From assembly GCF_036321535.1 (NCBI RefSeq), contig NC_087439.1:92690001-92754000 (forward strand): a stretch of 64,000 nucleotides of DNA, given 5' to 3'. A program made the position numbers and the translations under genes. Source of the stretch: Camelus dromedarius. Taxonomy: Eukaryota. Of this stretch, positions 1 through 64,000 are shown one piece after another; within the stretch, counting starts at the first letter, position 1, and every line of letters begins with the position of its first letter. The notes beneath the pieces were generated by a model. The model had not been told where the DNA came from. It was given only the letters and a program-made list of their open reading frames with translations, and did no database searches.

Positions 1-434
1 TTATCCTTCTTGCTTCTCAGTTGAGACCTGTCTGTCCTTGAGCCAACTGGGAGGCTCAGGTTTCAAGTATCTCCATCTTAGAAGAGACTTTCACTGTACA
101 TTTCATTATTAGAGGGCCTTTGGAGTGTTTTCTCAGAACAAAGGAATTCAGGGGTAAACCCTAGTGTCATCCACTAGCAATGCAGGGAAGTGCTCACAGC
201 TTTGGAAGGACAGGTTTCCACTCGCCTTGCTCAGGAGCGCACAGACCTTGGAGGCAAGTCCTGGCTGGCACTCAGGCTCTGGGAGCAGCACAGCCGCTCT
301 GCCCAGGCTGCGCTGCCGCACGGAAAGAGGGAGAGCTTGGCCCTGGCCTGCACCGGGGCAAGGAAGGGCCAGCTCTCCCTCCCCTGCTGGTTCCAGGGAT
401 CCCTTCCTGTCCTCATCACATCCGGAGGGTAAGA

Positions 435-535
435 GCTGTAAGACCTGGATTTGAACCTGCTGTGTGGTTGAGGCAAGTGGCTTCCTTCTGAGCGCTCATT
501 TCTCCACCTGTGAAATGGGAACACTCAGGCAGTTG
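435..535 (+). mobile_element. MIR-like SINE fragment
   Basis: ctggatttgaacc...tgtgtggttgaggcaagt...ctcatttctccacctgtgaaatggg resembles the MIR core; boundaries approximate. Confidence 0.45.
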
Positions 536-1191
536 TGGTGTCGAGCGGTTAAGAGTGAGCTCGAGGGAGAACATTGAAAACTGTGAAGGCAACTCAAATG
601 GAAGAGAGAGTTAATTTGGGATGGAATAACAGGATGGCGGCCCCTCAAACAGGAGGCAGTTCCTTTCTCTCACAGAAACAAGCAGACTGATGCTTCGAGG
701 TAAGCTGAGGATGCTGCCTAGGGCCACGGGATGCAGCCGGAAGCAGAGGCAGGGTGAGAACCTGCTCCCGGGTCCCTCTCCCTCCCGCAGGTCCGGCCTT
801 CTTTTTTCCAATTATGCAAGACCTGGAAAGTCTCAGCCTCACAGAGGGAGAAAGGAACTGAGTGAGTCAGCAGGTCTAGCCAGCCTCCCCCTAGCTGTGT
901 GACCATGGACTTGGGCTTATTCAGCTGAAGTGGGGATGATAACACCTGCCTCGCCCTCGCAGGGTTGTTTGAGGATGCAGGGCAGCATGTGACGGTCGGT
1001 GGAAACGATGGCCCGATCCTTCTCTTCCTTAGACTTTAGCTCAACGCTGGTTGAAACTTTCTCTCTATGAGATGATAAAAGCAACGTGGTCTTTTGGGGA
1101 GCATTTACCTAGAAAACCAGATCCCAATTCCTCAGGACTAAGCTCTTCTGTCCCCAAGTTTCCTCCTCTTGTGCTCCAGAATCGTCTAGAT

Positions 1192-1385
1192 AATAGTTCT
1201 CAAACAGGGGCGATTTTGCCTCTCAGGGGCAATGTCTGGAGACTTTTTGTGTCACAATTGGGGGATGACATTGTCATCTAGGAGGTAGAGGCTATTAAAA
1301 CATCCTACAAAGCACAAGAAAAACCCACCCACCTGCTCCCAACAAAGAATCATCTAGGCCAAAATAGCAATAGTGCTGAACTTAA
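1192..1385 (+). mobile_element. MER20 (hAT-Charlie) DNA transposon
   Basis: gttctcaaacaggggcgattttgcc...ggcaatgtctggagac...aacatcctacaa...caacaaagaatcatct...aatagtgctga follows the MER20 consensus along its length. Confidence 0.8.
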
Positions 1386-1879
1386 CACTCATCTAGACAA
1401 ATTCTGAGTGCCTACCAGTGACTTCTTCCCAGCTGGACCCCAAGGTGGGTGGTGAGGGGGCAGCAAAGATGCTCTGCCCATCCTTTGAAGCTCACCTTTT
1501 TTCCCTACTGGAGTCTCTATGAGCAACACTCACTCAGGCTTACTGAGCTGGGGATTGAAGTTTAGACAAGTCAAGGGAACAAAACCCCAAAATGCCAAGT
1601 CATTCTTAATAGGCACTTTTAAGAGTACATGACTTCTGCCAATGTCTACAATGACTTTGATGGATTGGTTCTCTTTCAAAACCCTTTGTTTATCTTTATG
1701 ATTGGTTATCTTGGAAATTAACAGACATGCAGTACATTCTGACAGCACTGTTTCTGTTAATAAGTAATTTCCAATACTAGACTGAGTCAGGGTTAAAAAA
1801 GAAAGAATTCAACATGAGTATCTGAAAAACTAGAAACTTGGCTAAGCAATGATTTAGATGATTCTAGGAGAATGAGGTA

Positions 1880-2513
1880 AAGTGGGCTTAAAAAAGAAAC
1901 TTTACTGAGATATAATACATAGACCATACAATTCATCATTTAAACTTTATAATTCAATGGCTTTTTGTATATTTGTAGATTTGTGCAACCATCACCACCA
2001 TCAATTTTAGAACATTTTCAGTTACCCCCTACCCAAATAAATTCTTTAGTGTCAGTACTCACTCCCTATTCCCCCGTCTCCCCAGCCCCTGGCAACCACT
2101 ACATTTCTGTCTCTACGAATTTGCTTATTCTGATCATTTAATACAAGTGGAATCATATAATACGTGGCTGGCTTTTTTCACATTGCGTGTTTTCCAGGTT
2201 CATCCATGTTGTAGCATCACTTTTTATTGCTGAGTCATTTTGCTCTATGGGTAGACCATACTATGTATATCTACCTGTCATTTGATGAACTTTTGGGTTA
2301 TTTCCACTTTTTGGCTATTATGAATACTGCTGTTGTGAATGTTCGTGTATAGGTTTTGTGTGGACATGTTTTCACTTCTCTTGGGTATACGTTTAGGAGT
2401 GGAATTGCTGGATTTGGTAACTATGCTTCATCCTTGAGGCACTCTTTTTCAAAGTGGCTATACCATTTTAAAAATTATGGTAAAATACACATAAAATAAA
2501 ATTTATCATTTTA
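1880..2513 (-). mobile_element. Old L1M-type 3' fragments; host of the younger L1, continues at 4440-5045
   Basis: Typical antisense L1M 3'UTR motifs (ttgtgcaaccatcaccacc, ttggctattatgaatactgctg, ggaattgctgg); the text resumes after the TSD at 4440. Confidence 0.6.
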
Positions 2514-4439
2514 TTTTTAAAATTATTTTAACTTTTTAAAATTGAGTTATAGTCATTTTACAATGTTGTGTCAATTTCCAGTGTAGAGCACAATTTTTCA
2601 GTTATACATGAACATACATATACTCATTGTCACATTTTTTTTCTCTGTGAACTACCACACGGTCTTGTATATATTTCCCTGTGCTATACAGTATAATCTT
2701 GTTTATCTGTTCTGCATATGCCTGTCGGTATCTACAAATCTTGAAATCCCAATCTGTCCCTTCCCATCCCATGCCCCCTTAGCAACCACAAGTTTGTATT
2801 CTATGTCTATGAGCCTGCTTCTGTTTTGTATTTATGTTCTTTTTTTTTTTTTTTAGATTCTACATATGAGTGATCTCATATGGTATTTTTCTTTCTCTTT
2901 CTGGCTTACTTCACTTAGAATGACATTCTCCAGGAGCTTGCATGTTGCTGCAANNNNNNNNNNNNNNNNNNNNNNNNNNNNNNNNNNNNNNNNNNNNNNN
3001 NNNNNNNNNNNNNNNNNNNNNNNNNNNNNNNNNNNNNNNNNNNNNNNNNNNNNNNNNNNNNNNNNNNNNNNNNNNNNNNNNNNNNNNNNNNNNNNNNNNN
3101 NNNNNNNNNNTTTTGAAGTAGGCTTCCTTCTGGTTATATGCCCAGAAGCGGGATTACTGGTAAGTCTTTTCCTAGTCTTTTGAGGAATCTCCATACTGTT
3201 TTCCACAGTGGCTGCACCAACCTGCATTCCCACCAGCAGTGTAGGAGGGCTCCTTTTTCTCCACACCTTCTCCAGCATTTGTCATNNNNNNNNNNNNNNN
3301 NNNNNNNNNNNNNNNNNNNNNNNNNNNNNNNNNNNNNNNNNNNNNNNNNNNNNNNNNNNNNNNNNNNNNNNNNNNNNNNNNNNNNNNNNNNNNNNNNNNN
3401 NNNNNNNNNNNNNNNTTGGAGAATTGCTTGTTTAGGTCTTCTGCCCATTTTCGGATTGGGTTGTTTGTTTTTTTTCTTATTATGTCGTATGAGCTGCTTA
3501 TGTATTCTAGAGATCAAGCCTTTGTTGGTTTCATCGTTTGCAAAAATTTTCTCCCATTCCTTAGGTTGTTGTTTTGTTTTACTTATGGTTTCCTTTGCTG
3601 TACAGAAGCTTGTAAGTTTAATTAGGTCCCATTTGTTTATTCTTGCTTTTATTTCTATTGTTTGGGTAGATTGCCTAGGCGAACATTTTTGAGATGTATG
3701 TGAGATAATGTTTTGCCTATATTTTCTTCTAGGAGGTTTATTGTATCTTGTCTCATGTGTCTTTGACCCATTTTGAGTTTATTTTTGTGTATGGTGTAAG
3801 GGAGTGTTCCAGCTTCACTGATTTACATGCTGCTGTCCAGTTTTCCCAACACCATTTGCTGAACAGACTTTCTTTATTCCATTGTATATTCTTGCCTTTG
3901 TCGAAGATTAGCTGACCAGAAGTTTGTGGGTTCATTTCTGGGCTCTCTATTCTGTTACATTGGTCCATATGTCTGTTTTTGATTTCTTTACACTAATGAT
4001 GAATCAACAGAAAAAGAAGGTAAAAAAAAATTCCCTTTAAAATAGCACCCAAAGTAATAAAATACCTAGGAATAAATCTAACCAAGGAGGTGAAAGACTT
4101 ATACATGGAAAACTATAAACCATTGATGAAGGAAATTAAAGAAGACTTAAAAACATGGAAACATATCCCATGCTCCTGGATTGGAAGAATCAATATTGTT
4201 AAAATGGTCACACTGCCCAAGGCAATCTACAGATTTAATGCAATCCCTATCAAATTACCCAGGACATAGTTCACAGAACTAGAACAAATCATAATAAAAT
4301 TTATATGGAACCACAAAAGACCTAGAATTGCCAAAGCATTACTGAAGAAAAAGAAAGAGGCAGGAGGAATAACTCTCTCAGACTTCAGACAATACTATAG
4401 AGATACAGTTATCAAGACAGCATGGTATTGGTACAAAAT
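2514..4439 (-). mobile_element. Younger 5'-truncated L1 with 5' inversion (twin-priming structure)
   Basis: Antisense 3'UTR/ORF2 end at 2514-~3982 joined to a sense ORF2 segment at ~3985-4438; exact 12-bp TSD tttatcatttta at 2502-2513 and 4440-4451. Confidence 0.85.
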
Positions 4440-4683
4440 TTTATCATTTTAAATTGTGCAGTTCAATGGCATTTAGTATAGTACATTCTCAGTGTTGTAC
4501 ACCATTGCCACTACCTAGTTCCAGAACATTTTCATCACCCAAAGGGAAACCCTGCCCCTGTTAAGCAGTCACTCCTCATTCCCCCCTCCCCACTGCCTTT
4601 TGTAACCACTAATCCATTTTCTGTCACTGTGGATTTGCCTACTCTGGATACTTCATAGAGACAGAGTTATACAATAGGTGGCC

Positions 4684-4816
4684 AAGGGAAGGTAATAGTT
4701 CAGTAATAGAGCACATGCTTAGTATGCATGAGGTCCTGGATTCAATCCCCAATACCTCCATTTAAAATAATAATAGTAAATAATGATAATAAAAAGATAA
4801 TAATGATAATGTACAT
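4684..4816 (+). mobile_element. tRNA-derived SINE (camelid-type)
   Basis: tRNA-like head (gtaatagttcagtaatagagcacatgcttag...ttcaatcccc), A-rich tail, TSD taggtggcc/tagatggcc at 4675-4683 and 4817-4825. Confidence 0.8.
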
Positions 4817-6813
4817 TAGATGGCCTTTTGTATTTAGCTTCCTTACTTAGTTTAATGTTTCAAGATTCATCCACTTTGTAGTATGAATCAATATTTCATT
4901 TATTTTTATGACTGAGTAATATTCCATTGTAAGGATGTACCCCATTGTTTTAATCCATTCATCAGTTGATAGATATTCGGGCTTCCACTTTTTGCTTTGT
5001 GAACAGTGCTGCTATGAGCATTTGTGTAAGTTTGAACACTCGTTTNNNNNNNNNNNNNNNNNNNNNNNNNNNNNNNNNNNNNNNNNNNNNNNNNNNNNNN
5101 NNNNNNNNNNNNNNNNNNNNNNNNNNNNNNNNNNNNNNNNNNNNNNNNNNNNNNNNNNNNNNNNNNNNNNNNNNNNNNNNNNNNNNNNNNNNNNATAATC
5201 CCAGCAGGGTTAACTTTAGAGTTAACAATACTGTATTATATGCTTGAAAGTTTCTTAGAGAGTAGGTATTAGATGTTCTTACGAGAAAGAAATGGTAATT
5301 ATGTGATGTGATAGAGGTGTTAACTATCCCTACTGTGGTAATCATTTTGCAATATCTGTGTGTGTCAAATCATCCTGTTATATACCTTAAACTTACCTAT
5401 AAATAGCTAGTATTTATTGAGTGCTTACTGTATGCCAAGAACAATTCTATGCACTGTACATGGGAATCTCTTACTACATAGATCCTTCTGCAAGTGGTGT
5501 ATTTTATTCACCACTTTTCTGCAGGTTCTGTCCATGGTCGTTCATGTAAGCTTCTTTCTTTCTTCGTAGCTGTACTATGTGAATATGTCACTGTTCATTT
5601 AGCCTTATTCTTGTTAATGAGCATTTAGGTTGTCCTTTTTCCTTTTTTAACATTAAAAATATGTTTTAAAGTTCTTAAAATCTGGGTCTTCTCTGTAGTC
5701 TTGTCTCCCCTACCTCCCACAAACATAATGTTTAAATTACACGAAGACCAGGAGGCCTCTCCTCCCAGGACAGACCACTGCCCATTTTTTCCTGGGGTCA
5801 CCTCCTCCAGGACAGTGACCATGTCTTGGGCACCTTTGTATACTTAGCCAGTGCCTGGCTTATGGGAGGTGGCGATACACTCTTCTCAGCTGTTTTGAAC
5901 ACCAGACTATGTACTGTTCCCAGACTACCCCAAGGAGCTGGTCCTTCACTTATGCTGGTTTCTCTGCCTAGAATGTGTCCTCCTCCAAACATGTTCTTTC
6001 ATTCATGTGTCCTTAACAATTTATTCATGTCTTTAGTAGACCACATCTTGTTACACTTAAATGATTTGTTTGTGTTTATTTTCCCCTCAAGGCAAAGAGT
6101 AGGTCTTGTGTTCCTCTCTATCCTTGGTAACTAGCATTGCACCTGTCATATATTTGTGGAATTAAGTAAACACAAAAGTGTCTATGAGAAATAACGTTTT
6201 TTTTTTTAATTTTTAAAAACTAGAAAATAGAACACACAGAAAAGTATATCAAATACATATGCTCATTTTAATAGATAAATATAAACTGAGTAAACTCCCA
6301 TAACATTCACTCCAGTCACAAAATAGATGTGGTCAGTGCCAGACACCTGCTCTGGGTACCTGCTCTGTACCCTTTCTACCCTTGTTCTGATTTCTGTTGA
6401 TGATTATGTCCTTTTTTTTTATTATGGTTTTGCTATCCAGCTGTGCATCTCTAAATAATATAGATGAGTTTTACTTGTTTTGGTACTTTATATAAATAGA
6501 ATCATACTGGGTTTGTTTTCCCCTTGCTTCTTTTGGCCAATTTTATGTTGAGAGATTCGTGTTGTGTGTTCTTGCAAGTTGTAGTTTGTGCATTTTCAGT
6601 GCTGAGTAGCATTGCATTGTGTGAATATGCCGCAATTTTATTCATCCATTCTGCTGTTGGTGGACATTGGGTTGTATCGAGCTTTTGACTACTGTGGACA
6701 AGGGTACAATGAACATGGTTTTACATTTAGTGGGATTCTTTAGTGTACATATCTAGGGGTGGAGCTGCTGTGTTTTAGGGTATATATAACTTAATTTAAA
6801 AAAATAACGAGAA

Positions 6814-6935
6814 GGGGGGAGGGTGTAGCTCAGTGGTACAGTGCGTGCTTAGCATGCACAAGGTCTTGGGTTCAATCCCCAGTACTTCCATTAAAAAAAA
6901 ATCTAATTACCTTCACCCGCCAAAAAATAAAAAAG
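6814..6935 (+). mobile_element. tRNA-derived SINE (camelid-type)
   Basis: A box (gtgtagctcagtgg), B box (gggttcaatccc), characteristic ctaattacc tail followed by A-rich end. Confidence 0.85.
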
Positions 6936-7489
6936 GGGGGGAAAAAAAAGAAGAAGATAACAAGAAACATTATCCAAAGCGGCTGTATCACATTACATTC
7001 CCATCAGCCTTGCAGGAGAGCTCCTATTGCCTTAGAGCCTTGCCTTCAGTTAACACTGTCAGATTTAGCCATTTTTGCTAAAACGTTTGCTACATTGTGC
7101 AGTGATATCTCATAATCTTATTCGGTATTTCCTCGAGTGCTGAAGTTATTGGTTATCTGTACAACTAAAGAGCGTGAGGATCTTTTCACATGTTTATCAG
7201 TCATTTGCCCATTCAAGTCTCTTGCCATTTTTGTATCGGCAAGGGTAAAATTTTTATACTGGTTGTTTGTCTGCTTGTAAGAGTTATTTATGTAATCTGG
7301 ATATTCATTCTTTGGCAGCTACTAGGTATGGCAAATATATTCTTTCAGCCTGTGTCCTGTTTTTTATTTGAACAAATTACAATGAACATCTTTGACTGTG
7401 CCTTATTGTACTCTTATGGGAATTTCCATATGGTAGATGCGAGGAAGTGGACTTGCTGGGTCATGTACATTTTATTTTATCTATCTATC

Positions 7490-8165
7490 TATCTATTTAT
7501 TTATTTTTATTGAAATATAGTTGATTTACAATGTTGTATTGGTTTCTGGTGTACAGCAAAGTGATTTGGAGATACATATATATATATGTATGTATATATA
7601 TAATATATATTCTTTTTCATTATGGTTTATTTCAATATATAAATATTTTTTTATTTCAAGATATTGAATACAGTTCCTTGTGCCATACAGCAGGACCTTC
7701 TTGTTTATCTACTTCATATACAGTGGTTTGTATCTGCTAATCCCAAATCCTAATTTACCCCTCCCCCACCCCTTTCATCTTTGGTAGCCATAAGTTTGTT
7801 TTCTATGTCTGTGAGTCTGTTTCTGCTTTGTGAATAAGTTCATTTGTATCATATTTGAAAGTCCACATAGAAGTGATATCATACGGTATTTGCCTTTCTC
7901 TGTCTGATTCACCTCACTTAGTANNNNNNNNNNNNNNNNNNNNNNNNNNNNNNNNNNNNNNNNNNNNNNNNNNNNNNNNNNNNNNNNNNNNNNNNNNNNN
8001 NNNNNNNNNNNNNNNNNNNNNNNNNNNNNNNNNNNNNNNNNNNNNNNNNNNNNNNNNNNNNNCTTTCATCTGCTGATGAACATTTAGGTTGCTTTCATGT
8101 CTTGGCTGTCATAAACGGTGCTGCTATAAAAGTTGGGGTGCACATATCTTTTCAATTTAGAAATT
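7490..8165 (-). mobile_element. L1 3' end fragment
   Basis: ttttattgaaatatagttgatttacaatgttg... L1 3'UTR in antisense, interrupted by N-run 7924-8062. Confidence 0.7.
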
Positions 8166-11042
8166 TCTCTGGACATATGGGTCTTGTACATTTTAAATGC
8201 CAATAATATTAAGACTTCTTCTCCCTTCAGCAATGTATAAGTGTACTTTTTCTTCAAATTCTTGTCTACACTTACCTTCAGATTGAAAGTTTTTGCCAAC
8301 TCAATAGGTGAAAAAAATCTCAAGGTATTTTAATTTACATTTCCCTCATTAATTATTTATTTAAACATCTTTTTTTTTTTTTTTAAATGAAGTTGTTTGA
8401 CCAGTGAAGAAGAGACCTGGACTTGACCCCCCTCACTTACTAGAACTGATGCAACTTCTGATCACATCAGCTCTTTGAGCAACCCCACCATATTCTTGAC
8501 TCAGTGAATTTGTTCTTGTTGCTTGCAGTATTATTGGCTCAAATACTGGGGAGATCTCAGGGTATACTGGTTAGATATGGCTTGTTCCAGGGCTCAAACC
8601 ATGACCCCAGGACCCATTTTTCATCTGTAATTCTTGTGTCTGCTTCCTTGGTGATTACAGCCTTCTCAGGGTCATGATACCCCAGCATTGGGGGCTGTGG
8701 CCTGAGTCCTTTCCTCAGGATTCCTAGTAAGGCGCCTCTGCTTCACTGGCTCTCATTAAGTCACGTGTCCATTTCTGCACTAATCCCTGTGGCCAAAGGG
8801 ATGAGATGTGCTGAGTAGTTGAAGCCTGGGTTGCACGTTCGATCCCACAGTGGCTAGTGGTCCCTCACCTGAACCATGTATGAGAGTCCAGGGGAGGTGG
8901 CCGAGATGAGCCTCTCTCCAGGGGCTCCAAGTCCAAGAAATGCCAGTAGAGATCAGATGACACCAACGTCTAAATAAAATGCCACTGCGTTAATTTAGAA
9001 TTAGAGAGAGCTCTTTAATGTGACAAGAACACTTTCACTCCTCTGCAGGAATGTTCCTGCCCTCACCCCTCACTCATGGGTGTTTTAACGGGTTTGTGGG
9101 AATAGTTCAGGGGCTGAAATGCCTCATTCATAGCTGAGAACCCCTTTCCAGGGCCCCGTCTACCCACAACCCCCAGATCCATACCACCTTCTCCTGGGCG
9201 GCGTGGGATACCCTCTGCAGACCTGCCCCGGGTGTCCTCTGGGCCCCTCCTTTGTGAGCTGCCTTCTTTCTGTGAGTGCCCCCTATTGGATACTTCAGTG
9301 ACTGCCTGTCAGTCTGTTTCCAGCACTACTGCAACCTTTATTCTGGCCCTCACCTCCCACAAACCACAACCGTCACCCTTACTAAACCCCTAAGCACGCT
9401 GTGTATCCTCACTTGGCGTGATGTCTTTTTCAGTGGTTGTAAACAAAGGGCCAATGACCACAGTGAGGAAAGCCATAAAGTTCACCAGGAGAGTCTACCC
9501 CAGGGTCCACTGCAGTCAGAGCTGGACACGTCCCGGGACTGCTGAGTCCTCAGCAGGTCCAAGGGGATCCAGCTTGGTTAACTAGCAGCTCTGCCACCAG
9601 ACACGGTGCCACTAGAGGCGGGGGTGGCTGGGGACCCGAACAGCAGCTCCTGTTACTGAGGACAGTCACGCAGCTGCAGCGGCAACAGCACACTTGGAGT
9701 TCTGCCTTCCCCACGCCCTGCTCTGCTCACTCTCATGCCTTTGCACACGGAACGTGGGACACGAGCAGCCTCGATCCCACATGCACACGGGATTCTGCGT
9801 GGCTGTCAGTAGCAGTGAACGGGGAACAGAAATGACAGCTGTAAGCGGGGAGCAGAGGTCAGAAAATGACCTTGGGGCAAACGTGCGGCTGTGAGGCTGG
9901 GATGGAAATAAGATTCCGAAAAAGAGAGCACAGATGTGGCTGTTGGAGGGGAAGTAGGAGGACCAGGACTTTGGAGACGTTCACGACTTCCTGAGCAGAC
10001 TGGCGTCACTCCCCAGAGCAGGACCCAAGAAGTTGCACAATGGCCCCCACATTATGTACCCCCTACTCCGTTCTGGAGGAATCTGTCCTTATCAGGACTT
10101 AGGTCTGTAAGTGGCCTTGGAGAAAACGCTGCACATAAACTACGAGATGAAATAAAGGTCCAGATTAGTGGACACCTCAGGCCCCAAACAAACCAGCAGA
10201 AGACTTGAGCATCCAACAGACAGGAGAAGAATTCAGAGAGCCTGATCCGAGGCCAGGGGACGGCTCCCTCCTGTCCCATGATGAGCAGGCCCTGGGGGTT
10301 GGTGCTTTCAGACACCGCCTTGTCACTGCTAAGGGTGGTCTTGCCCAGGGACGCTTGAGATAACGGTAGCTCTTATTCCACAAGGCAGATATAGAACCTC
10401 CACCAACCCTTCGGTTGTCTTCATCAAGGATCGCTGCAGCTGCTTCAAGCAGTATCTCCTTGAAGAGTCATGAGAGGTGTCCTGGGGTGGAACAAGAATG
10501 AGACGGACAGCCAGCGTTGTCCCCGTTGAGGGAAAGCAGCTTTTGCAATGTTGTCTGTTTTCCTGGATGTGTTCCGTGTTCCCCATGATGGGGAAAAGAG
10601 TTTTAAGAGCTTTCAAATAGGGTCACCTACAGCAAAGAGGTTCTGTCTGGGGACGAGGTCATCAGTGACTCCTCAGAGCTGGGTGTCAGTCTCACAGAGA
10701 ACGGTTCACAGAGAAATAGGTGATCCAAGGAAATGGGAGGCCATGGCTTCACTAGGGAACTGGATGAAAAGCAAGAGAGTAAACTGGAAAGCCCGCAGAG
10801 GGAGCACTAGAGTCAGATGAGTTTTCCCAAGATAAGAAGGGTTAGTTTTTATCTGGAGAAAGTTGAAGTGGTAAAAGACACAGAGATTTATTCTGTAACG
10901 ATTAATGTAAGGAGGGGACAGTGCCTCCAATTACAAGCCATTTTGTTGAAATGGCTGAGAGATAAGATAAGGATGGCGGAACAAATGTAGGAGGCACAGC
11001 CTGCCCCGCAGTCAGTTGCTTCTGGCTCGGGCCACCGCGGCC

Positions 11043-11888
11043 ATGGGACCCCAGGTGCTGGCTGGACTGCTGCTGTGCCTGTGCGCCGGGCCCTGGGCCG
11101 AGGGCGGGAAGGTGCTGGTGGTCCCCATGGAGGGCAGCCACTGGCTCAGCATGCGGGAGGCCGTGCGGGAGCTCCACGCCAGGGGCCACCATACAGTCGT
11201 CCTTTCTCCAGAGGTGAACATGCACGTCAAGCCAGAGGACTTTTTCACCACGGAAACCTACGCTACTCCGAACACGCAGGACGAATTTGATTATGTCATG
11301 ATGGGCCAGGTGCATGTGCTATTTGAAAGAGTAAATTTTCTAAAGATGTTTTGGAATGCGATGGTAGGCTTGAAAAATGCGTCTTTAATCTTTCAAAGGT
11401 CTTGCGAGGCGCTGCTGTCTCACAAGGATCTGATCAGGCGCCTGAATGCCAGTTCCTTTGATGTGGTGTTAACTGACCCTGTTTACCCCTGCGGGGCAGT
11501 GCTGGCCAAGTACCTGACCCTTCCTGCGGTGTTTTTTTTGCGTGGCATTCCGTGTGACTTCGATGTTGAGGGCACAGCGTGCCCAAACCCTTTCTCGTAC
11601 GTTCCTAGGCTGTTAACAAGGAATTCAGACCACATGACATTCCTTCAAAGGGTCAAGAACATGCTGTACCCTCTGGCCCTGAAGTACATTTGCCACGCAT
11701 CTTACACTCCTTACGAACGGATGGCGTCCGAGCTTCTTCAGAGAGAGGTGTCGCTGGTGGAAGTTTTTAGCTCTGCGTCCGTGTGGCTGTTCAGAGGAGA
11801 CTTTGTGATGGATTACCCCCGGCCAGTCATGCCCAACATGGTCTTCATTGGGGGTATAAACTGTGCCAACAGGAAACCACTATCTCAG
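11043..11888 (+). CDS. UGT1A3/4/5-like variable exon 1, cassette 1, coding type A (282 codons)
   Basis: Signal peptide, [13 protein letters not shown] (catalytic His33), LTDP (Asp145), ends [13 protein letters not shown] followed by phase-0 donor cag|gtctgt. Confidence 0.93.
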
Positions 11889-13049
11889 GTCTGTATTGGT
11901 GCTTTTATTCCGTCCATGTTCCAAGTGCAACCCATTTAAAAAAGAACTTATATTCAGGTACTTATTTATCTACTGATCTTTCTAAATATTTCCACCTCTC
12001 AGTCTCTTGCTAACAGTCCTGGGTGAGCTAAATCGTTAAAGAGTCTCCAGTAGTGTGGTGAAGGCTTGTGATGGTCTTTGAGAGGAGTGACAGGAAGGGG
12101 TGAGGGTCTGTAATAGGTTTGGGAAGCAATGGTGTGATTCAACCCAGACTGCCCTTTGGTAAAGGCACCACGTCGTGGTTGTGCAGTTTTCTCCAGCTGA
12201 GCAGGAGCGGAGAACTTGAGCCGTGAACTCATCCACCGGGGTTTTTGCTTCATGGTGTTCAGTAGCAGGATTTAAGAACTAGCAAATTGCATTTGTTGAC
12301 ACGATAGTTCTTAGTGGTGTAGTGTTGGAAGGGACTGAGGTGTGGTCACAGGAGACCTAAACACCCAAAGGAGGCAGAGGTTTCAGAGAGGTCGAATAAA
12401 CTAAATGGGAGTGACACAATGGTGGAGAGAGAAGACGGGGTTCCTGTGATCGGAGCAAGAGATCACCGAGTCCAACTTTTGAGAGATGGAACCGTGCTGA
12501 CGAGGTGTCTTCTTCCCGAGAGTTGGTGTCTGGTGTGTGATGTGGGGATGTACCAGCGTTGGACTGCATGTCTTCTGCTTGGGACACTGAAGTCATTAAG
12601 GATGGTGGGCAGGGCTAGGGAGGAGATAAAACTGAGGCTATAAATGTAATGAAGGTGGGGGTAGGGATGCTGAGAAAGGAGTCTCAAAGGGAAGGGTTTG
12701 TTAGGAAGGGTCGACCGCATCACCAGACCTATCCCGCCACACCCCACCCCAGGTTTCCGTGGCGGTAACAGGGCTTTCCTGATCATTCCAGAGGCATCTT
12801 ACAAAACCCCGGATGTTTGGGTTCAATTGAAATAGGACTCTAGGGGGCTGGATTTGCTTCTTAATCTACCGAGTTAGCCATGTATTTTGCCCGTTTATGC
12901 CATAGTCATTGAATTGATCTTAACTGCTATGGCTTTAAATGTCTTCTAGGTTTTGTATTTTTACTGTCGTAGCTCTGTTTATTAATGTATATATTATTTT
13001 CAAGAACACCGACTTCATTTTCCTTTTTTGCTCACAACACAGATAATCA

Positions 13050-13215
13050 ATTTTTTTGTGTGTTTATTTTTTGGTCTGTGTTTCTGTTTAGTTTGTGTTG
13101 GTGGGGGGAGGTAATTAGGTTTATTCATTTAATTTTTTAATATCGAGGCACTGAGGACTGTACCCAGCCCCTTGCGCACGCTAAGCGTACGATCTACCGC
13201 TTGAGCGCTGCCCTC
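13050..13215 (-). mobile_element. Camelid-type tRNA SINE present in every array unit (others end at 18732, 24249, 29766, 35288, 40809)
   Basis: Reverse complement gagggcagcgctcaagcggtag...gctgggtacagtcctcagtgcc...aaacctaattacctcccccc aligns with the SINE at 6814. Confidence 0.8.
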
Positions 13216-16200
13216 TTCCTGCAAAGGATCTGACCTACTTGGTTTTCTTCTTCCTTGAAGTGGTGCATTTGTCCCGTTACACAATCTGTATGTATCCGTT
13301 AGATTTGTAAAAAGTGAAAAGTCGGAAGGCATTTAAAAATTATTGCCGCTGTTTTCCTTCTAGTTTTCCAATGGGAATATATTGTATGGAGTTTGACTGC
13401 ATTGGTTCAAGTCTTCACTCCCATTTTTCTAGCTGCATGACCTTGGGTGGGTGACCTAAGCATTCTGGCCTTAGTATTGCCACACTGAGCACACAATAAA
13501 TATGATCCATTTTCGTGATTTAGAAGATGCCGAGCAGGACAAGGTATGTCATCTGGAGGCATTTAGATAGGTTTGTGCCAATTATTTGTTACACGACAGA
13601 TCATTTACATTGAAATCCTCAAGTATCATAACAGGGTATGCACACCGTTGTCATGTTTGTTCCACTAAATGGTCTTTTACTTTGAGATTTTATCACTTTT
13701 ATTTATTTGGCTTGGTTTACCCGTAGATATCACTCCTTTAAATGTTTATGGAAATTGATCTCAAACTATGAAAGATTGAAGTCTAAATCTTTTATATGTG
13801 TGTTCCTTTTCCTTCTTAAGATTTAGGATGGGTTGCATTATCTTATTGGTGTTCTCAAAAAAAAAAAAACTCTAGGATTTGTTTATTCTGTTTACTATTG
13901 CTGTTTTCTCTTCCACTGATTGCAGCTTATTTTTAAATGAATGATATCATCCTTGTTGCCTTTGGTTCATTTTATAGTTGCTTTTCTCATTTCCTTAGGT
14001 AAACCTTAATTCCTTATAAAAATAATGAAGAACTGAAAGTCATAAATAAAACATGTTCTAGATCTCTAGGTTTTGGTACAAATTGCTATCATTTTCTCTT
14101 TGTTCACATTAATTTCTGTTTTTGATTTCTTCTTTGAATCAATGGCTATTGATTTTTTTTAAAAAAACAAGTCTGTTTTATAATTCCTATCTAGTTAAGA
14201 TATACTGTGGCTATGTTCTTTTTCTTCTAATTATTTTGGACTATAATTAGGGAATGGTTTCTTGTGAAGTCACCGATTAAAAAAATTTCTTACTAGATTT
14301 TATTCTGGTCTAGCATAGAATCATCCAATAGAATTATAGTGCAAGCCATGTATGTAACTGAGAGCTTTTTTAAGGCATGTTGAAAAAAAAAACCCAAGGT
14401 AGTAAATTATTTTTTAATCTATATTTTATTCAATCAAATACATCAAAAACATTATTCTTTAAACATACACGGAATACAAAATTTTTTTCAGGAGCTTGTT
14501 GCCATCCCCCCCTCGATTTCTTGAGATACAGTTGACATGCAGCACTGTCCAAGTTCAAGGTGCACAGCAGAAGGACATGACTTCCCTATCCCGTGATGCG
14601 ATTACCGCGGTAAACTGAGTGAACATCCATCAGCTCGTACACTTACAAAGTTAACGTGAAATGTCGCCCCAGAGAGTCTCCCCCAGGGTCCACTGCAGTC
14701 AGAGCAGGACACGTCCCGGGACTGCTGAGTCCTCAGCAGGTGCAAGGGGATCCAGCTTGGTTAACTAGCAGCTCTGCCACCAGACACGGTGCCACTAGAG
14801 GCGGGGGTGGCTGGGGACCCGAACAGCAGCTCCTGTTACTGAGGACAGTCATGCAGCTGCAGCGGCAACAGCACACTTGGAGTTCCGCCTTCCCCGCGCC
14901 CTGCTCTGCTCACTCTCATGCCTTTGCACACGGAACGTGGGACACGAGCAGCCTCGATCCCACATGCACACGGGATTCTGCGTGGCTGTCAGTAGCAGTG
15001 AACGGGGAGCAGAAATGACAGCTGTAAGCGGGGAGCAGAGGTCAGAAAATGACCTTGGGGCAAAGGTGCAGTTGTGAGGCTGGGACGGAAATAAGATTCC
15101 GTAAAAGAGAGCACAGATGTGGCTGTTGGAGGGGAAGTAAGAACACTGGGACCCTGGACTCACAGCCTACAAGGATGGATAAGCCAGGTGCTCCCTGCCC
15201 AGTGGCAGCTCATGTGACCCAGGAAGCATCGTGTTGGGCACGTGTTTGCTCGGTGCTGGATTCCGTTATCAGTGAAGTTCCCTAGTGGGGGTCACTTACT
15301 CCCAAAGGGAACCCTCAGCCTCTCCAGCACGTGGCCTGGTACTTGTTGTGGCTATGGGGAGCGCCAGGATGCAGAAGAGCTTGCTCAGGGCGAGGGAAGC
15401 CTGGGCAGCCCAAGGAGCCCTCTGGCCGCATCCCCAGGGCAGAAAGGACAAGGAGATGTCCAGATGTACTGAGCACGCGTGGCGTCACTCCCTGGGGCGG
15501 GGCTGGACTCGTGGGCATGTGAATCAAGAGTTGCGCAGGGGACCCCACATTATGTACGCCTCCTGTGCTGGAGGAATCTGTCCTCACCAGGACTTAGGGC
15601 TGCAAGTGACCTTGGAGAAAAATTTGCACATAAACTATGAGATGCAATAAAGGTCCAGATTAATGGACACCCCAGGCCCTAAACAGAGTAGCAGAAGACT
15701 TGAGCCTCCAACAGTCAGGAGAAGAATTCAGGGAGCCTGATCTGAGACCAGGGAACGGCTCCCTTCGGTCCCATGGCGAGCAGCCCTGGGGGACAGTGAT
15801 CTGACCTCCCATGTCATTGCTAAGGGGGGTCTTACCCATTGATGCTTGAGATGATGGCAACTCTTATTCCATGAGGCAGATATAGAATGTCAACCAACAC
15901 TTCTGTTGTCTTCATCAAGGATCCCTAAAGATAGTTCCTTATCTGACAGCAGCTTCAAGTAGACTCCTCTGTGCACGCTAGGAAAGGCGTCCTGGGGTGG
16001 GACAGGAATGAGACAGACAGCCAGTGTTGTCTCCATTGAGAGAAAGCTGTCTTAGTAATACTATCTGATTTCCTGGATGTGCTCCATGTTCCCCATGATG
16101 GCGGGAAAGAGTTTTAAGAGCTTCCAGTAGGGTCACCTGCAGCAGAGAGGTTCTGGATGGGGACGAAGGCTGAGGTGTCTCCTCATACCTCAGTGTCACC

Positions 16201-16419
16201 TTCACAGAGCATGGTTCACAGAGAAACAGGAGAGGATCCAAGGAAACGGGCGTCCACAGCCTCGCTTTGGAACTGGATGAAAAATAAGAGAGTGAACTGG
16301 AATGGCCCCAGAGGGAGCAGCAGAGTCAGATGAGTTGTTTTGGAGATAAGAGAGATTGGTCTTTAGCTGGGAGAAGGTAGAAATGTTGAAAGACAGGGAT
16401 AGATTTATTCTGTAATGAT

Positions 16420-16559
16420 TAATGTAAGGAGGGGACTTGCCTCCAATTACATGCCATTTTGCTTGCGTGGCTGGGAGATAAGATAAAGACAGTGGAAACC
16501 ACTGTAGGAGGCACAGCCTGCCCCGCAGTCAGTTGCTTCTGGCTCGGGCCACCGCGGCC
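16420..16559 (+). promoter_or_regulatory. Proximal promoter of type-B cassettes (same at +5517 and +11034): HNF1-like site, XRE, tandem GATA motifs
   Basis: tgtaatgattaat (HNF1-like), TTGCGTG at 16463-16469 (AhR XRE consensus TNGCGTG), agataagataa; function inferred from motif match only. Confidence 0.55.
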
Positions 16560-17405
16560 ATGGGACCCCAGGTGCTGGCTGGACTGCTGCTGTGCCTGTG
16601 CGCCGGGCCCTGGGCCGAGGGCGGGAAGGTGCTGGTGGTCCCCATGGAGGGCAGCCACTGGCTCAGCATGCGGGAGGCCGTGCGGGAGCTCCACGCCAGG
16701 GGCCACCACGCAGTCGTCCTTTCTCCAGAGGTGAACATGCACATCAAGCCAGAGGACTTTTTCACCACGGAAACCTATGCTACTACGTACACGCAGGACA
16801 CACTTGATTACCTCATGATAGCCCATATTCATTTGGTTTTTGAGAGAGTAAATTTTCTAAAGACGTTTTGGAATACAATGCTAGTTTTCAAAAATGTGTC
16901 TGTGATCTTTCAAAGGTCTTGCGAGGCGCTGCTGTCTCACAAGGATCTGATCAGGCGCCTGAATGCCAGTTCCTTTGATGTGGTGTTAACTGACCCTGTT
17001 TACCCCTGCGGGGCAGTGCTGGCCAAGTACCTGTCCCTTCCTGTGGTGTTCTTTCTGCGTTTCATTCCATGTGACTTCGATGTTGAGGGCACAGCGTGCC
17101 CAAACCCTTTCTCGTACGTTCCTAGGCTGTTAACAAGGAATTCAGACCACATGACATTCCTTCAAAGGGTCAAGAACATGCTGTACCCTCTGGCCCTGAA
17201 GTACATTTGCCACGCATCTTACACTCCTTACGAACGGATGGCGTCCGAGCTTCTTCAGAGAGAGGTGTCGCTGGTGGAAGTTTTTAGCTCTGCGTCCGTG
17301 TGGCTGTTCAGAGGAGACTTTGTGATGGATTACCCCCGGCCAGTCATGCCCAACATGGTCTTCATTGGGGGTATAAACTGTGCCAACAGGAAACCACTAT
17401 CTCAG
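16560..17405 (+). CDS. UGT1A3/4/5-like variable exon 1, cassette 2, coding type B
   Basis: Intact 846-bp ORF ending KPLSQ with donor cag|gtctgt; 23 aa differences from type A. Confidence 0.93.
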
Positions 17406-20400
17406 GTCTGTATTGGTGCTTTTATTCCGTCCATGTTCCAAGTGCAACCCATTTAAAAAAGAACTTATATTCAGGTACTTATTTATCTACTGATCTTTCT
17501 AAATATTTCCACCTCTCAGTCTCTTGCTAACAGTCCTGGGTGAGCTAAATCGTTAAAGAGTCTCCAGTAGTGTGGTGAAGGCTTGTGATGGTCTTTGAGA
17601 GGAGTGACAGGAAGGGGTGAGGGTCTGTAATAGGTTTGGGAAGCAATGGTGTGATTCAACCCAGACTGCCCTTTGGTAAAGGCACCACGTCGTGGTTGTG
17701 CAGTTTTCTCCAGCTGAGCAGGAGCGGAGAACTTGAGCCGTGAACTCATCCACCGGGGTTTTTGCTTCATGGTGTTCAGTAGCAGGATTTAAGAACTAGC
17801 AAATTGCATTTGTTGACACGATAGTTCTTAGTGGTGTAGTGTTGGAAGGGACTGAGGTGTGGTCACAGGAGACCTAAACACCCAAAGGAGGCAGAGGTTT
17901 CAGAGAGGTCGAATAAACTAAATGGGAGTGACACAATGGTGGAGAGAGAAGACGGGGTTCCTGTGATCGGAGCAAGAGATCACCGAGTCCAACTTTTGAG
18001 AGATGGAACCGTGCTGACGAGGTGTCTTCTTCCCGAGAGTTGGTGTCTGGTGTGTGATGTGGGGATGTACCAGCGTTGGACTGCATGTCTTCTGCTTGGG
18101 ACACTGAAGTCATTAAGGATGGTGGGCAGGGCTAGGGAGGAGATAAAACTGAGGCTATAAATGTAATGAAGGTGGGGGTAGGGATGCTGAGAAAGGAGTC
18201 TCAAAGGGAAGGGTTTGTTAGGAAGGGTCGACCGCATCACCAGACCTATCCCGCCACACCCCACCCCAGGTTTCCGTGGCGGTAACAGGGCTTTCCTGAT
18301 CATTCCAGAGGCATCTTACAAAACCCCGGATGTTTGGGTTCAATTGAAATAGGACTCTAGGGGGCTGGATTTGCTTCTTAATCTACCGAGTTAGCCATGT
18401 ATTTTGCCCGTTTATGCCATAGTCATTGAATTGATCTTAACTGCTATGGCTTTAAATGTCTTCTAGGTTTTGTATTTTTACTGTCGTAGCTCTGTTTATT
18501 AATGTATATATTATTTTCAAGAACACCGACTTCATTTTCCTTTTTTGCTCACAACACAGATAATCAATTTTTTTGTGTGTTTATTTTTTGGTCTGTGTTT
18601 CTGTTTAGTTTGTGTTGGTGGGGGGAGGTAATTAGGTTTATTCATTTAATTTTTTAATATCGAGGCACTGAGGACTGTACCCAGCCCCTTGCGCACGCTA
18701 AGCGTACGATCTACCGCTTGAGCGCTGCCCTCTTCCTGCAAAGGATCTGACCTACTTGGTTTTCTTCTTCCTTGAAGTGGTGCATTTGTCCCGTTACACA
18801 ATCTGTATGTATCCGTTAGATTTGTAAAAAGTGAAAAGTCGGAAGGCATTTAAAAATTATTGCCGCTGTTTTCCTTCTAGTTTTCCAATGGGAATATATT
18901 GTATGGAGTTTGACTGCATTGGTTCAAGTCTTCACTCCCATTTTTCTAGCTGCATGACCTTGGGTGGGTGACCTAAGCATTCTGGCCTTAGTATTGCCAC
19001 ACTGAGCACACAATAAATATGATCCATTTTCGTGATTTAGAAGATGCCGAGCAGGACAAGGTATGTCATCTGGAGGCATTTAGATAGGTTTGTGCCAATT
19101 ATTTGTTACACGACAGATCATTTACATTGAAATCCTCAAGTATCATAACAGGGTATGCACACCGTTGTCATGTTTGTTCCACTAAATGGTCTTTTACTTT
19201 GAGATTTTATCACTTTTATTTATTTGGCTTGGTTTACCCGTAGATATCACTCCTTTAAATGTTTATGGAAATTGATCTCAAACTATGAAAGATTGAAGTC
19301 TAAATCTTTTATATGTGTGTTCCTTTTCCTTCTTAAGATTTAGGATGGGTTGCATTATCTTATTGGTGTTCTCAAAAAAAAAAAAACTCTAGGATTTGTT
19401 TATTCTGTTTACTATTGCTGTTTTCTCTTCCACTGATTGCAGCTTATTTTTAAATGAATGATATCATCCTTGTTGCCTTTGGTTCATTTTATAGTTGCTT
19501 TTCTCATTTCCTTAGGTAAACCTTAATTCCTTATAAAAATAATGAAGAACTGAAAGTCATAAATAAAACATGTTCTAGATCTCTAGGTTTTGGTACAAAT
19601 TGCTATCATTTTCTCTTTGTTCACATTAATTTCTGTTTTTGATTTCTTCTTTGAATCAATGGCTATTGATTTTTTTTAAAAAAACAAGTCTGTTTTATAA
19701 TTCCTATCTAGTTAAGATATACTGTGGCTATGTTCTTTTTCTTCTAATTATTTTGGACTATAATTAGGGAATGGTTTCTTGTGAAGTCACCGATTAAAAA
19801 AATTTCTTACTAGATTTTATTCTGGTCTAGCATAGAATCATCCAATAGAATTATAGTGCAAGCCATGTATGTAACTGAGAGCTTTTTTAAGGCATGTTGA
19901 AAAAAAAAACCCAAGGTAGTAAATTATTTTTTAATCTATATTTTATTCAATCAAATACATCAAAAACATTATTCTTTAAACATACACGGAATACAAAATT
20001 TTTTTCAGGAGCTTGTTGCCATCCCCCCCTCGATTTCTTGAGATACAGTTGACATGCAGCACTGTCCAAGTTCAAGGTGCACAGCAGAAGGACATGACTT
20101 CCCTATCCCGTGATGCGATTACCGCGGTAAACTGAGTGAACATCCATCAGCTCGTACACTTACAAAGTTAACGTGAAATGTCGCCCCAGAGAGTCTCCCC
20201 CAGGGTCCACTGCAGTCAGAGCAGGACACGTCCCGGGACTGCTGAGTCCTCAGCAGGTGCAAGGGGATCCAGCTTGGTTAACTAGCAGCTCTGCCACCAG
20301 ACACGGTGCCACTAGAGGCGGGGGTGGCTGGGGACCCGAACAGCAGCTCCTGTTACTGAGGACAGTCATGCAGCTGCAGCGGCAACAGCACACTTGGAGT

Positions 20401-22076
20401 TCCGCCTTCCCCGCGCCCTGCTCTGCTCACTCTCATGCCTTTGCACACGGAACGTGGGACACGAGCAGCCTCGATCCCACATGCACACGGGATTCTGCGT
20501 GGCTGTCAGTAGCAGTGAACGGGGAGCAGAAATGACAGCTGTAAGCGGGGAGCAGAGGTCAGAAAATGACCTTGGGGCAAAGGTGCAGTTGTGAGGCTGG
20601 GACGGAAATAAGATTCCGTAAAAGAGAGCACAGATGTGGCTGTTGGAGGGGAAGTAAGAACACTGGGACCCTGGACTCACAGCCTACAAGGATGGATAAG
20701 CCAGGTGCTCCCTGCCCAGTGGCAGCTCATGTGACCCAGGAAGCATCGTGTTGGGCACGTGTTTGCTCGGTGCTGGATTCCGTTATCAGTGAAGTTCCCT
20801 AGTGGGGGTCACTTACTCCCAAAGGGAACCCTCAGCCTCTCCAGCACGTGGCCTGGTACTTGTTGTGGCTATGGGGAGCGCCAGGATGCAGAAGAGCTTG
20901 CTCAGGGCGAGGGAAGCCTGGGCAGCCCAAGGAGCCCTCTGGCCGCATCCCCAGGGCAGAAAGGACAAGGAGATGTCCAGATGTACTGAGCACGCGTGGC
21001 GTCACTCCCTGGGGCGGGGCTGGACTCGTGGGCATGTGAATCAAGAGTTGCGCAGGGGACCCCACATTATGTACGCCTCCTGTGCTGGAGGAATCTGTCC
21101 TCACCAGGACTTAGGGCTGCAAGTGACCTTGGAGAAAAATTTGCACATAAACTATGAGATGCAATAAAGGTCCAGATTAATGGACACCCCAGGCCCTAAA
21201 CAGAGTAGCAGAAGACTTGAGCCTCCAACAGTCAGGAGAAGAATTCAGGGAGCCTGATCTGAGACCAGGGAACGGCTCCCTTCGGTCCCATGGCGAGCAG
21301 CCCTGGGGGACAGTGATCTGACCTCCCATGTCATTGCTAAGGGGGGTCTTACCCATTGATGCTTGAGATGATGGCAACTCTTATTCCATGAGGCAGATAT
21401 AGAATGTCAACCAACACTTCTGTTGTCTTCATCAAGGATCCCTAAAGATAGTTCCTTATCTGACAGCAGCTTCAAGTAGACTCCTCTGTGCACGCTAGGA
21501 AAGGCGTCCTGGGGTGGGACAGGAATGAGACAGACAGCCAGTGTTGTCTCCATTGAGAGAAAGCTGTCTTAGTAATACTATCTGATTTCCTGGATGTGCT
21601 CCATGTTCCCCATGATGGCGGGAAAGAGTTTTAAGAGCTTCCAGTAGGGTCACCTGCAGCAGAGAGGTTCTGGATGGGGACGAAGGCTGAGGTGTCTCCT
21701 CATACCTCAGTGTCACCTTCACAGAGCATGGTTCACAGAGAAACAGGAGAGGATCCAAGGAAACGGGCGTCCACAGCCTCGCTTTGGAACTGGATGAAAA
21801 ATAAGAGAGTGAACTGGAATGGCCCCAGAGGGAGCAGCAGAGTCAGATGAGTTGTTTTGGAGATAAGAGAGATTGGTCTTTAGCTGGGAGAAGGTAGAAA
21901 TGTTGAAAGACAGGGATAGATTTATTCTGTAATGATTAATGTAAGGAGGGGACTTGCCTCCAATTACATGCCATTTTGCTTGCGTGGCTGGGAGATAAGA
22001 TAAAGACAGTGGAAACCACTGTAGGAGGCACAGCCTGCCCCGCAGTCAGTTGCTTCTGGCTCGGGCCACCGCGGCC

Positions 22077-22922
22077 ATGGGACCCCAGGTGCTGGCTGGA
22101 CTGCTGCTGTGCCTGTGCGCCGGGCCCTGGGCCGAGGGCGGGAAGGTGCTGGTGGTCCCCATGGAGGGCAGCCACTGGCTCAGCATGCGGGAGGCCGTGC
22201 GGGAGCTCCACGCCAGGGGCCACCACGCAGTCGTCCTTTCTCCAGAGGTGAACATGCACATCAAGCCAGAGGACTTTTTCACCACGGAAACCTATGCTAC
22301 TACGTACACGCAGGACACACTTGATTACCTCATGATAGCCCATATTCATTTGGTTTTTGAGAGAGTAAATTTTCTAAAGACGTTTTGGAATACAATGCTA
22401 GTTTTCAAAAATGTGTCTGTGATCTTTCAAAGGTCTTGCGAGGCGCTGCTGTCTCACAAGGATCTGATCAGGCGCCTGAATGCCAGTTCCTTTGATGTGG
22501 TGTTAACTGACCCTGTTTACCCCTGCGGGGCAGTGCTGGCCAAGTACCTGTCCCTTCCTGTGGTGTTCTTTCTGCGTTTCATTCCATGTGACTTCGATGT
22601 TGAGGGCACAGCGTGCCCAAACCCTTTCTCGTACGTTCCTAGGCTGTTAACAAGGAATTCAGACCACATGACATTCCTTCAAAGGGTCAAGAACATGCTG
22701 TACCCTCTGGCCCTGAAGTACATTTGCCACGCATCTTACACTCCTTACGAACGGATGGCGTCCGAGCTTCTTCAGAGAGAGGTGTCGCTGGTGGAAGTTT
22801 TTAGCTCTGCGTCCGTGTGGCTGTTCAGAGGAGACTTTGTGATGGATTACCCCCGGCCAGTCATGCCCAACATGGTCTTCATTGGGGGTATAAACTGTGC
22901 CAACAGGAAACCACTATCTCAG
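22077..22922 (+). CDS. UGT1A3/4/5-like variable exon 1, cassette 3, coding type B
   Basis: Same translation as cassette 2; intact donor. Confidence 0.9.
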
Positions 22923-25900
22923 GTCTGTATTGGTGCTTTTATTCCGTCCATGTTCCAAGTGCAACCCATTTAAAAAAGAACTTATATTCAGGTACTTATT
23001 TATCTACTGATCTTTCTAAATATTTCCACCTCTCAGTCTCTTGCTAACAGTCCTGGGTGAGCTAAATCGTTAAAGAGTCTCCAGTAGTGTGGTGAAGGCT
23101 TGTGATGGTCTTTGAGAGGAGTGACAGGAAGGGGTGAGGGTCTGTAATAGGTTTGGGAAGCAATGGTGTGATTCAACCCAGACTGCCCTTTGGTAAAGGC
23201 ACCACGTCGTGGTTGTGCAGTTTTCTCCAGCTGAGCAGGAGCGGAGAACTTGAGCCGTGAACTCATCCACCGGGGTTTTTGCTTCATGGTGTTCAGTAGC
23301 AGGATTTAAGAACTAGCAAATTGCATTTGTTGACACGATAGTTCTTAGTGGTGTAGTGTTGGAAGGGACTGAGGTGTGGTCACAGGAGACCTAAACACCC
23401 AAAGGAGGCAGAGGTTTCAGAGAGGTCGAATAAACTAAATGGGAGTGACACAATGGTGGAGAGAGAAGACGGGGTTCCTGTGATCGGAGCAAGAGATCAC
23501 CGAGTCCAACTTTTGAGAGATGGAACCGTGCTGACGAGGTGTCTTCTTCCCGAGAGTTGGTGTCTGGTGTGTGATGTGGGGATGTACCAGCGTTGGACTG
23601 CATGTCTTCTGCTTGGGACACTGAAGTCATTAAGGATGGTGGGCAGGGCTAGGGAGGAGATAAAACTGAGGCTATAAATGTAATGAAGGTGGGGGTAGGG
23701 ATGCTGAGAAAGGAGTCTCAAAGGGAAGGGTTTGTTAGGAAGGGTCGACCGCATCACCAGACCTATCCCGCCACACCCCACCCCAGGTTTCCGTGGCGGT
23801 AACAGGGCTTTCCTGATCATTCCAGAGGCATCTTACAAAACCCCGGATGTTTGGGTTCAATTGAAATAGGACTCTAGGGGGCTGGATTTGCTTCTTAATC
23901 TACCGAGTTAGCCATGTATTTTGCCCGTTTATGCCATAGTCATTGAATTGATCTTAACTGCTATGGCTTTAAATGTCTTCTAGGTTTTGTATTTTTACTG
24001 TCGTAGCTCTGTTTATTAATGTATATATTATTTTCAAGAACACCGACTTCATTTTCCTTTTTTGCTCACAACACAGATAATCAATTTTTTTGTGTGTTTA
24101 TTTTTTGGTCTGTGTTTCTGTTTAGTTTGTGTTGGTGGGGGGAGGTAATTAGGTTTATTCATTTAATTTTTTAATATCGAGGCACTGAGGACTGTACCCA
24201 GCCCCTTGCGCACGCTAAGCGTACGATCTACCGCTTGAGCGCTGCCCTCTTCCTGCAAAGGATCTGACCTACTTGGTTTTCTTCTTCCTTGAAGTGGTGC
24301 ATTTGTCCCGTTACACAATCTGTATGTATCCGTTAGATTTGTAAAAAGTGAAAAGTCGGAAGGCATTTAAAAATTATTGCCGCTGTTTTCCTTCTAGTTT
24401 TCCAATGGGAATATATTGTATGGAGTTTGACTGCATTGGTTCAAGTCTTCACTCCCATTTTTCTAGCTGCATGACCTTGGGTGGGTGACCTAAGCATTCT
24501 GGCCTTAGTATTGCCACACTGAGCACACAATAAATATGATCCATTTTCGTGATTTAGAAGATGCCGAGCAGGACAAGGTATGTCATCTGGAGGCATTTAG
24601 ATAGGTTTGTGCCAATTATTTGTTACACGACAGATCATTTACATTGAAATCCTCAAGTATCATAACAGGGTATGCACACCGTTGTCATGTTTGTTCCACT
24701 AAATGGTCTTTTACTTTGAGATTTTATCACTTTTATTTATTTGGCTTGGTTTACCCGTAGATATCACTCCTTTAAATGTTTATGGAAATTGATCTCAAAC
24801 TATGAAAGATTGAAGTCTAAATCTTTTATATGTGTGTTCCTTTTCCTTCTTAAGATTTAGGATGGGTTGCATTATCTTATTGGTGTTCTCAAAAAAAAAA
24901 AAACTCTAGGATTTGTTTATTCTGTTTACTATTGCTGTTTTCTCTTCCACTGATTGCAGCTTATTTTTAAATGAATGATATCATCCTTGTTGCCTTTGGT
25001 TCATTTTATAGTTGCTTTTCTCATTTCCTTAGGTAAACCTTAATTCCTTATAAAAATAATGAAGAACTGAAAGTCATAAATAAAACATGTTCTAGATCTC
25101 TAGGTTTTGGTACAAATTGCTATCATTTTCTCTTTGTTCACATTAATTTCTGTTTTTGATTTCTTCTTTGAATCAATGGCTATTGATTTTTTTTAAAAAA
25201 ACAAGTCTGTTTTATAATTCCTATCTAGTTAAGATATACTGTGGCTATGTTCTTTTTCTTCTAATTATTTTGGACTATAATTAGGGAATGGTTTCTTGTG
25301 AAGTCACCGATTAAAAAAATTTCTTACTAGATTTTATTCTGGTCTAGCATAGAATCATCCAATAGAATTATAGTGCAAGCCATGTATGTAACTGAGAGCT
25401 TTTTTAAGGCATGTTGAAAAAAAAAACCCAAGGTAGTAAATTATTTTTTAATCTATATTTTATTCAATCAAATACATCAAAAACATTATTCTTTAAACAT
25501 ACACGGAATACAAAATTTTTTTCAGGAGCTTGTTGCCATCCCCCCCTCGATTTCTTGAGATACAGTTGACATGCAGCACTGTCCAAGTTCAAGGTGCACA
25601 GCAGAAGGACATGACTTCCCTATCCCGTGATGCGATTACCGCGGTAAACTGAGTGAACATCCATCAGCTCGTACACTTACAAAGTTAACGTGAAATGTCG
25701 CCCCAGAGAGTCTCCCCCAGGGTCCACTGCAGTCAGAGCAGGACACGTCCCGGGACTGCTGAGTCCTCAGCAGGTGCAAGGGGATCCAGCTTGGTTAACT
25801 AGCAGCTCTGCCACCAGACACGGTGCCACTAGAGGCGGGGGTGGCTGGGGACCCGAACAGCAGCTCCTGTTACTGAGGACAGTCATGCAGCTGCAGCGGC

Positions 25901-27593
25901 AACAGCACACTTGGAGTTCCGCCTTCCCCGCGCCCTGCTCTGCTCACTCTCATGCCTTTGCACACGGAACGTGGGACACGAGCAGCCTCGATCCCACATG
26001 CACACGGGATTCTGCGTGGCTGTCAGTAGCAGTGAACGGGGAGCAGAAATGACAGCTGTAAGCGGGGAGCAGAGGTCAGAAAATGACCTTGGGGCAAAGG
26101 TGCAGTTGTGAGGCTGGGACGGAAATAAGATTCCGTAAAAGAGAGCACAGATGTGGCTGTTGGAGGGGAAGTAAGAACACTGGGACCCTGGACTCACAGC
26201 CTACAAGGATGGATAAGCCAGGTGCTCCCTGCCCAGTGGCAGCTCATGTGACCCAGGAAGCATCGTGTTGGGCACGTGTTTGCTCGGTGCTGGATTCCGT
26301 TATCAGTGAAGTTCCCTAGTGGGGGTCACTTACTCCCAAAGGGAACCCTCAGCCTCTCCAGCACGTGGCCTGGTACTTGTTGTGGCTATGGGGAGCGCCA
26401 GGATGCAGAAGAGCTTGCTCAGGGCGAGGGAAGCCTGGGCAGCCCAAGGAGCCCTCTGGCCGCATCCCCAGGGCAGAAAGGACAAGGAGATGTCCAGATG
26501 TACTGAGCACGCGTGGCGTCACTCCCTGGGGCGGGGCTGGACTCGTGGGCATGTGAATCAAGAGTTGCGCAGGGGACCCCACATTATGTACGCCTCCTGT
26601 GCTGGAGGAATCTGTCCTCACCAGGACTTAGGGCTGCAAGTGACCTTGGAGAAAAATTTGCACATAAACTATGAGATGCAATAAAGGTCCAGATTAATGG
26701 ACACCCCAGGCCCTAAACAGAGTAGCAGAAGACTTGAGCCTCCAACAGTCAGGAGAAGAATTCAGGGAGCCTGATCTGAGACCAGGGAACGGCTCCCTTC
26801 GGTCCCATGGCGAGCAGCCCTGGGGGACAGTGATCTGACCTCCCATGTCATTGCTAAGGGGGGTCTTACCCATTGATGCTTGAGATGATGGCAACTCTTA
26901 TTCCATGAGGCAGATATAGAATGTCAACCAACACTTCTGTTGTCTTCATCAAGGATCCCTAAAGATAGTTCCTTATCTGACAGCAGCTTCAAGTAGACTC
27001 CTCTGTGCACGCTAGGAAAGGCGTCCTGGGGTGGGACAGGAATGAGACAGACAGCCAGTGTTGTCTCCATTGAGAGAAAGCTGTCTTAGTAATACTATCT
27101 GATTTCCTGGATGTGCTCCATGTTCCCCATGATGGCGGGAAAGAGTTTTAAGAGCTTCCAGTAGGGTCACCTGCAGCAGAGAGGTTCTGGATGGGGACGA
27201 AGGCTGAGGTGTCTCCTCATACCTCAGTGTCACCTTCACAGAGCATGGTTCACAGAGAAACAGGAGAGGATCCAAGGAAACGGGCGTCCACAGCCTCGCT
27301 TTGGAACTGGATGAAAAATAAGAGAGTGAACTGGAATGGCCCCAGAGGGAGCAGCAGAGTCAGATGAGTTGTTTTGGAGATAAGAGAGATTGGTCTTTAG
27401 CTGGGAGAAGGTAGAAATGTTGAAAGACAGGGATAGATTTATTCTGTAATGATTAATGTAAGGAGGGGACTTGCCTCCAATTACATGCCATTTTGCTTGC
27501 GTGGCTGGGAGATAAGATAAAGACAGTGGAAACCACTGTAGGAGGCACAGCCTGCCCCGCAGTCAGTTGCTTCTGGCTCGGGCCACCGCGGCC

Positions 27594-28439
27594 ATGGGAC
27601 CCCAGGTGCTGGCTGGACTGCTGCTGTGCCTGTGCGCCGGGCCCTGGGCCGAGGGCGGGAAGGTGCTGGTGGTCCCCATGGAGGGCAGCCACTGGCTCAG
27701 CATGCGGGAGGCCGTGCGGGAGCTCCACGCCAGGGGCCACCACGCAGTCGTCCTTTCTCCAGAGGTGAACATGCACATCAAGCCAGAGGACTTTTTCACC
27801 ACGGAAACCTATGCTACTACGTACACGCAGGACACACTTGATTACCTCATGATAGCCCATATTCATTTGGTTTTTGAGAGAGTAAATTTTCTAAAGACGT
27901 TTTGGAATACAATGCTAGTTTTCAAAAATGTGTCTGTGATCTTTCAAAGGTCTTGCGAGGCGCTGCTGTCTCACAAGGATCTGATCAGGCGCCTGAATGC
28001 CAGTTCCTTTGATGTGGTGTTAACTGACCCTGTTTACCCCTGCGGGGCAGTGCTGGCCAAGTACCTGTCCCTTCCTGTGGTGTTCTTTCTGCGTTTCATT
28101 CCATGTGACTTCGATGTTGAGGGCACAGCGTGCCCAAACCCTTTCTCGTACGTTCCTAGGCTGTTAACAAGGAATTCAGACCACATGACATTCCTTCAAA
28201 GGGTCAAGAACATGCTGTACCCTCTGGCCCTGAAGTACATTTGCCACGCATCTTACACTCCTTACGAACGGATGGCGTCCGAGCTTCTTCAGAGAGAGGT
28301 GTCGCTGGTGGAAGTTTTTAGCTCTGCGTCCGTGTGGCTGTTCAGAGGAGACTTTGTGATGGATTACCCCCGGCCAGTCATGCCCAACATGGTCTTCATT
28401 GGGGGTATAAACTGTGCCAACAGGAAACCACTATCTCAG
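27594..28439 (+). CDS. UGT1A3/4/5-like variable exon 1, cassette 4, coding type B
   Basis: Same translation as cassette 2; intact donor. Confidence 0.9.
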
Positions 28440-31400
28440 GTCTGTATTGGTGCTTTTATTCCGTCCATGTTCCAAGTGCAACCCATTTAAAAAAGAACTT
28501 ATATTCAGGTACTTATTTATCTACTGATCTTTCTAAATATTTCCACCTCTCAGTCTCTTGCTAACAGTCCTGGGTGAGCTAAATCGTTAAAGAGTCTCCA
28601 GTAGTGTGGTGAAGGCTTGTGATGGTCTTTGAGAGGAGTGACAGGAAGGGGTGAGGGTCTGTAATAGGTTTGGGAAGCAATGGTGTGATTCAACCCAGAC
28701 TGCCCTTTGGTAAAGGCACCACGTCGTGGTTGTGCAGTTTTCTCCAGCTGAGCAGGAGCGGAGAACTTGAGCCGTGAACTCATCCACCGGGGTTTTTGCT
28801 TCATGGTGTTCAGTAGCAGGATTTAAGAACTAGCAAATTGCATTTGTTGACACGATAGTTCTTAGTGGTGTAGTGTTGGAAGGGACTGAGGTGTGGTCAC
28901 AGGAGACCTAAACACCCAAAGGAGGCAGAGGTTTCAGAGAGGTCGAATAAACTAAATGGGAGTGACACAATGGTGGAGAGAGAAGACGGGGTTCCTGTGA
29001 TCGGAGCAAGAGATCACCGAGTCCAACTTTTGAGAGATGGAACCGTGCTGACGAGGTGTCTTCTTCCCGAGAGTTGGTGTCTGGTGTGTGATGTGGGGAT
29101 GTACCAGCGTTGGACTGCATGTCTTCTGCTTGGGACACTGAAGTCATTAAGGATGGTGGGCAGGGCTAGGGAGGAGATAAAACTGAGGCTATAAATGTAA
29201 TGAAGGTGGGGGTAGGGATGCTGAGAAAGGAGTCTCAAAGGGAAGGGTTTGTTAGGAAGGGTCGACCGCATCACCAGACCTATCCCGCCACACCCCACCC
29301 CAGGTTTCCGTGGCGGTAACAGGGCTTTCCTGATCATTCCAGAGGCATCTTACAAAACCCCGGATGTTTGGGTTCAATTGAAATAGGACTCTAGGGGGCT
29401 GGATTTGCTTCTTAATCTACCGAGTTAGCCATGTATTTTGCCCGTTTATGCCATAGTCATTGAATTGATCTTAACTGCTATGGCTTTAAATGTCTTCTAG
29501 GTTTTGTATTTTTACTGTCGTAGCTCTGTTTATTAATGTATATATTATTTTCAAGAACACCGACTTCATTTTCCTTTTTTGCTCACAACACAGATAATCA
29601 ATTTTTTTGTGTGTTTATTTTTTGGTCTGTGTTTCTGTTTAGTTTGTGTTGGTGGGGGGAGGTAATTAGGTTTATTCATTTAATTTTTTAATATCGAGGC
29701 ACTGAGGACTGTACCCAGCCCCTTGCGCACGCTAAGCGTACGATCTACCGCTTGAGCGCTGCCCTCTTCCTGCAAAGGATCTGACCTACTTGGTTTTCTT
29801 CTTCCTTGAAGTGGTGCATTTGTCCCGTTACACAATCTGTATGTATCCGTTAGATTTGTAAAAAGTGAAAAGTCGGAAGGCATTTAAAAATTATTGCCGC
29901 TGTTTTCCTTCTAGTTTTCCAATGGGAATATATTGTATGGAGTTTGACTGCATTGGTTCAAGTCTTCACTCCCATTTTTCTAGCTGCATGACCTTGGGTG
30001 GGTGACCTAAGCATTCTGGCCTTAGTATTGCCACACTGAGCACACAATAAATATGATCCATTTTCGTGATTTAGAAGATGCCGAGCAGGACAAGGTATGT
30101 CATCTGGAGGCATTTAGATAGGTTTGTGCCAATTATTTGTTACACGACAGATCATTTACATTGAAATCCTCAAGTATCATAACAGGGTATGCACACCGTT
30201 GTCATGTTTGTTCCACTAAATGGTCTTTTACTTTGAGATTTTATCACTTTTATTTATTTGGCTTGGTTTACCCGTAGATATCACTCCTTTAAATGTTTAT
30301 GGAAATTGATCTCAAACTATGAAAGATTGAAGTCTAAATCTTTTATATGTGTGTTCCTTTTCCTTCTTAAGATTTAGGATGGGTTGCATTATCTTATTGG
30401 TGTTCTCAAAAAAAAAAAAACTCTAGGATTTGTTTATTCTGTTTACTATTGCTGTTTTCTCTTCCACTGATTGCAGCTTATTTTTAAATGAATGATATCA
30501 TCCTTGTTGCCTTTGGTTCATTTTATAGTTGCTTTTCTCATTTCCTTAGGTAAACCTTAATTCCTTATAAAAATAATGAAGAACTGAAAGTCATAAATAA
30601 AACATGTTCTAGATCTCTAGGTTTTGGTACAAATTGCTATCATTTTCTCTTTGTTCACATTAATTTCTGTTTTTGATTTCTTCTTTGAATCAATGGCTAT
30701 TGATTTTTTTTAAAAAAACAAGTCTGTTTTATAATTCCTATCTAGTTAAGATATACTGTGGCTATGTTCTTTTTCTTCTAATTATTTTGGACTATAATTA
30801 GGGAATGGTTTCTTGTGAAGTCACCGATTAAAAAAATTTCTTACTAGATTTTATTCTGGTCTAGCATAGAATCATCCAATAGAATTATAGTGCAAGCCAT
30901 GTATGTAACTGAGAGCTTTTTTAAGGCATGTTGAAAAAAAAAACCCAAGGTAGTAAATTATTTTTTAATCTATATTTTATTCAATCAAATACATCAAAAA
31001 CATTATTCTTTAAACATACACGGAATACAAAATTTTTTTCAGGAGCTTGTTGCCATCCCCCCCTCGATTTCTTGAGATACAGTTGACATGCAGCACTGTC
31101 CAAGTTCAAGGTGCACAGCAGAAGGACATGACTTCCCTATCCCGTGATGCGATTACCGCGGTAAACTGAGTGAACATCCATCAGCTCGTACACTTACAAA
31201 GTTAACGTGAAATGTCGCCCCAGAGAGTCTCCCCCAGGGTCCACTGCAGTCAGAGCAGGACACGTCCCGGGACTGCTGAGTCCTCAGCAGGTGCAAGGGG
31301 ATCCAGCTTGGTTAACTAGCAGCTCTGCCACCAGACACGGTGCCACTAGAGGCGGGGGTGGCTGGGGACCCGAACAGCAGCTCCTGTTACTGAGGACAGT

Positions 31401-33115
31401 CATGCAGCTGCAGCGGCAACAGCACACTTGGAGTTCCGCCTTCCCCGCGCCCTGCTCTGCTCACTCTCATGCCTTTGCACACGGAACGTGGGACACGAGC
31501 AGCCTCGATCCCACATGCACACGGGATTCTGCGTGGCTGTCAGTAGCAGTGAACGGGGAGCAGAAATGACAGCTGTAAGCGGGGAGCAGAGGTCAGAAAA
31601 TGACCTTGGGGCAAAGGTGCAGTTGTGAGGCTGGGACGGAAATAAGATTCCGTAAAAGAGAGCACAGATGTGGCTGTTGGAGGGGAAGTAAGAACACTGG
31701 GACCCTGGACTCACAGCCTACAAGGATGGATAAGCCAGGTGCTCCCTGCCCAGTGGCAGCTCATGTGACCCAGGAAGCATCGTGTTGGGCACGTGTTTGC
31801 TCGGTGCTGGATTCCGTTATCAGTGAAGTTCCCTAGTGGGGGTCACTTACTCCCAAAGGGAACCCTCAGCCTCTCCAGCACGTAGCCTGGCACTTGTTGT
31901 GGCTATGGGGAGCGCCAGGATGCAGAAGAGCTTGCTCAGGGCGAGGGAAGCCTGGGCAGCCCAAGGAGCCCTCTGGCCGCATCCCCAGGGCAGAAAGGAC
32001 AAGGAGATGTCCAGGTGTACTGAGCACGCGTGGCGTCACTCCACGGGGCAGGGCCAGGCTCGTGGGCTTGCAATCCAAGCAGCTGCACAGGGGACCCCAC
32101 GTTATGTACGCCTCCTGTTCTGGAGGAATGTGTCCTCACCTGGACTTAGGGCTGCAAGTGACCTTGGAGAAAAATTTGCACATAAACTACGAGATGCAAA
32201 AAGGTCCGAATTAATGCACACCCCAGGGCCCAAACAGAGTAGCGGAAGAATTGTACCTCCAACAATCAGGAGAAGAATTCAGACAGCCTGATCCGAGGCC
32301 AGGGGACGGCTCCCTCCTGTCCCGTGGTGAGCAGCCCCTGGAGGATGGCGTTCTCTGACCCCCCGTGTCACTGCTAAGGGTGGTCTTGCTCGTGGATGCT
32401 TGAGATAACGGTAACTCTTATTCCACGAGGCAGATACAGAATCTCAACCAACCCTTCTGTTGTCTTCGTCAAGGATCGCTGCAGATACTTCCATGTCTGA
32501 GAGCTGCTTCAAGTAGTCTCTCCTTGAAGAGTCACGAGAGGCGTCCTGGGGTGGAACAGGAATGAGATGGGCAGCCAGCGTCCGGTCCCCATGGACAGAA
32601 AGCTGTCTTAGAAATGCCTGTTTTCCTGGATGTGCTCTGTGTTCCCCATGACGGTGGGAAAGAGATTTAAGGGCTCCAGATAGCGTCACCTGCAGCAGAG
32701 AGGTTGTGTTTCGAGATGAGGCCTTAGGTGACTCCTCAAATCTCAGAGTCGACTTCACAGAATACGGTTCACAGAGAAATAGGAGAGGATCCAAGGAAAC
32801 GGGCGTCCACAGCCTCACTTTGGGAACTGGATGAAAAACAGGAGAGTGAACTGGAATGCACCCCCCCAGAGGGAGCAGCAGAGTCAGATGAGTTTTCCCA
32901 AGGTAAGAGGGGTTGGTCTTTATCTGGGAGAAAGTAAAATGGTGAAAGACAGGGAGAGATTTATTCTCTAATGATTAACGTAAGGGGGGGACTTGCCTCC
33001 AATTACATGCCATTTTGTTGAAATGGCTGGGATATAAGATAAAGACAGTGGAAACCACTGTAGGAGGCACAGCCTGCCCCGCAGTCAGTTGCTTCTGGCT
33101 CGGGCCACCGCGGCC

Positions 33116-33961
33116 ATGGGACCCCAGGTGCTGGCTGGACTGCTGCTGTGCCTGTGCGCCGGGCCCTGGGCCGAGGGCGGGAAGGTGCTGGTGGTCCCCA
33201 TGGAGGGCAGCCACTGGCTCAGCATGCGGGAGGCCGTGCGGGAGCTCCACGCCAGGGGCCACCATACAGTCGTCCTTTCTCCAGAGGTGAACATGCACGT
33301 CAAGCCAGAGGACTTTTTCACCACGGAAACCTACGCTACTCCGAACACGCAGGACGAATTTGATTATGTCATGATGGGCCAGGTGCATGTGCTATTTGAA
33401 AGAGTAAATTTTCTAAAGATGTTTTGGAATGCGATGGTAGGCTTGAAAAATGCGTCTTTAATCTTTCAAAGGTCTTGCGAGGCGCTGCTGTCTCACAAGG
33501 ATCTGATCAGGCGCCTGAATGCCAGTTCCTTTGATGTGGTGTTAACTGACCCTGTTTACCCCTGCGGGGCAGTGCTGGCCAAGTACCTGACCCTTCCTGC
33601 GGTGTTTTTTTTGCGTGGCATTCCGTGTGACTTCGATGTTGAGGGCACAGCGTGCCCAAACCCTTTCTCGTACGTTCCTAGGCTGTTAACAAGGAATTCA
33701 GACCACATGACATTCCTTCAAAGGGTCAAGAACATGCTGTACCCTCTGGCCCTGAAGTACATTTGCCACGCATCTTACACTCCTTACGAACGGATGGCGT
33801 CCGAGCTTCTTCAGAGAGAGGTGTCGCTGGTGGAAGTTTTTAGCTCTGCGTCCGTGTGGCTGTTCAGAGGAGACTTTGTGATGGATTACCCCCGGCCAGT
33901 CATGCCCAACATGGTCTTCATTGGGGGTATAAACTGTGCCAACAGGAAACCACTATCTCAG
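33116..33961 (+). CDS. UGT1A3/4/5-like variable exon 1, cassette 5, coding type A
   Basis: Same translation as cassette 1; intact donor; different upstream promoter from cassette 1. Confidence 0.92.
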
Positions 33962-36900
33962 GTCTGTATTGGTGCTTTTATTCCGTCCATGTTCCAAGTG
34001 CAACCCATTTAAAAAAGAACTTATATTCAGGTACTTATTTATCTACTGATCTTTCTAAATATTTCCACCTCTCAGTCTCTTGCTAACAGTCCTGGGTGAG
34101 CTAAATCGTTAAAGAGTCTCCAGTAGTGTGGTGAAGGCTTGTGATGGTCTTTGAGAGGAGTGACAGGAAGGGGTGAGGGTCTGTAATAGGTTTGGGAAGC
34201 AATGGTGTGATTCAACCCAGACTGCCCTTTGGTAAAGGCACCACGTCGTGGTTGTGCAGTTTTCTCCAGCTGAGCAGGAGCGGAGAACTTGAGCCGTGAA
34301 CTCATCCACCGGGGTTTTTGCTTCATGGTGTTCAGTAGCAGGATTTAAGAACTAGCAAATTGCATTTGTTGACACGATAGTTCTTAGTGGTGTAGTGTTG
34401 GAAGGGACTGAGGTGTGGTCACAGGAGACCTAAACACCCAAAGGAGGCAGAGGTTTCAGAGAGGTCGAATAAACTAAATGGGAGTGACACAATGGTGGAG
34501 AGAGAAGACGGGGTTCCTGTGATCGGAGCAAGAGATCACCGAGTCCAACTTTTGAGAGATGGAACCGTGCTGACGAGGTGTCTTCTTCCCGAGAGTTGGT
34601 GTCTGGTGTGTGATGTGGGGATGTACCAGCGTTGGACTGCATGTCTTCTGCTTGGGACACTGAAGTCATTAAGGATGGTGGGCAGGGCTAGGGAGGAGAT
34701 AAAACTGAGGCTATAAATGTAATGAAGGTGGGGGTAGGGATGCTGAGAAAGGAGTCTCAAAGGGAAGGGTTTGTTAGGAAGGGTCGACCGCATCACCAGA
34801 CCTATCCCGCCACACCCCACCCCAGGTTTCCGTGGCGGTAACAGGGCTTTCCTGATCATTCCAGAGGCATCTTACAAAACCCCGGATGTTTGGGTTCAAT
34901 TGAAATAGGACTCTAGGGGGCTGGATTTGCTTCTTAATCTACCGAGTTAGCCATGTATTTTGCCCGTTTATGCCATAGTCATTGAATTGATCTTAACTGC
35001 TATGGCTTTAAATGTCTTCTAGGTTTTGTATTTTTACTGTCGTAGCTCTGTTTATTAATGTATATATTATTTTCAAGAACACCGACTTCATTTTCCTTTT
35101 TTGCTCACAACACAGATAATCAATTTTTTTGTGTGTTTATTTTTTGGTCTGTGTTTCTGTTTAGTTTGTGTTGGTGGGGGGAGGTAATTAGGTTTATTCA
35201 TTTAATTTTTTAATATCGAGGCACTGAGGACTGTACCCAGCCCCTTGCGCACGCTAAGCGTACGATCTACCGCTTGAGCGCTGCCCTCTTCCTGCAAAGG
35301 ATCTGACCTACTTGGTTTTCTTCTTCCTTGAAGTGGTGCATTTGTCCCGTTACACAATCTGTATGTATCCGTTAGATTTGTAAAAAGTGAAAAGTCGGAA
35401 GGCATTTAAAAATTATTGCCGCTGTTTTCCTTCTAGTTTTCCAATGGGAATATATTGTATGGAGTTTGACTGCATTGGTTCAAGTCTTCACTCCCATTTT
35501 TCTAGCTGCATGACCTTGGGTGGGTGACCTAAGCATTCTGGCCTTAGTATTGCCACACTGAGCACACAATAAATATGATCCATTTTCGTGATTTAGAAGA
35601 TGCCGAGCAGGACAAGGTATGTCATCTGGAGGCATTTAGATAGGTTTGTGCCAATTATTTGTTACACGACAGATCATTTACATTGAAATCCTCAAGTATC
35701 ATAACAGGGTATGCACACCGTTGTCATGTTTGTTCCACTAAATGGTCTTTTACTTTGAGATTTTATCACTTTTATTTATTTGGCTTGGTTTACCCGTAGA
35801 TATCACTCCTTTAAATGTTTATGGAAATTGATCTCAAACTATGAAAGATTGAAGTCTAAATCTTTTATATGTGTGTTCCTTTTCCTTCTTAAGATTTAGG
35901 ATGGGTTGCATTATCTTATTGGTGTTCTCAAAAAAAAAAAAACTCTAGGATTTGTTTATTCTGTTTACTATTGCTGTTTTCTCTTCCACTGATTGCAGCT
36001 TATTTTTAAATGAATGATATCATCCTTGTTGCCTTTGGTTCATTTTATAGTTGCTTTTCTCATTTCCTTAGGTAAACCTTAATTCCTTATAAAAATAATG
36101 AAGAACTGAAAGTCATAAATAAAACATGTTCTAGATCTCTAGGTTTTGGTACAAATTGCTATCATTTTCTCTTTGTTCACATTAATTTCTGTTTTTGATT
36201 TCTTCTTTGAATCAATGGCTATTGATTTTTTTTAAAAAAACAAGTCTGTTTTATAATTCCTATCTAGTTAAGATATACTGTGGCTATGTTCTTTTTCTTC
36301 TAATTATTTTGGACTATAATTAGGGAATGGTTTCTTGTGAAGTCACTGATTAAAAAAATTTCTTACTAGATTTTATTCTGGTCTAGCATAGAATCATCCA
36401 ATAGAATTATAGTGCAAGCCATGTATGTAACTGAGAGCTTTTTTAAGGCATGTTGAAAAAAAAAACCCAAGGTAGTAAATTATTTTTTAATCTATATTTT
36501 ATTCAATCAAATACATCAAAAACATTATTCTTTAAACATACACGGAATACAAAATTTTTTTCAGGAGCTTGTTGCCATCCCCCCCTCGATTTCTTGAGAT
36601 ACAGTTGACATGCAGCACTGTCCAAGTTCAAGGTGCACAGCAGAAGGACATGACTTCCCTATCCCGTGATGCGATTACCGCGGTAAACTGAGTGAACATC
36701 CATCAGCTCGTACACTTACAAAGTTAACGTGAAATGTCGCCCCAGAGAGTCTCCCCCAGGGTCCACTGCAGTCAGAGCAGGACACGTCCCGGGACTGCTG
36801 AGTCCTCAGCAGGTGCAAGGGGATCCAGCTTGGTTAACTAGCAGCTCTGCCACCAGACACGGTGCCACTAGAGGCGGGGGTGGCTGGGGACCCGAACAGC

Positions 36901-38637
36901 AGCTCCTGTTACTGAGGACAGTCATGCAGCTGCAGCGGCAACAGCACACTTGGAGTTCCGCCTTCCCCGCGCCCTGCTCTGCTCACTCTCATGCCTTTGC
37001 ACACGGAACGTGGGACACGAGCAGCCTCGATCCCACATGCACACGGGATTCTGCGTGGCTGTCAGTAGCAGTGAACGGGGAGCAGAAATGACAGCTGTAA
37101 GCGGGGAGCAGAGGTCAGAAAATGACCTTGGGGCAAAGGTGCAGTTGTGAGGCTGGGACGGAAATAAGATTCCGTAAAAGAGAGCACAGATGTGGCTGTT
37201 GGAGGGGAAGTAAGAACACTGGGACCCTGGACTCACAGCCTACAAGGATGGATAAGCCAGGTGCTCCCTGCCCAGTGGCAGCTCATGTGACCCAGGAAGC
37301 ATCGTGTTGGGCACGTGTTTGCTCGGTGCTGGATTCCGTTATCAGTGAAGTTCCCTAGTGGGGGTCACTTACTCCCAAAGGGAACCCTCAGCCTCTCCAG
37401 CACGTAGCCTGGCACTTGTTGTGGCTATGGGGAGCGCCAGGATGCAGAAGAGCTTGCTCAGGGCGAGGGAAGCCTGGGCAGCCCAAGGAGCCCTCTGGCC
37501 GCATCCCCAGGGCAGAAAGGACAAGGAGATGTCCAGGTGTACTGAGCACGCGTGGCGTCACTCCACGGGGCAGGGCCAGGCTCGTGGGCTTGCAATCCAA
37601 GCAGCTGCACAGGGGACCCCACGTTATGTACGCCTCCTGTTCTGGAGGAATGTGTCCTCACCTGGACTTAGGGCTGCAAGTGACCTTGGAGAAAAATTTG
37701 CACATAAACTACGAGATGCAAAAAGGTCCGAATTAATGCACACCCCAGGGCCCAAACAGAGTAGCGGAAGAATTGTACCTCCAACAATCAGGAGAAGAAT
37801 TCAGACAGCCTGATCCGAGGCCAGGGGACGGCTCCCTCCTGTCCCGTGGTGAGCAGCCCCTGGAGGATGGCGTTCTCTGACCCCCCGTGTCACTGCTAAG
37901 GGTGGTCTTGCTCGTGGATGCTTGAGATAACGGTAACTCTTATTCCACGAGGCAGATACAGAATCTCAACCAACCCTTCTGTTGTCTTCGTCAAGGATCG
38001 CTGCAGATACTTCCATGTCTGAGAGCTGCTTCAAGTAGTCTCTCCTTGAAGAGTCACGAGAGGCGTCCTGGGGTGGAACAGGAATGAGATGGGCAGCCAG
38101 CGTCCGGTCCCCATGGACAGAAAGCTGTCTTAGAAATGCCTGTTTTCCTGGATGTGCTCTGTGTTCCCCATGACGGTGGGAAAGAGATTTAAGGGCTCCA
38201 GATAGCGTCACCTGCAGCAGAGAGGTTGTGTTTCGAGATGAGGCCTTAGGTGACTCCTCAAATCTCAGAGTCGACTTCACAGAATACGGTTCACAGAGAA
38301 ATAGGAGAGGATCCAAGGAAACGGGCGTCCACAGCCTCACTTTGGGAACTGGATGAAAAACAAGAGAGTGAACTGGAATGCACCCCCCCAGAGGGAGCAG
38401 CAGAGTCAGATGAGTTTTCCCAAGGTAAGAGGGGTTGGTCTTTATCTGGGAGAAAGTAAAATGGTGAAAGACAGGGAGAGATTTATTCTCTAATGATTAA
38501 CGTAAGGAGGGGACTTGCCTCCAATTACATGCCATTTTGTTGAAATGGCTGGGATATAAGATAAAGACAGTGGAAACCACTGTAGGAGGCACAGCCTGCC
38601 CCGCAGTCAGTTGCTTCTGGCTCGGGCCACCGCGGCC

Positions 38638-39482
38638 ATGGGACCCCAGGTGCTGGCTGGACTGCTGCTGTGCCTGTGCGCCGGGCCCTGGGCCGAGGGC
38701 GGGAAGGTGCTGGTGGTCCCCCATGGAGGGCAGCCACTGGCTCAGCATGCGGGAGGCCGTGCGGGAGCTCCACGCCAGGGGCCACCATACAGTCGTCCTT
38801 TCTCCAGAGGTGAACATGCACGTCAAGCCAGAGGACTTTTTCACCACGGAAACCTACGCTACTCCGAACACGCAGGACGAATTTGATTATGTCATGATGG
38901 GCCAGGTGCATGTGCTATTTGAAAGAGTAAATTTTCTAAAGATGTTTTGGAATGCGATGGTAGGCTTGAAAAATGCGTCTTTAATCTTTCAAAGGTCTTG
39001 CGAGGCGCTGCTGTCTCACAAGGATCTGATCAGGCGCCTGAATGCCAGTTCCTTTGATGTGGTGTTAACTGACCCTGTTTACCCCTGCGGGGCAGTGCTG
39101 GCCAAGTACCTGACCCTTCTGCGGTGTTTTTTTTGCGTGGCATTCCGTGTGACTTCGATGTTGAGGGCACAGCGTGCCCAAACCCTTTCTCGTACGTTCC
39201 TAGGCTGTTAACAAGGATTCAGACCACATGACATTCCTTCAAAGGGTCAAGAACATGCTGTACCCTCTGGCCCTGAAGTACATTTGCCACGCATCTTACA
39301 CTCCTTACGAACGGATGGCGTCCGAGCTTCTTCAGAGAGAGGTGTCGCTGGTGGAAGTTTTTAGCTCTGCGTCCGTGTGGCTGTTCAGAGGAGACTTTGT
39401 GATGGATTACCCCCGGCCAGTCATGCCCAACATGGTCTTCATTGGGGGTATAAACTGTGCCAACAGGAAACCACTATCTCAG
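38638..39482 (+). CDS. UGT1A3/4/5-like variable exon 1, cassette 6, type A, with three 1-bp homopolymer indels (probably read errors)
   Basis: 845 bp; +C near 38720, -C near 39119, -A near 39216; otherwise matches cassette 5; donor intact; lies close to a contig end. Confidence 0.7.
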
Positions 39483-41463
39483 GTCTGTATTGGTGCTTTT
39501 ATTCCGTCCATGTTCCAAGTGCAACCCATTTAAAAAAGAACTTATATTCAGGTACTTATTTATCTACTGATCTTTCTAAATATTTCCACCTCTCAGTCTC
39601 TTGCTAACAGTCCTGGGTGAGCTAAATCGTTAAAGAGTCTCCAGTAGTGTGGTGAAGGCTTGTGATGGTCTTTGAGAGGAGTGACAGGAAGGGGTGAGGG
39701 TCTGTAATAGGTTTGGGAAGCAATGGTGTGATTCAACCCAGACTGCCCTTTGGTAAAGGCACCACGTCGTGGTTGTGCAGTTTTCTCCAGCTGAGCAGGA
39801 GCGGAGAACTTGAGCCGTGAACTCATCCACCGGGGTTTTTGCTTCATGGTGTTCAGTAGCAGGATTTAAGAACTAGCAAATTGCATTTGTTGACACGATA
39901 GTTCTTAGTGGTGTAGTGTTGGAAGGGACTGAGGTGTGGTCACAGGAGACCTAAACACCCAAAGGAGGCAGAGGTTTCAGAGAGGTCGAATAAACTAAAT
40001 GGGAGTGACACAATGGTGGAGAGAGAAGACGGGGTTCCTGTGATCGGGAGCAAGAGATCACCGAGTCCAACTTTTGAGAGATGGAACCGTGCTGACGAGG
40101 TGTCTTCTTCCCGAGAGTTGGTGTCTGGTGTGTGATGTGGGGATGTACCAGCGTTGGACTGCATGTCTTCTGCTTGGGACACTGAAGTCATTAAGGATGG
40201 TGGGCAGGGCTAGGGAGGAGATAAAACTGAGGCTATAAATGTAATGAAGGTGGGGGTAGGGATGCTGAGAAAGGAGTCTCAAAGGGAAGGGTTTGTTAGG
40301 AAGGGTCGACCGCATCACCAGACCTATCCCGCCACACCCCACCCCAGGTTTCCGTGGCGGTAACAGGGCTTTCCTGATCATTCCAGAGGCATCTTACAAA
40401 ACCCCGGATGTTTGGGTTCAATTGAAATAGGACTCTAGGGGGCTGGATTTGCTTCTTAATCTACCGAGTTAGCCATGTATTTTGCCCGTTTATGCCATAG
40501 TCATTGAATTGATCTTAACTGCTATGGCTTTAAATGTCTTCTAGGTTTTGTATTTTTACTGTCGTAGCTCTGTTTATTAATGTATATATTATTTTCAAGA
40601 ACACCGACTTCATTTTCCTTTTTTGCTCACAACACAGATAATCATTTTTTTGTGTGTTTATTTTTTGGTCTGTGTTTCTGTTTAGTTTGTGTTGGTGGGG
40701 GGAGGTAATTAGGTTTATTCATTTAATTTTTTAATATCGAGGCACTGAGGACTGTACCCAGCCCCTTGCGCACGCTAAGCGTACGATCTACCGCTTGAGC
40801 GCTGCCCTCTTCCTGCAAAGGATCTGACCTACTTGGTTTTCTTCTTCCTTGAAGTGGTGCATTTGTCCCGTTACACAATCTGTATGTATCCGTTAGATTT
40901 GTAAAAGTGAAAAGTCGGAAGGCATTTAAAAATTATTGCCGCTGTTTTCCTTCTAGTTTTCCAATGGGAATATATTGTATGGAGTTTGACTGCATTGGTT
41001 CAAGTCTTCACTCCCATTTTTCTAGCTGCATGACCTTGGGTGGGTGACCTAAGCATTCTGGCCTTAGTATTGCCACACTGAGCACACAATAAATATGATC
41101 CATTTTCGTGATTTAGAAGATGCCGAGCAGGACAAGGTATGTCATCTGGAGGCATTTAGATAGGTTTGTGCCAATTATTTGTTACACGACAGATCATTTA
41201 CATTGAAATCCTCAAGTATCATAACAGGGTATGCACACCGTTGTCATGTTTGTTCCACTAAATAGTCTTTTACTTTGAGATTTTATCACTTTTATTTATT
41301 TGGCTTGGTTTACCCGTAGATATCACTCCTTTAAATGTTTATGGAAATTGATCTCAAACTATGAAAGATTGAAGTCTAAATCTTTTATATGTGTGTTCCT
41401 TTTCCTTCTTAAGATTTAGGATGGGTTGCATTATCTTATTGGTGTTCTCAAAAAAAAAAAAAC

Positions 41464-41480
41464 ACGCAGCGCTCGACTGT
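41464..41480 (-). other. Probable untrimmed PacBio barcode (bc1008) at contig end
   Basis: acgcagcgctcgactgt is not part of the repeat unit (which continues ctctaggattt) and is the reverse complement of ACAGTCGAGCGCTGCGT, the bc1008 barcode as I recall it. Confidence 0.8.
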
Positions 41481-41680
41481 NNNNNNNNNNNNNNNNNNNN
41501 NNNNNNNNNNNNNNNNNNNNNNNNNNNNNNNNNNNNNNNNNNNNNNNNNNNNNNNNNNNNNNNNNNNNNNNNNNNNNNNNNNNNNNNNNNNNNNNNNNNN
41601 NNNNNNNNNNNNNNNNNNNNNNNNNNNNNNNNNNNNNNNNNNNNNNNNNNNNNNNNNNNNNNNNNNNNNNNNNNNNNNNN
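41481..41680. other. Scaffolding gap (exactly 200 N)
   Basis: Round length; the two flanks are not colinear with a repeat unit. Confidence 0.9.
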
Positions 41681-41722
41681 CAGCTGAGCAGGAGCCGAGA
41701 ACTTGAGCTGTGAACCATCCAT
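41681..41722 (+). repeat. Diverged fragment of the cassette downstream intron
   Basis: cagctgagcaggagccgagaacttgagctgtgaaccatcca aligns to 12194-12235 with about 3 differences. Confidence 0.75.
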
Positions 41723-41734
41723 ACTGAAAACAGA

Positions 41735-44700
41735 ATTGTTTCCTTAATTTCTCTGTCTGGTAGTTCATTGTCAGTGTATATAGAAATGCAATTGGTTTCT
41801 GCAGAATAAATTTGTAACTTCAACTTACTGAATTCACTGATGTGTTCTAGTTCTTTTTTGTGGCACCTTTAGGATTTTCTACGTAAAGTAAGTATCTTAT
41901 TATCTCTAAAGAGTGATCATTTTATTACTTCTTTTCCAATTTTGGTACTTTTTTTTCTTTTTGTGGCTAAGGCTTACAGTATTATTTTGAATAAAAGTGA
42001 CAAGAGTGGGCATTCTTGTCTTGCGCCTGTTCTTAGAGGAAATGCTTTCAGCTTTTCACCATTCAGTGTGATGCTAGCTCTGGGCTTGTCATGTATGTGT
42101 TTAAGTAAGTTAAGGCATTTTACCTCTGTATCCGCTTTGTGGAGAGTTTTGTCATAAATGGATGTTTCATTTTGTTAAAAGCTTTTCTCACATCTATTGA
42201 GATGATCATATGACTTTTAATCTTCAATTTTTTAATAGGGTGATTGATTTGTAGATATTGTACCATTTTTGCATCCTTGGGATAAATCTTACTGGATCGT
42301 GGTGTATGATCCTTTTAATGTATTGCTGAGTTTGGTTTGCTAATATGTTGTTGAGAATTTTTGCATCAATGTAACTCAGCAACATTTTCCTGTCATTTTT
42401 TGTGTAGTTGTGTGATATCTTTGTCTGGTTTTGTTATCAGGGTGATGTTGGCCTTCCAGTATGAGTTCAGAAGCATTTCCTCCTCTGCTATTTTTGGAAT
42501 AGTTTGAGGTGGACAGATGTTAAGTCTTCTCTAAATGTTTGGTAGAATTTACCTGTGAAGCCTTCTGGTCCTGGAGGTTTATTTCTTGAGAGTCATTTTA
42601 TTGCTGATTCAATTTCGTAACTGGTAATTGTTCTGTTCATACTCTCTGTTTCTTGCTGGTTCAGTCTTAGGAGAGTGTGCATTTCTAGGAGCTTGTCCAT
42701 GTGTTCTAAGTTGTTCCTTTTACTGGCATATAAGTATTCACAATAATCTCTTATGGTTCTTCATATTTTTGTAGTGTTGGTTGTGGCTTCTCCCTTTTTA
42801 TTTCTGACTTGATTGATTTGAGCCCTGTCTTTTTCTTGATGAGTCTGGCTAAAGATTTATCAATTTTGTTTATCTTTTCAAAGAATCAGTTCTTAGTTTC
42901 ATTGATCTTTTTAATTTTTGCTTTTACCTTTATTAGTTATTTCCTCATACTAACTTTGGGCGTTTGTTCTTTTTGTTTGTTTGTTTTAGTTGCTTTAGGT
43001 GTAAGTTTAGGTTGTTAATTTGAGATTTTTCTTATAAGGTAATCTTACTGAGATTATCTTATTCTTAAGGTAGGCTTATATTGTTATAAACTTCCCCTTT
43101 AGAACTACTTTTGCTGTGTCCAGTATGTTTTGGATCATTGTGTTTTCATTTTCATTTGTCTCCAGGTATTTTTAAAATTTCCTCTTTGATTTCTTCAGTG
43201 ACCCACTGGTTGTTTAGTGGCATATTGTTTAGCCTCTGTGTGCGTGTGTGTGTTTTCTGCAGCTGTTTCCTTGTAGTTGATTTCTGCTTTCATTGTGGTT
43301 GTAAAAGGTGCTTGATATGATTTCAGTCTTAAGTTTACTGAGACTTCTTCTGTAGCCTAACATGTGATCCTTCCTAGAAACGTCTCATGTGCACTTGAAA
43401 ATAATGCGTATTCTGTTGCCTTTGGATGGAATGTTCTATGTATATCTACTAGGTCTAACTGGTCTAATGTTCGTTTAAGGCCAGTATTTCCTTAATGATT
43501 TTCTGTCCAAATGATGTGTTTATTGATGTATGTGGGTTTTTTAACGTATCCTAGTATTGTTGTTTACTGTCAACCTCTCCTTTTATGTCTGTTGATATTT
43601 GCTTTTGGTATTTGGGGGCATATATATTTACAATGGTCATATCCTCTTGTAGAACTGATCCCTTGATCATTAGGTAGTGTCCTTCTTTGTCTCCTATTTT
43701 AGTCTTTGCTTTAAAGTCTATTTTGTCTGATGTAAGTATTGCTACCCCAGCTTTCCCATTTGCATGTTATATCTTTTCCCATCCTTTCACTTTCAGTCTC
43801 TGTGTGTCTTTAGATCTGACGTGGGTCTCTTGTAGGTAGCATATATTATGGATCTTATTTGTATATGAGTTCAGCCACCCNNNNNNNNNNNNNNNNNNNN
43901 NNNNNNNNNNNNNNNNNNNNNNNNNNNNNNNNNNNNNNNNNNNNNNNNNNNNNNNNNNNNNNNNNNNNNNNNNNNNNNNNNNNNNNNNNNNNNNNNNNNN
44001 NNNNNNNNNNNNNNNNNNNNNTCTCTTCCCTAGTGATTTGATGACTATCTTTGGAGTTACTTTTGGGTTCCTTTCTCTTTTTTTGTATGATTTATAGATT
44101 TTTAGTTTGTGGTTACCATGAGGTTTATATATAGCAATCTATTTCTCTATCTATCATTATATTATTATTTTAAGTTGTCAATTTCTAGTTCAAATGCATT
44201 TTAACAACCCTGAATTTTTACTCTCCCCCCACGTTTATTGTTTTTGACATCATATTTCACATCTTTTTGTTTTGTGTAGCCCTCAACTACTTATTGTGGA
44301 TATACATAATTTTACTACTTTGTTTTTTAAACTTCCTGCTAGGTTTATGCCTGGTTGATATACTTTTACTGTATATTTGCTTTTACCAATGAAATTTCTC
44401 CTTTCCTCATTTTCGCATTTCTAGTTGCAGCCTTTACTTTTCACTTAGAGAACTCCCTTTGACATTTCTTGTAAAGCTAGTTTCATGGTAGTGAACTTTA
44501 AGCTTTTGCTTGTCTGTGAGGCTTTTAATCTCTCCTTTGAATCAAATGAAAGCCTTGCAGAGTAGAGCACTCTTGGTTGTAGGTTTTCCCCTTTCATCAC
44601 TTTGAATATATTGTGCCACTCCCTTCTGACCTGCAGAGTTTCTGCTGAAAAGTTAGCTGATAAACTTACGGGTTACCTGTGGGGTCTGAGGTTTCCCGAA

Positions 44701-45775
44701 GCTGGTGATGGCTTGCTGGTGCATGGGGCCAGGACCCAGGGGATCCTGGTGCTGGTGCCAGCCTGCTTGTGGGTGGGCTTGGTCTTGGGGCTAATGCTGG
44801 CTTCCTGGTAGGTAGGGCTGGGTCCTGGAGTCTCTGGCTGCAGGGCCTAGGGATCCTGGAGCTGGTGTCAGCCTTTTGGAAAGTAGGGCCAATGTCCAGG
44901 GGGTCTCTGGGCTAGCGCTGGTGCGCTGGTAGGTGGGTCCGGGTCCTGGGCCATCTGATGGACAGGGCCAGGTCTGGTGGCTGGGACCAGGCCCCGTGTG
45001 GTGGGAGTTCAGGGAGTTCTAAGGAAGCTGGCCTGCTGGTGGGTGGTCTGTGTCCCCACTCAGCTAGCTGCTTGGCCCCAGGTGTCTTAGTACTGGTTCC
45101 TACAGGGTGGGGCTGGGTCCTGGCACTAGTAAGCTAGAGGCAGGATTCCAAAATGGCACTTGCCAGCACCAGTGTCATCGTGGTGGAACAGAGCTCTCCA
45201 AAATGGCGGCCGCCACTGACTGTATCACCAAGATGATCTCTAGTTGCCTCCTGCTTCTGTGGGAGATTCTCCAAGATCAGCAGGTGGGTCTGACTCAGGC
45301 TCTTTTCAGATAATTGCTTCTGCCTGGGGTCCCAGTGTGTGTGAGATCTTGTGTGCACCTTTTAAGAGTGGAGTCTTTATTTCCTACAGCCCTCTGGCTT
45401 TCTTGAAAGCAAGCCCCACTGGCCTTCAAAGCCAAATGTTCTGGGACCTCTTCTTCCTGGTGCAGGACCCTGGGCTGGGAAGCCAAATATGGAGCTCAGA
45501 CCCCTAGCTCCTTAGGGAGAATCTCTGCAATTGTAGTTATCCTCTCATCTGTGGGTTGTCCACCTAGAGGTGTGGGCCTTGATTATACCACGTCTCCACC
45601 TCTCCTACACAGCTTGTTGTGCTTCCTTCTTTATAGGTTGTAGAAGAACTTTTATGCTAGTTTTCAAGTTTTTCTCATTAATATTTTCTCTGTAAATTGT
45701 GATAATATTGGTGTGCCCATGGGAGGAGGTGAGCTCAGGGTCTTCTAACTCCTCCATCTTGATCACTCCCCCCAA
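41735..45775 (-). mobile_element. Degraded L1 (5'UTR, ORF1/ORF2 remnants), 3' part missing
   Basis: Antisense ORF2-type text at 41735-44660, GC-rich 5' region, and L1 5' terminus (reverse complement ggagtgatcaagatggaggagttagaagaccctgagctcacctcc) near 45770. Confidence 0.75.
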
Positions 45776-45799
45776 TATAAAATTATTAATGAAGTATTT

Positions 45800-45920
45800 C
45801 ATATTTTTTCTTTTATACTAAGCCTTCAAAATCTGTTATGTACTTTACACTTTCAACATGTATCAATTTGGACTATCCACATTTCAAGTCATGTGTAGCT
45901 AGTGGCTACTATATCAGATA
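45800..45920. mobile_element. MER3/MER33-like hAT fragment
   Basis: ggactatccacatttcaagt...gctagtggctactatatcagatagc. Confidence 0.5.
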
Positions 45921-46179
45921 GCATATGATCAACGTTTGTAAATATTCCATATATACATACACCTAAAATGTATATTATCAATTAAAAAAACTTCAATATG
46001 CACAATTCTGAAAATGATGTCTTAAAATATTTCCCCATTTAACTGAATTTTGCCCAATTTACATTTGGAATTTTTAATAATTTTTACTTTAAACATATAG
46101 CTGCTCAACTAGGGCATATAGGTATATGACTGCTGTATTTTCTTCATAAAATTTGCCTTTTAAAAATGTTCTTGGTAAA

Positions 46180-47480
46180 CATTTTTTTACCATCTTAACC
46201 ATTTTTAAGTGTAGTTTAGTAGCCTTAATTACACTCACATTGTTGTGCAACCTATCTCCAGAACTCATCTTCAAAAACTGAAACTCTATACCCCTTAAAC
46301 AACACATCCTCACTTCCCNNNNNNNNNNNNNNNNNNNNNNNNNNNNNNNNNNNNNNNNNNNNNNNNNNNNNNNNNNNNNNNNNNNNNNNNNNNNNNNNNN
46401 NNNNNNNNNNNNNNNNNNNNNNNNNNNNNNNNNNNNNNNNNNNNNNNNNNNNNNNNNNNNNNNNNNNNGTTGTTTTATATGTCAAAATTTCCTTTCTTTT
46501 TTAAGGTCAAATAATATCCCATTGTATAGACAACAGTTTGCTTATCTATTCATCCGTCAATGGATATACAGTTTGCTTATCTATTCATCTGTTAACGGAC
46601 ATAGGTTGCNNNNNNNNNNNNNNNNNNNNNNNNNNNNNNNNNNNNNNNNNNNNNNNNNNNNNNNNNNNNNNNNNNNNNNNNNNNNNNNNNNNNNNNNNNN
46701 NNNNNNNNNNNNNNNNNNNNNNNNNNNNNNNNNNNNNNNNNNNNNNNNNNNNNNNNNNNNNNNNNNNNNNNNNNNNNNNNNNNNNAATGCACTGCACCAT
46801 TTTACATTTCCACCAACAGTACACAGGGGTTTCAATTTCTCCACATCCTGTTCAACACTTGTTTTGCNNNNNNNNNNNNNNNNNNNNNNNNNNNNNNNNN
46901 NNNNNNNNNNNNNNNNNNNNNNNNNNNNNNNNNNNNNNNNNNNNNNNNNNNNNNNNNNNNNNNNNNNNNNNNNNNNNNNNNNNNNNNNNNNNNNNNNNNN
47001 NNNNNNNNNNNNNNNNNNNNNNNNNNNNNNNNNNNNGGTCTTTTTGTTGTTGAGTTTTAGTTCTCTATATATTCTGGATATTAATCTCTTATAAGGTTTG
47101 CAAATATTTCTTCCCATTCTATGGTTTGCCTTTTTAATCTGTTGATAATGTCTTTTGATGCACGTATTTTTCATGAAGTCCAATTTGTCTATTTATTCAT
47201 TACCCATGACTTTTGTGTAATTTTCAAGAAATATTTGCCAAATTCAATGTTGTGAAGCTCTATCCTATGTTTTCTTCTAGGAGCTTTATAGTTTAAGTCT
47301 TATATTTAGGTCTTTGATCCATTTTGAGTTAATTTTTGTATATGGTGTTCTTAAGAGGCCAACTTCATTTTTTTTTTTTTTGCATTCAGATATCCAGTTT
47401 TCCCAGTACCATTTGTCGAAAAGACTGTCCCTATTGAATAGTCTGCACCCTTGCCAAATATAACTTGACCATATATGTGA
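46180..47480 (-). mobile_element. L1M 3' region/ORF2 end, with three N-runs
   Basis: ttaaccatttttaagtgtagttt...ttgtgcaacc; tttcccagtaccatttgtcgaaaagact. Confidence 0.7.
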
Positions 47481-47759
47481 CATCTATCTCTTTCAACTTA
47501 AAAAGAAAACTTTATTAAAATGTTTCCTTAAATTTTCTTTAAATAACACTTAAAAAATTCCATCCAAACTCATTTTTTTTTTGATGTAAGAATTCTGTCC
47601 ATTCATACAATATAATTGCTTGATTTTATTCCTTCCCTTTAGTATCAGCTCATTCTTTTTACATAAGTGTTTCCTTTTTCCAAACAATTTTTTTTTTGTT
47701 AAGTTGGGAAGTCTCTGGCACTTTTCCATTTCCATGTAAACGCAGTACAGCATCTTTAA

Positions 47760-47960
47760 ATCTCTGTCTTGCCTCCCTCTTTGACTTGTGAGGATCCCTG
47801 TGGTTACACTGAGCCTATCCCGATAATCCAAGGTAATCTCCCATTTCAAGACCCTTAATCATATCTACAGAGTCCCTCTGCCATGTAAGGCAACACAGTC
47901 AGAGGTTCCAGGGATTAGAATGTGAACGTCTTTGCAAGGCCATTTTTCTGCCTACCATAC
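47760..47960. mobile_element. MLT1 (MaLR) LTR fragment
   Basis: gataatccaaggtaatctcccatttcaag...ctgccatgtaagg...cagaggttccagggattag. Confidence 0.6.
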
Positions 47961-48959
47961 AGAGTCAGCCTAAAGTTAAGCCCAGATCTTACTGAAAGTT
48001 TTCCTCTAACTTATTGAACTTTTTCTTCTGGTTTCTTTTTTGGGAACATCTGTCATTCATAGATTTCTACTTTTCAAGCTCTGTTGCTATCATATTCCTA
48101 TCCAATTTTATCTTCTCTATTTTTCTGATGCATTCTGGGAGATGATTTCTGGAAAAGCATATTTCTGTCACTGATTTTTCTTTCTGCATTATCAATTCTG
48201 AACTTTATTGCTTTCAATGTGCATTTTAAATAATTCATTTTTTTGCTTCCTTCAAGTTCCTGGCTCCCCCACCCATGATCTGAATATTCATTTTCAACAA
48301 ATAATTTTGTTTTCATAAACTTCCAAAGTAAAGAATTCATCTGAATTTTGTCAAATATAGATACCTTGAATGAAGCACCCTTCCTGATCTTACACAAGTA
48401 TTCTCATCCACTAAGTTGGGAAAAAACAAATAAAAAACAAAAAGTTTCTTTCTGATTGGGTATATTACAAGTTGCATATTAATAAGAGGAAAGAGCTTTA
48501 TTAAGTTACTAATAAGTCCAAAATTCAGCTGCATAGGCTAAAGATGGTGAATAGACTTTTCCATTAATGTGGTCATTGACTATTTCCCAGCGTGTAGGCA
48601 AACGAGACTGCTGATTATACTGACTGGTGGTAGTTGAAATTACACAGAAAGGGTTTAGAGAGCGGGAGAAGAGGACATAAAAGGAATCTGTGTTTACTGA
48701 GACAATAGGATGAGAAAGAATTAAAAATTTCTTCAGAAGTAAGCATTTAGGTGAATGACTTCCCAAGATGAGGAAGGACTTTCTCCATTTTTGGAGACAG
48801 AAGAGTGGAATCGCAGGAGAAACAAGATTGATCCCTAATGGTTACTGGAAGAGAGTTATTCTCTGTACCAAATGTTTTCAGTTGTGTGAAAAAAGCTAAA
48901 ATAAAAACAATTAAGTGCGAAGCTCCAACAGGGAAAGTGGCTGTTTGGATTCTGCTGAC

Positions 48960-50080
48960 ATGACCACAGGTCTCCAGGTCTCTTGGTGCTCACAGGAACA
49001 CAGCTCTCTCTGCCTGGCTATGTCTGTGGGAAGGTGCTAGTGATCCCATGGAGGGAATCCAATGCTGGGAACTTAAGCTGGTCATTTTTGCACCAGAGGA
49101 AATGCCTTTCTTCCACTCTGAAGGCCATTCAAACCTTTCCATAACAAAGGAAGACTGATATACAGACCCAGAGCAGTGCTATTTTTTGAGTCAAGACATT
49201 TAAAAAAAGATTTTCAATTTTGAAAATTCTTTAAATAAAATGCCTTTTATTTCTGTAAAAGGGAAACTTTCCACTTAGCAGAACTAATCCAGGATATATC
49301 AAAACTGAAGGCTGTCTTTGCCCTCAACTATTATGACTACCCAGAGCTGTTAAAGACCCATGACCTCTGGGCCACCTTGGTGTGTCAGTCTTACTGGATT
49401 CAACTGAAAACTTACCTGACCACTGAACAATGGGGACTTATTTTAACCAACAGTAGAAATTTAAGTGCATTTATTCTGCCCTAACCAGAGTGGTAATTTT
49501 CAACTCTTAATTAGCATAAGCTCCATGAAACTGTGCACCTTCCTTCCTATCACCTCAAAACTTCTAACATCCCTTCTCTCCCTGCTTCCCTCAACAACTA
49601 TGAATGTCTTCACCAGTGTGGGTTCCCTTGCCTGGCAAGCACATGAAAAGGCCCAGGAGTCTGTTTTATTGTGATACTTCTTGCACGGAGCACATAAGCA
49701 GCACTGCCCAGGTACCTCAGTGACTGTTTATTTGATATGGGTTTAAGACTCTGTCCCCATGGGAGAGTGGCTGAATCCTGTGTTCCTGCTGTGTACTGTC
49801 TGTGTGTCATTCCATGGGGGTTGGACTTTAAGGGACCAAAGGGTTTCCAAACTCAATCTCACATATTCTTAGTTTGTTAACAATGCACTCAGGCCACATG
49901 TTGCACTTCCAGTCTGTCGGGTTCAGTTGTCTTTTGGCCCTCATGCCTTACACAAGTCTTTTCTTGGAGATGACCAAGGGGGATGGCGCTTACTTTGTGA
50001 TGGACTATCCCAAGGTAACCAGACCCAAAAAGGTCTTCTTTGAGGGTATAAACTGTGCCAACAGAAAGCTACCCTTTGAG
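48960..50080 (+). pseudogene. Decayed UGT1A exon 1 (positionally UGT1A2-like)
   Basis: ctgctgacATGACCACAGGTCTCCAG start, gggaaggtgctagtgatcccatggaggga motif, homologous middle section, FVMDYP...EGINCANRK end; many indels; donor position reads gag|ac instead of cag|gt. Confidence 0.8.
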
Positions 50081-50429
50081 ACGTATTTACGCTGTTTCAC
50101 TCAATCAGTATTCCAAACTTTCCACTATTCCAAGCTTTCCAATATTTTTGACTTTTGTCAACCTAATTTGAAATGAGATAACATCCTGCAAATGGCAATG
50201 GGATAGTTTTGTGTAGCCTTGTGGAAATGCTTTTGACATTTCCAGCAATCATAGCTGTAGAACCAATTTGGATGCAGGCAAGCAATGAGATTTGCATTAA
50301 GTTTTTGAGTCAACACCGCCACTGGGTTTTTTTGTTTGCTTTTGTTTCGAATTGCTGTCAAGTGATCTGAATAGTGTCCTAAGGATGCTATTAACCAGTC
50401 ATATAACTGTGAGGGATTCACCTCACTAT

Positions 50430-50600
50430 TTTGCCTAAGCCTTTGGAGGGAGCATGCTCCCCACTAACACTGACTTCAGTCCAGTGAAAGCGATTTCAGA
50501 CTTCTAATTTTCAGATCTTAAAGAGACTAAATAATGCATTGTTTCAAGCCACCAAGTTTGTGGCAATCTGCTACAGAAGCCACAGAGAACTAATATATCA
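50430..50600 (+). mobile_element. MLT1 LTR 3' fragment
   Basis: tgtttcaagccaccaagtttgtggcaatctgctacagaagccacagagaactaatata. Confidence 0.65.
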
Positions 50601-51134
50601 CTTCTGCCAGGTTTACCTGCTTCTAAAAGGCCTAGGCTTAAGGTTGCATCTAAACTGTCAACTATTACTATGTCACCAGCATTTACGTGGAACTGAAAAC
50701 CATCCGTTAAGTCAGGAGCACTAATATATTCATATCTCCTCCTACTACGTGCTAAAAAATTGAAGTAAACTGATTCATCTTGGCAACGTTAACTTCAGAG
50801 CAAACTCCTTGGCTCAAACTTCAAACAAAATGGAAAAGCAAGGTTCAAGGTGCTGTGGTGCACAGTTTGTCCCAGTACTATGAAATAATCACTGTCTGCC
50901 TTGGGGTTATGTTTAATAAATAGCAAAGTGCATACAGATATTTACAACAGTTTTAAAGAAAAACAGAGGTCCTATTTGTGTGGTCCCAACAGTAACAATG
51001 AATAGGGTGCTGGCGTGACCTGTTTATAAATTCTTGAGTACAGTTGTTTTGAAAGTAGAGTTCACTTGCAATCTTCAAAAAATGAATGTCCTGCTAGTCC
51101 TCAGAATGCGCTCTAAGTTATACGTGGACTGGAA

Positions 51135-51851
51135 TCACTTGATGTCAATGTGCAGCAACTGCTCTTTGCCATTTATTATCAGGGACTTTAGCTCTCCGTC
51201 TTCTTCCACTTCTACCCTTTCTTGGCCATTCTCAACGACTCTCTTGGTGGTGATTTTTTTGCCATTAATGATTTCGGTGGAAGTCGACACGGATTTGAAG
51301 TTGCCCGTCCCACCACTACCGCAAGACATGGAGAAGGAAGAAACGCCCCCGTTCCCCACGGAACCAAAGGAAGTAAATCCTGTATCAAAAGAAGAAAAAC
51401 TACCTCCAAATGCTGGAAATCCACTGAAGGTGGAGGAAAGGGGTGCGGATCCTCTGCATCTGCTTCCCCGGGAGCTCCTCCGACACCCTAAAATGTTCTC
51501 ACGCGAGTCTCCAAAGAAATCAAATGAAAATGGGTCCCGGCCGCCGAAGAACTCCCTGAAGACATCGGCTGGGTCGCGGAAGGTGAAGACGTCCTCGAAG
51601 GGGTCCTCGAAGGGTCTGCCGCCGCCGCCCTCCACCCCGGCCTCGCCGCATCGGTCGTAGACGTCCCTCTTCTTGGCGTCTGACAGCACCTCGTAAGCCT
51701 GGGCCACTTGCTTGAATCTCCTCTCCGCCTCCTCCTTGTTCTCGGGGTTTTTGTCCGGGTGCCACTTGAGCGCCAGCTTGCGGTAGGCCTTCCTAATGGC
51801 CTCGGACGAGGCCCGGCGGGGCACGCCCAGCACCTCGTAGTAGTCCACCAT
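51135..51851 (-). CDS. DNAJB3: DnaJ/Hsp40 subfamily B member 3 (intronless DNAJB6-like retrogene), 238 aa
   Basis: MVDYYEVL start, J domain with HPD (WHPDKN), G/F-rich linker, STST region, C-terminus [13 protein letters not shown]; no introns; antisense position upstream of UGT1A1 exon 1 matches the known locus. Confidence 0.92.
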
Positions 51852-52200
51852 GCCGGGCGGCCGCGCGCGGCCCGCGGGCCACGGGCTCGGAGCGGCGCGG
51901 CTGGCAGCCCCGGGGCGCGGGCCCAAGTGCCGCCCTCAAGGGGCGCCCCTTGTGACGAAGCCGGCGTCTCACAGGCCGAGGCCGCGCCCCAGAACGCAGC
52001 GCCCGCGTCCCGGAGTGCGCGCCCCGCGAGGCGCTCTGTGCCGTGGTGTTGCACGCGGGCGCGGAGGCCCCGCCCACCACAAGCCCCGCCCACCAGGGCC
52101 CCAGCTGAGCCCTGATCCCCAAACAGGGGCTGTGACGGGCTGCCTTAGGGAATGATTTTCTGAGCGTAGTCTTTACACCAGGCTTCCCGCCGGCCTGAGG
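51852..52200 (-). promoter_or_regulatory. CpG-island promoter of DNAJB3
   Basis: Very CpG-rich; duplicated GC box gccccgcccacca at ~52067 and ~52083; TGACG half-sites near 51953 and 52133. Confidence 0.65.
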
Positions 52201-52899
52201 TAGTGACGGGATTGAGTTTAGTCCGACCCTGGGCTGAAGGACAGCCTTATCGTTCATCAAATGTCCTAGCATTCGAATGATGCTAGGACGGCATTTCTCC
52301 AACTTTTTTGGCTTCAGGACTCTTTTGTTTTTGTGGGTTATGTCTATCGGTACTTACCTCATTACAAGTGCAAACAATCAAAAGCTAATTAGTCAATTTA
52401 ATAATGATAAACCCATCACATGCTAACACAAATCATATTTTTATGGAAAAATAACTTACTTTACATAAAAAACTCTTTCTGGCTTTATAGAAGTGCTAGA
52501 CTTTTACATCTGTTTCTGCGTTCAGTATGGTGCTGGACTGCGTGTCAGGGAGCCACTGGGAAACTCCACTGTACACATTAGTGAGATGGGAGGGAAAAAG
52601 CCAAATATCATTATTACAGAAATAGTTTCAACTTTGCAAAATTCTCTGAAAAACTCTTGGGGATTCCTAGCGTGCCTTAGCCCACAATCTGTGAACTCCT
52701 GGTCTAGTATATTAAAATGATTAAAATTTGCTGGCCATGTTTATAGTGCTGTGTGGGTAAACTTGGAGCACAGTGATTGTTTCCACTAAAAGTGCTGTAT
52801 CACAACTGTGATTTTCTTTTTGATATTTCTTGACATCTGACTTCACTTCCTCCTTATTCTCTTCCTGACACTATATTCTTTGCTTTGATAAATGGTGAA

Positions 52900-53170
52900 A
52901 CAACACCAATAAAGGTCGCTTAGTTCCAAGAGGAAATGATTAACCAATGAACTCAACATTTCATCATAAAGGGCGGTAGATCCAAAAGGGTGTGCCATTT
53001 CACCAGAGCAAACTGCTGACTTTGTATCACCTTGAGAGACTGAAGCCCTGGACTTGGCACAGGCTACGCACGCAATAAACAGATCAGGGGTAGAGTGCAT
53101 TGTGAACAAAGCAATATTGAAAAGTACAAGGTGTGTTTTGGGAGAGTTAAGTGATCCAAATGGCTAGAAG
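52900..53170 (+). promoter_or_regulatory. Homologue of the UGT1A1 gtPBREM enhancer
   Basis: Colinear with the human module as recalled: taaaggtc...gaaatgattaacc (HNF1-like), DR4 TGACTT-TGTA-TCACCT at 53017-53032, ggacttggcac (ARE-like), XRE CACGCAA at 53069-53075, gggtagagtgcattgtgaacaaagcaat (NR3). Confidence 0.8.
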
Positions 53171-53626
53171 GAGCAGGGCAGAGGGAGGGATCAAGCAGAA
53201 GGGCTAGAGAGGAGGAATGAGCTTGGCCAGGGGAGCAGGAGTCCATTCTAGGGAGTTCTGACGGCAAGACTGTGGAGTCTGAATTCCATCCTGGGCCCTA
53301 GGGAGCTGCTGACCAAGATTTCAGGGGCAGAGGTTGTGTAGGGCCATATGGGGGCAGCTGATGCAAGGAATCAAAAGGGACAGGTAGGGGTTACAGTTAC
53401 TGGGGGCTGAGGCCCTGGAGCAGGACTGTGGGAGCTGGGTTTGAGAAGCAGTGGTAGAATAGTCTAGATTCAGCATTTGCTTGCTTGCATGTGGGGCCTA
53501 CAGCAGCAGGAGAAGGTGTGTCACCTCCATACAGAGACATTTACTGAGTCTTACTGTCTGCAAAACTGTGGGCTGCCACCTGACTGACAGAGTGGTTCCA
53601 AAGCTGAAATTCTGCTTTCAGCTTTA

Positions 53627-53669
<43 letters not shown>

Positions 53670-53670
53670 A
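53627..53670 (+). repeat. (TAAA)11 microsatellite
   Basis: Direct count of perfect TAAA units. Confidence 0.95.
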
Positions 53671-55264
53671 AAAAATGTGAGAATGGGTGTCAGTCTAGTA
53701 GCAGAGACAGGTAGGCAATCTGCTAGGCATACAAGGCAGAATAGAGCAAAATGCTGGAGATTTAAGGAAGATGGCTTTGTTTCTCCCTGAAGGGTCCCAT
53801 TGATTATCTGGAAGGCAACAGACTTATTTACATAGCCCCGTTAGTGACAAGCAGCTCCAATCTAGTCCCATCAAAGGAGCTAGGAGTGTGTGGAGTGGTG
53901 GTTTTCTTAGCTATTGACTTCAGCTTTAGAAGGAATCACCTTCCAGGGGGTTCCCATGAATGATCTTGCAGACAGCCCACTCTTTAGCAGGCCCCAAAGC
54001 AAGAGCACATTGCTGCCCTACTCTGTGTTTCCTTGGCCACGCATGCTCCTCGACCAGAACACATCTTGCCTGCCCTGTATTTGGTTGTTTGTCCGTCTGA
54101 GCCCTCTTGACAGGCATGAACCATCTCTAACTTGGGTTTCTGGTCCCAGCTCCTAGCACAGCGCCGGGAGGGCCATTTGGTGAGGAGGGGAATTAGCAAT
54201 GGATTTTGAGTGTCAGGTCTGCTCAGGTTCCAGACAGGAGCTTAGTAGTGGTTTTTGGTCATAATTCTTGAGAATGAATGTGGGTTGCCCGCTATTCATA
54301 CAGGTAAAGAACAGTTCCTAGTCATGGGTCATGGGCAAAGTCATGACCCCAAACCATCCGAGTGCACAGAGGCCTCAAAAAGTTCTAAGACTCTTGGTGA
54401 TACAGGAAAGCCATAAAATCATTACAGTGGTGATTGTGTGTATTTACAGCCCCTTTCCTCTGTGTGATCTGCAGATGAACTCTCATGACATCGAGACTTC
54501 AGAAGAGTCATTGCCCTTAATGCTTAAACTGGACTATGAATTTCAGCATGGCAGATAAGCGTACACCAATGAGTCTTTTCTGCTGATCCACGATCTGGGT
54601 TCTACGGAGTGGGGGGTGCTTGGGGCTGGGTGTGGAAGGGAAGGGGGAGCTTCACAATGCATGAGTGTGAGCATGGGCACATGTGTGTCCCCAAGCATAA
54701 GCCAATACAAGCCTGGAGGTCAGTGGAGGAAGGATGGTGGTAACAGGAAAAGGGACTCTAAGTACCAATTCTAAGTACCAGAATGAGACGGGATCCTGTG
54801 AACATGCCCCACAGGGCATCAAAGCTTTAAAATTAGCAGTTTTTCCGTGACTAGAGAGATCCCCAAGTACGGGTGGCCAGTGATGTCCGCGGTTGAAATA
54901 TTGGGCTCTCTGCTTTCATCCTGGGATTGTATAGAATAACAATTTATCCCAAAAGGAAAGAGTGAAGTGCTCTGTTCTGTGCTCCGATTCGCCCTTTCCT
55001 GGGGAGAGGCATTTCTCTTTGGCAACTAACATACTTGCCCCTGACCCATCACCTGCCCTTTGGAGCACCGGCCTGTGCTGAGTATCGCTCTGTGAGTATA
55101 TTCTCCTTAATCCCAAAGTCCTGCCATCTGCCTGCCGTCCGGTTATGTTGATCGTGTAATGACTGTGGGCATCACAGCCGTGCTTCTGACTTCTGACTGG
55201 TTATAAATTTCCTTCTCAGCCTTAACACCGTGGTCTGGGCCCTGCTAGCAGCTGCAGGGAGTTG

Positions 55265-55480
55265 TGGGTAAGAGGCAGGGCCTTTGGGCTCTAACACCTG
55301 GGGCCTGGGTCTCAGCTCTGCCACTTAATAAAAGCAGGCCTCTGGCAAATCACGTGTCTCTGGGAAGCTCAGTGCCTTTGTTTGTAAATGGTAATAACAG
55401 CATTTGCCTTCACAGCCTAATTCTAGGGGTAACTAAGCCATGCTGTAACGTGCTTAGCTCCGTGCCTGGCACAGAGCGCA
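55265..55480 (+). mobile_element. MIR SINE
   Basis: ctgggtctcagctctgccactt...ctctgggaagctcagtgcctttgtttgtaaatgg...gtgcttagctccgtgcctggcacagag. Confidence 0.65.
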
Positions 55481-56232
55481 TGCACAAGAAATACGTGTTC
55501 TTCTTCATTGCTTTTGTTCATCTTTCCCCCTTTGCCTTCAACCAATCATCAGAATTCTCCAAAGTGTTTTCTTTCCCCTGGACCTTGGGCCTGTGTGATG
55601 AGTACAGTTTAACTTTTATTGCTTCTATTATTCTGGTTTCTTATTTACAGAGTGTTCTCTCACTGTCTCCCTGAATGAGTACAGACCTGTCCTGAGAAAG
55701 GCCTTCTGTGCCCACGGAATGTAGCTGGCCTCTTTCCCTGCCATTGTCTGTTCCGGCAGCATTCATTTCCTTCTTAGCCTGCTAAGACACAACCTCTGAC
55801 GTGTCTGTTTCCCTGTTTGAATCGTTAGTCTGTCTCTCTAGATGGAGCATGAATTCGGGGGTGGGGGCTGGGGGTAGGGGTGGGGACCACATCTCTGGGG
55901 GTCTCTGCTGGAGCCTCTAGGCCCTGCACTGTGCTGGGATCAACAGATACCAGCTGGATGAATGATTTAAAACACGATGTGCTGCTTGGGCAGAACCTTG
56001 AGTGAGCTACAGAGAAGGACGTACTTAAAGGCTGCTTGCAACGTCATGTTCTTTTCTTTCTGAAAGGCATATTCAGCTTTCAATTTCATTTCTGAAAAGG
56101 AGTTCTGCTTTGTTATCACAAAGCCTCCTTTCCTCTTGGATAATACTCTCTTGGTCCATGGAAATACTAATCTAATGGATTCAAAGGTGTTGGAGATGCT
56201 TTGCCTTTTCTGTTTACTCAAGAATGTGATTT

Positions 56233-57713
56233 CATCAAAACAGTATGGTGTTGGCACAAAAGCAGACATATAGATCAAGGCAACAACACAGAAAGCCTAG
56301 AAATAAACCTACACAATTAATTAATCTTCAACAAAGGAGGAAAGAATATACAATGGAGAAAAGACAGCCTCTCCAGAAAGTGGTAGTGGGGTAGCTGGAC
56401 AGCTGCGTATAAATCAATGAAGTTAGACCCCTCCCTCACACCATGCACAAAAACAAACTCAAAATGGCTTAAAGACTGAAATATTAGACATGATACTGTA
56501 AAACTTCTAGAAAAAAACATAGGCAAAACATTCTCTAACATAAATCAGAGCAGTGTTTTCTTAGGTCAGTCTCCCAAAACAAAAGAAATAAAAGCAAAAA
56601 TAAACAAATGGGACCTAATTGAACTTATAAGCTTTTGCATAGCAAAGGAAACCACAAACAAGATGGAAGGACAACCTACAGACTGGGAGAAAATATTTGC
56701 AAATGCTGCAACCGACAAGGGCTTAATTTCAAAATATAGATAGCTCATACAACTCAATATTGAAAAAACAAAAGCAACTCACTCAAAAATGGGCAGAAGA
56801 CCTAAACAGACATTCGTCCAAAAAGGATATACAGAGGGCCAACAGGCACATGAAAAGATGCTCAACATCACTAATTATTAGAGAAATGCAAATCAAAACC
56901 ACAATGAAGTATCACCTCACAATAGTCAGAATGGCTGTCATCAAAAAGTCTACAAATTATAAATGTGGAGAAGGGTGTGAAGAAAAGGGAACCCTCCTAC
57001 ACTGTTGGTGGGAACGTAAATTGGTGCAGCCACTATGTGTACCACAGTGTAGAGTTTCCTTAAAAAACTAAAAATAGAGTTGCCATATGATCCAGCAATC
57101 CCACTCCTGGGCATAAATCTGGAAAAGATGAAAACTCTAATTTGAAAAGATACATGAACCCCAATGTTCATAGCAGCACTATTTACAGTAGCCAAGACAA
57201 GGAAGCAATCAAAATGTCCATCAACAGACGGATGGATAAAGATGATGTGGTATATTGAGGAATACTTTTCCACCATAAGAAAGAATGAAATAATGCCATT
57301 TGCAGCAACATGGAGGGACCTAGAGATAATCATTCTGAGTGAAGTCAGACAGAGAAAGATAAATATTATATGATATCACTTATAAGTAGAATCTAAAGTA
57401 TGATACAAAAGAACTTTTTTATAAAACACAGACTCACAGACATAGAAAATGAATTTATGGTTACCAAAGGGGAAAAGGGGGAAAGGATAAACTAGGAGTT
57501 TGGGATTAACAGATACACATCACTATATTTAAAATAGATAAACAACAAGGACCTACTATAGAGCAGAGGGAACTACATTCAATATCTTTAATTATCTATA
57601 ATGGAAAAGAGTCTGAAAAGAATATGTATATATGTAAAACTGAATCAGTTTGCTGTACACCTGAAACTAACACAATATTGTAAACCACCTATAGTTTAAC
57701 TGAAAAAAAAAGA
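56233..57713 (+). mobile_element. 5'-truncated L1 (ORF2 end + 3'UTR + A tail)
   Basis: Sense L1 text; TSD aagaatgt(g/a)attt at 56220-56232 and 57714-57726. Confidence 0.88.
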
Positions 57714-57829
57714 AAGAATGTAATTTGAGTAGCTGAGAAGGAATTCTAGCCAGTTAAACTATTGTTGCCTATGAGAGACCTAATAAAGTTCAGCCCTCTT
57801 TATCTCTAAATGTAAACTTCCGGCTGCCT

Positions 57830-57964
57830 CTGGCTGACTGTCAGCTATAATCATGTGGCCTAATGAAACATTAACTTGGTGTACAGTTTGGCTCTTGCGT
57901 TGTGTAAGCGGGAGAGGGCAAACCTCCGGCAGATGACAGTTTTGGTAGGAACAGCAGGGGCACC
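57830..57964 (+). promoter_or_regulatory. UGT1A1 proximal promoter
   Basis: HNF1 element aaacattaacttggtgta (57866-57883) and ggagagggcaaacctc match the human promoter as recalled; no (TA)n box. Confidence 0.75.
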
Positions 57965-58828
57965 ATGACAACGGGGTCCTGGGATCCACGTCTGCTTGTC
58001 CTGGGACTGCTGCTGTGGGCGCTTGGCCCCGCCACGTCCCAGGGCGGGAAGCTGCTGGTGGTCCCAGTAGATGGCAGTCATTGGCTGAGCTTGGTCAGGG
58101 TCGTCCAGGAGCTGCAGCAGAGGGGACATGACATAGTGGTCATAGCACCTGATGCCTCCACGCACATTAAAGAAGGAGCCTCTTACACCTTGAGGAAGTA
58201 CCCCGTGCCATTCCAGAGGGAGGAACTGGAAAAGACTTTCATCACACTCGGGCGTAATGTTTTTGAGAATGATCCTTTCCTGCAGCGTGTGATCAAAATG
58301 TACCAGAAAGTCAAAGAGGATTCCGCTCTGCTCTTGTCTGCCTGCTCCCATCTGCTGCACAACAAGGAGCTGATGGCCTCCCTGGCAGCGAGCAGCTTTG
58401 ATGTCGTGTTGACAGACCCTTTCCTTCCCTGCGGCCCCATCGTGGCCCAGTACTTGGCTCTACCTACTGTGTTCTTCTTGAATGGACTGCCCTGCAGCCT
58501 GGACTCTCTGGGTACCCAGTGCCCAAACCCACCGTCCTATGTGCCCAGGCCTCTGTCCTCTAACCCAGATCACATGACCTTCCTGCAGCGGGTGAAGAAC
58601 ATGCTCGTTGCCTTGTCAGAGAACCTTCTGTGCAGTGTGGTTTATTCCCCATATGCATCTCTTGCCTCGGAAGTCCTTCAGAAAGACGTGACTGTCCAGG
58701 ACCTTCTGAAATCTGGGTCTATCTGGCTTCTCAGAAAAGACTTTGTGATTGATTTCCCGAGGCCCATCATGCCCAACATAGTTTTTATTGGTGGGATCAA
58801 CTGCGCTAGCAAAACCCCACTATCCCAG
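57965..58828 (+). CDS. UGT1A1: UGT1A1 (bilirubin UGT) exon 1, 288 codons
   Basis: DGSHW, YPVPFQRE, FENDPFLQRVIK, CSHLLHNKELMASL, LTDPFLPC, ends PLSQ with phase-0 donor cag|gtgtgt; last variable exon in the window, downstream of DNAJB3 and gtPBREM. Confidence 0.95.
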
Positions 58829-61800
58829 GTGTGTATCAGAGTGGGAACTTTATATGCCCGTATTCTTGCAGGTGCTGTGGCTAGATGAGTTTGCACAGAG
58901 ATAAGCTGAATGAGCACGCTGAGATAGATTCAGATGTCCTCTCGTGTTTATGTCTATCTTGCAAGTCTCCTAGTTCTGAGTTGTAATTTATATATCTTTG
59001 GCATTATCTCTAAATTATTTCTTTTATCGGACACTTCAGGGAAGTATACTTTGGCAGTTTTATTCTGCGTGCTCCAGTGAAGTGTAATCAATTCAATGCA
59101 ACACGGGTTAGACGCGTAGGGCGCTGGGTCCAGAGTTCCTCGCGGAGAACAGAATTGTGCAGCATGCACTTTGCCCTTGATTGGGTCAGGCTTACAAGAT
59201 TCAAGATTGCAGAAATAATTCTTTGATATCTATTGATCCTGGCAGGGCAAATTGCCTTTATGTTCCTGATTAAAAGTCCAGCCTCTAGGTATTCTAAGAG
59301 GAAGCTGAATCCTGCAGTTCTATGTCCTCTAATAAGCAGATAACCAGACAGCCAGGTTCTGACACTGGGCAGAAAGTTTTCATGTGTCTCATTCTCTTAA
59401 ATGCTTATATGTTATTTTTTTTCCCATCCAGAACTGGAGGTATGCAAAAAAGTAAATCTCAACAGAGGTGAGAGAGGGTAGCAAGAGAGGTCCCTTCAAA
59501 TGGAGCTTTGGGAAGGATTCTCCAAGGAGCTGACATTTCAATGGGTATTCATGTATTTATGTTTCAAGTATTGGTTAAGGATCTGCTGGTAGCCAGCACT
59601 TTCCAGGTGCTGATTCTGGCTCCTACTAAGGGGCTATCATCAGCCTTGCAGAGCAATGAATCTTATTTTCATTGTGCCTCCGACATGATTCATATTTTAA
59701 ATGGTCATGTAATTTTCATAGCAAGGTGAAACTTCGGGCAGCAGGAAGAACAGCAGGTAAGAAAGCAGATGCTGGGTGGATGTCTCCACCCCAGTGCGGC
59801 AAAACAGGTTCTTCTTTGTGGGGCTCTGACTACTCCCCTATAAAGTGGAGAGAGATCTCATAAGCTCTTAAAGCTCTCATGGCAATAAGAGTCTGATACC
59901 CTATGGCCTGTTGGACCAATCTGTGTCCAAGGGGGTGGTCTGGTGAAGAAAGAAAGCGGTGTTGATTTTCTGAAAGCAAATGTAGAAAACCATTAATGAT
60001 TCTTTTTTAGATAGGGGAAAAGAAAGAGGTGAAGTATCATCAAACCAGTGGATGTATCCCAGGTCAAAGGAAAGAAAGCTAGCTAGCAAGTCCAAGCTAG
60101 GCAGATATTAAAAAGAAATATTTTTGGCATCATTATGAAGAATCCAAGAGAAAGCAATTGTGTTTCATAATCACTTTGAAATTTAAAACTTGGGAGACAT
60201 GCATTCATAATGGAAATTCCATTTGAAATAGAAAAGTTTATCTAGAAATCTGCATGGACATCGTCAGTTACACTAGCCTTCTCTCTCTTCCTGGGACATT
60301 CCAAAATCTCTCCCAGTTCAAGACCCTTGAACGTGCTGTTCCCTCTTTCTGAGATGCTGTTCCCTGAATTTGTTAGGTGGCTGTCTTCACGTTTTTCAGG
60401 TCAGCTTCAATGTCACTTCCTCAGAGAGTCCTTCTCTCTAAGATAGCATCTTGTGCTGTTTCCTTTGTAGCATGTTGAATACCTTGATCATTTTGTTGGG
60501 ATAATTGTTTATCGACTGTCTCTTCCATATGTGTGGGGGCAGGGACCCCTTCTGCCAGGCACTGCATCCTTAACACCTGGCAATGGGTCTGCATGTGATT
60601 GATGTCCTGTCAGTATCAGCATCTTTGGCGTGTAATAGACACTCACCAAGTGTTTGTTAAATGAACGAATGAAAACAAAAGGGATATGAACTGAGGACTA
60701 GTCATCAGATAAATAGTAATCCTCAACAGTTCTTTATACTCTTACAATTACAGAAAGAACATATGTACACATTTTTTGTTGCTTATTTTATTTAAAAAAA
60801 GGTAATAAAGTATCCTCATTGCTCACTTATCAATATATCACGAGTATGGCTCCAGTTCTAAATAGTGCATCTATTTTTATCTGCTGCATAATATTTCATG
60901 GCACTCACGTGCCGCAGGTTACTTGTTAGGCATCTAGCCTATTCTCCTGTGAGGGAACACTGAAGTTTGTACCCCAGGGTATTTTGTTGTTCTTGTTGTT
61001 ACTTCAAACATTGCTTTAACAAGGATCAAATATTTTGTAGCTTCCTTCCTATTTGTTCTGTTTATTTCTTATTTTTCTTCTTAACTGTTCAACAGCGTTT
61101 TGGGGGGTCACTTCTGTGAACATGACTTTTTTTTTCCATTTCTGTCTCCAGCTGGTTATCCATTCACTATTCAGCCATCTCACCAAACTTTTGATTTTCA
61201 CCATTAAAAATCCCCCCAAACCTAGCATGCAGTCATTTTCCAAAAAATCTGAAATTTGTTTCTTCCGTTCTCAGTTCTATACCAAGTCTTTTTGAATTCA
61301 CTAGACTCTCTAAAAGCAGCTGAATGATTTCGGTAACAGCAAGAATTCATCTTGCTCCTGATTTTAATGGAAATTGATTTTCATTTCATCATTTTGCATT
61401 ATGTTTGCTATTGCTTTTTGGCAAATAGTCTTTATTTACTTTAGTGATTTCCTTCTTTATTTAGGAAGTTTAATGGGAGAGGCTGCAGAACTGTATCAAC
61501 TGCGTTTCTTGATACCATATTTTCTCCCCTGTAAATTTGTCTAAGTGGTGAGTTGCAATGACTGTGCGTTGGCTGCTGCCCTGTTTGGTGCAAGCGAGCT
61601 TAGGTTTGAGAATGTCTTTGTGAGTTGTACCTGATAATAGCTCTCTTTGTCCTAGTTAAAATGCTTTTAATTTGAAATTCCACTTTCTTGAGATTCATAT
61701 CACCATTCCTGCGTTGTTTTTGCTTACATTTCCCTAGTGCCTCTTTAGTGCTCCATGGCTTCCAGTTTCTGCTTTCTCACTAAACAACATGGAGTTGATA

Positions 61801-61885
61801 TGATTTAACCTGGTCAGGCAGATTCCATTAATAGGTGAACTTTGCCTGCTTGCACCTAACAACTGATAGACTCGATTACAACTCT

Positions 61886-61991
61886 TTTTTTTTTTTTTCA
61901 ATTGAAGCGCCGTCAGTTACAATGTCAGTTTCTGGTGTGCAGCGCAGTGTCCCAGTCGTGCATGCACATGCATGTATTCATTTTCATACTC
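61886..61991 (-). mobile_element. Very short L1 3'-end insertion
   Basis: polyT plus ~90 bp aligning to the L1 end at ~2540-2640; TSD ttaca(a/g)ctct at 61876-61885 and 61992-62001. Confidence 0.7.
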
Positions 61992-62140
61992 TTACAGCTC
62001 TTCCAGATTATTTTCATTTTGCTTTGTCATCTTCCCTCTTCTTGACTGTTGCTGGTTTGTTATGTTACTATTATCTTTTTTCCCCTTTGTTAATTAAAGA
62101 AGGCTACTCAGCATGTCCCTTCCGCTGGTGGAGACCACCT

Positions 62141-62724
62141 TTTTTTTTTTTTTTCCCTTTTCAGTTTTATTAGGTAGAATTATTACAGTTTGACTACACA
62201 TATACATAACATTGCATATAAATACATATATATATATATAAAATACTGCACTTTTTTTTGTTTACACATATGTACTGTTCATTATTTCTAAGAAAAGATT
62301 AGAGCTTTAGCTTTTCAAACTTACATAGTTATCAAAGGAATGAAGCCAACCACAGAATAAGAATCAACAGAATGTGGTAATCCAATCATAAATGACGGTC
62401 CATCTAAGTTATAAATAATAAGTAGTTAATTTGTGTTCTATTCCCCCCCCTAGATTCCACATATAAGTGATATCATATGGCATTTTCCTTTCTCTTTCCA
62501 GCCCACTTAACTTAGAATGATGATCTCCAGGTCTATCCATGTTGCTGCAAATGGCATTATTTTATTCTTTTTTATGGCTGAGTAGTATTCCATTGTATAA
62601 ATATAACACATCTTCTTTATCCAGTCATCGTTGATGGACATTTCGGTTGTTTCCATGTCTTGGCTATTGTAAATAGTGCTGCTATGAACATTGGAGTGCA
62701 TGTGTGTTTTTGAATTTTATTTTT
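62141..62724 (-). mobile_element. Composite retroinsertion: L1 3' fragment + ~250 bp non-L1 sequence + AATAAA + polyA
   Basis: 16-bp TSD ctggtggagacca(c/t)ct at 62125-62140 and 62725-62740; polyT to 62154; tttatt at 62166-62171; L1 text at ~62420-62724. Confidence 0.8.
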
Positions 62725-64000
62725 CTGGTGGAGACCATCTTGTTCCCAATATTCTTGGTGAAAATCCTGAACTTTTCAAGAATAAAGGTAAAAATCTTCA
62801 CTTGATAATGAGAGTCCATAGAGAAAGCATAGCCTGGTTCTGGGCATATCTTGGGATGCCTGAAAGAATAAAGGTGCTAGAACAGTACTGAGAGCAAAGG
62901 CATGGAACTCAAGAATTCCAAGAGGGAGAGACTATCTTTGTGGACATGTAGAGATTGAGAGATGACATCCATGTTAGGTCTGATGGAAAGAGACAAACTG
63001 AAGGTCAGTGAGAACAGACTTGAAGGTAACAAGGAGATGAAAGAGTGGTGACCAGGGAAGCTTGCAATATTTGTTAAGTGGCCCTGAATGGATAGTGGTA
63101 AAGTGACATGTTTCCAACATACACAATGTTTAATGAGGCTTCTGGCAGATCAGAAGGCATTTGGGAAGGGAACATCAAATAAAAGTCTGGAACTAGAAAT
63201 ACTAAACTCTCAGCAAAAGTCAGGACTTGTACTAAAGGCCTCCTTGGAGTGAGCAAGAATTTTCACTTCAGAGGTGGCCTCATTTGGGGGAAGGGGATAA
63301 GAGGTGGGGGGCTGAGATTTATTTCAGTTATGTTGCTTCACTCTTTGGCCCTTCCAGAGGCTGTGAAGCCAGGGCAAGGTTTAGGAGAAGTTTTGCCAAG
63401 TAGGGGCTGGACCTCACCACTATCGAATCCCTTAAGAGCTGGCCTGGAATCTGTACTGACCGTGATAACACACTGCTGTTTGCCCTTCTGTGATCTGTAG
63501 GTGAACGTTCATGCCACTTAAACTTCAGCCAAGTGCTGTTAATTAACTCTGGGTGTTTATGGCCTTGTGGCTCCTTTTGTGTTAACCACTTCCTGCTGGT
63601 TGCTGAGTGGGTGTGGGAGGCTGTGAAGGAGGGAAATTAGACTTGGCTCTTTCTGGACAAGGTTAAAGTAAGAGTGGGTTTCATGAAGGAGTGGGGGCTT
63701 TGGGAAATTTAGGTTAGCTGTTTAGCCTCACTCAGGAGAAGAACTTAAAGGCTTGGAGGTGCGCTGTCTCTCCCCAGCAAAGAGGAGTGCGGTGCAGACC
63801 TAGGGAGAAGGACTCTGGGAAAACCATCCTCACGATGTTCTTACCACAAACCAAAGTGCAGCGTGGCGGTGGGGAGGATGATTCTGGCCTCCCTGACCTG
63901 TTAGATGAGCTCAGTGGGAAAGGTGGAGACACAGCTGCTGAGAGACAGAGGTCTTGAAGAGGGCCTGAGGCTGGCGGAGGCGGACGAGCTGGTGGCATCG

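Follow-up and report, generated by a model that had tools for sequence, protein, structure and literature searches.

A tandem array of UGT1A first-exon cassettes

We analysed a window of 64,000 nucleotides from the Camelus dromedarius assembly mCamDro1.pat (GCA_036321535.1, CM070313.1). The assembly derives from PacBio HiFi and OmniC data and comprises 366 contigs in 171 scaffolds, leaving only ~195 gaps (PMC13603154). A tandem array lies upstream of DNAJB3 and UGT1A1 exon 1, on the same strand as the latter (Table 1). The modular repeat of ~5.5 kb proposed in the sequence-only reading was confirmed by counting identical 24-mers across the window, which recur at offsets of 5517 (15,204 words) and 5522 (5,994 words) and also at 5520-5523. 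Tandem Repeats Finder reported no array in the window because its longest period is 500, and the k-mer offsets were used instead. The 5' edge of the array was set by BLAST of L001 8443-8914 against 14669-15139.

Table 1. Features of the dromedary locus in window coordinates; each exon 1 of the array begins with its ATG.
Feature	Coordinates	Strand	Remarks
Tandem array, assembled part	9485..41463	+	5.8 units, period 5517-5523 bp; k-mer offsets and unit alignment
Promoter type P1	9957..10985	+	unit 1 only; orthologous to first alpaca cassette (95%); absent from Bactrian arrays
Unit 1 exon 1, type A	11043..11888	+	282 codons, GT donor at 11889
A/B-specific patches (numbered as in unit 1)	11192-11387 and 11517-11552	+	within codons 51-168; A and B differ at 36 nt and 23 aa
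Homogenised tract of unit 1	11553..15463	+	3' half of exon 1, intron start and spacer; zero differences among units 1-5
Unit 2 exon 1, type B	16560..17405	+	P2 promoter at about 15464-16502; B patch at 16709-16904
Unit 3 exon 1, type B	22077..22922	+	whole unit same as unit 2
Unit 4 exon 1, type B	27594..28439	+	whole unit same as unit 2
Unit 5 exon 1, type A	33116..33961	+	behind promoter P3 (about 32000-33058)
Unit 6 exon 1, type A	38638..39482	+	behind P3; frameshifted as assembled
Contig-end junk	41463..41480	.	18 bases after A13 run; no match elsewhere in window
200-N scaffold gap cutting the array	41481..41680	.	must hide 3.8 kb or more, with one or more cassettes (arithmetic from unit coordinates)
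True 3' edge of array	41681..41721	+	41 bases homologous to 12195-12235, 3 differences; then unique sequence
DNAJB3-like intronless ORF	51138..51926	-	DnaJ domain; downstream of array
UGT1A1-type exon 1	57965..58828	+	288 codons

In each 5.5-kb unit a putative promoter precedes exon 1, which is 846 nt long and is followed by a phase-0 GT donor; intron/spacer sequence makes up a further 3.6 kb. Six copies of exon 1 were found, and comparison of the units bore out the earlier exon pattern A-B-B-B-A-A; the promoters follow the order P1 (unit 1), P2 (units 2-4) and P3 (units 5 and 6). A and B exons alike matched PF00201 at profile positions 1-263 of 499 (E 1e-85), that is, the N-terminal, acceptor-binding half of UDP-glucuronosyltransferase. 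This match, together with the position of the array, upheld its assignment to UGT1A first exons. The best named matches were UGT1A3-like, human UGT1A3 being 70% identical. The camel exons keep both the catalytic His of GSHW and the PLSQ exon end; in units 1-5 and all orthologues the exon has 282 codons ending in the conserved PLSQ. The GTCTGT donor follows in phase 0, and its retention by every unit, as originally claimed, was found after codon 282 in 6/6 cases. A motif scan of the window placed the common exons 2-5 beyond it.

RefSeq-type predicted models splice an A exon to the common exons 2-5 (P0003), and among P0003, P0129 and P0131 the exons so joined are of type A or mosaic. A word search of RNA sequencing runs, which scores presence only, recovered 0.50-0.67 of the exon words; among RNA contigs, none was seen with these exons joined to exon 2. 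In the annotation of the mCamDro1 assembly the cassettes are called as 298-aa read-through products, not as exon-2-joined isoforms.

About 1.1 kb of type-specific sequence lies upstream of each exon. Promoter and exon 1 had been described as repeating modules; every unit indeed has such an upstream block, but three types of block, 78-87% alike, can be told apart. The A exons have no one common promoter, because unit 1 carries P1 and units 5 and 6 carry P3. All promoter types, alpaca included, conserve an AT-rich GATAAGATAA box and a TGATTAAT element, both candidate elements identified from sequence. Differences between A and B exons fall on or beside residues 93, 96, 99 and 174 of the modelled UGT1A1 acceptor pocket (residues from PMC1885805). 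In the patches dN is 0.097 and dS 0.137; the ratio of 0.71 is above that of the rest of the exon, yet below 1, and a claim of positive selection on the patches was rejected.

Identity of the units and truncation of the array

Units 2-4 are 100% identical, giving an exact match of 14,791 bp at offset 5517. The copies had been thought base-identical outside the variable patches; this holds for units 1-5 from 11553 to the next promoter, but not for unit 6, which differs from unit 5 by six 1-bp homopolymer indels and three substitutions. As had been pointed out, the length of the A13 run is constant across the six units. The array-leading copy of the last part of the spacer, ahead of unit 1 (9826 onward), is already diverged. 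Three of the six indels lie inside the unit 6 exon, whose ORF is therefore frameshifted as assembled, with the donor kept; these frameshifting indels are most likely consensus errors at the contig end. In P3, unit 5 has a derived G at 32841 and 32986, where unit 6 has the ancestral A found in Bactrian camel, wild camel and alpaca. These two sites suggest, on sequence grounds, that units 5 and 6 are separate copies.

The array is cut by the 200-N run, the sole N run that behaves as a scaffold gap. Odd-length N runs (130-176 nt) were also considered as assembly gaps and rejected; they lie inside L1-like sequence and resemble deliberate masks. On its 3' side the array truly ends in the 41 bases that follow the gap, which means that the window lacks one or more further cassettes; the same junction occurs in CamDro3, C. 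bactrianus, C. ferus and alpaca. The six-unit array of the sequence-only reading thus stands as six assembled copies of exon 1 but not as a real count, because the array is cut short at the gap and lacks its terminal cassette. A gap placed exactly at the array is expected if the reads are shorter than the run of identical units. The B-B-B run may be over-expanded; the evidence favours under-representation at least as much.

In CamDro3, an older dromedary assembly and the only other one compared, the array is collapsed to one chimeric unit. This unit equals unit 1 up to about 11838, with 2 differences in 3.8 kb; it then shows 11 clustered differences in 11839-12229 (~2.8% over the last 390 bp of the cassette) before continuing into the post-gap sequence. 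The cluster and the run-on mark a distinct terminal cassette, absent from the window; the CamDro3 unit carries K266. The single CamDro3 unit is clearly a chimera of the first and terminal cassettes and supports no copy count, and the RefSeq model XP_010997326.2, built on CamDro3, is the same chimera. An exact-protein look-up in Logan with the dromedary A, B and terminal ORFs returned no contigs, and hence no independent dromedary contigs; in 20 whole-genome runs, 95-96% of the words of 8063-14062 were present, a search that scores presence only.

Concerted evolution of the camelid arrays

Orthologous arrays occupy the same site, with the same two edges and a period of 5510-5530, in three other camelids, each gapless. 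Camelus bactrianus (L004) has three cassettes, P2-B, P2-A and P3-A, and C. ferus (L005/L007) has the same three; the alpaca, Vicugna pacos (L006), has two, P1-like and P3-like, with a period of 5519. Besides edges and period, the dromedary array has in common with the other Camelus arrays the A/B patch types and promoters P2 and P3, and with the alpaca array promoters P1 and P3. Unlike the dromedary array, these arrays have no amplified identical units, and their spacers differ by 0.4-5% between units; the dromedary assembly alone shows P2-B and P3-A units amplified. The Bactrian arrays further differ from it in lacking P1 and in possessing a P2-A cassette, which is missing from the dromedary assembly.

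The promoter tree grouped sequences by type across species (SH-aLRT 99-100), whereas the tree of the shared exon/intron part grouped them by species (support 97-99). Residue 226 is likewise common to A and B within a species, being E226 in dromedary and Q226 in Bactrian and wild camel. All dromedary spacers resemble the Bactrian pre-P3 spacer (97.6%) and not the pre-P2 spacer (94.6%). Within-species likeness in the homogenised part and orthology elsewhere, seen in identity matrices and in conflicting trees with support of 97-100, indicate that the concerted evolution of the array is genuine. The recent unequal crossover or ongoing homogenisation suggested at the outset agrees with this pattern and with the cassette numbers of two in alpaca and three in Bactrian and wild camel.

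Origin and meaning of the dromedary array

We consider it probable that the dromedary carries a real, young and expanded array of UGT1A3/4/5-group first exons. Its architecture is old, with two units in alpaca and three in Bactrian and wild camel and a common period and edges. Unequal crossover and gene conversion would hold exon ends and spacer near-identical within a species. The promoters P1, P2 and P3 and the two acceptor-pocket patches, A and B, remain distinct and would be exchanged between units as modules. Amplification of entire P2-B and P3-A units would have occurred very recently in the dromedary lineage, to give a predicted haplotype of P1A, three P2B, two or more P3A, the gap and the terminal cassette, that is, at least seven cassettes. 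Each intact cassette is expected to yield its own mRNA through splicing to the common exons 2-5; with amplification, two enzymes that differ in their aglycone pockets would thus be present at a higher dose. Architecture, orthology, concerted evolution and truncation by the gap are demonstrated; we infer true copy number, per-copy transcription and any dosage effect.

The count itself could be an assembly artefact. Over-expansion or mixing of haplotypes, through period-shifted overlaps in the 3.9-kb identical tract or through both parental alleles threaded in tandem, would leave in reality about one cassette per type plus the terminal one (P1A, P2B, P3A and perhaps a second P3A). Units 2-4 show no private variants and no distinguishing base over 16.5 kb, which is the limit of spanning by HiFi reads, and the B-B-B count therefore has no independent support; unit-1-specific and unit-5-specific sequences lie ~20.5 kb apart, farther than most HiFi reads reach. 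Unit 6 sits at a contig end with homopolymer errors and junk next to the gap, the G/A sites that separate units 5 and 6 may reflect two alleles, and related species carry just two or three cassettes. Against such a miscount, four or five cassettes with promoters 13-20% diverged every 5.5 kb would be easy for HiFi data, and a gap would be unexpected, given the small total in this assembly. The order A exon, spacer, P3 moreover requires a read-supported junction that a P1A-P2B-P3A array does not contain, and two sites distinguish unit 5 from unit 6, which is ancestral at both. Overlap assemblers more often collapse than expand perfect tandem repeats, which also counts against the miscount, and we regard it as unlikely.

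The copies might instead be real and their identity partly a product of the consensus, true differences at a few sites per kb having been erased by read correction or polishing, in which case the array would be older than it appears. The gapless Bactrian units are 99.4-99.6% alike in the homologous tract, not 100%, and the terminal cassette in CamDro3 diverges over its final stretch, both of which would fit. HiFi assemblers, however, normally retain paralogous variants, as they did for the two single-base differences between units 5 and 6; the identity extends over 3.6 kb in five units and 5.5 kb in three, the A13 run included; and the cross-species signal of concerted evolution is independent of the dromedary consensus. 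This explanation appears the more improbable of the two.

UGT1A first exons determine which drugs, plant phenolics, amines and steroids are glucuronidated. If the recent expansion is real, the lineage-specific camelid series of two, three and at least seven cassettes would be a clean natural case of dosage and specificity evolving by unequal crossover at a detoxification locus, with a practical bearing on camel pharmacology and veterinary drug dosing. For annotation, the current reference lacks the terminal cassette, and unit 6 is miscalled. A more far-reaching proposal would have an array very recently amplified and probably copy-number-polymorphic, with seven or perhaps many more cassettes (the rest in the gap). 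A higher hepatic dose of two enzymes that differ in their acceptor pockets would then be an adaptation to toxins of desert plants, and the array would be a strong case of concerted evolution in mammalian UGT1. Taken as a whole, the proposal is speculative and rather doubtful. Our search of the literature on UGT1A in camel/Camelus found no description of the array.

The closest known counterparts are human UGT1A3, UGT1A4 and UGT1A5, first exons of the same subgroup with their own promoters, which likewise precede UGT1A1 exon 1 and the common exons. In human the copies have clearly diverged and lie at irregular intervals, whereas the camel units keep a strict 5.5-kb period, contain 100% identical tracts and include amplified identical units. 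The clustered protocadherins offer a resemblance of process, with gene conversion among neighbouring variable exons (Noonan et al., 2004, as summarised in PMC1885805): tandem variable first exons are there homogenised in part and diverse in the parts that determine specificity. They are an unrelated protein family and are not known to show a comparable recent amplification of whole units. Vertebrate Ugt1 clusters in general share with the camelid array the variable and constant exons, species-specific exon duplications and diversity in hypervariable acceptor-pocket regions (Li and Wu, 2007; PMC1885805). The same study found that these clusters evolve by birth and death and that, outside the dog phenol subgroup, gene conversion is not prevalent (PMC1885805). 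The camelid array departs from this picture in that part of the exon and the entire spacer evolve strongly in concert, and, if our reading of the series is correct, in the shuffling of promoter and substrate-pocket patches as separate modules.

Organization of the cassette array

The six assembled UGT1A3/4/5-type exon-1 copies, in the A-B-B-B-A-A order and at the ∼5.5-kb spacing proposed by the sequence-only reading, were confirmed by k-mer offsets and unit alignment. Identical 24-mers recur in the window at offsets of 5517 (15,204 words) and 5522 (5,994 words), and also at 5520-5523; the segment map contains a single exact self-match of 14,791 bp at offset 5517 (11553-26343). Tandem Repeats Finder did not report the array in the window because its period limit of 500 is below the unit length. 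Exon 1 is 846 nt long (282 codons), ends in PLSQ followed by a GTCTGT donor, and matches the N-terminal half of the Pfam profile PF00201. With a DnaJ-domain ORF and a UGT1A1-type exon 1 downstream, the assignment to the UGT1A locus is therefore correct. Several long ORFs overlap on both strands around the DNAJB3-like gene (51034-52302). Only the minus-strand one has a Pfam match (the plus-strand ORF 51034-51657 has none), and the extra ORFs are probably by-products of GC-rich sequence.

Features of the array and its surroundings (window coordinates; A and B, exon types; P1-P3, promoter types)
Feature	Position	Strand	Remark
Unit 1 UGT exon 1, type A, promoter P1	ATG 11043	+	
Unit 2 UGT exon 1, type B, promoter P2	ATG 16560	+	
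Unit 3 UGT exon 1, type B, promoter P2	ATG 22077	+	
Unit 4 UGT exon 1, type B, promoter P2	ATG 27594	+	
Unit 5 UGT exon 1, type A, promoter P3	ATG 33116	+	
Unit 6 UGT exon 1, type A, promoter P3	ATG 38638	+	Frame broken as assembled
TGATTAAT element and GATAAGATAA box	10900-10985		Equivalents in all units and in the alpaca locus (L006)
DnaJ-domain ORF (DNAJB3-like), downstream of array	51138-51926	-	Pfam match
UGT1A1-type exon 1, downstream of array	57965-58828	+	
N runs in L1-like sequence	2954-3110, 3286-3415, 5046-5194, 7924-8062, 43881-44021, 46319-47036		

All units are alike from ∼57 bp 5' of the ATG through codon 50. The exon types are set by two patches (unit 1 coordinates 11192-11387 and 11517-11552), in which A and B differ at 36 nucleotides and 23 residues (dN 0.097, dS 0.137). 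The promoters, each ∼1.1 kb, form three types with pairwise identities of 78-87%, and not the two unit types originally described. Near-identity outside the variable patches held for units 1-5, which show zero differences between 11553 and the next promoter, a tract comprising the remainder of the exon, the beginning of the intron and the spacer; units 2-4 are identical over their whole length. It did not hold for unit 6, which departs from unit 5 by three substitutions and six single-base indels, all in homopolymers, three of them disrupting the exon reading frame. At 32841 and 32986, unit 5 carries a derived G while unit 6 retains the ancestral A of Bactrian camel, wild camel and alpaca. Upstream sequence has diverged by 13-20%, yet every promoter type, and alpaca as well, keeps the TGATTAAT element and the AT-rich GATAAGATAA box, which may be core promoter or HNF1-type elements.

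The 3' gap and the number of units

The array does not end with a sixth unit at 41463, as had been supposed, but is cut there by a gap. Behind the A13 run of unit 6 stand 18 bases (41463-41480) that match neither strand of the rest of the window and were probably left in the assembly from a read end or a chimera, and then 200 N. The first 41 post-gap bases (41681-41721) correspond by homology to unit coordinates 12195-12235, differing at 3 positions, and give way to unique sequence; this junction is the array 3' edge in every other assembly examined (CamDro3, C. bactrianus, C. ferus and alpaca). Unit 6 extends beyond the edge coordinate into spacer and is therefore not the last unit. The array is truncated, and at least one further promoter and exon are absent, a calculated minimum of ∼3.8 kb (∼0.8 kb of remaining spacer plus ∼3.0 kb of promoter, exon and 300 bp). 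The count of six copies is not reliable and is probably a lower bound. N runs of 130-176 nt elsewhere all lie inside L1-like sequence; they were rejected as assembly gaps and resemble deliberate masks.

The assembly, GCA_036321535.1 (mCamDro1.pat), represents the paternal haplotype of a male dromedary, which the Vertebrate Genomes Project assembled with PacBio HiFi and OmniC data. It has 171 scaffolds and 366 contigs (PMC13603154), which gives ∼195 gaps in 2.31 Gb. The calculated chance of a given 32-kb stretch abutting a gap is ∼0.3%; the contig probably broke because of the array itself. Homopolymer indels such as those of unit 6 are consistent with a HiFi contig end that has too little read support, and from the post-gap contig starting exactly at the repeat edge we infer that overlapping repeat sequence may have been trimmed.

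We consider it probable that the dromedary array is real and expanded. Units 5 and 6 are distinct copies, with different states at 32841 and 32986. An array with one unit per type should be trivial for HiFi reads and would not break a contig, and the order 'A exon, spacer, P3' needs read support of its own. These points speak against an assembly with an inflated unit count, which we judge unlikely even though private variants are absent from the 16.5-kb B-B-B run, the unique anchors flanking that run are separated by ∼20.5 kb, the contig ends in unit 6 with sequence of poor quality, and no count is backed by an independent dromedary assembly (CamDro3 has one unit). That the copies are real and their perfect identity artificial seems very doubtful. 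Twenty dromedary whole-genome runs contain 95-96% of the words of 8063-14062, indicating presence and not copy number, and some RNA runs contain 50-67% of the exon words, again indicating presence only.

Camelid assemblies and the age of the copies

A and B read-through ORFs were matched only on CM070313.1 of GCA_036321535.1. The single CamDro3 unit (GCA_000803125.3, CM016631.2; locus L001, 7021-13351) follows unit 1 up to ∼11838 with 2 differences in a total of 3.8 kb; a cluster of 11 further differences, M266K among them, occupies 11839-12229, after which the unit passes directly into the post-gap sequence. We read CamDro3 as a collapsed array, apparently a fusion in which the first cassette contributes the 5' part and a different, terminal cassette the 3' end; the models KAB1278669.1 and XP_010997326.2 (P0003), both with K266, would then be chimeric. 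Exactly three cassettes, P2-B, P2-A and P3-A, are present in C. bactrianus (GCA_048773025.1, L004, no N), and these three recur in C. ferus (GCA_009834535.1, L005/L007); both the P2-A unit and the junction of the terminal P3-A cassette were confirmed on short Logan contigs from further samples of the Bactrian lineage. Alpaca (GCA_048564905.1, no N) has two cassettes with a period of 5519, one P1-like (95% to unit 1) and one P3-like (92.5%). The P1 cassette is common to dromedary and alpaca and absent in Bactrian and wild camels (L004 2594-16720; L007 2593-16722), which implies that the first unit was lost there, probably by unequal crossover in the ∼470-bp leading repeat (9485-9956, matching 14669-15139 at 97%). 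In the predicted C. bactrianus isoform XP_074220622.1 (P0130), an A-type exon supplies its 5' two-thirds and a UGT1A1-type exon 1 its 3' third; this resembles an artefact of gene modelling, or is possibly a real hybrid exon.

Unique flanks of the dromedary and Bactrian-lineage arrays diverge by ∼0.5-1.4%, so copies as old as the split would differ at roughly a dozen sites per 3.6-kb tract; five such dromedary tracts show zero differences. The two lineages split ∼4-5 million years ago. Given that date, and if the consensus is faithful, the 95% bound on copy age is roughly 0.2 million years per copy.

Concerted evolution and predicted function

The sequence-only reading was largely right in what it observed and partly right in how it interpreted this. 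Its proposal of recent unequal crossover or homogenization is supported: promoters group by type across species (support 99-100), whereas the shared exon/intron part and the spacers group by species (97-100). Unit 1 falls with alpaca cassette V1 (P1), units 5 and 6 with the third Bactrian cassette and alpaca V2 (P3), and units 2-4 with Bactrian and wild-camel cassettes (P2). Residue 226 is E in both exon types of dromedary and Q in those of Bactrian and wild camels. All dromedary spacers resemble the Bactrian pre-P3 type (97.6%) and not the pre-P2 type (94.6%), which the alpaca spacer resembles. P2 precedes both B and A exons in Bactrian camels and solely B in dromedary, and the Bactrian model P0128 has patch 1 of type B and patch 2 of type A. 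Shuffling of promoter and exon modules is visible in the camelid arrays.

An intact UGT1A cassette with promoter and donor gives a separate mRNA by splicing to exons 2-5, and by this logic each intact camel cassette would do so; the predicted models P0003, P0129 and P0131 join an A exon and a mosaic B/A exon to exons 2-5. In UGT1A1 numbering (camel numbering + 6), the A/B differences include positions 93, 96, 99 and 174 as well as positions next to further residues that line the modelled UGT1A1 acceptor pocket according to PMC1885805. It is therefore plausible that the A and B enzymes differ in aglycone preference; a dietary link is speculation. The array represents a lineage-specific expansion and a strong case of concerted evolution within a well-known kind of locus. 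Li and Wu concluded that vertebrate Ugt1 clusters follow birth-and-death evolution, gene conversion playing little part outside dog (PMC1885805); the array of camelids clearly departs from this in degree, not in kind.

Follow-up and report, generated by a model that had tools for sequence, protein, structure and literature searches.

Differences between two types of UGT1A3/4/5-like first exon are confined to a 360-base segment within a homogenised tandem array of camels

The 64,000-nucleotide stretch of Camelus dromedarius DNA analysed here (the window) represents the dromedary UGT1A locus at its bilirubin-group end and harbours a tandem array of UGT1A3/4/5-like first exons with a period of 5517 bp, in which two exon types follow each other in the order A-B-B-B-A-A, as read by aligning the complete units. 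In total, 37 bases distinguish type A from type B, and every one of them lies within exon bases 150-510 (window 11192-11552). We hold it about 70% probable that A and B are old paralogous first exons in a reshuffled array, in which the exon flanks and most of the spacer have been homogenised and a 360-base segment has been left divergent.

The 5517-bp units were delimited by self-BLAST; Tandem Repeats Finder, for which the longest detectable period is 500 bases, reported no repeat in the window. Units U1 to U5 start at positions 11016, 16533, 22050, 27567 and 33089 and U6 at 38611, and every unit comprises one open exon of 282 codons terminating in CAG/GT (Table 1). Among U1, U2 and U3 only 37 positions differ (unit positions 177-537), the sequence being otherwise identical across 5517 bp. 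The perfect identity of the five dromedary units could in part be an assembly or polishing effect, and recent duplication of units or unequal crossing-over would explain it no less well than conversion. U6 is truncated by a gap of 200 N (41481-41680). Its remaining part (38611-41480) matches type A with six single-base indels, all in short one-base runs, and one substitution; the frameshifts may represent errors of the assembly consensus and not a true pseudogene.

Table 1. Positions of the array features within the window
Feature	Position	Strand	Remarks
Promoter P0	10026-11015	+	precedes U1; orthologue of the sequence in front of alpaca exon 1 (5% divergence)
First exon type A, unit U1	11043-11888	+	282 codons, ATG at 11043, GT donor at 11889; behind promoter P0
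Patch 1	11192-11387	+	codons 50-115 (exon bases 150-345); accounts for 30 of the 37 A/B differences
Inter-patch segment	11388-11516	+	codons 116-158; 129 bases identical in A and B, with catalytic Asp145 inside
Patch 2	11517-11552	+	codons 159-170 (exon bases 475-510); accounts for 7 of the 37 differences, G168F among them
Spacer D	11889-15332	+	downstream of the exon; identical in U1-U4, one difference in U5
Promoter X	15333-16477	+	upstream of a B exon; further copies at 20850-21994 and 26367-27511
First exon type B, unit U2	16560-17405	+	layout as type A of U1; behind promoter X
First exon type B, unit U3	22077-22922	+	unit U3 identical to U2 along its full length
First exon type B, unit U4	27594-28439	+	
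Promoter Y	31884-33033	+	upstream of the A exon of U5; second copy at ~37406-38555
First exon type A, unit U5	33116-33961	+	behind promoter Y
First exon type A, unit U6	38638-39482	+	three 1-base indels in short base runs of the exon

The translated A exon matches a protein of Camelus dromedarius that bears the name UGT 1-3 with 100% identity and shows 70-81% identity to UGT1A3-like proteins of other mammals, the matches carrying PF00201. A 527-residue RefSeq isoform opens with the A exon, with one residue different (M266K), and its C-terminal half matches solved UGT donor (C-terminal) domains; the common exons (2-5) lie outside the window. Types A and B both comprise 282 codons and end in the splice donor ...CAG/GTCTGT. 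The array is located upstream of a UGT1A1-like exon (57965-58828, plus strand), as expected for its position in a UGT1A cluster. Alignment with this exon, in which no internal indel is required, places His33 and Asp145 of the camel exons opposite His39 and Asp151, and the translations contain the sequons N112-x-S and N135-A-S; the preliminary description had noted that all four features are retained in both types, and the alignment and the translations confirm this. The human UGT1A3 hit was excluded from every alignment and tree, and a literature search on camel UGT1A returned nothing relevant.

The window contains further features downstream of the array. The UGT1A1-like first exon itself has 288 codons, a GT donor and the catalytic residues His39 and Asp151, and is 50% identical to the A exon. 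Between it and the array lies an intronless ORF of 263 residues with a DnaJ J-domain-like start (51135-51926, minus strand); a gene annotated as DnaJ occupies the corresponding location in the older dromedary assembly. A weak tblastn match to the 3' part of a UGT exon (49847-50068, plus strand; 33% over 98 residues) is probably the remnant of a decayed first exon.

Codon comparison of A and B reproduces every count that had been given for the two types, namely 23 differing residues, all of them between 51 and 168, with 18 in the stretch 76-115, and only seven codons that differ silently. The replacements affect residues 51, 62, 76, 77, 81, 82, 85, 87-90, 92, 93, 102, 106, 108-110, 113, 115, 159, 162 and 168, and the silent changes codons 50, 73, 84, 95, 164, 166 and 170. 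Codons 1-49, 116-158 and 171-282 are identical, as described before, and so is the downstream spacer for which identity over about 3 kb had been noted: across the 3780 bp that follow the patch, U1-U4 show no difference and U5 departs from them by one base. In the full alignment the differences are confined to 361 positions and are not spread along the exon, in line with the clustering originally proposed; the chance that all 37 would fall into 361 of the 846 exon positions is ~10^-14. The earlier statement that the differences are mostly non-synonymous is correct as a count, but neutral change predicts the same: with ~3.3 non-synonymous sites per synonymous site and an omega of 0.64-0.80, such a number of non-synonymous changes is expected under neutrality.

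Two histories adjoin within this exon. In the patch, dromedary and Bactrian copies differ by 6 bases for type A and by 5 bases for type B, as compared to 33-37 bases between A and B. The maximum likelihood (ML) tree of the patch groups the copies by type, with a support of 89 for dromedary A with Bactrian A and of 95 for dromedary B with Bactrian B, whereas the ML trees of the exon flanks and of a segment combining the exon's 3' part with 1.7 kb of spacer group them by species (support 94 and 99). The 3' part of the exon shows no differences within species and two fixed differences between them; all three Bactrian copies (fB, fA1 and fA2) carry the derived state at exon bases 606 and 673 (E225Q) irrespective of type, as does C. 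bactrianus. In the spacer part D1 the distance is 0.47% within the Bactrians versus 0.9-1.0% between species. Flank and spacer sequences of paralogues from one species are thus closer to each other than those of orthologues from different species, as in concerted evolution. The grouping of the patch by type and of the flanks by species directly shows that the flanks were homogenised after the dromedary/Bactrian split and that the patch was spared. The suggestion that conversion erased the rest of the divergence is borne out to this extent: the discordance of the trees and the derived bases 606 and 673 demonstrate that homogenisation is real and went on after the species had split. GC3 is 0.45-0.50 in codons 76-115 and 0.63-0.94 in the flanks, a contrast that is non-discriminating because hippo and sperm whale have the same profile.

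The last 1.1 kb of each unit constitutes the promoter of the next exon. Two promoter types occur in the unit tails and a third, P0, upstream of U1: X precedes all three B exons and Y the A exons of U5 and U6. X and Y diverge by 12.7-13.4%, and P0 is ~22% distant from X and ~20% from Y. Because the region upstream of alpaca exon 2 is only 6.8% apart from Y, it is identified as the orthologue of Y, as is its counterpart upstream of exon 1 for P0 at 5%. The divergence of the promoter types (13-22%) has escaped homogenisation in all camels, the P0-A unit itself being absent in the Bactrians. Both Y-type promoter copies contain an identical ORF of 151 residues with a GTG start (31836-32291 and 37358-37813, plus strand), probably a chance ORF in GC-rich DNA.

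Divergence in the units is not restricted to promoters and patch. The Bactrian B and A1 units are mosaics that are near-identical along most of their length and differ in a small diverged block at -300 to -250 and in a 900-bp non-coding block from +2600 to +3500, which is 7% diverged with 12 gap events. In the latter, the spacer of the Bactrian B unit is orthologous to the alpaca spacer (5.4% apart), and the A1 type together with the dromedary type forms a second, older lineage; in the dromedary the difference in this block has been lost. The survival of this non-coding block demonstrates that an old block can persist without a coding function. Among old blocks outside the promoters, the exon patch is the only one retained in all three camel species, its persistence being judged on two independent camel lineages only.

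To compare the locus in other camelids we used the assemblies of C. ferus, C. bactrianus and alpaca and the older dromedary assembly GCA_000803125.3. Both Bactrian camel assemblies (C. ferus and C. bactrianus) have the order B-A-A, arranged as X-B, X-A and Y-A, and in the absence of the P0-A unit their unique upstream sequence joins X directly. As copy number and order differ from the dromedary array and P0-A is missing, unequal crossing-over must have taken place. In the dromedary window, positions 9485-9956, in front of the first unit, repeat spacer positions 3654-4124 with 97% identity, and this copy is likely to represent the homology used in the unequal crossover that removed P0-A in the Bactrians. 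The A and B cassettes are found behind different promoters, as P0-A, Y-A, X-B and X-A. The alpaca has two units, a P0-exon and a Y-exon, and the examined alpaca sequence (24 kb) yielded no X-B unit. Its two exons are homogenised through patch 1 and still differ (G/F) at residue 168. An older C. bactrianus protein pairs a type B patch 1 with the residues of type A at 162 and 168, which together with the alpaca exons indicates that the borders of the spared region shift. The older dromedary assembly has one A exon, with M266K, in place of the six units of the newer one, which would reflect either a collapse of the array or else a true difference in copy number between animals.

The synonymous divergence of the patch, with a dS of ~0.15 over codons 50-171, higher values in the core and an overall range of 0.15-0.34, is comparable to the divergence of promoters X and Y and exceeds the camel-alpaca divergence of the coding flanks several times: the flanks have a dS of 0 when A is compared with B, and of ~0.04 for camel versus alpaca. 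This match with the X/Y divergence argues that B is an old paralogue and not a fast-evolving one. With hippo and sperm whale as outgroups, five sites show the ancestral state in B and a derived state in A and alpaca, as compared to one and two sites for the rival groupings. The patch tree joins alpaca and A against B only weakly, with a support of 46%, so that the age of B depends chiefly on its promoter. From these sequence comparisons we conclude with moderate confidence that B, together with X, would be an old paralogue predating the camel-alpaca split, lost or overwritten in alpaca; as no X-B unit is present in the examined alpaca sequence, a loss in that lineage has to be assumed.

We then consider selection on the patch. 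The Nei-Gojobori omega of A versus B is 0.64 over codons 50-171 and 0.70-0.74 in the core, and the pairwise ML codon model yields 0.80-0.97 with p = 0.56-0.95 against omega = 1. The elevated dN/dS that had been anticipated is therefore not observed, as none of the values between 0.64 and 0.97 differs from 1. In the flanks omega is ~0.2 for camel versus alpaca. For the patch segment it reaches 0.92 between hippo and sperm whale and ~1 between camel A and alpaca, and these equal values show that the ratio belongs to the region and not to the contrast of A and B. This is further supported by 30 other mammalian UGT1A3-like proteins, in which the 23 variable sites fall at the most variable positions (entropy 1.82 versus 0.65, p = 2e-9). 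Thus, the excess of replacements is a standing property of a weakly constrained hypervariable segment and not a signature of diversification between A and B.

Li and Wu listed 20 pocket residues of a modelled UGT1A1 (Li and Wu 2007, PMC1885805), from which the camel numbering is obtained by subtracting 6. Four of the 20 are variable between A and B (UGT1A1 residues 93, 96, 99 and 174, i.e. camel 87, 90, 93 and 168), and four more adjoin variable sites (camel 61, 86, 94 and 169). Seven A/B sites (102-115) are located on a long helix beyond the listed pocket residues. In UGT1A10, Phe90 and Phe93 have reportedly been mapped to the phenol-binding site. A structure search found no solved N-terminal domain of any mammalian UGT. 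An AlphaFold model built with an alignment of database proteins has a mean pLDDT of 53.6, with values of 65-88 in residues 21-165, and was used for secondary structure only. At this low confidence, the A/B sites are predicted to fall on three helices (79-87, 90-94 and 99-126), at the end of a fourth (150-158), in strand 162-166 and in the loop after this strand. The placement of the differences over the aglycone-binding region is thus a fair description at the level of secondary structure but no finer, given the weak model.

Taken together, we propose that unequal crossing-over and gene conversion would keep reshuffling the array. The lineage of type B would accompany promoter X and have about the age of the X/Y split, roughly twice the camel-alpaca divergence. 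Recombination has later homogenised the exon in its 5' part, its 3' part and the 129 bases that separate the patches, together with the greater part of the spacer, and in the dromedary very recent unit duplications would have rendered all units identical outside patch and promoters. The old coding divergence that remains would then be the 360-base segment for the hypervariable acceptor (aglycone) helices and loops, comprising residues 76-115, the beta-5 strand and the next loop. Of these points, the sequences themselves show the homogenisation, the retention of both types in several species, the age of the patch and a dN/dS close to neutrality. This segment may have persisted because conversion tracts are rejected at ~15% mismatch, or because they are purged by selection for two specificities, or both; sequence data would not separate mismatch rejection from selection.

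It is a serious but less than even prospect that the patch is a specificity cassette kept by selection, in which case conversions overwriting it would lose one of the two substrate profiles and be eliminated, and neutral homogenisation would trim the divergence down to the selected residues. All three camel species retain both types despite the homogenisation of the flanks that followed speciation, and the cassette occurs behind several promoters (P0-A, Y-A, X-B and X-A). The homogenised parts, including the identical bases between the patches, closely border the clusters of amino acid differences, and the sites coincide with the hypervariable acceptor region (PMC1885805). The selected specificity cassette of the preliminary description is nevertheless weakened by an omega that is not above 1 and equals that of other species pairs for the same segment, and by the non-coding blocks that likewise escaped homogenisation. 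Moreover, the older C. bactrianus protein, with patch 1 of B and the A state at 162/168, indicates that patch 2 can be lost, and the alpaca exons have been homogenised through patch 1. A recent A/B split followed by a burst of positive selection, in which the patch diverged fast by adaptive amino acid change, we regard as very unlikely. It might be read from 23 replacements in 118 codons and from an ML omega near 1 in codons 51-115, but omega is never significantly above 1, and the synonymous divergence of the patch is as high as the old non-coding divergence while dS in the flanks is 0 or ~0.04.

Two further readings were considered. The lack of any difference beyond a short tract, of a size typical for conversion, together with adjacent double changes at 241/242, 326/327 and 502/503, could suggest that the units are very young duplicates, one of which recently acquired its patch through ectopic conversion, the donor being a third UGT1A exon that had diverged. 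This appears very unlikely, as both patch types are already present in Bactrian camels, B retains ancestral states common to the outgroups, the window holds no donor, and two events would be needed for two patches separated by 129 identical bases. The UGT1A1-like exon was considered as a donor and rejected: in the patch it shows 52% identity, and at the 37 sites it agrees with A 12 times and with B 13 times. We give next to no credence to an assembly artefact, by which the array or the A/B dimorphism would stem from collapsed haplotypes or mis-polished repeats. Units of 100% identity, homopolymer indels in U6 beside the N gap and the single A exon at this position in the older dromedary assembly would be in keeping with such an artefact, but three assemblies of two other camel species contain both types, with species-specific differences. 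In addition, 14 DNA-like runs from at least nine studies each contain 0.94 of the words sampled from the A-spacer-B stretch, which is suggestive only, as one patch accounts for ~6% of the words and this share alone is no proof that words of the B patch are present.

The best named matches of the camel exons are UGT1A3-like, which relates them to human UGT1A3, UGT1A4 and UGT1A5. This human trio is ~93-94% identical and has distinct substrate preferences. The variation between camel A and B at four pocket residues, with four more adjacent, also resembles the hypervariable acceptor pocket of vertebrate UGTs (Li and Wu 2007). Regional gene conversion has been described for the variable exons of the clustered protocadherins in fugu, zebrafish and mammals, where paralogues are >99% identical over one part of the exon, including synonymous sites, and the part presumed to determine recognition specificity is divergent (PMC1852091). 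In contrast to the protocadherins, in which the whole 5' half is spared, the spared part in camels is an internal 360-base segment, split in two and homogenised on both sides, and the spacer or intron DNA is homogenised too. A contrast in GC3 is a mark of conversion in the fugu protocadherins; it is also present in the camel, but there it is shared by hippo and sperm whale. UGT1 clusters have been reported to evolve mainly by birth-and-death, with conversion detected in dog only (PMC1885805). The camel array shares cluster and type of event with the dog phenol-group genes Ugt1a7-a11 reported in that paper, but concerns the bilirubin-like UGT1A3/4/5 group and involves homogenisation after speciation, seen across species, and a change in copy number. 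The mechanism is thus already known from the protocadherins and dog Ugt1a7-a11, and the camel array is a clean new instance where conversion was held to be minor.

The camel array therefore provides a clear counter-example in UGT1 clusters, the textbook example of variable first exons that evolve by birth-and-death and convert little (Li and Wu 2007). Type-wise and species-wise histories adjoin within one exon, and the remaining coding divergence is confined to the hypervariable acceptor segment. It also calls for caution, as many replacement differences in such a patch are not evidence of positive selection. The two enzymes, which differ in 23 residues, represent a natural swap experiment. 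It is conceivable, though rather doubtful, that the 360-base segment acts as a portable specificity module, such that recombination in its flanks would shift the A or B pocket between promoters and alter copy number while selection keeps both. If so, camels could adjust the choice, the site and the level of the glucuronidation specificities that they express. For camel pharmacology, the sequences predict at least two UGT1A3-like isoforms, with a copy number that would vary between species and perhaps between individuals.
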